A DNA stretch of 56,356 bases, filler included, from Streblomastix strix (taxonomy: Eukaryota), in NCBI GenBank assembly GCA_008636045.1. It is 2 parts of 2 records of this genome, joined end to end, with 100 filler letters (N's around TTAATTAATTAA, not from the genome) between each part and the next. Parts side by side here need not be neighbours in the genome. Positions count along the whole stretch, not along the records: positions 1 to 28,132 come from SNRW01000131.1; 1 more part is not named here. One strand, given 5' to 3'. Every line of letters starts with the position of its first letter. Within the stretch, counting starts at the first letter, position 1. This document shows, piece by piece, positions 1 to 56,356 of this stretch. The translations under genes were made by a program, and so were the position numbers. Under the pieces are notes generated by a model. It was not told the DNA's origin. It worked only from the letters and a program-made list of their open reading frames with translations, and did no database searches.

Positions 1-564
1 CCTATATAGATTTACCAGTTACATCAGAGCAATCAAAGGGGATTAATTCTTCTGTTGACACAAAGAAATGAGTTTCATAATCATAAAGTATGTCATATGA
101 CTCTGAATCAAACACTCCAACAAATGGAATCTTCAATTTCTTTTTCTTTATCAATATCAGTTCATTGCTTATTGGATCATATTCTTCTTCATATTCAACA
201 GTAATTAAACCTTCATCATCCCAACCAAGGAAGATCTTCATATTAATATCTCCAACTTCATGAAAACATCTTTCTGAATCATCTTTCTTGCAATATTTGC
301 CATATTACATCAATGGACTATATTTGCTAATAGCTTTCTTGAATGTCGTTGTGTTGCCACTATAAATAAAACCGAAGACATAACCCTGTTTAAATTTGAA
401 ATTATTTAATAAATATAAATAATGAATTAAATAATTAATAAAAATAATAAAAATAAAATAAACCTAAAAAAAATAAGTGCACACCCTTGAGGATGACTCA
501 TGATTTATATTTGATGTGATTTTGATGACATTTGCTATGAAGATACAATTTAGTCAGACTTATC
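1..564 (-). CDS. Partial multi-exon host gene, hypothetical protein (runs off window start)
   Basis: With TAA=Gln the frame of ORF 2..241 extends to an AG acceptor at 386-387 (GYVFGFIYSGNTTTFKKAISKYSPLMQYGKYCKK...). An AT-rich intron lies at ~386-484 and a probable small exon at ~485-564. No family recognised. Confidence 0.5.
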
Positions 565-1790
565 CTATTAAATAACAATAAGAGAGAGAAAAAAAGAATA
601 CGAATAAAATTAATAAGAAAAAATAAATTTTTAACTTTTAGATAGTTTTATATTTAAAGTGATAAATATTTAATTAATTGAAAGTTTAAATATAAATATT
701 ATTTTAAATTTTCGATGAAAAATGTGTGTGTGTAGAAAAATAGGATTTTATGATGAATAATAAATCTGGTTTTTATTAGAAAATTAAGCAGTATAATTTG
801 GGAAATAATATAATATACACTTCAAAATAATATTTGATTATGATTAATAATCAATACAATTTTGTACAATAGATCACAAGCTGTCCAAATATTTTTTTTG
901 AATATGTAATAACTAGAAAGCTATTTATGATAGTGTATAAAAAATTTAATAGTAAATGTATATATTTGCAGTTCTATTAACTTTGCAAACTCAAAAGAAT
1001 CTTAATGGTCATCAATTCTACTCTGGGAATATTTCGTCTGTTTAGCGTACCAGATTTTGTAATTCATATCGGTATCCATATAACTTTATTCCAATAAACC
1101 ATTAATTGAGTTTCTATCTAATAAATTTATCTAATACATTCATTGAATTTTGCAAATCAAATTTTGGCTTTAGGACTGCTACTGCTTACTTAATTTACGA
1201 ATATACTTTTTTATTTAATGTCAAGCACAAAACTAATCAATCCACTTCATTAAATTGTTCTTCTATTAGTATAACAAAACTATTTTGCAAATTTATTTGA
1301 AATTGATTTTACCTGGCGCATAAGTTTTATATCCATCGGCCATTTATATTTTTTCTGTATTTTATTGGTTTCTACTGGTTAAATTCAATATTTAATATTT
1401 GTTAGACCTTTTCTATGAAATTAAAAGATAAAATAAAAATAATCAACAAAATAATAATTTTCATCCATAATATTATTAAATTCAGTATTTATTCTCTTTT
1501 ATTTTCCAAATTTCAGATTGTATTTTGTTTAAAACAGAAAGATGGAACATGAGAGTAGTTCTTCTTTCTAAATAACTCATGAGAAGCATCTTCTTTAGAA
1601 ACAAGGATATCAAATCTTCAACAAAATCAAGAACAGCCACGTGGACGAATATGTCCAGAATTTGAAATTTCAAATTTTTAAGTTGTAGAAGCTAACAAAA
1701 CTTTAGATTCAACATGTGCTGGAAGAGAGCACGAATGAGACATTGATTGACCTAGTAGGCATGTGTGCCGCACTACTACGCTTCGCAGAA

Positions 1791-4700
1791 ATGTCAACTT
1801 ATATCCGGATATGGATGAAGAAAGACGCATAAGGGGCCAATAATTTGATTTGGACTATAACGAAGTCATTTCACACGCAATTCAACCATTGCATGCGTTG
1901 TGACTGATACAGGGACAAGGAAGTTATGACGTAATAACCCCACAAGCAGGCCAATACTCCGCAACTGCGATGGGACCATGACAGCAGATTCCGCAGCTGG
2001 TGACGTTTACACCAACCCAGATCATATAACAATTTTACTCGGGACAACTGATACCTGGACCATAGAAACAACAATCATTCCAGCGATAAAACATGTACCC
2101 AAGAATACAATAATTTTAAGGTTTTCCGTAACCAGGCCTTTTCTAATAGGTCAAACAATCTTCAAGCTACAGTATTTAACTGCACAGTCAGCCGAGCATT
2201 AAAGAAAGTCTACATTAGTTCATATAGAATCCTCCAACAATGGAAATTTCATAAACTTAATAATCGAACGTATAAATTCCACCAGCACAAAGCTTAATAT
2301 ACCACCTAGCTTTTCAATCTAGCTTCTAAAGCCAGAACTTTAAGTAACTAAATTAAAATTTTAACCGATTACTCACGATTAGACTACCCACATTAGTACA
2401 ACAGCAATAAAATCAGGCTTAAGAACCGAGACACGTAAATGGATGATTAACAGATTCACCAGATACAGCTTTAATAAGAAGAATTGCATAGGATTAATAA
2501 CCATTATGGAATAAATTGAGCACGCAAGGAACTGATTAGAGTCTTTTCACTCCAGTACACTCCTCGAAATTATCAATAAATATGAATTAACATCAATTAA
2601 ATTCTCTCAAAGATTTCTGGGCTAAGAGAAGTTACGCGCTAAGATACATAGGTCTAAGATCTAACGGAGAACATCATAGAGGATTTGGCGATGGTCTATT
2701 AAATGTTAATGCCTTTATTCAGAGCCATGCCAGACATAACTGTCTAACAATTAATGATTGGAAAGCATTTTGGAGAGAAGTAAACTCAGATTTATATCTA
2801 GATACAGTTAGAATGAAGTTATATGAAGATTATATCCACGACCATCACCATTACTATGACCACGATCACGAAAACAATCACAGACATAACAAAGATCGAA
2901 ACGACAGGAATAATTTCCTAGATCAAGGAAGAGTCGGGAAAAGAAGAAGAATTATTTCAAGTGAATATTCAGGAAATGGATAGAATAATGAGGACTGAGT
3001 TGAAAGTCAACATCGCGAAGTTGACAGATAACAGATAAGAAAATTTAGAATTTTTCACGAGAGACGCGAACAGGTTTTATCCCCAGTTCAGTCAGTTACA
3101 GGAGCATCAATTTACATATCAAACCTCCTAACAGCTCAAGAAGAAGCTTTTCGTAGAAGAAATAACATCTCCTCCAACATCGACGAAGAGATTAGTGTTT
3201 CGTGGACAAGTCCTGAATCAACTAATTAAAAGTTAAATATCCCAATTGCAACCATTCAAACTGCCCAGTAATTACTCGCAACATAGTAGAATCAAGAATA
3301 ATTGAATTAATAGGTGAACATGCAGATCTTATAATAGATTAACTAACTTCAAGAAATTAATAGAGAAATACAAATCCAACAACAGGATGTTATTATCAAT
3401 AATTCATAATAGAATGAATAAATACAATAAATAGAAGTTATATATCTGGAGCAGGTCTTTTAATAGAATACAGAGAACACTCCAATGAATGGACAGTAGA
3501 ATATATATAACGAAGCTGAATAACCCGCCTAAACAGATACAACCCATACACCTTAAACAGAAGCACTTGACAATTTATAACTTAAACAAACAGAATAGGA
3601 TGATGAAATGAATATTAGAGCAGAATAAAATCCAATTTAACCTACATAAGTTTTCCCTGGGTTGCTTAATTTAACTCATTAAGCTTCATTATCTGAGATT
3701 GGTTCTCTAAATGAATAGTAATAAAATCTATCCCTATCATTATCGCCATCATCATCAATAATATAAATCAAGTAACATTAATAATCTGATCAGAAACAAT
3801 TCATATTTGTTACAGACCCTAACGATTAAATTATATAAGGGTATAGCAACCCAAATAAATCCCAATCGATCAAGCTATTAATCGTCTATCATTACTCTCA
3901 GAAAATCCTAAAAGACAAGCTGAAATTAAAGTATTTATTGGAAAACAGGTTTAATACATCAATAAAATTGAGTTGAATGAAAAATTTCAAAACATAATGA
4001 GCGGTATGATGAATAAACTCTAGAATCACTCCGATGAAGATGAAGCTATGAGATTAAGTATGGATATACTAAACAGATTATCGTCAGAACAACAATAGAA
4101 TATGAAGAGAGGTTTTGGACCATAAATAAGATTAATATCTTTCTATGAATCTCAAATAAAAAGGAAGATAACCGAATAGAATAGTAACACAATTCGCATT
4201 GATACGGGTTGGGATTTTGGTAGTGGGATTGTTAAACAATAAGATGAATTTCAGGGTGAATTATTAGACTTGATTCAATATTTAGAAATTAGGCCACGAG
4301 GCCAAAAGAATAAGAAATACTATCATAGAAAGCATTAGTGAAGTTAGAGAAAATAATAAAACCACTAGGCACAAACATAATGGAACTACAATAATTAGGT
4401 GTTGGACAGCCACCTTGGATCATTGTTTAGTTAGATGAGCTATTCGGGACTGCCATGGATGGCCCGAGACTAGTCATACATAAAACTGAGATCGAGACAA
4501 CCTTCCAGTAGAAGTCAAAGAATTGCCCCTTCAACGTAAACAAATCCATTAAGTTAGACTACACCTTACCCGAACTAGAATTTAAGTTCAATTTTGAATG
4601 TTGATCTTATGGGGATGATTACGAATCCATTTTCAGTTCGGAGTAGAATATAATATCAATAGACTGCAGAAGAAGCAGCAAAAGTTCATAGTGCACCCTG

Positions 4701-5050
4701 AGAGACATTTTCATCAAATGAAAATATAAGAATGGTAACATATTCTACAGACAGTGCAGTTTCTGGCTAAGTAGGGGTTGCTGGAACAAAATCAATAAAT
4801 ATTTAGACAGCACCTTCTACACAACTCCAGGGAAATCCTATTCGTGAACCAAAAGTGGAAAAGAAAGGAGGAAGGACACCTATCCGAAGTAATGCTGCAA
4901 TCACAAATGCTTCTGCTATCGCAAACAAGAACTAGAGTGAAGATTAGCAGCGAAGACAGCCAGGTGCGAGCCCCCCGGACGGTTCCAACTGATGGGAATT
5001 CAGAACAGAACAAAAGAGAATATTCATACCCTGGAAATCATTCCTAGGAC
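1791..5050 (+). pseudogene. Element 1 long 5' ORF region (gag-position), Q/N-rich, decayed
   Basis: Coding-like, more GC-rich sequence upstream of pol. Assigned by position only; no recognisable domain; boundaries approximate. Confidence 0.5.
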
Positions 5051-5052
5051 AA

Positions 5053-7037
5053 TAATGGAGGAAACATTACAAAATCAACCAAACACGGGAACGGAGCAAA
5101 AAACAATTCGTTATCTTGGGACGTGGATACTAGTAAAAGGAGTGGAATTCACAAAAAAGGGTTTTTTCTTCTATTCAAAAGCGAGGATAGCGAAAAGAGA
5201 TTGTAAGAGAGAGTGAGGATTTGTCCGTTCTCGGGCTCAAGAGAAGAGGAAATTGTATAAACGGAGAAATTAGAGGAAGAATTAAGAAAAAACATAAAAG
5301 AATAAATGCATCCAGAACAGGCTAAATGGTTTAATAAAATATCTAAAATTCTGATGCTTCACGAGAAATGGAGGGAAATTCTAGATGCGAATTCATTGAA
5401 TAAGGAGATATAAAAGACTCCTATAAAGATGAATGGAACAAATCAAGTGAGAGATTTGATAAGGAAAGGAGACTGGGCAACAAGTTTAGATCTAAAATCA
5501 GCCTTTCACCACCTAATAATATATCCACCGCACAGACCATACCTAGCATTCGAAGCAATAAGGAAAGTTTATTAATATAGAGCAATGCTTTTTGAAACAC
5601 AGCACTCCCCAATGTTCTTCGCACAAGCTCTAGCAGTGGTTCTAACTAAGATACGGAGAGAGTCAGACATATGAATATTGAATTATGTGGACGATTTGCT
5701 CCACTTACATTAGAACAAAGAAAGATTGCGAGAATAAACCTTGACAATAATGAGAATTTTGGAAGCATTTGGGTGGACAATAGCTCAAGATAAATGCGAA
5801 AGAGAACCAAAACAACAGATAAACTTCTTAGGATGGACTTGGGACTTGAAAAGGATGTATATAAAGATGTGTAACTTAAAAAAAACAAGATTTACGCTTC
5901 TAATTAAGAAGATTTATCAGCTTAACAGAGAATCAAGTCCCGATCAAGATAAAATATCTAGCATCAATAATAGGCAAACTGAATTTTTTAAGAGTCCAAG
6001 TAAGAGAAGCTTCTCTCTAACTAAAACTAATGGACTCAGCAAAGACGAGAGCATTGAAGAATAAAGAATGGAGAGAGAATATGATTCCACCCAAGGAAAT
6101 CCTTCAAGAGCTCTATTGGCGGTAGGGAGTGATAGTGAGGAATTAAGAAATGACATTAGAAGTGTAGATTCCAGAGGCAGTGATGGTATCAGACGCATCC
6201 CCAAAGGGCTGGGGAGTGACTCTGGAACTACAAACAGGAGATACTTTAGGCCAACATGGAAAATGGAACAAGGAACAGAAGAGATGGACAATTAATAAGA
6301 AGGAGATGGAAGCCATATTCTTAGGGCTATTCCATTACGGATAAATTTTTAAAGTGCTGCAAATTTAAGCGATCCTCATTAAGTCAGACAGCTCTACCGC
6401 AGTACAAGATTTTGCAAAACACAGAGCAGGTTAAACGCTGATAGTGGAAGTGAAGAAAATAGTTAAGCTATGTCAATAACTGAAAATACAAACTATAACT
6501 CAACATATTCTTGGAGTTTCAAATAAGATAATAGACGCACTAAGTAGACTAAGAGCCCAGGGCGATTTTTCAGTAAAGAAAAAGATATTCATAGCTCTGT
6601 GCCAAGCGTAGGAGACAATACCAAAATTGGACTTGTTCCCAATAGGGGTAAATAAATTCGTGGATAGATTAATAGCAATAGGAGAGGAAGTGAAAGAGAC
6701 AGAGTGGTTAAACGTGTTTATAAGACCATGAAAAGAGGAGATCTTTTGGATCCACCCACCAATTCCGAAGATTGGAAAAGCCCTGATCGCTTGGGAAAAG
6801 TTTAAACCAAAGTCAATCATGATAGCACCTTGGTGGCCAGGTCAAATATGGTTCATAAATTTACTAGCAGGTTGTAGCAGGTACATTATTATTGGGGAAA
6901 GCACTCTGATTCTGAACCCGGGGAAAGAGATGACTAAAAGGAAGAATATGCTACCACTAGGAATAATTGCGGTATTTCACTTGGACCAAGAGTCGAACAA
7001 GGAAGAAAATGATTAACAGAATTTTTATGCAACATGA
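5053..7037 (+). pseudogene. Element 1 pol: reverse transcriptase - RNase H - Dam-like N6-adenine methyltransferase domain
   Basis: KWREILDA...GDWATSLDLKSAFHHL...YRAM...NYVDDLL...FLGWTWD; VSDASPKGWG...KEMEAI...KSDSSTAV...NKIIDALSRL; LDLF...WIHPPIP...APWWPGQIW. Internal TGAs (5672, 6729) and frameshifts; ends at TGA 7035-7037. Confidence 0.9.
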
Positions 7038-8303
7038 TTGTGACCAGAGAAACCAATCAAATGATAATAGAAGGATAGAAATACTACACCCAAAAGAAGT
7101 ATATGTAGACAATGGGAGTATTTGATGATTGAATGAAATAAAAGAATTATTCAATCGAAGATGTAATAAAAAAAGAAGATACCATTCACACATACTGAAT
7201 TCATGACTTGGTTAACAAGAACTAAGAAAACAAAGCCAATATCAGTAAATCACTATAAATAAATACCTAACACAATGCTTTCCCTTTTATTTGGAACAGT
7301 GTAAGTCTCCGCAACAGCTCAGACTATTATTACATACTTAATTTCTAATTATTAGATTAATAGCCTAATATATGAGAATGCGTAAGACATCAATCAACTT
7401 TATGTGTATTGGAGAGAGACCTGATAATAATCTTCCGTCGAATGAGGAACTCCAAGTAAAGCTAGCCTCAATACTAATGACGTTATGCTTTGTGAGAAAG
7501 GAAGAGATGGCAAATATAGATCTAGCAATATCGATCATAGGTGATGAAGAACGAACAGCAGAAGTTTGCATCCCACGCAAACAATCTAGGAAAAGAGTTA
7601 TGATGTAAGAAAAACAGAGGATCCTACAGTGTGTCCTACAGACACGATTTTTGCTTAACTAGCAAGACATTGAAAGCACTTCTAACAAGGTCCAACAGAT
7701 TTCATACACTTATTCTAGACTGAGAATTGGGAGCAAGCTGATCAGAGATGCATTAATAAACGTCTTAAAAGACTTGTTCAGACACTTGGAATCAAAGGCG
7801 TTACCACAAACTCCATTAGACAAGCATCTTCTACAGAACTTGCAGCACAGCGTTTTGATGAGATAGCAATAAATGTCTTTACGCACCATATGTCAGATTC
7901 AAAGATGAACCAATAGTTCTACATTTTCGTTGCAAACATTGAGATGGATTCCATAGCATCCGCACTCGTAAACAATCACAGCGATAAGCATGCTACTAAA
8001 ACTATCTCAAAATAAAGGGGAGGAGCAAGATTCTTCAAAGGAAACATACTTCAGTAATTTCCTTTAAGAGATGATTTGTAGTTATCTCCATAGGAGACTC
8101 TTGCTTCACCTCTTTCCCTCCCGATCATTTCGTCCCAACCCATCGTCGAAGCTGAGTCTCCGAACGATCACGAGAGTGCAAAAGTCTAGAATTCGCAAAT
8201 GTAGAAGGATGACTAAGTTGTGAAACCACAGGAAGTAGCTCAAAATTCAAGTATGACAAAGGGTTCTGATAGAGCAACAACTGCAAATGCTTAGATATAA
8301 TGA
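7034..8303 (+). pseudogene. Element 1 tyrosine recombinase (YR)
   Basis: LASILMTLCFVRKEEM (catalytic R box), VCP, NSIRQASSTEL (HxxR box), FTHH, QQFY (catalytic Y). In-frame TGA at 8301-8303; frameshifted internally. Confidence 0.85.
8004..8115. repeat. Element 1 internal complementary region (ICR)
   Basis: 8070-8115 is the reverse complement of the element 3' end (gaggtgaagcatgattctcctatgaaaataat..., 8631-8677). 8004-8036 resembles the 3' ITR directly, as expected for the complement of the missing 5' ITR. Confidence 0.8.
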
Positions 8304-8679
8304 ATGAGAAGTCATAAATGAGAATGCATCAGTGTGAGTTTTTTTTATACATATGATATACAATTTTAGAACAAAATTTCTCTTTTCCACACTGCTACAA
8401 GATGAAACTAAGAGGAGGAGGTTTTTCTTTTAATTTTTTACCTTCGCATCACTAGATTATTTTTGTTTATCACTTCTCCTGGAATCTTTTTTAATCAGAG
8501 AAAACCAGTATTGGCACATCAAACAGTAATCTTTAACGCTTTCTTTTGTAGTTTTATATATGGCCGACCCATACGGATTGGCATCTCAACGGAGCATCCA
8601 GTTCCAGCGGCCCATTTGGCAATCTCAAAATAAAGAGGTGAAGCATGATTCTCCTATGAAAATAATAAAAAATAATTAT

Positions 8680-9600
8680 TATTGGAGAAATTTTCAATTT
8701 ATTAGAGAAAGATAATCCAGAAGTAACTAAAATAAAATTTAAATTCACTAATTCCTCTGAACAACTAATTCATCTTCATAATTAATTTTCTATTCAACAA
8801 ATAGAACCAGGATTTCTTAAATCTTTATATATTTTCTGCTTGAATATGTTCCTATTGAATATTAGAAGAAACTTTTTGAAAAGAGTATAATTTAATTAAT
8901 GATTAAAATATTAGATTCTAAAGATTATGCTATAAAAAAGATGCTATTAATATAATTAGAGAAATAATCAAAGCTGAATTTGATGGGTTAAAATCAGGAA
9001 AATAGCATCCACTATATTAGTAATTCTAATTAGATGGATCAATTTAAAAATTAATTCAAGCATTCAAAGATGTAAAAGATAAAGTTATACTTAAATACAT
9101 TGCATAAATACTTTCTTATTAAATCAAATCTCTTCCTCTTCCACCAGAAATCAGAAATAATGTTATTGAATAACTCAAATAAAGATATGATCTTGATTTT
9201 GATGAAATTTCATATCTTTCTGAATGTCCTGGTATACAAATTGTATATTGTTAATATTTATATTAATATAAATATTTACTTTTATATTTATTATTTTTTT
9301 TTATTATTATTTATTCCAATATGTAACACTTATAAAGACAATCATGATGCAATCCTTGCTAATTAATTTGAAATGAAACTCTTCAAAATTGAAAAATATT
9401 CCCTTGAATATCTTAATCTTTCACTTTCTATTCTTAAATATGGATCAAGTATTAATAAATTAAAATTTGCATCAGTAATTAAATAGAATGTTGAATAATT
9501 GACAATTGATGAATATGTTGATTAATGTTGTATTTGGAATTCAGATATTAAATAAGAAATTTGATCCAAATCCAAATGATTACTTTCAATAATAATAAAT
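8680..9600 (+). pseudogene. Host multicopy family gene, copy A (helical-repeat-like), decayed
   Basis: ...PLPPEIRNNVIEQLK...FDEISYLSECP, intron 9232-9337, then DNHDAILANQFEMKLF...ILKYGSSINKLKFAS. Carries frameshifts/TGA and is paralogous to the adjacent copy. Confidence 0.6.
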
Positions 9601-10116
9601 ATAATAATTGATAAAAATAATATGAATATAGTTGTTTTTACTAGTTACATAATTTGAAGTATCTAAAGATAAAAATTATAGAAAATATTTATGCGAAATA
9701 ATATTAAATTTTACTTTTGAATAAATTAATAGTTTAAAATCAAGATAGTAACAACCATTACCTTAGTTATTCTAAACAACTGGAACTATTCCGAAACTAA
9801 ATGAAATATTCAAAAATGAAAAAAATAAAGATATTCATAAATATATTACATAAGCACTTAGCTATTTTTTCAAATCTCTTCTTCATCCACCAGTAATCAG
9901 AAATAATGTTATTAATTAAATCAAAATAAATTATTGTCCAGAGTTTTTTGAAATTTCACTTTTTGATGAATGTCCTGGTATAGAAATTATTTATTATTAA
10001 ATTTATTTAAATTTATTTAAATTTATATAAATTTTAATTTTAACTAAATTTTTAATATACTTATTTTAATATTTATTTTAATATTTAAAGATAATTATGA
10101 TTCAATGATTTTTTAT

Positions 10117-10209
10117 CCCCCTATCTCCTTATCTCACTTTTTTATTGAGACACCATTGTGGCCCCAAATTGTTAGGTGCATAAACAGGCATCCAATCTAT
10201 GAGTTGGCC
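10117..10209. repeat. Element 2 3' inverted terminal repeat
   Basis: ccccctatctccttatctcacttttttattgagacaccattg...ggtgcataaacaggcatccaatctatgagttggcc matches the reverse complement of 17191-17285. Confidence 0.9.
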
Positions 10210-10959
10210 TATTTGATGCGGTAAAGAATTCAAAGAAGAAACAACAACTATACAAAAGTAATAAAAAATTACATTCGAGTCCCGGTAAAGAGAATTCAGC
10301 AAAATAAGGTAAGACGAGAAGAAATAGAAAATATAATAGTTAAAGTGGAAAAATATTAAATAATAAAAACCCTCCGAGGAAAAAATTGATTAACATTAAT
10401 AAAAAACTTAGTTAAATTTGAATAGATTTAGTAAAAATTTTTGAAAAACCTAAATAGTGAGTAAAAAATTGGTTTGAAAAAACTTCTCTCATGGGGAAAA
10501 TAATTGAAAAGAACAAGAAAAACCCCAATAAATTTGATAAATTAATGGTTTTACAGCTCATAAGATGAACTGAAATTACGGATTCTCATAGAAATACCCC
10601 AGGTAGTAATGGCATAAGTATAAAAATAACTGTTAAGCTATTGAAATTTAAAATTTAATGCGTTGATACTTCATTAACTTCATAATCATTCTTGAAAGAT
10701 TGATAAAAATTTCCTTATTCGCCTATTTCTTCTTCATATCCATCGAAACAACTCGTTGACAACTTCTCTTTATCTATAATCCGTTATCAAACTTTTCAAA
10801 CTTTGACAGAGTAATGTCCTTATCTCTGCAATATCATTCTATTCGCTATAGCCCACCTTCAGCATCATTCCGCTTGTTCGAACCTTTAGTTCTCTAGGAA
10901 ATTCTCTCTTTATTTCTGTTTCATTTCGGGTTAGGATACATGTTTTGGGTGGAGCAGAG

Positions 10960-11070
10960 GTGAGATAAGGAGATATGGAGATAACAAATCATTATCCTGT
11001 CTCCGAGGGAGACGAGGATAATAATTGGTTACCCCCTTCTCTCTTTATCTCTCCTCTTTATTGAGATACC
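10960..11070. repeat. Element 2 ICR (complement of the circle junction)
   Basis: 10960-10993 is complementary to 10104-10137 and 10991-11070 is complementary to 17248-17327. The two halves share ATT at 10991-10993. Confidence 0.92.
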
Positions 11071-12055
11071 TAGTCTAGCCTTTCATTATCCTGGCCTGAA
11101 TTACTTGTTAATTACCTAGCTATGTCATTTGCTCTTATCGAGGATGCGAAAATATAGTATTGTTAGACAGTACGTGAGTTTTAGGAGTGACGTGTAAAGG
11201 TAGCAAGATCTCTTTCAGAGATATCTAGCTTTTTCAACTGTGTGGTTGCTGAACGTCGTATTGAATATGCTGATGCATCTATTATCTTAAGCTCTTTCAA
11301 TACTTTTGGAAGTTGTAGACTGATGTCTTTTGCAGTTGTTGGTTTATTAAAATTTTATTCCACAATAAAAAATCAGTCTCTTTCAGAATTTGTTTCTTCA
11401 TTCTATCAATCAATTCATATATTACTTAATTTCAGGCTTAGTTTCTCATTATCGGTTTCGTATACATCGTATGTTTCTATTGCAATTGCATGTTTTAATG
11501 CAAATATTAGTGATGTTTTGTTCTCTGATTTTAACATTAGAGAACTTAAGCATTATTTCAGCTATTTTGTTTGGTCAGAAGAAGCGTATTAACATTATTA
11601 AAGTGGCAATTTTTTATCTGTAAATCATAATTATTAAAGTATTTGTTCTATTTCGATTTTCTCCAGTGGTGAAATAGTATTTGGATATCCCAAATGTTTT
11701 GATATCTTCTATGTTAAATTGTTGTATTTGCAAATGCCTTGTAGATTAGTTTTGAGGTTGTTGAAGATGCTAAGTTCTCTTTATTTATAAGAGAGAACAT
11801 TGTTATTAGGCGAGCTTTATGTGATTTAGCTGATACGACTGAGTTGTTTTATCTTGTGTGAAAAGCGATTACTTCTGTTATTGTTGCTTTTGCTTCTTTT
11901 TTCATCATTTCTTTGATTGATATTCTTTCTATTTCTAACCAATCCTGTAGTGATGCAATTGAGTAAAAATCTCTTTTAACAGTTTTAAACCTTTGTCTAT
12001 TAAATAGTAAGCTAACTCCTTCTTCAGAGAATCCTCTCAACTTCATGCGTCTCAT
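10989..12055 (-). pseudogene. Element 2 tyrosine recombinase
   Basis: MRRMKLRGFSEEG...; AYSIRRSATTQL...FTRHSQNSRTVQQYYIFAS; ends ...SETGQ then TGA at 10991-10989. Confidence 0.85.
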
Positions 12056-14030
12056 TAGTATGTCTCTTCCGACGTCGGCGACCGGTCCTGAAGCATGATG
12101 CCCACTTTACCTGGTAGAAGCTTTTGATCCTAGTCTTTCATTCTCTGTCCCATCTCCAGACTTCTCTCTGAAAATCCAAGTAAAAAGAATTTAATGGGTA
12201 AATTCTTTAGTTTGGTGTACTATGATTGTCCCAGCCAAATCGGTGCTATTATTATTCCCTGTGCTTTATCTTATTTCATTTTCTGTAACACTCTATTTAA
12301 TACTGGTATTGGTGGATGGATGTATTATTTGACTTTCCTCCATTTGTAATTGAACGCGTTATGGAATTGCGTCCCCAAGTCGTTGAGATCTACTGTTGCT
12401 TAATTGTTGTTTAGTTTATTATGTTGTGGTGCGAATACGTCTATCTATGGCATGAAGTTCCATGTCTTGCAAATCGCTTGTATTATTCAGTCCATCATTG
12501 TGTAGTCCCCTGATCTGCATAATCTCGTGAGTGAGTTTGTTGTTGAGTTCCGTCTCCTTGGGATGTGGATTGTTGTGATTTGCGGTTAAAGTCTTTTCAC
12601 TAGGTAAAATACCTATTTTATTCTTTCTATCATGGATTCCTTCGCTTTCCATTTCCCAATATTGCAGACTGCTGTTGCGTTATCTGAATGCATTAAAATT
12701 GCCTGATCTCACATCTTCTTGATGATTTATTCGAAACAGATTAGCCCCTAGTAAATAGTTTTAACTTCCCTAGTGTTGCTTGTTGTTTCTGTTTCTTTTT
12801 TGCTCCAGCAGTCGTGTTGTATTAATTCTATTTGACTATCATATATCGGTGTTGCTACCAGCCCTATGTTGATGCTACTGTTGTTAGCATGCATGTTATT
12901 GTTTTATTAATCAATGACTTTGTTTGATTATCCACCAATTCTCCATATCCACCATTTCAATTCCTTAATTACTACCCTGTTTACTATCATTATCCCATCC
13001 CATGACCCCGTCTTTAACGCTTGTATTTTCTCTTTGTCCAATTCAATTAGATCCAGCAACGCATCTTTTATCTGAGGTCTCGGGAAGTTCAATCTACCTA
13101 TTAGTGCTGCAAATTATCTTATCTTCACATTCTTGCTCTTTCGTATTGTGTTACATCAGTCCTTCAAAGCCTGTATCATCTTTGACTTTCTCTCTTCCGA
13201 CATTCTTATATTCATTTCTTTCAAATTCCATATCCATCCCAGGAATGTTGTTATCTATTTCGGTTCTGTCTCGCATTTGACTGTTGAAATTGTCCATCCG
13301 AAATGTTCTACTGTTTTCATTATTTCTATTGTTTAAGATTTAAGTATTTATTTGTCTAATGGGATTAGAAGTATATCGTCGCAATAGTTCAGTATTTTGA
13401 TTTGTGAATGTATTATTATTTATCGAAGGATTGACTCTATTGCTTCTGCGAAGAAGATTGTACTATGTTTAGTCCCAAAAGGAATTGCTTTTTATGAATA
13501 ATTATTATTTCTAAAATTAGATGCTAGATATGGTATTGATTTTGGAGATATTGTGATGTGGTGAATGCTGATTTGAGGTTGTCAGATGTTGCATAATCCA
13601 TTTAGTTTGTTAGATATTGAACATCCTCTAGTCTGTGCAATTTGAAGCATATTTTTTCTATTTCCATATTCAATTTGCTTGCATCCAGAATTTTTCTCCG
13701 TGTTCCATTCAGTTTCTTTATCAGGAATGTATAATTCCACCATTTCACTTGGTCCTGTTAAATAATCATTATTATTTCTTCTTCTAGTTCTTCTTTCAAC
13801 ATTTTCTGGTAAGCATCTTTCTCTTCTTTCGTTCCTCTAAATTAGGTTTTAATTCTATTCTCTTATAATCTCTATTAACCGTTTAAATTTTTTAGAATTC
13901 AGATAAAATCCGTTAAATTATGAAATCTTCTTTCTCTCTCTATTTCCATGCCTATATACATCTTTTAGTTTTTCCTCCCATTCCAGTATCGATTTCTTTA
14001 TATATCAATTCTTCAATCCTTTCTTCTATC
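12052..14030 (-). pseudogene. Element 2 pol (RT-RNase H-MTase-like)
   Basis: GGKTKRCIQAWK..., KILDASKLN, PFGTKHS, ILNYCDDILL, FLGWIW, SDNATAV, IDVFA, YIHPPIP, APIWLGQ. Multiple frameshifts; start approximate. Confidence 0.88.
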
Positions 14031-17000
14031 TCCTGACGAGCCGTCATCATCAGCGCGCTCATCTTCTCTATTCCAGAAGGAAATCTCAACGCTGATCTCC
14101 CTTGTTTGGAGTGTCCCTGCCCGATTAGGGATATCTACTTCCTTTCATCCTCATCGTTAGAGTTTTTTAGTTCAGGTTTAACCTATTCGGATTTTTCTCC
14201 AGCCTCTTTTGGGCGGAGACTTAGGCTTTGGAAGTTTGAAAGTTGTTTTTGTTTGAGCTTGGGTATTGCAGCCCTGGCTTTATTCATCAGAGATATTCAA
14301 GCCTTCTGTTTTTGATTTTTTGCTTCCTTTCCCATTCTTAGGCTTCTCCTGAACTCCAACTGGAGCAGGGTCTGTATCATCCTTTTCCATTTAACTCAAA
14401 GTATTTAAGCCTTGGTCATTTTATGGTTATGTACCCATGTTCTCTTAAACTGGGGGCTATGAGATTATATTTACTCTATAGTCTTTGTTCTGGATTAGTG
14501 CTGCTACATACGTTTATTCATCTTCTTCCTCTTCAGCATTATCCTCATGGCCTTCATTTATTTAAGGATCTGTTCTTTCCATAATATTGGCAGATATTGA
14601 TCCCGCATCTTTTAGCCTCAGTCTAGCATTTAAGTCTGGGCTCTGGGCACCAGAACTCGGTTACAAACCACTTTTCTGTGCAATAGTTCCCTGAATATCG
14701 GGTATATCAACATTCATGTAGTTAAGATCATTAATTCCTTATTGTTGAAGTTATTGACTTGCATGTAATTACAATATTTCTCTCTCTAATTTCATTTGTC
14801 TTTAATTAACTCCCTCTCAATGAGTTGTTTTCTGTTTTTGGTTATCAGATCATTGTATTTAGCTACTTGGTTTGTCTTAGTACATTTCAGTACTAATCAT
14901 CATTGGTGTTGATGAAACAATCTTTTATTAAGTTTTCGTATTAGTTGTTTATAATTGTATCTGTTATTTTGCTGTTTAGTTGAAGATTGATTATTAATTC
15001 ATTTGTTATTGATATTATTATTATGGACTTTATTTAGGTGTTATGGAATTATTGATATCAATTTTTCCAATTACTTGTTGTAAATCGTTCTCTGAGTCAG
15101 ATATTCCATATTATTCTTTCTCTTTCTATAGTGCTGCTAGCTTTTCTTGTAGAATTTCTTGTTCATCAACATCATCTTGATTTGGTGATATATCTTTTCT
15201 ACATCTCTATCTTTGGATTTGCACTGTTGTTGCTATTTTGATTGTACATGTATCTATTGCACTCTTTGTGTTTGTTGGGCCGGTTATTTAGGTTATGGTG
15301 GTGTTACATGGTGTTACAGGACTTCATCTTCTGTCCTGCTTGAGTCTCTCTCACTATGGTTCTCAGGCGGGTCTATTTTTGCAATTGTGCTCATTTTGTC
15401 CACTCGTCATTTGAATTGTCATCCCTGCCATCTCCTCTATTTCTATTATAATATTAGTGTATCCTATTCCAGTTTATTGGATTTTTTGTTTTAATGAAGT
15501 TCTACTTTGTATATAGGTTATACCTTTAAGCTTCACTTTCTCTCTCTTGATATGGCTGATCTCTATCCAAGTATTCCTATCCTCCTCTATAATAGTTCTA
15601 ATCTCTTCCTCTAAACGCTCCCCGACTTCTGCCTCTCGGTTCGCCTCTGACCTCAAATTCATTCTAATTTCTATCGATATACTTATTTGTTTCTCTTGGA
15701 ACTTAATAGTACCTCAATCTCGAATAACCTCTTGATCCTATTCGTTCTCTCGATTCACTTCTTCTGTCATGGGAATCATATCTTGATTTCTTGTCATGCG
15801 GTGATAAAGATCTATGTCTCTGTCTTCCAAATTTATTTCTAAATTTTTGTTCTGTTGTTTTGGTTGATTGTAATGTCTCTGAGTCGTCTTCTGAGTCATA
15901 CTCTTTCTTTATACTTGCCACTCTTAAATCAAAGTTGTATTCTTTCCAGAACGCTTTAATTTCATCTAATGAAGGTGTTAACCTTACTGTTTTGGCTTTC
16001 TCCAATCTGCAGCATGTAGTACGCCTGGGCCAAATCCAGGCCAATACTATCCTTCATCATCCTTGCTAACTGGTATTAGATCAAATCCCTTTAATATCCA
16101 TATATGCATATGGTCTTTAATAGTTTCCTTTGTTAGTACGTTCGCGATTCCTAGGATTTCTTGTTCTGCGTTCAATGCAGGAGGGAAAATTGTTGACTGT
16201 GGTATTGCAGCGTTTCTCTGTACATACAATCCATGACCTGGCGGTGGCTAGTCTCGCCGTCCTGAATTTGGAGGAGGCATATCATCATGTGTTCTCCTGA
16301 TTTAAATCCCCTGGTTTTGTCCCAGGGCTTAGTTCTCGTTTTGGTTTAACATTGGTCTCATCACTTATTTCCAAATTGCTGATGGTATTAATGGGCGAAA
16401 TCTTTTAGTCTTGACCCTTGCTTTCCCAAGTTGTTAAATTCCGAACAGTAAATTCGTTATTCCCACCGCGTCTTTATTCGCCATGTCGCTCCTGGCAATG
16501 ACCTGCGCTCCTAGCATGTGCGATCCTGCTTCACTATTCAAATGTGAGATAATTGAATTCGCGACCAAGTTAAAATAGTTCGTGTTGGTCCCGTTTTCGT
16601 TCCGCGCTCTCGAAAAATGCGTTCTTTCAGCATCCCTTAAATTGTGAATCATCTGGCTGAGTATGTCGATTGCTAAATTATCTTCCTGTTGTTCGCACAA
16701 GTGTGCCAGCATTCCTTCACTTATTCCGAAGTTGTACAGCGCCAATGCTTGCTGGCTTTGTAAAATTTTGTCGATCAGACTGCGCTTCGAGTCTAGCACT
16801 TCGTCTGGTACTGGTACCGATGTCACAGGTAGTAGTGAAGGACACTGTATTTCCATTTTCCTGGCCTCGCCGCGCATTTCGTCTAGGATATTCGTAGCCC
16901 AGAACTCTATCTCGCTCGCTTGCACGCCAGTCATCGCCTATAAACCTTTGTCATATGCGTTTGCATCCTTTCACTAACCGCCTGCCTCGACGTTGTTATC

Positions 17001-17178
17001 ATTCGATATCTTACAGCGTCTGCTGCAGCTCGGACTGAAGAATCTTCCCGATCTCGTCTCACATCTTCGATACCTCGCTAATGGTCGTGGCAGGTGTCCC
17101 TGCAGTGAACTTCGGTGTGTCGAAGTTCGCAGACAGTCGCTGCTCTAACGGTTCCGGTTTTACTGAATTCTTTGACAT
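14030..17178 (-). pseudogene. Element 2 long 5' ORF region (gag-position; possibly two ORFs)
   Basis: ATG at 17178 just inside the 5' ITR. Includes ORF-track pieces 16434-16934, 16047-16229 and 15703-16044 (RS-rich, then Q-rich). No known domain recognised. Confidence 0.6.
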
Positions 17179-17190
17179 TTTTTTGAAAAT

Positions 17191-17285
17191 GGCCACATCA
17201 TAGATCGGATGCCTGTTCGTGCACCGGCCACATATAGAAGCAACAATGGTATCTCAATAAAGAAATGAGATAAGGAATTAAGGGG
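17191..17285. repeat. Element 2 5' inverted terminal repeat
   Basis: Reverse complement of 10117-10209; followed outward by a ~42-nt unique terminal extension to 17327. Confidence 0.9.
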
Positions 17286-18503
17286 TTAACCAATTATTAT
17301 CCTCGTCTCCCTTGGAAACAAGGTAATTCTTTCTAAATAAATTGAAATGAAATTCTTTTATGATGATATATATACAATTAAATGTCTTAATGTCTAACTT
17401 TCTATTCATAAAAATGGATCAAATATCAGTAAATTAAAAGTTGCATCAGTTATTAAATAGAAAATTGAATACTTGAAAAATGATAAATATGTTGATAAAT
17501 TGGAAGAAAAAAATGATTGATATGAAGATATAATATAAAAAAATTAAACTAAATCCAAAGAATTAGTTACAATAGTAATATCAATGATTGGAGATTAAGA
17601 GAAAATAAAAAGAATAAATAAATGAATTGATATTTATAATAAGAATAAATCAATAATTAAATCAATATTTAAAAGAAAATATCATATAATTAATTTTATT
17701 ATCCATTTTTTAATTTCACAATCCAATTTTTATTTTTATTTATTTTTAACTTTTTTGAGAGTTTTTTTAATTTTAATATTCTCGTTATTATTTATTATAT
17801 ATTCATTTCATATTCATAATTATAATCTTATTCTTTTAAACCTTCATTTTCCGAATCTTTCTATAAATTGAATAATGAAATCAAATCAAAATTTTAAGAT
17901 CAAGACTCCATTAATAAAAAAGATGAAGAATAAATATAATAAAAACAAAAATAATTAGAAGAATAGAACGTTTTGTTTGAATTTGTATAATGAATTATTT
18001 TATCTTTCTTAATAAATAAATGAATAAGTTTTGTATATAACGATGCATTCAATGATTTAACAGAAATATAGAAATATATTTAGAGTCGCTTCATCATTTT
18101 TTAACTTGCAAATCAAATTGATGTTTTTTTATCACAATTAAATAAGATATTTAACTCATTTTTTCTCAAAAATAATTTATTATCATGTAAAAATTAAATA
18201 AACTGGAATAAAAAGTTAATATTCTATTTGATTTAATTTACAATTCAACATTAAAAATTGTTTGATTTATTGTTATGATCTATTTTTTGTTGACTGCTGC
18301 CATTTTAATCTACAACTTGAATCAATTAATATTAATAACTATTAAATTTATTATTTTTCAAACAAATTAGATAAAATTAATAAAATAAAACTATAACAAT
18401 TGTCTAGGTTTGATAAATTATAATTAAATTAATAAAATTTTATTAAATCAAAAAGGAATCTCTGTGAATCAATTTTGTTACCAATAGTATCACACTGGAA
18501 ACT

Positions 18504-18618
18504 GAGGAGTGCATTTATTATATCCAACAACTTCACCTTTATTGAGTGTTTGCAATCAACTATTTGAATTGATTCTTCTAGCAATTCCCCAAAGAATGTT
18601 TACAATTGGGAAGCCATT
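18504..18618. repeat. Element 3 5' ITR
   Basis: caacaacttcacctttattgagtgtttgcaatcaactatttgaattgattcttctagcaattccccaaa matches the reverse complement of 26054-26165. Confidence 0.9.
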
Positions 18619-18713
18619 TTAAAAACTGCAAAAGATTGGCTTACGCTCTGGACAAATTTCACCTGTAAACGTCCATCGAGCAGGGACTCATACTAGACAC
18701 AGAATTATGCAAA

Positions 18714-21700
18714 CATGGTACCTCTAAAACGTCTACAGGCCGTCGCGCAGCCGCATCCGACGTTTGTGAACGCGTTCCTTCGCCCGAACATTGAGATTAA
18801 CTCGCTGGACCCTGACTAAACAGTATCGACACTAGAAGAGTTACCATAGAAAGCGATAACAGCAGCACAAACACTCTTAGCGGGACTTTCGGGGCAGGAA
18901 ACGTCGCAGACCGATGTTTATGCGGAAAACCGTTAGAAGAGCAAGTCGTTGAAGCTAGACAATTCACAAGAGCAGCCCCAGACTTGGTGACGCACAGGGG
19001 ACCGCTGAAACACAATAATCCACCAGTGCAAATTGTGCTCGCTTTTGATCAAGTCCTCGCAGATCCAGAAACGAAATTGCTATAACAGTACAGACTGCTA
19101 CAGGGAACACTGACATAGATCGTAAAACGAGACTGGATAGCAACTCTGAAATTTAATTTGAGCAGGTTCATAAACATATACGACACGATTTACAAGATAA
19201 TCATTACGGGAGCACCGATGGACGCGACGGAACAAGGGAATTTATTGAAAACATAGCCTTATACAGTAATACGTCCAGTGTACAACAATTAGATGTTGAG
19301 ATCGTTACGTGCACTACTGTAGACTGAGAGAGCACATCCAGCATCGGTAGACCCATTATTGATAAGAATTATTGGCTTTACGGGAGAATTGGACCAGAAA
19401 TTGAAGAAGCTAACTGCGAAACAAGTAATAGATTTGATCAGGAGCAAGCCAGAGATAATGATACCAGAATGTGCTCAAGATTTCGAGAGGAAACCAACAT
19501 CGAAAACCAAACTGACTGTTTTTTACCACTGTTATGTTAGTTATAACAGTAGAGCCTGAATCCAAACACACCTCTCATTCATTTTTATATCCAAACCCCT
19601 TAAAAGTAAATATGATGATAATAGTCACTACAATACCCCTTCTAATACTCGGGGTAACCAATGTAGTATCCGATCTAACCAATTCAGTTCCCAACTATCC
19701 CACCACCAAATCCATTTTTACCAACGGTGAACCCCCCGTAAACACAAATGAGCGAAAATGTATGAGACTAACAAAACTTGATTCTACCCGTTCAACAAGT
19801 TGACCAAGCTGCAATACAAACAATTGAATTACCAAGACAAAATACAACAACAACCAGGAACATTAATAACCTGTTGATTCCACCAATACCAGTATATCCA
19901 TAACAACAAACTTCTCGAATACCACTGATACCCTACACAACAAAGAGGAATAAATAGCAAAGACAGAGTTAAAGATCAATATCTCTAATATACAAGAGAG
20001 CAGATGAATCTGAAGAAAAGGACATTCTAGATGAAAAAATACCTGGAATAACAATGCCACACTTACCACCGCACAAGAGTGACATAGAAACAGCACAAAG
20101 AACATGATAAAACAGAGGATATGATTTAGTTAGAGATCCCAGTGTGATCAAATTCAAGACCTTGATATGGCATAGCAAGCTGGTAGCACAGAAGCCCTTC
20201 ATATTTAGAGACTGAAGAGAGTTCTGGTCAGATGCAGGCTTTTAAATGGAATAAATCAATATACTGCACTATCTGTCAAATGAATGCAAGTCTCAAAGCC
20301 CTCACGACAAGTCAAGAAGAAATGAATCTGTTAGAATATATGATAGGGAGAAGGAATATGCGATAGAGAATGGGAAAGAAATGAAAAAGAGAAGAGAAGA
20401 TGAGGCGATCCTGGATGCAGAAACGAAAAGAAAACAAAGCAGTAGTAGTAGCAGCAGCAGTAGCAGTAGCAATAACAGCTTGAAAATAAAAGAAGATTGG
20501 ACAGGCAAGGGAAATACAATAATTCCGTGAACCGATGGAGACGTGGACTGGTTTGAAGATGATGAACACCATAGATAAATAGAGAAAGTGAGACAGATCG
20601 AATTTGAATGAAAACAATGGACTATGAGTCAATAACAATCCCAATCGCAACAATCACAAATGTGAAAAGATCAATTAGCAAATGAAAACTAGAGACAAAA
20701 GCGTTCAGAGCTGAAAAACACCATTTCATTCATACAACCTGACTCAAATACATAAACAAATTTAAATATATACTTCAATTACATATGTCCGTAATATAAT
20801 ACACCCCACAAATATCCTTCACCACACCCTCAATAACACTCACTATCACCCATATAGGACGAAACATTAGCAATTCTAAGGACAATTTCCCCCAGAGATC
20901 CACGAGGATACAAGGAAAGAGAACCCGAAAGGAAATATCCGAAACTACAACAATATGCAGGACTAATGGATGTAGTTAAAAGTTTCCACGAAATAATGAA
21001 GCCAATGATTGAAGAAGAAAAGAAGAAACCCAAAATTTTGTTATCAGGATAATACAAAGAATATTCGAACAAAGACGGACGGGCGTTCTTCTATTCATCT
21101 AAGAACTATCGCCCAACACCAATACCCAGATCTAATGACCTGAATCTCTCAGAAGAACTACGAAATTAGTTTGGTGGGGACATATACGAGGACGTAGTCC
21201 CCTTTTGTCTTTGACTAACCAACAATCTTGAAGCTTTGGCAAATCACCCAAAAGGATCATATATCCCAAGATTTCTAAATATCAGTGATGGAATGGCTGG
21301 ATTCATTAACATACACCCCCAAATTTACCAATCTATTCTTGAAGCTGTAAAAGGTTTAATCGTATTCGCAGCAAAACAAATCATATAATCAGAAACAGAT
21401 AGTAATGACTAAGAGCAATTAACGAACGAACTAGAGAGAGTCGTAGCTGATAGAATAGATGACAACGAAGACGAAGACTAATCTATGCACGTAATCGAAC
21501 CCAAGCATCTCACAAACGGAAACGATGGACTCAGAAAGAATGACAGCGGGACTCAGTTAAAGGCCACTGTCAACGGAGAAGCGAATCCCTTCATTAATAT
21601 CACAAAAATATCCGCCAACACTCCACCTCACAATGTAAACGGATCTGATGGACTTGGAGGAAACGGTTGTAGGAAGCAGTTACAGGCAGCAACCAATGAA

Positions 21701-22380
21701 AATGAACTCTTAAACCATCAAACAAATGATAACACTGGCAATGAAAATAATAACGAGCAAGCTAACGATAATAGAACTAGATGACAATAAAACAATTAAA
21801 GATCCAACATGAAGAAGAAACAAAACTTTAAGATAATGGAAATACTAAATTTAGAAGGACAGGATCATTTCTTACAACCAATCCCGTATAAGATCTAAGA
21901 AATACAAATATTTTATAATCCAAAGGTTAACCATCCATAATCATCACAACCTCAAAATTAGGCAAAGTTAAAGGGAAAGTTGCAGTACCCAAACAAAGGA
22001 TGCTACCAACCAACGATCATGATACCAGAAGTAAAATAGGCTTGTCAAAGTCCGTACCTAATAATTACTTAGGGAGTCCCGAAGCTAGAGTTAACTCTGA
22101 CACTCTTAGTAATTTCGTACCCCAGTAGGAGAAGAGTAAAAAGGCAGATGTAGCCCAAGCTACTGAAATAAGTCCGCAAAACGCTCTAATAGTAACAAGA
22201 CCAGTGCAGGATCCAAGAAACAGAAACATGGATTCAACCTCGAAAACTAGATAGAAATAGAGCCCGATTACGAGGCTGACTAGCCGGATTAGCTGGACTG
22301 AGTAAGAACGAAAGGAGAAAGGAAGTGAGAGCAGAGATCTTGAGAGCTGTGAAACTGACAAAGAGAATAGAGAAATATTA
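18714..22380 (+). pseudogene. Element 3 long 5' ORF region (gag-position), includes a 13-codon polyQ at 20440-20478
   Basis: Coding-like sequence between the 5' ITR and RT. The polyQ is written cag tag tag tag cag cag cag tag cag tag caa taa cag. Boundaries approximate. Confidence 0.55.
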
Positions 22381-22383
22381 GAC

Positions 22384-24358
22384 GGGAATTGAAGGGATAA
22401 ACAACGAGATACTTGGAATAATGGGCAACAATTAACTTGAAAGATTTCATCAAATAAGGATTTACCCTCTAATGGAAAGATAGCTAGAGCACTAACAAGT
22501 TATAACTTTAGTTAAAGAAAATGAATTTTAGATAAATAACAAATTAAGCGAAAGAGTGCAAGATAACAATAGAAGAGAAATTGAAAGAGAATATTGTAAT
22601 ACCGATCAGAAAAGAATAAATTAAATGGTATAACCTGACATTCATGATTAAGAAAGCTAACGGGAAATAGAGAAAGAGACTAGATGCGGAGGCGTTGAAT
22701 AAATAGATTTCAGACTTCGACTTCAAGATATACGATTCGAACGAGGTGAAGTAAACAATTAGACTTGGAGATTTTGGCACTTCATTGGACCACTCCCCCA
22801 CATTTCACTACCTAATTGTCCAAATTGAATCATTGCCATAACTTGCATTCTAGTTTCAGAACAACCATTACGCATACAGGGCAATGCAATTCGGAACCAA
22901 ACGCTCACTAATAAACTTTGCAACAGTAATGGAATCAATAATGCAACAAATAAGAATGAAAATCGAGATTAGAATAATAAATTACGTCGATGACATCCAT
23001 CTTCTTCATCAGAACAAGCAATACATGAAGAATATGTCTTAGAAAGTAATAGGTACACTGAAAAATTTTGTTTTCACAATAAACTCAGAGAAGAGCGATA
23101 TTGAATAGAAATAGAAAATAATTTTTCTAGGATGAAAATAAAATCTAACCAATGCAACAGTTAAACAAAACCGAAGAAGCGATTACTTTTTCTATACGAT
23201 TTATTCAATATGAGAAGATGGATAAAGACAAGAACAGATATAATAGTAAAACAGACAGCAAAATTAATAAGAAAGTTAAACAACCTAAGACTATAATTTT
23301 AAAAAGCTTCTTTCTTCTTGAACACAATGGACCATCAGAAAGCATTAGCTGCAAGACTGAGAGGATGGAGTACAACGATGATAATGAACAAGACAGCAAT
23401 TCCAGATATAAATTGGTGGGTAGCAAAATTCAGAGCGATCATTCCAGCATTGTCAATACAGATATCACCATAAATATCAATGGCAACGGATGCAGCAGCC
23501 AGTGGACGGGGTTCAACATTGAAGAAGGAACTGGAAACGATAGCAGTAGCTCATGGAACTTGGAACAAAAGATAAGCAAAGCTAACAAGAAACAACCGGG
23601 AAATTAAAGCAATAACTTAAGGCTTATGAAACTTCGCCAAAGACTTAAAGAATTTGCGAGTTTAATTCCTAGTCATCAGAAGCGATAACAGTACAGCAGT
23701 TTTCGACATTAAGAAATGAAAAGCATCAACATGATTGATAAATAAAATTAAACAGGTACACTAAACAATAGAAAAGCTGGGAATCTAAGTCCAGATTATT
23801 CACTTCCCAAGAGTTAAAAACGAAATAGTAGATGCACTAAGTAGACTATCAAGAGCAAGAGACTACAAGTTAAAGGAGAAGATTTATCAACTACATGTCA
23901 TCAGATGAACTTGAACCCAACAATAGGACTTATTCTCACAACACTTCAATAATTTACTGCCAAGACTCATGTCAACAATAAAAAAACACTGAGAAATAGC
24001 AATCGACGCTCTCAATCAAGCATAGAAGAAAGAACTTCCATGGATTCATCCTCCTATCCCTCTCCTTCCAGCAGTTCTGAAAAAGATCGGAGAAGAGCAG
24101 ATAGAAGCAATGATAATTGTACCACTATGGCCAGGTCAGATATGGTATACAGAACTGGTAAACGAGAATGTACAATCCCTTATGCTTGATTGGAGCAACG
24201 AAATTATGGAACCAGTAACATCGTTAATTAAGAAGAATTTGAAACTCTCTCAAGGCAAGATATGTTGTTTCTTGATGGATCGAAAGCCAGGAAAGGAAGA
24301 AGATTCGCGAGAAAAATTTTATGAATATTAAATTTATCCAAGGGAGCAATAGATATGA
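22384..24358 (+). pseudogene. Element 3 pol (RT-RNase H-MTase-like)
   Basis: KWYNLTFMIKKANGK...YAYRAMQFGTK...IINYVDDI; MATDAAASG...NNREIKAI...RSDNSTAV...NEIVDALSRL; LFSQHFNNL...WIHPPIP...VPLWPGQIWY. Ends at TGA 24356-24358. Confidence 0.9.
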
Positions 24359-25328
24359 TTTTATATGGACAAAAATGCAATATTCAAAGAAAATACTATA
24401 ATTCAATCGAAAATCTTACGGAATTGACCCAAATCATTCTTAACACAATAATTAACTTATTAACAATGAAACCACACATCATTATAACAGAGATACTAGC
24501 TTAATTCACTTCATTAAACATTTCTGCAAGCTCAGCAATTCAGTTCCTTAATGTATCTCCTCAATGCTCTCATTCATATTCGACATAGACTTAAAGAATA
24601 ATTTCATGCTCCAATTCACCAAGAAAGCAATCTCAGCACATATGATCGTGAAACCGAAATACGAAGATACAATGAACGTGAGAATACTATTTGACTATTG
24701 GTGAGAAAAAGGATCGAACTTAAATTTGATAAACATTGAACTAAAGACTAAACTCACTTCACTCTTTATGACTATTTGTTCAATGGTACCAGCTAAAATC
24801 GAAGGAATATCTCCAAAACATTAAGTAATTTGCGAATAAATTGACAAATTAGACTTGTGACTGCATGCGAAAACAATGTCAGGACTTCAATCATACAAAC
24901 TTCCAAAGACTAGAGATCGAACTGTATGTCCAAGAGCAACTTTTTTTGATTGGCTGAAAAAAATTGATAACAAACATGGTCGATCCATCAGAGATAATAA
25001 ATATGGAGCACTATGGTGGAATGAAGACATAACTATACCAGCCAAAAGAGGCCAAATCTCACTCAGATTAAAGAAATTATTAGATGTGATAAGTATTAAA
25101 GGGAAATAAGTATATTCTTTTAGACACTCAGCAGCAACATAACTAGTAGTAATGGGTATAGACGAAACATTTTTAAACACATACACAGGACATGCGAGTA
25201 ATTCGAAATCGATAAATAAGTATTATGTATTAGCAGAGAGGTTAAAAGACAATGAAATAGCAACGAAACTATCTGATACTCGCGACTAAGTGGAATGTAA
25301 TCCAATTTCAAGTATTAAATAAACGTGA
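24355..25328 (+). pseudogene. Element 3 tyrosine recombinase
   Basis: KLTSLFMTICSM..., TVCPRATFFDWL, VYSFRHSAATQL, YTGHASNSKSINKYYVLAE. Ends at TGA 25326-25328. Confidence 0.88.
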
Positions 25329-25420
25329 AGCTGTTAAATACAATAAATATACTCCTCAATTGCCAAAGTGGGACTATTGGTAATTAGAGGATGTGTAATA
25401 AAATACGTCAACTTCGCTTT
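25314..25420. repeat. Element 3 ICR
   Basis: 25314-25383 is complementary to the 5' end (18478-18547) and 25384-25420 to the 3' end (26131-26168). Junction AAT at 25382-25384. Confidence 0.9.
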
Positions 25421-26053
25421 CGTCCCACCCATCATTCTAAAACTCAATAGAAATGTATTCATATAGTTTTTACTTTAGTCCAAATCCTTTGTGGCGTTTG
25501 TGAATCTATCACTACACTCTATGTATCATATATTTTCTTTATTATATCTTCCTTTCCTATCTCTGGGAAATGCCATCATGCAATACTGACAAGTAAGTAG
25601 GTGAACTGTTGACAATGTAATCTAATAAGCTAGTGAGCATGAGATGCCAGCAATTATTCATGGGAGGATATGCTCACGCAGTTCGTTGATAGAATTTGAT
25701 ACAAGAAATAAGGATATTTTTATTAATTGGCCATTTTATTTAACATTTAACTAATTTTATTCAATATTTCAACCAGTTTTAACTTTAATATTTAACTTTA
25801 TTTTGTATAATTAACGTTTTTTAATTTAACTTTAATCTTTTTGTTCAATGAGAGAACTTTTATGCTTAATTATGTAGTTGTTCAATTTGGTTTTCACTCT
25901 TACACACCATTTGTTTATGGTGATTTTCTCTTGCTGGCTCTATTCTCACCCACTATACATTTTTAAAACAACAATCGTCTATTTTTTTTGCTGGATCTCC
26001 TTTTATGAGACCAGATTTATCAATTTTTTTAACCTTTCTTTTTTGTTTTTCTT

Positions 26054-26165
26054 AATGGCCACCCCATTGCATTCGTTTTTGGGGAATGGCCAGAAGAATC
26101 ACTTCAAATATTTGATGGCAATCACTCAATAAAGGCGAAGTTGTTGTATATTATTATACATCCTC
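26054..26165. repeat. Element 3 3' ITR
   Basis: Reverse complement of 18504-18618. Confidence 0.9.
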
Positions 26166-26169
26166 TAAC

Positions 26170-28132
26170 AATTAATTATTTTTTTTATATTTATTATTTT
26201 ATGTCTTTATGTGTTCTCAATAAACTGTTTAATTTAATCTATTAATTGGTGTCTTCTATCTTTAGTCATGAAAATATTCATTTTTATCATATTTCATGTC
26301 CACCCGAGGAAGTCTATCTCCTATTTCGGTGTTAGTTGACACTTATTTAGGGCTATTGTCCAACCAAAATGCTCCAGAGTGTTGATTATATGTTGTGTTT
26401 GGTAAAAAAGCCAGTTTTTATCTTGATGGAGGAGAAGTAGATCGTCGGAGTAGTTAATTATTCTGATGTCTGTTCTCTTACGAATCTCCGTTAAAAGAAG
26501 GGTAAGTGCTTGAGTAAAGAAAATTGGGGAATGTTTACATCCAAATGGCATTGCCCTACATTGGTAGTGGTGATTATCGACTTCGAAAGCTAGGTATGCT
26601 CTATGTGGAGGATATACGATTAGGTGGTGAAAGGCCGATTTAAGATCGAGTGTTACTGCCCAATCGTTAGGAATGAGAAAGTATCGAACTTGTTCGACTC
26701 CATTCATTTAAAAATGAAGTGGTTGTACTTCTTCGTTCAGAAAACTTGCATCTAATATCTTTCTCCATTCTCCCGAAGGTTTAGGAACCAGAAAAGTTGG
26801 GTTCCACCATCTAACTTGTTCTTTCGGAATCTCTTCTATTATTCCTTCCTGTGGTTCCTCTTATAACATCGTTTTAAATGCATGCATTTCTGTTTGATTC
26901 CCTTGGAAGGGACATTGTGCGATTGTTTGTTAAAGTCTCTCTTGACTGTTACTATCTTTGAAGATTAGGTAAAATCCTTTCTGTATGAAATCTTTGCAAT
27001 TGATTGTTTCCCAAGCTGTGATGTATCTCATGAGTTTTCCACCTAGTTGTTATTATTATACTGGGGTTTAGCTTCGCTAAGGAGGAGTCTCTGGTAGTTG
27101 CTCCCCCTGTTAATGCCTCCAGACCTACATCAGCAAGTGCCGTCCGGAGGCGAAGTTGGCGCTGTCAGCGACCCTTCTTCTTCTTACGGGAAGATTTAGA
27201 GCGCGATTTTGTGCTGCCTTTATTCGCTTCGCTCCTTCTGGTTTCTTATGTAAGCCCCGGTGGGCCTTCATTTTCGGGATTATCTGGAAGATTGTTTAAG
27301 TCTAGTTGATCCTGGTCATGTTCAGGTTTATCTTCAGATTACTCTTACTCCGGACCCATCAGGGGTTGGAATCCAAGGCCATCTGCGCGTTAAGCCGCAA
27401 GATGATCTTGTTGAGGGATGTTCATCTCATTTCCATTATTTTAGTGTTCAATATTTGCGCGTTAAGCTGCAAAAATATTCACATTTTCTCCCCCTGCATG
27501 CCATGATGCCGTCCCAAATTAAGATGGGCTGTTGAAACAATAGGGCCATCATTGGTTGTAGGTTATGTTTAAGTAAGATCTCTTTCCATCATCTGTTCCA
27601 TATCTATGTCCATACATGATCCCAAATTAAAGTCACTCCCTCCAGCGATCTGTTTTATACGAGAAGATTAGGCGCTGGGATTTATAGTCCCATTGGCTGC
27701 TCCAGTCTTCCCGCGCCTCTGTCCAGGGACTTTTAACTTAGACTGCGTACTTCCCTAAATAGGTTGATGACGAGATAAAAGGGGCTGTGTTTGAGATTAT
27801 GCCTTGCCTCTACCTCTATTCTTCTTTCCTCTTCCTCTACGACCTCTAACCTGTAGTTCGATTAGATTTGATTCCCCAAATACATCATCATTACTGTCAT
27901 GATCATCATCTCTTCGCATTTGGTATTAATTCAACTCATTAGAGTATTCTTATTGATCTTAAGATGGGATTTAGCTAAGGTCGTCAATGTATTGATTTGG
28001 ATTGTAGTTAGGTTGGAAACTTCCAAAAGGATTGTAAGAGAGGTTATCAAACCCTTTGCTCCTGGCTTCTAGATTCATCAGCATTCCATCCATTAAGTAT
28101 TATTACGCTTTATTTTATGTTCTTTGATGCAT
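26170..28132 (-). mobile_element. DIRS-like retrotransposon fragment, element 4 (end of gag-position ORF plus RT), cut by element 3 and the contig end
   Basis: The upstream ORF ends at TGA 27167-27165. pol starts at ATG 27130: LGGKLMRYITAW...WWNPTFLVPKPSGEWRKILDA...LDLKSAFHHL...RAMPFGCKHSP...NYSDDLL...FLGWT*. No RNase H or YR remains. Confidence 0.9.
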
Positions 28133-28232
28133 NNNNNNNNNNNNNNNNNNNNNNNNNNNNNNNNNNNNNNNNNNNNTTAATTAATTAANNNNNNNNNNNN
28201 NNNNNNNNNNNNNNNNNNNNNNNNNNNNNNNN
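28133..28232. other. Artificial contig-joining linker (N44-TTAATTAATTAA-N44)
   Basis: Symmetric N runs around a six-frame-stop 12-mer, exactly 100 bp. The two sides should not be treated as physically linked. Confidence 0.97.
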
Positions 28233-28238
28233 AATAGC

Positions 28239-28897
28239 TGGAGTTGCAAATTTTTCGATTTGCCTCCGCAATAAAATCGAGCAAAAATTATAATTTTAAT
28301 TTTTTGTCATCATACGAGTAATATTATTATTTAATTTTTATTATAAATATATTATAAAAGTTTTTCAGATATATTGATGGACTATTTCTGCGTTTTTAGC
28401 GGTATGCGTTCGTGAAAACAGAAAATTTTTGTTTTTTCGTTTTTTTATTCAACCCACCATTTCAAATTCATCAATTATTATAATTTAATATAATAAACAT
28501 TAATATATTTATTTTACAATTATTCAATTTAATTTATCTCAAAATTCGCTCACGTATTTTACAAAAAAAATTTAAATTGAAATTTCGCCAATAAGAATAG
28601 TTATAATTATATTTTTAATTGATTTTTTTAATAAATAGATGTAAATAAAGTATTTTACAAAAAAATAGTAATTAAGCATGTAATGGGTGGAAAAATCGAA
28701 AAAATAAAAAAAATCAGTTTTCACGTAAGTGTGCCGCTGAAAATGTAGTTTTTGTCCTTCAATTTACCTGAAAAAATTTTAAAAAATATTTTAAATAAAA
28801 ATTTAATAATAAGATTAGCTTTCTGCTGTTGAAAAAACATGAATATATTTTTTGCTTAATTTTTCAGAAGATGCAAATCTAAATGTTTGCAACTCCA
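28239..28897. mobile_element. Non-autonomous foldback/MITE-like element with ~220-bp degenerate terminal inverted repeats
   Basis: tggagttgcaaa...gatttgc...agcaaaaa...ttttcag...agcgg...cgtgaaaac (28239-28460) mirrors 28680-28897, which ends tttgcaactcca. No ORF; a target-site duplication cannot be assessed next to the gap. Confidence 0.7.
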
Positions 28898-31749
28898 ATT
28901 TTTGTTTATAAATTTATTTTAAATTTTTTAAAGTTAAAAAAAGTGGTAAGTTGTTTGTGAATGGAAACACCCATTATTATCTTATTTATTTTGAATTATT
29001 TTAGATTTGATTTAAGTTTTATCTATTTTTTATTAAAATTTCTTAATTTTTCTCTTTTTTTTGATTTATTGAGCTTTCTTGGCTTATAATTGATACTAAT
29101 TGAAATAAAATAAAATAATGACACTATGAAATATATATTATACAAAATAAATAAAGATAATTAAAATAAATTATTATATTTCAAATAAATCATTAATTTT
29201 TCCAATATTTATGTATTGAGAATGAATCTAACCTGAATTCAATTGCGCTTTCTGTGGAGACGAATTGTTCTGCCTATTTTGCGATTAATATGGTATGATA
29301 TTAACACAAATGACTAACATAAACATCATTATTATATTTTTTAGGACGGAATATATTATATATATACCTATAGCAAGAATACTTAAACCACATCTTCGTT
29401 ATGATTCAAATTATTAATTTTATTATTGATATTATCCATTTATTCAGCAAGTGCTGTTTAAGTTAAAGGGTCTCCATAATTCATATTTTACAAATTCCAT
29501 CAAACAATATAATGGTAATATGTTTTTTTAACATTTTAATAAAATTTCAAATTATTACAATTGTTACAATATTTGAACTTTATAAACATTATATTTTCTT
29601 AATCTTTACATTTCCCATACTTTGTAATAATTATCATCTTATTTACTTTCAATAAATATTTTTTCAAAATTCGATTGGATAAAAAAAATAGCCTCTCCAA
29701 ATAGTTCAATTATATGTACAGATAGTCGATTTTGAGTTATTAATAAAAAAAATATTCAATTATATAAGACGCACAAATTGGCATAAAAATTTATAGATGT
29801 TAATTTGAAAGTTATCGAGAAACCTAACTTTTTTTTACTTGAAATTCTCATTTTAATGAATTAATAATTAAATATGTATTAAATGTATTTAAATAAACAT
29901 AAATATTTAAATTATTAATTTTAAATGAAAAATTATTTAAGATTGAAGTAGTTTATTGATAAATTTCATAATCAAATTTTTTTGGTGCATCATTCTTCTT
30001 ATAGGTAATGTACAACTTCTCTTATTTAAAATATAATTTTTATGCATATTTAAAACTAAATTGAATTAAATAACAATTATAACAATATTATTTGTAGATC
30101 CTGGAGAATTTTGAAGCAAATTTCTGAAAATTAAAGTCCTTGTTTAACAATTTCTCCTCTACCAAATACTTTAAAAAACACTAAAAAAAATTTATAATTA
30201 TATATTATTAGTTTGCATTATTTACAAAATGTATTTATTAACATAAATATGTAGAGAAAACTAGGCTGTAACTTAAAATTGACACGCTGACTTTCGCAGT
30301 TTCATTTATTTATTAAAAATAGCATTTTTTTAACATTCACTTCAATTAATATTTAACTAGCATGTATAATGCGATATTTTAACTATATTTATAATCGAAC
30401 ATTTTTTTTCATGAATTCTGCGATATCTCTGCTCCAAAAATTATTTAAACTTATTTGATAATATTTGTTACCTTTTCCTCTGATATATATCGTTTTTCTA
30501 AAATATTGTAAATATTTAAATGAATAAATTTTACAAAATACTCGCATTATTTTACTAGGTCTTGAGCATATTGAATTGTATATTGCATTTAATTTACTTG
30601 TGTTGTGGGGCGGACCCCAAATTTTCATATTAACTTTTGAAGTTTCGCTCTGGAAATGTATTTCACATTTTCTGAAATTGATAAACCGGACAGATTTGGA
30701 AATGCTATTATTTTTTAACCATTATCATATTTTATTCATTATCAAAACAATTTTATCACAAAAGGCTAATTTATTTCACACTTCAATGTTATTTTATAAT
30801 TTCATCCTATTAGTTTCAATTGTTATAAACTCAAGAAACAAATAAAGTGATTCTATGAACAATTGCTACAATTACTGCAAATGTAATAATAGCAAAAATA
30901 ATCCCAGAGCAAATGTACTATATAATAATATAATATAAAATGTTACATTAAATTGATTATATTACTTGTTTGCTATGTTCTATCATATTATATTAAGTAC
31001 TATTTTATTCATTCAAACCATTCTGCTTTTTTCTGATTCTTTAAATACAGACCGGAGAATAAGTCTAAGAATCATTAACTTTAAATTCAACAACTAATTT
31101 TTTGAATTATAATATTAATTAAGACAGTTATTACATTATACACAAAAAATAATCATAAGTTATATATAATTAATAACATCACAATTATTTTAAATTGAAA
31201 AATTTTAAGAAAAAAATATTTTTTTATTTCTTTCAATATCAGTTGTAATATAATACATTTTATAACTTAATTTATAATATATTACTATATTTAAATATAA
31301 TTTATTAGAATAAATAATAAACAATTTGTTTCTAACTTTATAAATAAAATATTTTATTTTTTAACTTAAATTTTTTGACGAATTCGTCACAAGGAAAAGG
31401 TGGTCGAATGATGAATATGACGATTTTTAACAGCACTACATCACTGTTCAATATATATACAACTTAATTTTTTTTTTGAATTTCATCATTTTAATTCATT
31501 ATTTTAATAATATAAAATTTAATCAATAAATAAGATTTGTGAGCTTACTACTTTGCATTTTTTTATTAAATAGTATTTTTATTACATTTAATTTTGCATG
31601 TAATTCAATTTATTTTTAAAACATAGTTTTTAAAGTGTGAATGTTTACAATTGAACTAAACAATAATTTATTTTTATCATTTATCAAATTTTTTTATTTT
31701 ATTAATATAGAAATTTGATTTTTATTTAATTATCTAATTTACAGTTCAT

Positions 31750-34700
31750 ATGTCTCAAATAACTGATGAGTATATTTTGGAACTATTGAGCCAAAGTCTT
31801 ATACCAGACAACACAATCTAAAAAGCTGTTTATGAAAAACTTGAAATTGTTTGTCAATTTATTATCAAGTCTAATATATTTATTCAAATAATCTGGTTTT
31901 TAATGCAGTGGAAAAAATAAAGTGGATTTTTCAAATCGCTATTGACTTTTGTGATGAACGATGCCATCAATATTGATGTGCGATTCATAGGAGCATTAAT
32001 ATTGAAGAATGAAACCACATCTGTGTGGGCAGCATCTGAAGATAAATAAAGCAAGAAGTTTGTAAAAGACAACATAATCACATGTATTGTTCTTGCACCA
32101 GATAACATAAAGAAATCATTGTGCAACGCTCTTTAAAATATTGCGTCGTTTGATTTCCCAAAGAAATGGAAGAACTTCACTGAATTGATTAATTAGCATC
32201 TGATGAATGATAATATTTCATCTATTATTGGTGGAATGCGCTGCCTGAATTCGTTAGCAAAAGTGTTCTGCTTTACTATTAATGAGCCTGGGTGTCCGTT
32301 TCATGAACTGATTGGTGCTTGTCATGAGCGTGTTTATGCAATAGTTGAATAATCAATGTAAGGTCAGTAACTGGATGATGTCAGAGGCCAAGTGATTCTA
32401 TTGGCATTGAAAATATTCTTCAAGTCAATACGAATGAGTTTATGTGAACATGTTATTAAACCTGTTGTATTTTATGGATGGATGAAAATTCATGATTTTA
32501 TCCTGAATCTGAGTGTTTAAGAATAACCAAATGTTTGATTTTCAAATTAAACTATTAATTATTAATTAATATTTAAAATAATATTTTACTTCATTTTTTA
32601 TTCTTTTTTAATCATTTATCTTTGTATATACAGTCATTGCTTATAGATCTTACTAAGAATATCTGGTGGAAAGTGAAATCCAATTGTTTGAGTAATCTGA
32701 GTTTAATATTTTCTAAATATGGAAAACCAAATACTCCAAAATAGCCAAATAGAGATTTCTGCATATTGTGGAATGCAACATATTCTAATCCTTTTCTCAC
32801 TAAGATTTTGGATTAGCAATTAGAATATCACAGATTGAAATGTTTGACTTAACAAATTTTTTTATAAACAATTTAATAATTTATTTGTTTAATATTTTTA
32901 TTAATTTATTTTTTTACTTATTTTATTTTTTACTGTAGAATAAGCACAACTTGCTATGCTCTAAACCAACATTAATGCCTCCGAAGTAGAACTAATGGAA
33001 TGCGGACCATTAATACCAATTAAAATGCTTTGTAGAAGTATGAACATATTGATGAATGGATGTCTGCATAGATGCACATTTCTTCCATCTATTAAAGATA
33101 AGCTCAATCCACTGATAAAGGAGATCGTATTGTATGAATTACGGCCAAGTGAATAAGAATTAGAGCTTTGGTAGTCTGCATTAGAAGGAGGAGCATAAGA
33201 GCAGAGAGAATATTGCCTCTGCGAACTTGATTCTGATATAATGGTTGATCAGCCAAAGTATTAGGCTGATTCAATCCTTACAACAATCGCTAATATTTGG
33301 AGCAGATCTGGAATTGCTTCAATCACAAATGTGATATCAATTGAATTAGAAAGAATTAAAAATAGCTAAAATGCAGATACCAATGTTTAGCAAAGTTTAA
33401 TTGCATGGATGGACAAAGATGTTATTATCTATGCATTGGGTAAGACCAGTAAAGCATTGATCAACACACAAAGTATTGAAGTCTTAGAATAGATTTTATC
33501 CAATTTCATTATTCCTGAGTTATAATCGAATGAGTTGAGGTTGAGAATGAGAGCGATGTGGTGTTTGGGAGAATTTATTGCAGAACAGCCGAAGTACTAC
33601 AAAAATGAAAACGAATAACAAATTTAAGAAACTCAAATTTAATCATAAATCATTCCATAAAATACATAAAAGAAATATTGGTCATCCGAATTCACTAACA
33701 ATGTCGTTGTTGGTGTCATTGGAAATCTGACCAATCCATTCCTCCCTGTTCGCATTCATGCACTATTAAGTACAACTAAACTTCTCAAATTAGAATCACA
33801 CTCATCATCTTATAATCAGCAATAACTAAATAATCCTTTCTTTCCAAATCAACAAATCAATTCCAATTCCAATTCCAATTCCAATTCATTATAAGTACAA
33901 CCAGACCGTCACCATCCCTTACTTAGAGAATCATGCGGCATCCTCTTCAGAATAACAATGGAATAAATGAGTGCAACAGGTGGTGGAGCAGAAGAGCTCT
34001 GCCAAGCTGTTGTTGATGTCGTTGCTGAATTCGGGTAAATTGTTCGACCACACACTACTTCAATGTTCATCACGCTCTTGGGTTCACTTATTGAGTGCTT
34101 GAGAGATGCACACAAGTGGGATCTGAGCATTACTGGTGAAATTGAGTAAATAATTCAGTTGAGTTCAGATCATGAACAAGATGCATAATTGAGATCTCCA
34201 AGACTCAGAGCTGCTATGCTTTCAATTGAGGAGAAAATTGTGCGTGAAACTGCAGAGCATAATCCTAATCTATTGAAGTTATTAGAACATTTGAAGATTG
34301 ATAATGGAATAGTCCCAACAAAAATTCTGTAATTGTCGGAGTAATTCCACAATTTTATATTAAAATAACAGCAAACTCAATCAACACCAGAAACAATCAA
34401 TCAAATCAAATAAATATAAGATTTTACTCAATAAATTATTTCAGATATGCAAAAGAATTACATCAGGTAAACAATAGTTAAACCACAGCTCTGGGAAACG
34501 CTTATTGAAATGACTTAAATAATTGATACATTTAATTCAATTCAACAAATATAAGCTGAATAATCAGGAATGAGTAATATTAATATTAACTATTTATAAC
34601 CTTCATAGATAGGAAGTTTGATTGATGAATAATCAATGAGCGAAGCTATTATTTCAGTTCTACGTACCTTTGCTAATATTTCAACAACATAACACCACAA

Positions 34701-37002
34701 TTCATCATCATATACAAATCAGCCTAATGAATCATTTGCAATATATCCAATACAGGATGCATTAAGTCTTCTAATCAATTCATTCAGACGTGATATCCCA
34801 ATGATTCGAGCCTAACTTTCATTATTTTTTCCATTCTATAAACTGATCTCTCAAATATTTTTCATTTAGGGCGAAATTGAGTTAAGTCAATTGCTACAAT
34901 TAACTTCTCCTACAAATCCAACACCTACAGCAATCAATCTTTGTGAATCTTTAATACCAATAATGATTTCTGATTAATAATTAATGATTTAAAATGAAGA
35001 AAATGAAAGAAAATCATTTATTGATTCTAATTCAATCATGATTTCTGATTCTGTTTACAATGTATTAGGCGAATTTGTTCTGAATACAAATACAATTGTA
35101 CCAAAAGTTGTTTAGTCGACTTCTGATGCAAATCAGCCAGTTCTAAATTCCATAATACAATACATACTCCCATTCATGAAAATAGCATCAGCAGGGTCAC
35201 TATCAATGAAATCTGATCTTCTTGAAGATACTTATGATTCATATCATGTACTTCTAACTTGAACTCCACAATTTTTACTGAATTTCCCAACTTTTGCTTT
35301 TCCTGCCCATCCAAATTGCATCCTCTATGATTTAACTGGGGTTTCACTTAGATATATTGTCGATACGGATAGTATCCAAAACAATGCTGGTTTAAATCTA
35401 TTACAGGATATTTTATGTGCTTCGTTTATCATTCGCACATCTAATGAGTACAATTGAGCCTTAAATTAGAATACAGGAAATTAATAACAAATCAATTCAA
35501 GGTCTCCAATTGATCCTTTGATTCCATATATAATAGCTACGATATGGTGGAAATTATCAATTTGTATACAAGATGCGAGATAGATAATTAAAGATGAATG
35601 GGTTGCAAAAGAAAGAAAAAAGATAAAGCTGATCTAAAAGTAATAAAAACAATCAAATAAGAAGAAAGGATCAAAAATAATTCAAAAATCAATGTTTGAA
35701 TAAGGACAAAATATCGAAGCAAATTAAATCACTAGTTCTCCTGATCTTAGTTTAAATGCTCTAATATCTGAAGTTGTAAAGCAATTCCCATTTGGCGGAA
35801 TTTTACTTACAGATCTTGCTATGGTTCTAATGTCAGCACCAGAATCTTCAATCTCATTTCTTACTGAAATCTAACGAAATATTCAATTATCCCAATCTGA
35901 TTAAAGAACACCAATAGTTCAACTCTGTTCCAACACTTCAATTTCACTTACTAGTTATTTCTAAGTTATTTTTGCTTCTCACATGCAGACGCTAGCACAG
36001 AAGAAATATATGTCACTTTCACTTATATCATTATTCTCACTTCCTGGTGAGATGTTTGTTCCATCTGAAGGAAGTGATAATGGTAGTGTTGGAAATATAG
36101 AAATAATGAAGAATATTATAGTTAAAAGTCTGGAGATATGCGCTGGACTTGAATAGGATGTAAATAACATTTCAGAAAAGAATAAGAAAACTCGGTAAGA
36201 GAATCTTCTTAAAAAGATAGTTTTCAGTGAAAGAAACAAATTAAAATTGTAGACAAAAATGCAAAATAATACAAATACATAAATGAGATTTGATACAGAT
36301 AAAGCACCTAAATTTAATAATGCTAACGATGTTTAAAACTTCTGGAAGAATGAAGATGGACCTCCCGAACTAAAAGAAGAAGATTTTCCCATAAATGAAT
36401 CTAAAGTTGATAGAGATGGAGATGTAATAATGGATGATGAACATGAAATAGATAATTAATAGTAATAAGGATTTGACGATGATAATGAAGATGATGATGA
36501 GGAAGATGATGCTGAAAATGATGATGAACTATTTAAAACATAGAATGATCCCAAAACTGTGTACGAAATGTATATGAAAACTCTGCATGGCAAAAATAAA
36601 GATAAAAATAAAGATGAAATAGATGAAGGATATGATTAAGGCAAATATGATTCTGATGTTTGCGGGGACAATGATGGAAATGGATTCATTACTCTGTTTG
36701 ATGATGACTTTGATGATGATGAGGATGAAGATGATCAAAATGTAGAGTATCCTCCTTCAGTTGAAGAACTCCAGAATGCTTCCATTTTACTTTAATAGTA
36801 AAATAACATTATAAGCCCACATAGAATTGAAATATTTGATGATATCATGTATGCAGGACAGTTGTGGACCAGATTTTGTTAGCATCCATAATTATGTGCT
36901 CTTTTTGAATAAGCTTCAACGCAAATTTCCCCTGATGCAAGCAATGCAATACGAGTTATACTGGCAGAAGCATAGCGGAGAACACAACCTACTAACCAAT
37001 GA
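31750..37002 (+). CDS. Importin-7/8-like karyopherin beta (introns 31849-31908, 32533-32633, 32842-32938), with two in-frame TGAs
   Basis: IBN_N-like start (VRFIGALILKN...W), FDFPKKW, IWWKVKSNCL...SKYGKP, LRMRAMWCLGEF, LPVRIHA and an acidic C-terminal loop. Final TGA at 37000-37002; internal TGAs at 35260 and 35455. Confidence 0.85.
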
Positions 37003-37685
37003 GTGTTAAAATAAATATATTAATGATTTATTAAATAATCATCACTTAATACTTTTTTTACACTATTAAGATATTTGCTTATTATTTACTTGAATTATTT
37101 ATACATCTCGCAAATTATAAACATTTTGAAACTGTTTCGACGGAATTTAGTTTGTCTATAACATTTATTTATTAAAATTTCACATTAATTATTTATGAAC
37201 TCAACTCAGTCACGATGATCTTTCATCAAAGAAATAAACAGCTTTTTACACCGAAATAAGAACTAATATTCTACTCATTTGCTATTTATATAATTACCTG
37301 TATAATTTATAATTTAATGAATATAAACATCAACCATAACTCTTCAGGATACATCGGATATGAAAAAAATGAGAAACAACCCGCGTTTCGTACCAACAAA
37401 ACAATCAAAGAGAATAATTTATATGATTAAATTACAGGACTTAAATTATTCAAAAGTTTAATTGATACATATTTAACATTCTTATCGTTTTTATCGAGAT
37501 ACGCGCATACTTTTAAGAACGTCATTGTAATTCCATTCTTCGCATCTTTCATAATTTATATCTTAATTTATTTGTTATCTTCTTAAATAATAATTCACAT
37601 TTTTAACATTAAGTAATAATAATCTTGGAAGAATATATAATTTAAACTCATAAAAATTAAACTATCTAACATTCTCCTATTAATA

Positions 37686-40600
37686 ATGTTAATCACTTCG
37701 CAAAGCGATTTTTATGCATCAGCTGAGACAATATATCTATTGAACAGAGATTATACATCATAGCCCACACTATATATTAATGAAAACCAGCCTACCAATG
37801 AATATATAATAACAAACTGCACTTTCACCAACAGCAGAAATCAATTAGGAAATGGAGGTGCATTAAATATCCAACTAACAAATGGAGGATCAGCATCAGC
37901 TAAAAACGTTACGATTTCCGATTGTCAAGCGATCAATGGAGGTGCAATTTACGCAGAAATTCGCAGTCTTGGGAAACTGATCATAGAAGGATCATGCTTG
38001 ATATCGAACTGCACAAGTTAATAGAATGGAGGAGGAATTAATTGTATAATACTTGATATTGGAAGCACAGTCGATATAATAGGATCAGTGACTATATACA
38101 ACTGCTCCTCATCAGGCAATGCTGGAGGTCTTTATGTTTCAATGAATTCAGGATTATTCTAATGTAATAATATGTATGTATAAGAATGCAAATCACTGAA
38201 CAATGGAGGTGGAATCTATATTGATATTATTAATGGTGGTGAATTAATACTTGATAATGGATGTCAATTGATCTAATGCATCAGTGAGTAAGGGAATGGA
38301 GGAGCTATATACATTGATATTGACTTTGAACAGTAATCCCAATTCAAAATCAAAGATGCATTGATTCAATCATGCGAAGCTAAATATAATTCATAATCAA
38401 ATAGTCCAACTGGTTATGGAGGAGGAATCTTCCTTGTTGGTTCAGTTAACTTCGATGTATCATAAAGACTGCTGGATTTCCATGGCTTAAAGACGAATGG
38501 AAACCTTGCATCATATAATGGATAAAGCTTATATGTAGTGATGGCTAAAATAGATTCATGGTGCAAGTAAGGAAACTATGGTGAATATGTGAAAGGAAAT
38601 TACAGTAATAGTAAATCCAGTCTGGGAGAATTACAAGGTATTGCAACAAGCTTTGGCACCTTCAGTAAAATGACTATACAACAAATTTCAGCATTAACAT
38701 AACATCTTCAATTATTATGGAGTTAATCTGCTGTTGTAACTAAAGTGAGTGCAATTATTAATCAGAATAATATTGATGCACCTCTTTTATTCATAATTGA
38801 AGGACATGGAATGATATCCGGATAGTTTTATGTGAAGTTATTTGAGATTCGAGATAAAACAGAAGAAGAAATAGAGTAGGATATGAATGATAATAAATAA
38901 TCACTTTATAATAATAACTAGAATAATTCAATTAAAAGTTCAATTAAAACAAATTCATAATTAAAAAATGATAAGAATTCATATCATTGTAATGAATTTG
39001 AATTGATCTGGCCAGATAATGATGGTACCGGTTCACAAATTGCAATCGATGGATCACCACAAGGATAATAAACTGCTTCATTTGGAATGAAAGATGCAAA
39101 ATGGTACAATTATTAAAAGAAGTTATATGGAATTTTAGGGTCAAATGATGGTGTAACTTTCACTGGAGTTAAAGGAAAAATAAACAAAACAGTTTTATTA
39201 TAAACTCAAATTGAAAAAGAAACACATTTGGATTAAATAGTTGATGAATAACCAATTAAGCCAAAAGGAACTGGAATTCCAACTTGGGTCATAATTCTGA
39301 TTATATTGATTATACTATTGCTTGTATGTGTTATTATTACAAATGGGTTGTATTACTTCTTCCGATGGTGGAACAGCAATGAATAAAGAATTAAGAGAAT
39401 TAAATCAGATTTTGCTGAATTCAAGAACTAACATGAAAATAATAAATAACAACTACTTCAATACCCAGATACTAACAAAGAATAATTCTCGGGTAAACTT
39501 TTGAAGGGTTCTTCATTCCTATTTAAAGCTAAATCTTAAAAACAATCATTATAACATTAATCTGAGATTGATTAGCTTCAAAAAAAGGAACCATATCAAA
39601 AATTCCCTCCAAGTCCAATTCCAAATCAAATTCCAGAATCTGCAATTTAAACACCACCTCGTATTTAATAAAAATAAAATCCACCTCTTCATTTCTCTTC
39701 TCCGATTCATAATATTTCATCTTCTTCAAATATGCATCCACTAATTTCTCCAAATAAAGATACAAATACAAATGCAAATTCCAGCTAAAGATTGACTCAA
39801 AATAAATCATAATCAAAAATTCAATCATTGCATGGCGCTTAAAGTTTGTATATGAATCGTAGAAATGGATTGGGAAATAGTTAATCTAAATATATCCAGA
39901 AATAATAATAATAGAATAATTATATTCAAACTAATTCTAAATCACCAAATATTTCTTAATCAACTTCAAATATAATCCCTTCAAATAATTTAAATTAAAA
40001 TTAAAATTCATTTAAATCTATTTAATCAATATAAATATAATCACCTCCTCTAATTATTAAGGATTCAATGAAGAAGCCAACTCTTTTAATTAATAATATA
40101 GAAAAACAACCTTCAATATCAACAACTCCAAGTAATAATAAATAATTAGATCAATAATAATAACAATCTTCATTACCAATAAATCAATCAAATTCATCAA
40201 AACATCTCGATCTATCAACAAGTTCTGGTCATTCAAATACACTATCTAATTCTCGTCCGAATACTCCAAATGAATTACATTCATATACTTCTTAGCAAAG
40301 TTCAAGCTAATCTCAGTTAGCCATTCCTGCATAAATTAAAGCAACTCCACTCATCATCAAAGATAGTATGAACAAAACAACAACCATAATTCCTTCTGTC
40401 TAATCTTAATTAACCAAACAAACTTCAAATCCATATTCAATTTAAAGTTCATCTAATATAACACTACCATCCAAACCAGCATAAATAAAATCTCCTCCAA
40501 TAACAATAAAAGACAATTTATAGAAACCTCCATAAATTGCATCAAGTTAATCACATACTTTTCTTCCAACATCAATTTCAAGCATGAATTCATCAAATCA

Positions 40601-40862
40601 ACTTCATTCATCTTCCACAACATATAATATACATCCAATATCTTCAAGTCATAGTGCATCACATTTAGCCCTTCTTAAGAAATTAAATTCAAAACCGACA
40701 ACTATACAAAACAATATCCAGAATCCAATTCCTCAGAGTAAAACAAATACAAATCCGTAAACAAATCTTGCATAAAATAAACCTCATATTGCTCAACCAA
40801 TACAACTTGCTGCTCCGCCTCTTATTATCAAAGACACATTCAAGAGAACTGATGGAAATTGA
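37686..40862 (+). CDS. Pmp-like (GGAI-repeat, beta-helix) single-pass membrane protein with a long S/Q/P-rich cytoplasmic tail
   Basis: About 1058 codons open with TAR=Gln. Repeats NGGALNI, NGGAIYA, NGGGINC, AGGLYV, NGGGIYI, NGGAIYI, YGGGIFL. TM segment IPTWVIILIILIILLLVCVII at ~39276-39345. True start may be further upstream. Confidence 0.85.
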
Positions 40863-41210
40863 TTTTTAATGATTTAACTCTTTGCAAACATAAATCATTA
40901 CTTTTGATTTGACTTGATTTGATTTTATATAAAATTTTATTTTATTTATTTATCAGTATATAATGTTAGTAATTAGTAGAATTCAATTCATATAACCACT
41001 AGATTTCTTTATTAATGCTTAAATCTTACTAATAAAATTGCAAATTGTACTTTAACGTATTCTTTTTATCCTGATATAAAAAAAATTAAACATTTCCAAA
41101 AAAAGATTAAATTTTTTGTATATTTTTTTAAATTACGTAAATATTTTTGTATTAAGTGGAAGAGAACAGTTGCAATAGGTGGGAATGAATGAAAAAATAG
41201 ATCAAATAAA

Positions 41211-42016
41211 TCAAAATTACAACTATGGTCTTGTGTTGCTTCTGTCAATATAGAAGTTTAGTATTTGCCCTTCAGTTTTGATTGCTCTATAGTTGAAATT
41301 TCCAATATTTTAATTATTAATCATCTATGATTCAACTTCTTCATTTCCTCCTTCTTCCTCTATTTGTTCTATGCAGGTTTTCGAAAGAGCCAGCTATTCT
41401 GGGAAGAATGGACTATAATTTCTCCCTTAGCATAGTTCCCCAAGGAAATTGTAGATGTAATATAATCCATCATAGATCTCCTCATCTCCTTCCTCTTCTC
41501 TCCCTCCAGCAGTACTAATATATATGATTAATGATCTTCCATATCCAACATTAATTAGTTCGGCTTAAATTTATTTATCACCAAAGATCTGAAACCAATT
41601 AAGGCAATTACTACTTCTTTTTCTAATCATATATTGTTATTAATCTTTTTTTAAATTGGTGTGAAAGTTTTATTTATAATTAATAAGTTTAGAAAGTGAA
41701 TATATAATATTTGGAATTTAGATTATTTATTTAAATTTATTATTATTGCTAATTTGATCCCATAGGAAATTAAGACAATCAAAGACCTATGAAAGAGAAG
41801 CGGATAATTTTGATTATTATTAATGTTACGATTTATCTTCTCTTGATGTCTTATTTTGTTTATATGATGTTGCAAATGAAATTATAACTGATGATGCTTC
41901 TTCTATACTTAAATTTACTTATATTTATTAATAAATAAGAAAAGAAAAGAAATGAAGTAATAATAAATAGAAGAAAAAATAATAAATTAAAAATTACCTC
42001 CAAAGCAGTTGCCCAT
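41211..42016 (-). CDS. Lineage-specific hypothetical protein with N-terminal MGNC acylation motif (exons 42016-41998, 41902-41211; 236 aa)
   Basis: MGNCFG|EEASSVIISF...VGYGRSLIIYISTAGGREEEGDEEIYDGL...EQIEEEGGNEEVESQ. The GT-AG intron keeps frame and the gene ends in TGA. Confidence 0.8.
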
Positions 42017-42746
42017 TTCAATATTAGCTTGTGTGATTGAAGGTTACTATGATTCAAATTTTCAAATTAAATAAAAAATTGAAAATTAAACATTATTATT
42101 ATGATATCAAATAGAATAAAAAAAGAAATATAAGAAATAACAGTTGAAATATCGTAGAAAATTTTACAAAATATTTAGAAAGAAGTATTATTTTGGTAAA
42201 TATTGAGTTTAAATTAAATAATAAACTATTTTCTTACGGTTTAAAAACATGTTGTAATTAATAGAGAAAAATAAATCAATGTTAAACCAATGGATGGTGC
42301 ATAAAAGCGAATTTTTTGAAAAATAATTGTAAATGAATAAATTTTTGTAAAAAAATATTATATAAGATAAGATGTCGTTTAATAGCTATTCAAACAAAAT
42401 ATTTTATTGAATGTTTAGTGTTAAACAATGCTGGGCATGTGTAATGCTCGAATTTCTGCAAAATTTTTTGATTTGCAATATTTGCTTGAACTTGTAAAAA
42501 TTTGTGTCTTAAGTAACGGAATATAATTGAAAATTTATAATAAAGATTCAAAATGCGTTATTTTTATGTTATACAAACTTTGTGGTGTGAGAAAGGATAA
42601 ATTTTAAATTCTAGCAGTTTTATTTCGAAAATACAACAATTGTTCAAAAATTAAGATAAATTAATAAATAAAAAAAAGTAATAGAAATTAATTTTATTAT
42701 TATTATTTAAGAATATGACAATTTGTAATAAATAATAGATGAATAT

Positions 42747-45700
42747 TCAAAGAGTTGCATCCCCTACTAAATTAATAGTCATACTTACATTTTTATTTAA
42801 GCTCCCTCCAGCCAACTGCAATACACTGTTTTGAGTATATCCTATTTTAGCAATCAAAATGACAGTTTTTTCAAAATGCCCTGTTTATTATGGAGAGAAA
42901 CTCACAGGAAGATCTACATAAGAATTTGCTCGTATTGGAATGAAAGGATAGATTGTTGAAAAGATAAGTTTGTTGAATGAATTTAATTATTATGATGATT
43001 GTTAAGATGCTTGAAAATCAGATGGAACGATCAATGTTATATCATTACTGTATGGATTACAAATTCTTATTGTTGTTGTCTTTGCTTGCCCAACTATAAC
43101 AACTCCAAAATTCGTTGTTTTTTATTCAGAATATATTTCTTTTTATGGTAATTAATTTTGTTATTATAACAGTTAAATTTTATTAATTTTAATATTTTAT
43201 ATTTAATTTTATTATTTATTAGGAGTTGGTTTCTCGTTTGAAATTTAGTTTTATATTATTTATTTATTAGTATTTCTATCCAGATTTTTATCCTTATCTG
43301 CAATTTAAATAATTTATTATTATTCTATATTCATCTATTATTATTGATTTACAATCTAACTTGTACCATTAGATTATTTCATTTGTTTTATTTAATCTGA
43401 ATTTTATTGGACAAGTTGTCTAGGAGGAGAATCAATAGTTGTTTGATTCAAAAAAGAAGACTAAATTGTTGATGAGGGTGAAAATATCTGAGATGGTTGA
43501 TTTGAAGGTGAATTGGATAATTAATATTGTTTCTATTTTAGTTATTATTGTGCTGGCGATTGTAATTAAGGATACTTTTGTTATTATTACTTTGATTATT
43601 GTTGATTTAATTAAAGTTACAGATTTATCTGTTATTATAATTATGATTATTAATTACTTTCCAATTATGGATATACTTACTAATGATTGAGTGAATCAGA
43701 ATTATATGGAGGATGAATAGTTGATGAAAAAGAAGGAGAAGGAGAAAATGAATGTAAAGAAACTGGAGATTAATTTTATTATTCTTTTTGAAGCAAATCT
43801 TATAATTACTGTTGTTGGTATTATTGTTGCTGTTTTGGAATAATTGGTGTATATTTCTGATATTTTTATTTATTTATTTATAATTAGATATTTACTTGTT
43901 ATTAAATATCATTTTAATTCTGATTATTATTCTATTATTTATTTTCTATATTAATCATTGGAGAATTTGGTTTGTTTATTTTATCTTACTTATTTAAGTT
44001 CATTTTATTGCTGGTATTATTAGTTAAGCTTAATTTTGAGATGTTAGATGAAGAAGATGGAGAAGGAATAAGAGAATATTACTATTGCTATTATTGTTGT
44101 TATTACTGTTATTATGCTTAAGTATTCTATGAATTTACTGAATATGATGATTAAGATGGAGATGATTGAAATTAAGAAGAATTTAGATTGTTATTAAATT
44201 AAATTTTCTCTTTAAATGTATTTTCATCTTCACTTTCACTCTAACTTTAATTGTCATTATTATTCTCATCTCTTTTATTATTATTATTCTTTCTTTCCAC
44301 ATTCATAAGTTATTATTTATGGTTTTGTAATATCTGCATAAGTTATTGGGTAGATGTTATTGTTTATGGTTGATACTAAATATACTATGTAGATAGTTAT
44401 GATTAATATGAATATCTTGATGAAAACTAATTTTATTGTGATTATGATAAAGCAGATCGATTTGACAAACGTTAAGAGGATTATGGTAATTATTCATTAG
44501 AATATGGTAATTATTAATTTTAATTTAGTTATGAAATTGTATTGATGTTTTTATTAGACTTATCATTTGTATTATTAAGATGAGAATAAGAAAAAGAAGT
44601 GAATGGAGATGATTATGTTAATTATGTTTATTATTATTGTTGTTACTAAAGTTATTATAATTATAAAGGTAATGAAGTATTATATTTAGTTGAGTCATTT
44701 GTTTATTATTATTATTACTCTTATTATTATTCCATTAATTTGGAGGGTGGAACTGAAAGCGAAGGTAATTTTTAATTAGATTATTTATATTTAGAAGATA
44801 TTGATTATATTTGAGAATTATATTATGAAGAAGGTGAATTTATTAGAAATTATGGTTATTATGATTAGTTTTGTTATGATTATTGTTGAATTTCTAATGA
44901 TTGAATTTGCTTTGGTGGAGATCTGTCAAAAATAAATGGTGAGTTGTAAGCTGTAAATTACTGAATATTTTTTTTTTATTATTGTGGTGGAAATTTTACT
45001 TATTTTTCTACTTATTATTATTGGTTAATTTAATTATTATTTGTTTGCTAATATTATTAATTAAGTGAATTTGAAGATAAATTCTACTTATTATTCAATT
45101 ATTATTGTAATATTATTAATTCTTATTACTCTTTAATTTTGTTCAATTGTTCTAAAAAAATATTTTATGTTTAATTCTTATCTATATCATTATTCTAATT
45201 ATATAATTAGTTATAGCTTTCACTTTATTAATCATTATATGTATCATTCCATTCTTTATCAAACTGTTTGCTATTTAATTCATCATTATTTTAAATAGGA
45301 AATGAATGAATATATGTAGATTATGATTACTAAGTATTTTATTATTTATTTTATTCTTAAAATATTGATTATGAATATGATTAAAATTATTATTATGGAG
45401 TTAGTATATTTGAATTTGTATTTGGAGGATATGCAGATGATTTAGATATAGGATGATGTGATATATCATTGTTATCTAATGGTATTTGCGAATGAGTTTA
45501 TTAAGTCAATTATTATTACTGTTATTTTTCTATTTACTGTTGTAAATTAATCTCTTTCTATTATTACTGTACAGAAATCTAAGGAATAATTTATAATTTA
45601 ATATCATTTTCAATGCTTTTTGACAGTTAAATTGGAGAATGATCGTGTGAAAGAGAAGATTAAGGTAGAATATTTGATTGAGAAGGAAGTATTGACGATT

Positions 45701-48700
45701 ATTATTATTAATTACAATTCAAACGAGAGTGAATTTTGGAATGGGAAGATTTTTATTATTATTGAATTGAATATAAAAGGGCATTTTTATTGGTGTTAAG
45801 ACTTTTGTTTTTGATTTTGTAATAGTATATCTGGTGTTTATATTTGAACAAATTGGTTTTCTTTTTATTATAAAGGGTTACTATATGGAAATATTTATGA
45901 CTTATTATGAGTATTTTATTAATTATATTCTTCTACTTATTTTTATTCTTCATCATTTTCCAATTCAATATGAATATTTGCTTATACAAGATTTGGAAGA
46001 ATTGAACTTCCTAATATTTTGTTATAATTCATTTCTTTTTCTTTCTTAATTTATTAATCATTTACATCTGTTTATTAAATATATTTTTTATCTTTTTAAT
46101 CTTTTTTATTTTTCTTTTTTTCATTTTTTCCTTCCATTTTTATTTTCGTGATTTTTTCTTTATCTTATTTTTCTTTGTTTTTAATATTTGATTTATTTTT
46201 CTTTTTCAAATTTATTGACATAGATGAAGATGAATATGATGAAAATGATGATGAAGAAGATGATGATGAAGAGGATGATGAAGAAGAAGATTTCTATTCT
46301 TCTGATGATAAATATGATGATAATGACTAATGTGATGATGATTATGAACGTTTTCGAGATGAAAAATGAAGTTCATATGGAACTGAATTATTATTTTTGT
46401 GTTTATTCTTTTATTTCTTTAATTATTTCAATTTTTCCTTCTTTTTCTTCTTTTCATTTTTATCTTTTATTGAACTTTCAATATTATCATAAGGTTCATT
46501 CTTTTTGATTTTTTTTATTTTCTCCTTATTTTTCACTAATTTTGATAGTTCTTAATCATCTCCATCTTATATTTCTATTAATTTAAATTTTTTAATATCT
46601 TTTTCTTTTTCTGTTTGATCTCTGTTTTCTTCTTACTAAATTTTAATTTTCTCTTGCAATACCATATTGCTTAATATACTCTTTATATCCGTTAATGCAT
46701 TTTTAGCTTATAATCTTTATTTAATTAGTTATTATTGTTTTTCTAATTTTTCTCTTTATTTTCGTTCGTTTTACTCTTTTATTTCATTTTCTCTTCTTAT
46801 TTATTCTTCAATTTTATTTTTTCCCTAATTTTCCCATATTTTTCTGTTTTCTTATTCCTATTAAAATCTTTGCTTTTATTCATATTCATATTCTTATTTT
46901 TTTTTATTTTCTATATTTTTTTTAATTAATTCTTCTTATTTTATTCTTTCTTTTTCTTTTTATTCATCTTTTTATTATTCGAATTCCATTTATTATTATT
47001 CTTATTTCTATATCATTTACTTTTACTCATTATATTATTTATCATTTAATTCTTTCTGTTATTCAATTTATTATTATTTAAATAACTATTCTTCAAATTA
47101 TCTTCCAATGTGTTGATCTATTTGTATTTAATATGATGGAAGCGCTTTTGTTGATGACAAAGGGGATCTTGAATGTTTGTGTGGATTAGATTCAGAATGT
47201 TTATGCTAGTTTAAATTTGTAGATGATTAATTCAAAATTGATGAATCTGAATCTGATAAATTCGAATGGATATGTTTGTGTTAATGATTATTCTAGTTTG
47301 AGTGATAATGATTTTTGAATTTCTATTTTTGATTTTGTTTAATAGGTTGTTATGGTAATGATTATGATGTAGATAAAATTGAAGAGATCGATTATAATTA
47401 TTCTTCAGATTATTCTTATGAATGTGAATTTTATGAATTAAAAGATTAATCTGAAATTTGAGATTATGTTGAATGATATGAAGAAGGAGATAAAGAAGAA
47501 TAATGATCAATTGAATGATGTTAATATTATTTCTATTTATTGTTTTAATTATATTAATTATTTAATTATTTCTTTAATTTAGATTGTAATTGAAAAGATG
47601 ATTTATTTGGAGAATTGGAGAAAGATTATAATTATTATGTTATTTATAACTGCTGTGAGTTTAATGTTTATTATTCATTCCCAATTTTATGATGTTTATT
47701 ATTATTATTAATTGAACGTTATGGTGTTGGTGAATTAATATGAATGATTTATTGTTTTTATTTCTTTTTCTAAATCTTTGATTTTTCTTATTTTTTTTAA
47801 TTTAATTTTAATGGTAATTCAATTTCTTGGACTTATTCATATTATTTAACTATTTAGACTAATGTATTTGTTTAGGTTTACTAATCAACATTTTATATTT
47901 ATTTTTGATTTTGATTTTGATTTAATTATTTATTTTAATTTTATTAATATACATCAGATTTATCAGAATTCAATGATTTTTATGAGTAATTCTATGAATT
48001 AAATTATTACTAATATTATGATTATGAAGCTGGAGTTAATTATGAAGGAGATATCAATGGAAATGATTAAGGAATGGGAATATTTGATGAATTAGGAATT
48101 ATTTGCTATTATTATTAAATTTAATTATTCTACTGTAAGTTGTTTTTTTATGTTTCATTTAAATTTTGTTTATATATCTGTTATTATTCAATATATTTGT
48201 TATCTATGGAATGAGTAATAGGAAGTGGAAATTCAAATGTAACATTTTCTGATGGTTTGATATTGTTGATATTATTTTAAATATTATCTTAATTAATATT
48301 TTCTTTTTAATTGCTTTTTGAATTTTAGCGATCATCTTTTATTAATTATAATTCCTATTGTTGTTACTATTATTATCACATTAATTATTCTAATTACGAT
48401 TACTTTAATTGTTCTAATTACTATTATTTTTATTATTCTAACTATTGTTACTTCAACTATTCCAATTATTGTTACTTTAATTATTCTAATTATTGTTACA
48501 ATTATTAATTTTTCTGTTCCAATTTTTCATTTATATTTTCCTTATCATCATTTTTCTCCTATATTTATTATTCATCCATAACAGAACTGCTATTATCAGA
48601 ATCATTCTCATGTTCTATAACAACACTTTCTTCATCATCTCCATCATCTTTATTATAATTGATCACAAATGGATTGAACAATGCACTTGTATCAAACTCA

Positions 48701-51309
48701 TCATACATTACAATATTCAAATTATTATTTAGATCGGCTATTGTTATATCATCAATAGTATTCAAAATATTTGTTTGTAAAATGTCGTTATCATTACTTT
48801 CAACATCTTCATTGTTTTCGTATTTATTGATCGTTATATCTTTTAATTTCTAATTTGATTGTTAATTTTCTTTTAATTTCTTCTTTTGCTTATTTATCTT
48901 TTCTTTCATAATTTTCTTATCTTTTGAATTTGGAATCTTTTTCGTGATTAAAGAAAATTTTCCTTTTACAAGAACTGGAAATAAGAGATTGTGATTACCA
49001 TTAATATTAATATTATTATTATTATTATTATCAATTTATTATTATTATTTATTAATCTTCTTCTTATTATTATTCTGATTTTTATTATCAATTTATTTTA
49101 ATTTATTTCTGACAATTATATCAACATCATCTTTTGATGGAACATATATTCTCACATTAATATTAATTGTTTGATTCGGTTTTAAGATGAAATGGTGTGG
49201 AGTGATTTATATGAGATTGAAATCGTAATTATTGTTAAAATTTATATCAGAAATACTATTTAAATTAACTTTGCTGTTTGAATTACTCTTATAAGCACTA
49301 TTAAAAATTTATTAATTATTCTCGTTATTCATATTCTTTGTTAATGAAGGAATAAATGAAGGTGTGAATCTTTCAAACATTAATTCATTTTTATTATTTT
49401 CAAAATTGTTAATAATGAGAGGATAAACATGATGAAATGAATTTTAATTTTAATTTTTGTCAAGAATGTTGTTATTAGTATTGATATTGATGTTCATATT
49501 GTATTGATGAGATGAAAATGTATTTAATGTTTGATTTAGTTCATTATTTTTATTTTATTTATTTTCTTCAATATCCATAATTTAATTCTACTTATTTTTC
49601 ATTAAATTACTATATTCATCATAATATCTATCATCAATCATAGCTATTTATCCCAATCCAGATGTAATTCCTTCAACAGTATGAGTTTACGAATTGTTTA
49701 CTATAGGTAAAATTCTTTCTATCATATGCGTTCTATGATATTTATAAATATAATTATAATCTTTACTCTACGTTTCTTGTTCCTACTAAGTTTCTTCATT
49801 TAAATTATCAAGTTATTTTTCAATCTATTAATCATTATCATTTAAATTAGTAACATTTTCTATCTATTATATCTCATTTTACAGATATCCAACATTCACT
49901 TGCCCATAATCCAATAAAAGTGGAGCGCAATTAGGAAGGCCGAGGTTTGATTTCCCAATGATTGCGCATATTGGAATCAATTACTGATATTATTATGATT
50001 GTCTGATTGATTGAGAATGTAAAAATGAAGGCAAGTTTTATTCCTTTCCATAATCTTATTTAAAAAATTATATTTATTATCATTCTATATTATCATTTAA
50101 TGTATTATTATTATCATTATCTTGTTCTAAACTAACATTAATCACAAGCATAGCAGTTAGAATAGAGAATGGAGTGTAAAATCGAGATTCATTCGCATTT
50201 AATGGGTTTAAAACAATATTTATTGGTTTTGCTTGATTATTTCTCATATTAAATTAGATTGAAGAAGAAATTGTTGGTTGAATTTGAGTTGTTAACTGAT
50301 GCTAATTTAGTAATTATTATTTCTATTATTGTTTTAATTTATTAATTTACTTTTTTTAAAGCTCATCTTAGACTAGATTTTCTGCAAATTGAATATTTAA
50401 TGTTGTGTTATTTAATGTTTAATTCCCCAATAAAGTCGAATTCAAAGTTTACGAATAGATATTTACATTTGTCTAAGTTGTTCCTGTCAAATTACTACTT
50501 ATATTCTAGTTCTAAATCTGTGATTCATCAAAGTTTGACTCACTTTCATCAATAAAACTGAGTTTTAATGGTGATTCACGTGACGGAATTAAGACTGGTT
50601 CTTTATATTCATTCTGAATTAATTATTATTCAATCTCTTCTTCAGTTTTAACTTCTCCAAGTTCAGCAAGAGCTGATTTTAAGCTGGCTAATGATATTCC
50701 TTCATCTTGTAGGAGTGCAGCTAGATGAGTGCTGCTTTATTAATTGGCAACGTGAGATGAGTAATAATCAAAAATATTTGAGGAGAATTTATTTGCTATT
50801 TGGATCTCTATAATTTCTTATTCGTTAGGTTAGTTATTTATATTATATTTTTATTATATAGTATTTTTAGATTATTTTGCTTAATTATTATCATGAAGAA
50901 TGTATGAGGAAGAAATAAGCTTATTTTATTTAATTCCTTCACTTTGGTTCGAAAGTAGAGATGATTTTAATTTAGATAGTTATGTAATAAATTATGCATC
51001 ATTATTATCCGGTTTATGAATTCTAACTGACTTAAGAGACGCAGTAACTGCAATAAATTGCGAAGTAAAATTATCATTAAAATTAGAAGAAGAATTCTGC
51101 AGTAGGAGCGTAGTAGATAATTGTGAAAGATGCGATTAACAACCAAAAAATAACATAAAAGGAGAATTAGAAATTTGCAAATTATATTCAACTTCAGATT
51201 GTGGAATGCTAGGAATCTGCTGATCTAAGAAAATGTGTCCACTGTCAATTTACGTTCCAGCAATTGTTGTTATTATAAGTGGAAATTGATTTAATTGATT
51301 TTTATTCAT
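42747..51309 (-). CDS. Very large Q/N/S-rich protein with ASH (ASPM/SPD-2/Hydin) Ig-like domains; Cep192-like C-terminus
   Basis: ATG at 51309. Frame is open apart from TGAs at 50082-50080 and 48378-48376 and a 1-nt shift near 45786. C-terminus NFGVVIVGQAKTTTIRICNP...IRANSYVDLPVSFSPQQTGHFE...MTINLVGDATL*. Confidence 0.7.
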
Positions 51310-51755
51310 TAAATTTGGTATAGATTAAGAATAAAACAAGCAATTAGCAAGAGGAAAATCTATTCAAATTAAATTCTCAATAAAATCTAATTATTTGCTA
51401 CATTTAATTTTTGATTATAATAATGATTTAATTAAAATTAAATAAAATTAATTTCAATAATTAAACTTATAAATCATAGTTTACTACAAATTCAAATAAA
51501 ACTCTTTGTAGAAACATTTATGTAATTTAGTAACTATTCAATTTATTAAGCACTCATATTTTACATTATATTTTATCAAAATTTTTATTTTAAACTCTAT
51601 AATATAGTTAAAAAACCTTTCACAAAAATATTAAATCTTATTTATCATCTGAAAGGTCCAAAAACATATAAAATATTATCTTTATATTTTAATTGAAATA
51701 TTTATATTAATTACATCTTATTTATTGTTATTACTCAATTTTTTAAGTTCGAAAC

Positions 51756-52870
51756 ATGGCTGGGAAAGGTCCACAAAATTCAAACGTAACTAGCTCTGAT
51801 AACCCTCTAATCTAAAAGTAGGGTCCTTGGGCACAAGGTCAAAATTAAAGACTTGACCATGCGGATTATCAAACTGGAGGGCGACCAGGTGCAGTTGACA
51901 GGAATTCAATGCCATTTGGAGGAGGAAAAAAAGCCAGTGATGGAAGTCCTGCTACCAAAGGAACAGCTTCAGGAGGGGTTGAAGGTCATACATCTGGAGG
52001 TGGTGCTGACTCTTTCGATACTAAATACTCAAATATAACCAGTTAAGACAATCCACTGGGTGCACTGCTCAACAAAGCGAAATTTGGGTCTGTTTATGAA
52101 GATTAGAACGATGAAGATAACTGGTAGGACTAAGGATAAAATCAGCGTGTTGGTGCTGGAGGTGCTCCAATTGACAGGAATTCACAGCCTTTTGGTGGTG
52201 GTAAGTAATAATCACCTGGATAAGGAAGAGGAAGAGGAGGTGTGGAATTGATTATATTAAATTATTTTTTAACGATTTGATATATTTTTTTATATTAATT
52301 TAAAATAAATTTAATATATTCAAAGGAGGAGGTAAACCAATAGATCCCAAATACTCAAATATTAGTAGTTCAGACAATCCATTAGCATAAACATCAGGAA
52401 AAACAGGATGGGGAGGATTATACGGAGATGATATGAATTATGCGAATGATGAAGGAGGTGGATTAGTTAATTAGTATTAATAATAAGTGAGATCCGGAGC
52501 TGTAGATAGAAATTCATAGCCATTTGGAGGTGGGAAATAGTAATAATAGTAATAATCAGATGGATAAGGAAGAGGAATTAGTAAAAATACATAGCCAATT
52601 GACCCCAAAACATCGAATATTACCAGCTAAGATAATCCATTGGGTTAACCTACTAATTGGGGAAGCTATGCAAACAATAAATAAGGTAATACTAATGCTA
52701 GTAGTAATACTAATACTCCAATAGATCGAAATTCACAGCCATTTAGTGGTCCTAAGAAAGTTGGTGCTTAATAGTAGAGTCATTCAACTGCCGGAAGAGG
52801 GAAAAGCGATCCTAAATTTTCTAATGTAACAAGCGCGGATTCTCCTTTTGCTTCAGGAGGTGGCTGGTGA
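51756..52870 (+). CDS. Gly/Gln-rich repeat protein of unknown function (intron 52240-52325)
   Basis: Open frame with alternating motifs DPKxSN(I/V)(T/S)SxDNPL (5x) and (V/I)DRNSQPFGGGK (4x); ends GGGW-TGA. Confidence 0.85.
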
Positions 52871-53077
52871 TGCAACTTATACTGGAATTACATAAAATAT
52901 TAGATTGGTTATTATATATTTATAGTGTTAATACAAACTCTTTACAATATTTGTAATAAATAATAAACACCAATATAATTCAATTAATTTTAATAATTTT
53001 TATTTGTATTTGAGCTTGATATTTTTCTGAGATTGGGATTTAGTCTGAAAATAAAAATCTCGTTTAGAATTAACAAA

Positions 53078-55754
53078 ATGTAAGTCAGAGAAAAAGATAA
53101 ATCAATCACATTCATGAGCTTCAACTAAACCAACACGTATGTAACAATTTAGAATTACCAGAATCAAGTTACAGTTATTATTTTATTTTTCCGTTTTCTT
53201 AACGACGCGCTTGCGCAGATGCCTGATAGTTGGCACAAAGGCGGGATTTAAATTGTTCCGCACATAACCCTTTGAACATTGCACACAAGGCTGTATGCCA
53301 TTCCTCAAAGCGATTTTTTTAACTATATTTTATTGTTTTTTAACTTTACGTTCTGGGTGCCCATTTTTATAGTTCTTGACTATCCGATTCATATATGTGA
53401 AATGTTTTTCTCCACTTCCTTGCTAGCTGTTGTTTGTGCATCGGACGACCCTAAAGGTTTTAAACTCAGAAATTTTTAATTCTACTTTTTCACTGCCTTT
53501 TTAACTTCTAATATACAGAGGAAAATTTCAGCAAGAAAGTACTCTACCTATACAACACAAAAATAGATCACGTCATTTGCTTATTGCGCTTTGCTGAGGA
53601 TATTCATTCGGTAATTCTCAACTAATAGTCGTTTGCTTAATTTTTTGGCTTAAATTTAAACAAATTTCTCCTTTATTTCTTTAAAATAATATTTTTTATA
53701 TATATTTTTCTTTTTTTTATTCATTTAATTAGTCTAATAGTCGTTCTTAGAACATCTATAGTCATATACACACTTGAAAAAATTGAACCAATCTGCACTC
53801 TAGATATATATTTCAGTTTGCTTTCACATAAACAATGCAATATCCAATTTATAAACCAATTCTATATCCTATTTATTTATATTAATAAAATTATTATAAA
53901 TTTATTTTCTGTACTCATTGTTATATATCTCATAATGCAGATTAAACCTCCATTACTCCTGAAATACCAGCTCCTGGATCACCATCTTTCAGACCAAATA
54001 TTGCTGCTCTTTGCCCAAATAAGTTTGTTTATTTATATTTTATATTATGTTTAATTTATAATATTTTAACATTAATCATTAATATTTTGTATATAAATTC
54101 ACATCAATCATTAATTAATTATATATTAATCAGATCTCTCTTAGCATATCCATGCGATCTAACACGAGGAAATGTCTGTCTTGCGTGGTTTGGAGGAGAT
54201 GTATGATTTAAATTATATAATTAGTATTTATTTATTATAGCAATTTAGTATTTATTTCATATTTATTATATTATTAATTAATTTTTATTGTTTGTATTTG
54301 TTTGATTTTAATTATTGTATCAAATTGTAATCAGAGTGGAGGACCAGACAAAGGTATTAATTAATAATTAATATATATTTTATATTCAAATATATTATCA
54401 ATATTTTCAATTATCATATATTATTCTTTATCAATATTATCATTTATCATATATTATTCCTTATCAATATATACATTCATCTATAATATATGCAACTAAC
54501 TATCTAACTAATTAATTTCAATTATATATATTTATATTTCACACCAAATAGACCTCACTTCCTCAGACGGCAGCTCCGTAGGCCTAGGGGGTATTGGATC
54601 ATAATCTGGACCAGTACAATCAGGATAAGGACCATAATAATCATCATAATAAGGAGCTAGTAGTGGAAGTGGTGATTCACAGTTTGGAAACTACCATATA
54701 TTGGAAGCTCATGATCATCCAGTGTGTGCTCTGGCTTTTAGGAAGGATGGGAAGTGGCTTGCAACGGCGTCGGCGAGAGGTTTGTGTTGGGTTTATATTG
54801 GATTGTGTGTTATATGCAATATGAGTTGTTATATTGTATTGTGTTACATGTAATGTTATATAAAAATATGAATATAAAAGAGATTAAAATATTGTATTAT
54901 ATTTATATTGATTATTAAATTTATATATTCAATTCATAATATAACTATAAAATAGGAACATGCATTCGTGTGTGGGATACAACAACAAAGCAGAAAGTGA
55001 TGGAATTCAAACGCTCACACATTGGAAAACCAGCTCTCATAAGATCTTTATGGTATGTAATAGTAGTTTGGTTTTAATATATTATTATTTGCATATTTTT
55101 ATTATTAAATTTTTTGAATGTTAATATATATAATTTAAATCTCACTCATTTTTATTTCTCTATCTTTCTATTTATATTACACTTAATAATTAATCATTTA
55201 GCTTCTCAGAGGATGGTCAACTTCTTGTTGTCTCATCATCATCAACCACAATTCACGTATTCGCTGTCACTGGTGAGCACAAGTCTGACACATCCTTTGC
55301 ATGCATATATCTGAAGGTACATAATAATAGATAATATATAATATATTTGTTTTTTGATATGTTAGATGTAATATATAATAAATTTAGTAATATTTAATAA
55401 ATGTAGAATAAACAAAGGGATTTATAATGAATAATTCGTTTTATAAATTATAATATATTAGGAAGTCGGCATTACTGAAAACTACAACATTTCGTCATTT
55501 GGCTAAAACCAGAATATTATACAAGTTTGAATTGGAAAATTAAATTTAATATTTATTAATTGAAATTTAATATATCAATATATAATAATTCTAATTTATC
55601 AATATATAATAATTCTAATATTTAAATATATAATTATTCTAAGGTCGCATTTGCAGATGGAATGTACTATCATTTCCAGCTTCCAGATCCAACCTCATCG
55701 TCAAAGAAATGCGTTAAAGTTGAGATGTATAATTTGTTGAAGGCGACTATTTGA
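53078..55754 (+). CDS. PROPPIN family WD40 protein (Atg18/WIPI-like), 13 exons
   Basis: MSFNQ..CLIVGTKAGFKLF..QPF; EMFFSTSLLAVV; LLAYP; EAHDHPVCALAFRKDGKWLATASARGTCIRVWD..EFKRS; FSEDGQLLVVSSSSTTIHVF. All 12 GT-AG introns join in frame, including a 19-nt exon at 54335-54353. Confidence 0.92.
54395..54480. repeat. Intronic ~33-bp tandem repeat, about 2.5 copies
   Basis: Unit ttatcaatatt(t/a)tca(a/t)ttatcatatattattc(t/c). Confidence 0.6.
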
Positions 55755-56356
55755 TATCTAAAATTCAAATATATTATAATAATATAATAAGATGAGTAAG
55801 AGAATAAGTGATTTTATATGCATTGGAGTAGATATATGGAACTGGAGTACTTATTTTATTATTATTATTATTATATTTTTTTTACTTTGTTTCAACACAT
55901 TTTAGTTTATTTTATATTATTTTCTCATTCGTTGACCTGAACTTCGAATCTTACTCTTGTTCATAATCCCATTTGCAAACTGCTCTTTATTTACTGTACT
56001 TTAATAATAATAAAAATATATAAAAATATACTGTTTATAATTAAATTGAAAATTTGTTTATTGTTTGATTTAAGATAGTAATTTGCAAGCAGAAATATTA
56101 ATCAGAAAAAGAATATTTGAAATGATCTATAAAACTAAAGTTGAACATATGAAAAAATTTAAAATATAAATGAATTGAAAAAAAAATATTTTTTGAATGA
56201 ATTAAAAAAAAAGAATGAAAAAAGTATCAAATTGAATTATACAAGCCACTGGAGTATGTTAGACTATTATAGATTGAAGTAATGAATATTATGAAAATGA
56301 TTACAACTGTGATTATTTTAGGATTATTTATATGCTGTACATTTTATGATGGTAAA

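What the first reader, a model, noticed from the sequence alone, without database searches (positions are those of the whole stretch)
1722..28132. Cluster of four divergent DIRS-type retroelement families filling most of a 28-kb contig
Seen: four RTs (YVDD, YCDD, YVDD, YSDD) clearly diverged from each other. Three retain RNase H, MTase-like and YR domains, and two retain ITR+ICR ends. Established: this is the DIRS-1 architecture (RT/RH/MT plus YR, circular intermediate). Inference: a diversified, probably poorly described metamonad DIRS radiation with local accumulation; none occurs on the gene-dense right contig.
Basis: partly seen in the sequence, partly recalled or inferred. Interest (0 to 1): 0.7.

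Follow-up and report, generated by a model that had tools for sequence, protein, structure and literature searches.

The report
Decayed DIRS retrotransposons in an oxymonad
This 28-kb stretch, likely from a termite-gut protist, is 85% filled by four broken jumping genes of a known type (DIRS1-like), one from each of four families that are common elsewhere in that species, so it is a likely first record of this transposon type in this protist group rather than a new kind of element.

Summary
Observation confirmed and slightly understated. Four reverse transcriptases (35-50% identical) fill 85% of the left contig; none lies on the right contig. E2 (10104-17327, minus) is a full-length, textbook DIRS1-like element: inverted termini, internal complementary region (ICR), ATT at both ends, RT-RNase H-methyltransferase, overlapping tyrosine-recombinase frame. 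Its flanks rejoin in register with an uninterrupted host paralogue across a single AAT. E3 is full-length with imperfect ends; E1 keeps ICR and right terminus but no left one; E4 is an RT fragment. All four carry stops or frameshifts. Each belongs to its own family among proteins named Streblomastix strix (75 of 120 listed hits, 75 different contig lengths). The four families form one clade, nested among unnamed metagenome elements that share an HPP-type methyltransferase motif, apart from the animal-type DIRS1 sampled. 'Local accumulation' is not shown: the families are dispersed, the copies differ in age, and no genome was available for a density test. The searched literature has no oxymonad DIRS record; Repbase/Dfam were not checked. 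Verdict: new members of a known superfamily in an unreported host group; modest interest.

The parts
1683..8677 (+). E1: DIRS1-like element, family F1, 5'-truncated and decayed (5' edge uncertain, roughly 1550-1700)
   Evidence: tblastn with P0009/P0003 from 1683 to 8294; right terminus vs ICR; left terminus not found
5153..7025 (+). E1 pol: RT (YVDD 5684), RNase H, MTase (IHPPI); stops at 5672 and 6729, one frameshift near 5870
5675..8294 (+). E1 tyrosine-recombinase region, starting as a long frame that overlaps RNase H/MTase (open 5675-7012); NSIR...THH...FY motif
   Evidence: (Phage_integrase E=0.002, below cut-off)
7998..8115 (+). E1 internal complementary region
8615..8677 (+). E1 right terminus, ending ATT
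8977..9597 (+). Uninterrupted host repeat unit, paralogue of the E2 target site (single AAT at 9351-9353)
   Evidence: 279/368 identical left and 212/275 right of the junction
10104..17327 (-). E2: full-length (7,224 bp) DIRS1-like element, family F2, ATT at both ends, decayed
10960..11070 (-). E2 ICR; joins copies of the 3' and 5' ends across one trinucleotide at 10991-10993
11052..12838 (-). E2 tyrosine-recombinase region, overlapping pol (open frame 12838-11558); YSIRR...TRH...YY motif; stops and a frameshift
12055..13913 (-). E2 pol: RT (YCDD 13386), RNase H, MTase (IHPPI); in-frame stops, frameshift near 13565
15714..16970 (-). E2 first ORF (418 aa), likely gag-like
   Evidence: position; no Pfam hit; weak collinear matches to E1's 5' side
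17328..17580 (+). Continuation of the host repeat unit interrupted by E2
18477..26170 (+). E3: full-length (7.7 kb) DIRS1-like element, family F3; ends GTT and ACA against an ATT junction; most decayed copy
22389..24319 (+). E3 pol: RT (YVDD 22983), RNase H, MTase (IHPPI); 6 stops in RH/MT, frameshift near 23160
23062..25289 (+). E3 tyrosine-recombinase region (overlapping open frame 23062-24189; catalytic part 24540-25289, YSFRH...TGH...YY)
   Evidence: (Phage_integrase E=1e-5, 25.7 bits vs cut-off 27.1)
25305..25420 (+). E3 ICR
26171..28132 (-). E4: RT-bearing fragment, family F4 (YSDD 26452); cut just after RT at E3's right end, 5' part runs off the contig
   Evidence: 91% identical to P0001 over 229 aa
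28133..28232 (.). N-padded linker between two unrelated contigs

Best explanation
The contig holds four decayed DIRS1-like retrotransposons, one from each of four related families that are dispersed through what is likely an oxymonad genome, and they likely collected here one at a time because the region is a gene-poor, decaying host repeat array that would tolerate insertions. Mechanism: an intact copy would be transcribed, reverse-transcribed by its RT/RNase H, have its ends rebuilt and joined on the ICR, and be integrated by its tyrosine recombinase at a 3-bp ATT/AAT target. Shown here: the domains, termini, ICR and the one-versus-two AAT pattern at E2. Inferred from DIRS-1 work: the cDNA and circle steps. 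The MTase likely binds rather than methylates (inference from HPPI in place of NPP-aromatic). None of the four copies could transpose on its own proteins (stops and frameshifts, shown).
For: Domain order and overlapping YR frame. ITR/ICR matches beat all shuffles. E2 begins and ends with ATT, its ICR joins both ends over one trinucleotide, and the flanks align gap-free across the junction to a paralogue with one AAT, as in the model of PMC3266345 (passages). A CTTTATT..GAG motif is shared by termini of three families. MTase model of family member P0308 (pLDDT 81.9) matches PCIF1/CAPAM best (E=8e-4), the relative named for DIRS1 MTases in PMC4738411 (passage). Tree: 50 of 51 S. strix-named RTs plus E1-E4 form one clade (SH-aLRT 100) of four subclades, one element each. 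75 of 120 listed homologues are S. strix-named, on 75 different contig lengths. 8,260 contigs of one run lie on E3+E4 at >=82%, only 763 at >=99%. End branches differ (E4 0.05, E2 0.09, E1 0.17, E3 0.28), so ages differ. One of each family in four draws has p=0.09.
Against: Background density could not be measured (no genome), so 85% cover may be far above average. The median contig of the 75 homologues is only 4 kb, so they do not show how often elements cluster. E3 abuts E4 exactly at E3's right end, which chance adjacency does not predict. E3's end trinucleotides (GTT, ACA) do not match each other. The tree is a quick search without named DIRS/PAT/Ngaro/VIPER references, and the homologue search was seeded with these four families. 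The run laid is one sample and may be the window's source.
Confidence: 0.75

Rival explanations
1. The cluster is a targeted hotspot: these DIRS insert into or next to each other and build heterochromatic or centromeric arrays, as DIRS-1 does in Dictyostelium.
For: 85% cover by four families; E3's right end meets E4's broken RT; DIRS-1 is enriched at centromeres and inserts into older copies (PMC7192593, passages; PMC3950715, abstract start in listing).
Against: E2 inserted into host repeat DNA, not another element; E1's right flank is also host repeat. The missing half of E4 is not on the far side of E3. E3 is more diverged from its family than E4, the wrong order for E3 inserting into E4. 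Families are dispersed over many contigs.
Confidence: 0.13
2. Part of the cluster is an assembly or amplification chimera, in particular the E3/E4 join, so fewer than four elements are true neighbours.
For: E4 stops at E3's terminus with a few bases of microhomology and E3's two end trinucleotides differ; no listed contig spans the stretch, and the listed pieces show none bridging that join (9,073 pieces not shown); the published S. strix draft was made from whole-genome-amplified DNA and is very fragmented (PMC8767320, passages; which assembly the window comes from was not examined).
Against: E1-host-E2-host is coherent: E2's two flanks are halves of one host unit. A real deletion or recombination between E3-family copies gives the same join.
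Confidence: 0.1
3. These are Ty3/Gypsy LTR elements, as the database names ('Ty3-I Gag-Pol') say, or PAT/Ngaro/VIPER elements.
For: Source names; RT/RH of DIRS are close to Ty3/Gypsy (PMC3266345, passage).
Against: No integrase or protease family hit in window ORFs or family proteins; YR and MTase present; inverted termini with ICR, not LTRs or split direct repeats; the 7 gypsy-like rows form a separate branch.
Confidence: 0.02

Closest known systems
DIRS1-like superfamily (DIRS-1 of Dictyostelium discoideum; families tabulated in PMC3266345)
   Same: gag-like ORF, RT-RNase H-MTase, long overlapping YR frame, ITRs, ICR near the 3' end, ATT ends with AAT junction, no further target duplication, short motif shared by ITRs and ICRs, lineage-specific family radiation.
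   Different: Longer (7.2-7.7 kb against 4.0-6.3 kb in the table rows seen) because of a 3.4-3.9 kb 5' region with no Pfam match; YR box reads Y/N-S-I/F-R rather than HSTR; MTase motif IHPPI; code 6; host group not listed in the passages read.
Unannotated S. strix proteins named 'Ty3-I/Ty3-G Gag-Pol' or 'reverse transcriptase' (P0001-P0120 set)
   Same: Same four families; best matches about 70-77% (E1-E3) and 91-93% (E4) over the aligned parts.
   Different: Named as Ty3/Gypsy by their source; further S. strix-named families exist outside the four (P0094, P0280).
Unnamed JGI/ENA/Logan metagenome RT-RH-MT proteins (P0037-P0061, P0274-P0290)
   Same: Form one clade with the S. strix families (117 rows, support 100 in FastTree; 78 rows at 96); mostly HPP-type MTase motif; P0037's N-terminal part scores 0.91 to a cluster with 25% LAP2alpha, the DIRS1 gag domain (PMC4495291 abstract).
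   Different: 33-42% identity to P0001; hosts unknown; termini not examined.
PCIF1/CAPAM cap-specific adenosine methyltransferase
   Same: Best fold match of the element MTase model (TM 0.46-0.58, E 8e-4 to 6e-3).
   Different: 10-18% identity; the element domain has HPPI, and DIRS1 MTases are described as likely inactive (PMC4738411, passage) or as inactive in an E. coli test (bioRxiv 10.64898/2026.05.21.726589, parts 1-3 read).
PAT-like, Ngaro-like, VIPER-like YR retrotransposons
   Same: RT/RH plus YR; PAT also has the MTase.
   Different: They carry split direct repeats (PMC6681497, passages); Ngaro and VIPER lack the MTase (PMC3266345). E2 and E3 have ITR plus ICR.

Membership tests
DIRS1-like | pol with RT, RNase H and MTase in that order | tested here: met
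   E1-E3; MTase fold of family member P0308. E4 keeps RT only.
DIRS1-like | Tyrosine recombinase ORF, often overlapping pol; no DDE integrase or protease | tested here: met
   Phage_integrase weak in window pieces, above cut-off in family proteins P0083 and P0113; second frame open for 375-445 codons over RH/MT; no integrase or protease hit in 32+28 proteins scanned.
DIRS1-like | Inverted terminal repeats | tested here: met
   E2 and E3, 0 of 300 shuffles reach the score. E1 lacks the left one; E4 has none in the window.
DIRS1-like | ICR complementary to the 5' start and the 3' end, overlapping on 3 bp | tested here: met
   E2 exact at ATT; E3 junction ATT with diverged ends; E1 right half matched.
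DIRS1-like | Integration at a trinucleotide equal to the junction, without other target duplication | tested here: met
   E2 against an uninterrupted paralogue; one case of one testable. E3 does not fit cleanly.
DIRS1-like | gag-like first ORF (LAP2alpha-type) | tested here: inconclusive
   ORFs at the expected place, no Pfam hit; E1-E2 matches weak (3/200, 5/300, 11/300 shuffles); LAP2alpha lead only for sister-clade protein P0037.
DIRS1-like | RT/RH groups with reference DIRS1 elements | tested here: inconclusive
   Groups apart from gypsy-like rows and beside animal DIRS-like proteins; no named reference element was available.
Already described DIRS family (Repbase, Dfam, GyDB) | High identity to a curated consensus | not testable with these tools
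   No such library held; nearest proteins outside the S. strix-named set are 33-42% identical.
PAT-like / Ngaro-like / VIPER-like | Split direct repeats | tested here: not met
   Terminal repeats are inverted with ICR; the direct matches seen (D11-D13) follow from ITR-ICR symmetry.
Ty3/Gypsy | LTRs, protease, DDE integrase | tested here: not met
Centromeric DIRS cluster (Dictyostelium type) | Elements confined to few large CenH3-bound clusters | not testable with these tools
   No genome, no chromatin data.

The most novel reading that the evidence does not exclude
Oxymonads carry an ancient, undescribed DIRS1-like lineage with a rewired HPPI methyltransferase and an enlarged 5' region, and multi-family clusters like this contig are their centromeric or heterochromatic domains, as in Dictyostelium; the contig would then be the first sequence handle on an oxymonad centromere.
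Probability: 0.1. Interest if true: 0.72.

Novelty: new member of a known kind. Interest (0 to 1): 0.37.

Why it matters
PMC3266345 (passages) calls DIRS1-like presence in Excavata uncertain because the copies lacked usable repeat structures; E2 and E3 supply complete ITR/ICR anatomy and a resolved target site from what is likely a metamonad, which bears on whether DIRS1-like elements predate the main eukaryote splits. It also shows that many database entries named 'Ty3 Gag-Pol' in S. strix are DIRS fragments. The mechanism itself is known; a specialist would find the host record useful, not startling. Only a centromere role would raise it.

Tried and rejected
No whole genome held: no copy count or density test. 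Metagenome scan: 61 loci, 1 of 61 with an MTase-region hit (L001), and its best matches are animal-type proteins; nothing from the oxymonad clade. Sequencing runs: three DNA runs of one sample; no RNA holder listed. Summed contig depth is not a copy number and is not used as one. An apparent antisense ORF in E3's 5' part was my misreading of the ORF list; it is on the sense strand. All-frame comparison of 5' regions: no tblastn hit in 6 of 6 pairs. Rfam: 0 matches. Earlier findings: nothing. VIA fold search never ran. Careful IQ-TREE search did not finish; quick tree used. Weak Pfam rows (Ntox17, LuxE, DUF5863, RdRP_1) were treated as chance or RT cross-matches. PMC6765251 is not held. Literature searches with no paper: Streblomastix+DIRS, DIRS+Metamonada+tyrosine recombinase (59), Monocercomonoides+DIRS (81), oxymonad+DIRS (82); Streblomastix+reverse transcriptase gave one unrelated listing (58).
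Full report
Setting. The window is two contigs joined by an N-padded linker at 28133-28232. The standard code gives 2 ORFs of 150+ codons, code 6 gives 144. The nearest named proteins are from the oxymonad Streblomastix strix, so the host is likely that species or a close relative (inference). No whole genome was held.

Observation. The four RT motifs lie at 5684(+), 13386(-), 22983(+) and 26452(-). tblastn with intact relatives maps RT, RNase H, MTase and YR onto E1, E2 and E3 and RT alone onto E4. RT identities are 35-50% in 6 of 6 pairs, so these are four families. Elements cover 85% of the left contig; 0 of 127 proteins hit the right contig.

Termini. E2 runs 17327 to 10104 on the minus strand and starts and ends with ATT. 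Its ICR (10960-11070) is the complement of the 3' end and the 5' start joined over that trinucleotide. E2 sits in a host repeat unit; an uninterrupted paralogue at 8977-9597 aligns to both flanks (279/368 and 212/275 identical), gap-free across the junction (a 9-base gap lies shortly upstream), with one AAT where E2 has one at each end. This is the pattern predicted for YR integration at the junction trinucleotide (PMC3266345, passages). E3 (18477-26170) has both ITRs and an ICR, but its ends read GTT and ACA. 7 of 9 terminal comparisons beat all 300 shuffles; the 2 that did not are the searches for E1's left end. Termini of all three families share a CTTTATT..GAG motif.

Coding state. Each pol has in-frame stops, and E1-E3 have frameshifts. 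A second frame stays open for 315-445 codons over pol in all four, the long pol/YR overlap of DIRS1. The YR box reads NSIR, YSIR, YSFR. The MTase motif is IHPPI in 3 of 3 window elements; IHPPI or VHPPI in 19 of 30 S. strix-named proteins, HPP-type in most of 21 metagenome relatives, and AFPPF in 106 of 119 animal-type proteins. A model of the domain from family member P0308 (91-row alignment, pLDDT 81.9) matches PCIF1/CAPAM best, agreeing with PMC4738411 (passage), which also calls DIRS1 MTases likely inactive. The 3.4-3.9 kb 5' regions have no Pfam match and only weak collinear E1-E2 similarity.

Families and tree. One search found 125 proteins at E<=1e-10 among 7,995 scored; 75 of the 120 listed are S. 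strix-named, on 75 different contig lengths, median 4 kb. A quick IQ-TREE of 143 RT rows (dropped: 26 of 77 S. strix-named proteins with under 170 aa of RT, cluster members P0128-P0154, about two-thirds of the set) puts 50 of 51 S. strix-named rows and E1-E4 in one clade (100) with four subclades of 10, 12, 11 and 17 rows, one window element in each. Adding 97 of 130 new proteins (FastTree, 240 rows) keeps it (99) and nests it in a 117-row clade (100) with unnamed metagenome proteins and further S. strix-named families (P0094, P0280), apart from the animal-type proteins. The search was seeded with these families, and no named reference element was in the tree. All-families-from-one-species clades are usual for DIRS1 (PMC3266345, passage).

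Is the cluster special? Not shown. The families are dispersed; 8,260 contigs of one run (possibly the source sample) lie on E3+E4, most at 82-95% identity. One of each family in four draws has p=0.09. End branches of 0.05-0.28 suggest different insertion times. E2, and E1's right end, lie in a decaying host repeat. The E3/E4 join looks nested, but E4's other half is missing and E3 is the more diverged, so deletion or chimera is at least as likely. A Dictyostelium-type centromeric cluster is not excluded.

Mechanism. Shown: domains, termini, ICR, target trinucleotide, decay. From established work: the ICR is required for DIRS-1 transposition; the detected cDNA is mostly linear single-stranded and the circle remains a model (PMC7192593, passages). 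Inferred: these families used the same route; the present copies are passive.

Literature. Four paired searches gave no paper. 'DIRS' does not occur in the main text of PMC8767320, PMC10703272 or PMC6759080 (term searches). The 2026 preprint on DAM-bearing retrotransposons does not name oxymonads in its main text (parts 1-3 of 5 read); its supplements were not seen and may list screened genomes. PMC3537659 and PMC6681497 were seen as passages, PMC4495291 as abstract. Subscription papers, Repbase, Dfam and GyDB were not searchable, so 'undescribed' is provisional.

Verdict. Real, ordinary in mechanism, new members of the DIRS1-like superfamily in a host group with no record found. Interest 0.37.

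Noticed in passing
window 24900-26215: Summed contig depth over E3's 3' end (YR tail, ICR, right terminus) is roughly 10-fold above its 5' half in X1 and 4-5-fold in X2; could be many 5'-truncated or short non-autonomous copies, or just higher conservation.
   Followed up: no
window 8678-10103 and 17328-17580: Tandem, decayed host repeat-family units (72-75% alike) that serve as E2's target and E1's right flank; no Pfam family above cut-off.
   Followed up: partly
window 1683-2995 (+) and 16970-15391 (-): Three weak collinear protein matches between E1 and E2 5' regions, including a W..K.Y/F...GFG stretch and a KAFW.E.N.DL stretch: possibly a conserved unnamed domain after gag.
   Followed up: partly
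window 18568-22400: E3's 5' region (3.9 kb) holds two separate globular-looking coding stretches (about 18568-19559 and 20666-21784) with no match to the other families or Pfam.
   Followed up: partly
window 31543-37002 (+): Importin-beta N-terminal domain (IBN_N, E=6e-10) at the start of a likely long intron-containing importin gene on the right contig.
   Followed up: no
window 36936-40862 (+): 1,308-codon frame with repeated G-G-A-I/L-type stretches and a predicted-looking membrane segment, resembling a surface protein (recalled resemblance; no Pfam hit above cut-off).
   Followed up: no
window 42747-51363 (-): Very Q/N-rich long frames; weak Cep192_D8 match at the C-terminal end (E=7e-4, below cut-off), a lead for a Cep192/ASH-domain gene.
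   Followed up: no
window 51878-52759 (+): Four spaced copies of a short unit translating as DRNS.PFGGG (D13/D16).
   Followed up: no
P0134: A DIRS-like RT-RH-MT cluster has a member named as a bacterial (Solidesulfovibrio) protein; likely eukaryotic contamination of a bin (inference).
   Followed up: no
L001: Animal-type DIRS-like locus of 4.7 kb with RT-RH-MT, a YR match and a 121-bp palindrome at 3758-3873.
   Followed up: partly

What the first reader, a model, noticed from the sequence alone, without database searches (positions are those of the whole stretch)
35260..50082. In-frame TGA codons inside otherwise intact host genes although TGA is the only stop: possible dual-function codon (all three stops read as sense)
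Seen: every complete host gene here ends in TGA. Yet the importin-7-like ORF has TGA at 35260 (LLT*TPQ) and 35455 (EYN*ALN), and the frame continues ~580 codons past the first to a family-typical acidic tail. The ASH-domain gene has TGA at 50082-50080 (NIE*QQI) and 48378-48376 (QLM*QQQ) with its conserved domain far downstream. A weaker fifth case may sit at 556-554. Established: context-dependent stop/sense codons occur in Condylostoma, Parduczia and Blastocrithidia, where TGA=Trp. Inference: all four contexts suit Arg. TAA>CAA, TAG>CAG and TGA>CGA would all follow from one rule, first-position U read or edited as C. Recent pseudogenisation or assembly error remain real alternatives, and the ASH gene also carries a frameshift.
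Basis: partly seen in the sequence, partly recalled or inferred. Interest (0 to 1): 0.9.

Follow-up and report, generated by a model that had tools for sequence, protein, structure and literature searches.

The report
Termite protist likely translates UGA mid-gene
A termite-gut protist already known to read two of the three stop codons as glutamine carries its one remaining stop codon, TGA, twice inside an importin-7 gene that stays conserved and is apparently transcribed on both sides, so it likely reads TGA as an amino acid (tryptophan predicted, untested) in the middle of genes, as some ciliates do.

Summary
The window is Streblomastix strix (TAA/TAG=Gln). All four TGAs are real and in frame. 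The importin-7 case is strong. Independently assembled DNA contigs carry both TGAs. A spliced, RNA-like contig set covers the gene on both sides, and its last-exon differences are 5 of 5 synonymous. A second strain differs only at third codon positions between the TGAs (5 of 5 listed). The frame beyond them encodes the family's C-terminus, and NCBI splits the gene in two at these codons. Introns, a paralog and plain decay fit poorly. The ASH gene is weaker: it also has a frameshift, one TGA may be intronic, the other sits at a Gln repeat position. The fifth site is not supported. The U-to-C/Arg rule is refuted (57 of 57 TAR codons unedited in the RNA-like contigs). Best reading (about 0.5): rare, position-dependent UGA sense codon (4 of 6,222 codons), as in karyorelict ciliates, Trp by precedent only. 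Not shown: TGA in mRNA or in a second strain, the residue, a genome-wide pattern. Main rival: lesions private to the sequenced cell.

The parts
31750..37002 (+). Importin-7 (Ran-binding protein 7) gene, four exons (31750-31848, 31909-32532, 32634-32841, 32939-37002), 1,664 codons when read through both internal TGAs
   Evidence: IBN_N E=5.8e-10; PDB importin-7 6n88 E=2.5e-18; exon join open except codons 1085 and 1150; introns 32533-32633 and 32842-32938 skipped by X2 contigs; first intron inferred from NCBI model P0001
35260..35262 (+). Internal TGA 1 of importin-7 (LLT*TPQ); NCBI model P0001 ends here
   Evidence: same letters in X1 contig
35263..35454 (+). 64 codons between the two TGAs, no Met, coding-like and under selection
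   Evidence: X3 contig 35303-35477: 5 of 5 listed differences at codon position 3, 4 synonymous, 1 D>E, a sixth not listed
35455..35457 (+). Internal TGA 2 of importin-7 (EYN*ALN)
   Evidence: same letters in X1 contig
35458..37002 (+). Importin-7 C-terminal part (HEAT helices, acidic loop, last helices) and true stop 37000-37002; NCBI annotates 35692-36999 as a separate 436-aa protein
   Evidence: family blocks beat 500 of 500 and 150 of 150 shuffles; P0165; X2 contigs 35765-36997 with 2 of 2 synonymous differences
42747..51309 (-). Long low-complexity Gln/Asn-rich gene with ASH-type Ig domains (start Met inferred); two internal TGAs and one frameshift
   Evidence: Cep192_D8 E=9e-9 and ASH E=6e-4 at the C-terminus, Cep192_D6 E=0.034 between the TGAs; OCRL ASH E=0.19
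50080..50082 (-). Internal TGA of the ASH gene (NIE*QQI); an in-frame 78-nt GT..AG candidate (50132-50055, GC 0.13) could remove it but scores coding-like
48376..48378 (-). Internal TGA of the ASH gene (QLM*QQQ) at a TAA (Gln) position of an 8-codon KQQQLEQL repeat
45783..45790 (-). Frame change in the ASH gene at or near an A5 run; a 109-nt GTTTGA..AG candidate (45724-45616) would restore the frame but scores coding-like
554..556 (-).
   Evidence: acceptor candidate at 535

Best explanation
Streblomastix strix, which reads TAA and TAG as glutamine, likely also reads TGA as an amino acid when it lies far from the end of the mRNA and as stop at the gene end, with tryptophan the predicted residue. 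Shown: the codons are in the DNA; the importin gene around them is spliced, conserved and completes the family fold only beyond both TGAs. Inferred from the ciliate precedent, untested here: a near-cognate tRNA-Trp(CCA) outcompetes a weakened eRF1 inside coding sequence, while eRF1/eRF3 wins next to the poly(A) tail. TGA would then be a rare codon (about 0.06%, roughly 1 TGA per 9 TGG), tolerated where it arises from TGG, TAA or other neighbours, and gene callers using table 6 would cut genes in two there. Odds: read-through as some residue about 0.5; Trp specifically about 0.3, with Gln-context leakiness the next candidate.
For: DNA: X1 contig matches 8,266 of 8,267 nt over 32400-40666, both TGAs included, flat depth, no second copy at 85% or more. 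Selection: X2 last-exon differences 5 of 5 synonymous over 2,454 N and 672 S sites, P=4.6e-4 if neutral; 2 of these lie downstream of both TGAs. Between the TGAs X3 shows 5 of 5 listed differences at position 3 (P=0.004), 4 synonymous; in the neighbouring PMP-like gene only 10 of 28 listed X3 differences are synonymous. Zero missense changes vs X2 caps random lesions at an expected 0.09 nonsense changes in the exon, P(2 or more) at most 0.004. Homology: two non-acidic blocks after TGA 2 beat 500 of 500 shuffles, the block right after TGA 2 beat 150 of 150; anchors on either side of the TGAs are 127 residues apart here and 132 in the family. No Met for 144 codons after TGA 1. Introns: 10 of 10 known or inferred window introns score intron-like (GC 0.09-0.22), 9 of 9 candidates tested over the TGAs and frameshift score coding-like. 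Rate 4 of 6,222 codons = 0.064% vs 0.042-0.12% in Condylostoma, Blepharisma, Parduczia (PMC4967479).
Against: No call shows TGA in mRNA or in a second strain: X3's sixth difference is unlisted and could be at TGA 2 (only about 3:1 against). The residue is not identified: family columns at TGA 1 have Trp 0 of 96 (Tyr/Phe 69 or 41 of 96 by register), at TGA 2 Arg 19, Ala 18 of 96, and the alignment over the TGAs is not significant (12 of 150 and 136 of 150 shuffles reach it); two automatic alignments placed the segment elsewhere and AlphaFold gave pLDDT under 50 over most of residues 757-859. 48378 comes from a Gln position, not Trp. The ASH gene has a frameshift that no codon reassignment explains, and this scaffold is full of decayed copies whose TGAs align to R, L, Q, F, W alike. 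Only 2 of 7 host genes carry internal TGA and the window was picked for them. The genome has been public and curated by specialists; the passages read describe only TAR=Gln.
Confidence: 0.5

Rival explanations
1. The TGAs are real stops: recent nonsense alleles of the sequenced cell (masked by other copies) or early amplification errors; the species' working alleles are intact.
For: The assembly is described as a fragmentary single-cell genome (PMC10703272); X1 may be the same DNA, so it is not independent; the ASH gene has a frameshift and 178 TAA codons one step from TGA in its first frame; decayed repeats abound; contigs drop rare alleles.
Against: Two nonsense changes in one exon with 0 missense changes in 2,454 sites vs X2 has P at most 0.004; X3 divergence next to the TGAs (3.4%, 2.2%) is like upstream (1.3%, 3.3%), so no local damage cluster; two of seven genes affected.
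Confidence: 0.22
2. Gene fission: the importin is expressed as two proteins, one ending at 35260 and one starting at Met 35692, as NCBI annotates.
For: Two NCBI models exist; both parts have RNA-like contigs.
Against: The 144 codons that would be untranslated hold the best family block of the region and show third-position bias; no AT-rich spacer (GC 0.24-0.37); the NCBI N-terminal model also invents an intron where X2 runs straight through.
Confidence: 0.08
3. Unusual GT..AG introns remove the TGAs (222 nt, 35248-35469, would remove both importin sites; 78 nt, 50132-50055, the first ASH site).
For: In-frame candidates exist; the 78-nt one has intron-like length and GC 0.13; GTAC donors and AAG acceptors occur in inferred introns of the ATG18-like gene.
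Against: All candidates score coding-like (-0.05 to -0.28 bits/nt vs +0.02 to +0.35 for introns); the importin one has GC 0.34, contains the third-position X3 differences and would delete 74 residues of a collinear region. Caveat: the coding model was trained on the same genes and the 222-nt candidate is at the top of the coding range.
Confidence: 0.08
4. Site-specific mRNA editing repairs the codon (A-to-I, UGA to UGG=Trp), as for stop codons in filamentous fungi.
For: Would explain conserved function with genomic TGA; stop-codon editing is published for ascomycetes (PMC11156358, search listing only).
Against: X2 shows 1 A>G among 5 last-exon differences, a synonymous one, so no widespread editing; only weak hairpins after the sites (-3.4 to -6.3 kcal/mol, no shuffle control).
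Confidence: 0.07
5. One reading: first-position U is read or edited as C, so TAA/TAG=Gln and TGA=Arg.
For: Arg is the commonest residue (19 of 96) in one possible column for TGA 2; a Q,Q,R code has been reported for some spirotrich ciliates (PMC10089648).
Against: 0 T>C changes in X2 over 248 U-first codons including 57 TAR; TGG aligns to family Trp; 48378 derives from TAA; CGA is only 6 of 48 Arg codons in the importin. TGA=Arg through its own tRNA is not excluded, only the unifying rule.
Confidence: 0.03

Closest known systems
Karyorelict/Parduczia code (NCBI table 27): UAA/UAG=Gln, UGA=Trp or stop (bioRxiv 10.1101/2022.04.12.488043; PMC4967479)
   Same: TAR=Gln throughout, TGA the only gene end, rare internal TGA (0.064% here; 0.12% Parduczia; 0.08% and up in karyorelict domains) in an essential gene under purifying selection, far from the terminal stop.
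   Different: There Trp is shown by conserved columns across many genes (and by MS and ribosome profiling in Condylostoma); here the residue is unresolved, only two genes are in hand, and the lineage is an oxymonad (Metamonada).
Amoebophrya sp. ex Karlodinium veneficum (PMC6394959)
   Same: Non-ciliate with UAR=Gln and UGA as both stop and probable Trp; alternative codons absent from about half the transcripts and from ribosomal-protein-type genes.
   Different: Thousands of aligned UGA codons support it; here four.
Published S. strix code (table 6; Keeling and Leander 2003, not seen, cited in PMC13002328 and PMC11687900)
   Same: TAA/TAG=Gln, genes end in TGA.
   Different: Treats every TGA as stop, which splits this importin into two annotated proteins.
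Condylostoma magnum (table 28) and Blastocrithidia (table 31)
   Same: All three stop codons used as sense; termination depends on position.
   Different: There UAA/UAG also terminate; Blastocrithidia has UAR=Glu and UGA only as Trp (PMC5304391).
Gln-context stop readthrough in yeast (PMC13192750)
   Same: UGA flanked by Gln codons in Gln-rich mRNA leaks most; both ASH TGAs are followed by Gln codons.
   Different: Leakage of about 8% in a yeast reporter; the importin TGAs have no flanking Gln, and two in series would leave little full-length protein.

Membership tests
Ambiguous stop/sense code, table 27 type | UAA and UAG encode Gln | tested here: met
   85 in-frame TAR in the importin; CAG/TAG exchange between window and X2; published
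Ambiguous stop/sense code, table 27 type | UGA terminates genes | tested here: met
   5 of 5 gene ends examined; importin end matches the family's last helix
Ambiguous stop/sense code, table 27 type | In-frame UGA fixed in functional conserved genes | tested here: inconclusive
   gene under purifying selection but the TGA itself seen only in the possible source DNA
Ambiguous stop/sense code, table 27 type | Internal UGA aligns to Trp or aromatic columns | tested here: inconclusive
   TGA 1: Trp 0, Tyr/Phe 69 or 41 of 96; TGA 2 variable; alignment not significant
Ambiguous stop/sense code, table 27 type | Spread over many genes at 0.04% or more of codons | tested here: inconclusive
   4 of 6,222 codons, 2 of 7 genes, one selected window; no genome held
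Ambiguous stop/sense code, table 27 type | Sense UGA depleted near the stop; short 3' UTR | tested here: inconclusive
   four sites lie 1,545-7,333 nt from the stop; contigs cannot show RNA ends; the relative M. exilis has a mean 3' UTR of 312 nt
Ambiguous stop/sense code, table 27 type | UGA retained in mRNA and translated (ribosome profiling, MS) | not testable with these tools
   no laid RNA-like contig bridges a site
Ambiguous stop/sense code, table 27 type | tRNA-Trp able to read UGA and altered eRF1 | not testable with these tools
   0 tRNA genes in the window; no genome
Importin-7/8 karyopherins | IBN_N domain and N-terminal HEAT repeats | tested here: met
   profile E=5e-93 for P0001
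Importin-7/8 karyopherins | C-terminal HEAT repeats, acidic loop, last helices | tested here: met
   present only downstream of both TGAs; model's best Foldseek match importin-9, E=3.7e-6
Selenoproteins (UGA=Sec) | UGA at a conserved Cys/Sec position with a SECIS element | tested here: not met
   Cys 0-6 of 96 in candidate columns; no SECIS family among 3 Rfam matches at E up to 1 in 31000-52000
U-to-C mRNA editing | T>C differences between DNA and mRNA at TAR codons | tested here: not met
   0 of 57 covered TAR codons

The most novel reading that the evidence does not exclude
Streblomastix strix has no dedicated stop codon: UAA/UAG are Gln and UGA is Trp (or another residue) inside genes and stop only at gene ends. 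It would be the first such code found in Metamonada, arising independently of ciliates, Amoebophrya and Blastocrithidia, and many of its 56,706 annotated loci would be halves of genes cut at sense UGAs.
Probability: 0.45. Interest if true: 0.85.

Novelty: new member of a known kind. Interest (0 to 1): 0.62.

Why it matters
Codes in which every stop codon is also sense are known from few lineages. An oxymonad case would be an independent test of the poly(A)-proximity model of termination and of whether TAR-to-Gln reassignment predisposes UGA to follow, in a group whose sampled relatives mostly use the standard code (PMC13002328). It would also mean the public S. strix proteome is systematically fragmented, as this importin already is, which bears on presence/absence claims for this amitochondriate. 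The decisive test needs only existing public data.

Tried and rejected
No RNA holder listed by record; X2 is treated as RNA only because it joins across two GT..AG introns. X2 has no cover at 33496-33642 and 34981-35764 (the latter holds both importin TGAs): no evidence either way. No reads or contigs were laid over the ASH sites or frameshift, so these rest on the window alone. No whole genome held, so no genome-wide codon test, tRNA or eRF1 search. Metagenome scan with the TGA region: 0 of 161 pattern matches confirmed; a retroelement motif found 1 unrelated JGI contig, 0 in GTDB, 0 in IMG/VR. No oxymonad ortholog recognised: 2 word searches gave only P0001 and one 21% relative; of 150 listed phmmer hits (437 found) I looked up 10, none an oxymonad except a fragment of this gene. 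ASH homolog search 0 hits. Exact look-ups of the TGA segment read as W, R, Q or C: 0 of 5 found. AlphaFold: low confidence at both sites. PDB search of the TGA region 0 hits. TGAs in decayed retroelements align to mixed residues, uninformative. +4 base does not separate internal TGA (A,G,T,T) from true stops (G,T,A,T,T). Selenocysteine rejected. One search's codon total used wrong frames for two segments; one search corrects it. Keeling and Leander 2003 and the S. strix genome paper could not be read.
Full report
Organism and setting. A protein search with the importin frame returned one relative, NCBI's putative Ran-binding protein 7 of Streblomastix strix, on a 28,124-nt contig, the length of the window's part after its N-runs (28233-56356). 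S. strix reads TAA and TAG as Gln (PMC13002328, passages); its assembly is described as a fragmentary single-cell genome with 56,706 loci (PMC10703272, passages).

The observation. In-frame TGA is rare against the other frames (2 vs 35 and 92; 2 vs 26 and 96). Over seven host genes or gene parts I could frame, 4 of 6,222 codons are internal TGA, in 2 of 7 genes, against 35 TGG. Five of five gene ends examined are TGA. The fifth site has a splice acceptor candidate 19 nt downstream and is dropped.

The importin is one gene. Joined across three introns (two skipped by X2 contigs; one from the NCBI model), the gene is 1,664 codons with stops only at codons 1085 and 1150. A profile of 96 full-length importin-7 homologs, taken by length from 152 proteins in hand, matches the N-terminal part at E=5e-93 and the part behind both TGAs in two non-acidic blocks that beat 500 of 500 shuffles each; the block just behind TGA 2 beats 150 of 150. 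In a scan of the whole frame the best places for the family blocks on either side of the TGAs are 127 residues apart, 132 in the family. Against this, the stretch between the TGAs does not itself score (136 of 150 shuffles reach it), the protein has about 300 extra residues whose place is ambiguous, and AlphaFold is unsure there (best structural match importin-9). NCBI annotates two proteins, one ending at TGA 1 and one starting at Met 35692; there is no Met for 144 codons after TGA 1.

The gene is alive. X1 (DNA, possibly the window's source) has one contig matching 8,266 of 8,267 nt with both TGAs and no second copy, so assembler error and a near-identical paralog are unlikely. X2, from another sample, joins across two GT..AG introns and so behaves as mRNA; it covers 3,128 nt of the last exon on both sides of the TGAs and differs at five places, all synonymous (P=4.6e-4 if neutral), two of them downstream of both TGAs. 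X3, from another study, has a contig over 35303-35477 with six differences; the five listed are all at codon position 3 (P=0.004), four synonymous. Only 6 of X3's 20 differences in its four listed importin contigs were shown, the table being cut to 40 of 100 rows. The sixth difference of that contig is unlisted and could be TGA 2 itself; a rough count favours a conserved TGA only 3 to 1. With no missense change in 2,454 sites, random damage or decay should give at most 0.09 nonsense changes in this exon, and two with P at most 0.004; selection of this window weakens that figure.

Splicing. In-frame GT..AG candidates exist for every site. A Markov model scores 10 of 10 known or inferred introns of the window as intron-like and 9 of 9 tested candidates as coding-like; I tested the most plausible candidates, not all. 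The importin candidates have GC 0.28-0.35 against 0.09-0.22 for introns (S. strix introns are AT-rich, mostly 60-100 nt: PMC1501061, passages and section 5). The 78-nt candidate over 50082 remains the most plausible.

The ASH gene is weaker evidence. Its C-terminal ASH-type domain is real, but it has a frame change near 45790, 48378 sits at a TAA position of a Gln repeat, and no reads were laid on it. It may be a damaged copy; decayed sequences in this scaffold carry TGAs of mixed origin.

Which residue, and how. Family columns at TGA 1 are Tyr/Phe-rich with no Trp and little Arg or Gln; at TGA 2 they are variable. The residue is therefore not identified. Selenocysteine fails on columns and SECIS. 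I commit to position-dependent sense reading, Trp by precedent: karyorelicts use UAR=Gln with UGA=Trp/stop (bioRxiv 10.1101/2022.04.12.488043, passages), Amoebophrya likewise (PMC6394959, passages); UGA use of 0.042-0.12%, near-cognate tRNA-Trp and the poly(A)-proximity model are from PMC4967479 (passages). A Q,Q,R code is reported in spirotrichs (PMC10089648, passages), and Gln context raises UGA leakage in yeast (PMC13192750, abstract and passages). Against the short-UTR model, M. exilis has a mean 3' UTR of 312 nt (PMC8767320, passages). The tRNA, eRF1 and termination steps are inferred, not shown.

In print? Five searches listed no paper by title on sense UGA in an oxymonad; passages of PMC13002328, PMC11687900, PMC5304391 and PMC8629427 give S. 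strix or oxymonads as TAR=Gln only; 11 supplementary files of PMC10703272 have no 'stop codon' or 'in-frame' (one archive unreadable). The 2003 code paper and the genome paper were not readable, and they or their supplements may mention such codons.

Verdict. The codons are real, and the importin evidence is hard to explain by chance damage, but the decisive observations (TGA in mRNA or a second strain, a residue, a genome-wide pattern) are missing. Read-through about 0.5, private lesions about 0.2. If true, a new member of a known kind in a new supergroup, testable at once with public data.

Noticed in passing
window 33800-35100 (+): The importin-7 is about 1,664 aa against roughly 1,000-1,100 for homologs; the model shows some ten extra helices, possibly added HEAT repeats, with no detectable internal duplication.
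   Followed up: partly
window 34330-35180 (+): NCBI model P0001 skips most of this stretch as an intron to reach TGA 35260, but an RNA-like contig runs unspliced over 33643-34980: the model is wrong there.
   Followed up: yes
window 2600-27600: At least four decayed retroelement copies with reverse transcriptase (PF00078 up to E=6e-23) and long overlapping frames; DIRS-like by recall, family not tested.
   Followed up: partly
window 37686-40862 (+): Intact 1,058-codon gene with GGAI-type repeats and a transmembrane-like segment, a multicopy family in the runs; differences in X3 are mostly non-synonymous (18 of 28 listed), unlike the importin. No Pfam family named it.
   Followed up: partly
window 53941-55753 (+): WD40 gene resembling ATG18/WIPI (name recalled; Pfam gives only WD40) with seven inferred introns, including a GTAC donor and an AAG acceptor; open frame, no internal TGA.
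   Followed up: partly
window 8977-11070, 17187-17580, 41211-41900: Several related gene fragments, some with many stops; 41211-41900 looks like an intact helical-repeat ORF without Pfam match.
   Followed up: no
window 28239-28897: Imperfect palindrome (68% over about 690 nt) right after the scaffold gap; may be an amplification fold-back or a low-complexity match.
   Followed up: no
window 51756-52500 (+): Gly-rich gene with internal repeated motifs (KYSNI..DNPL, DRNS.PFGGGK), function unknown.
   Followed up: no
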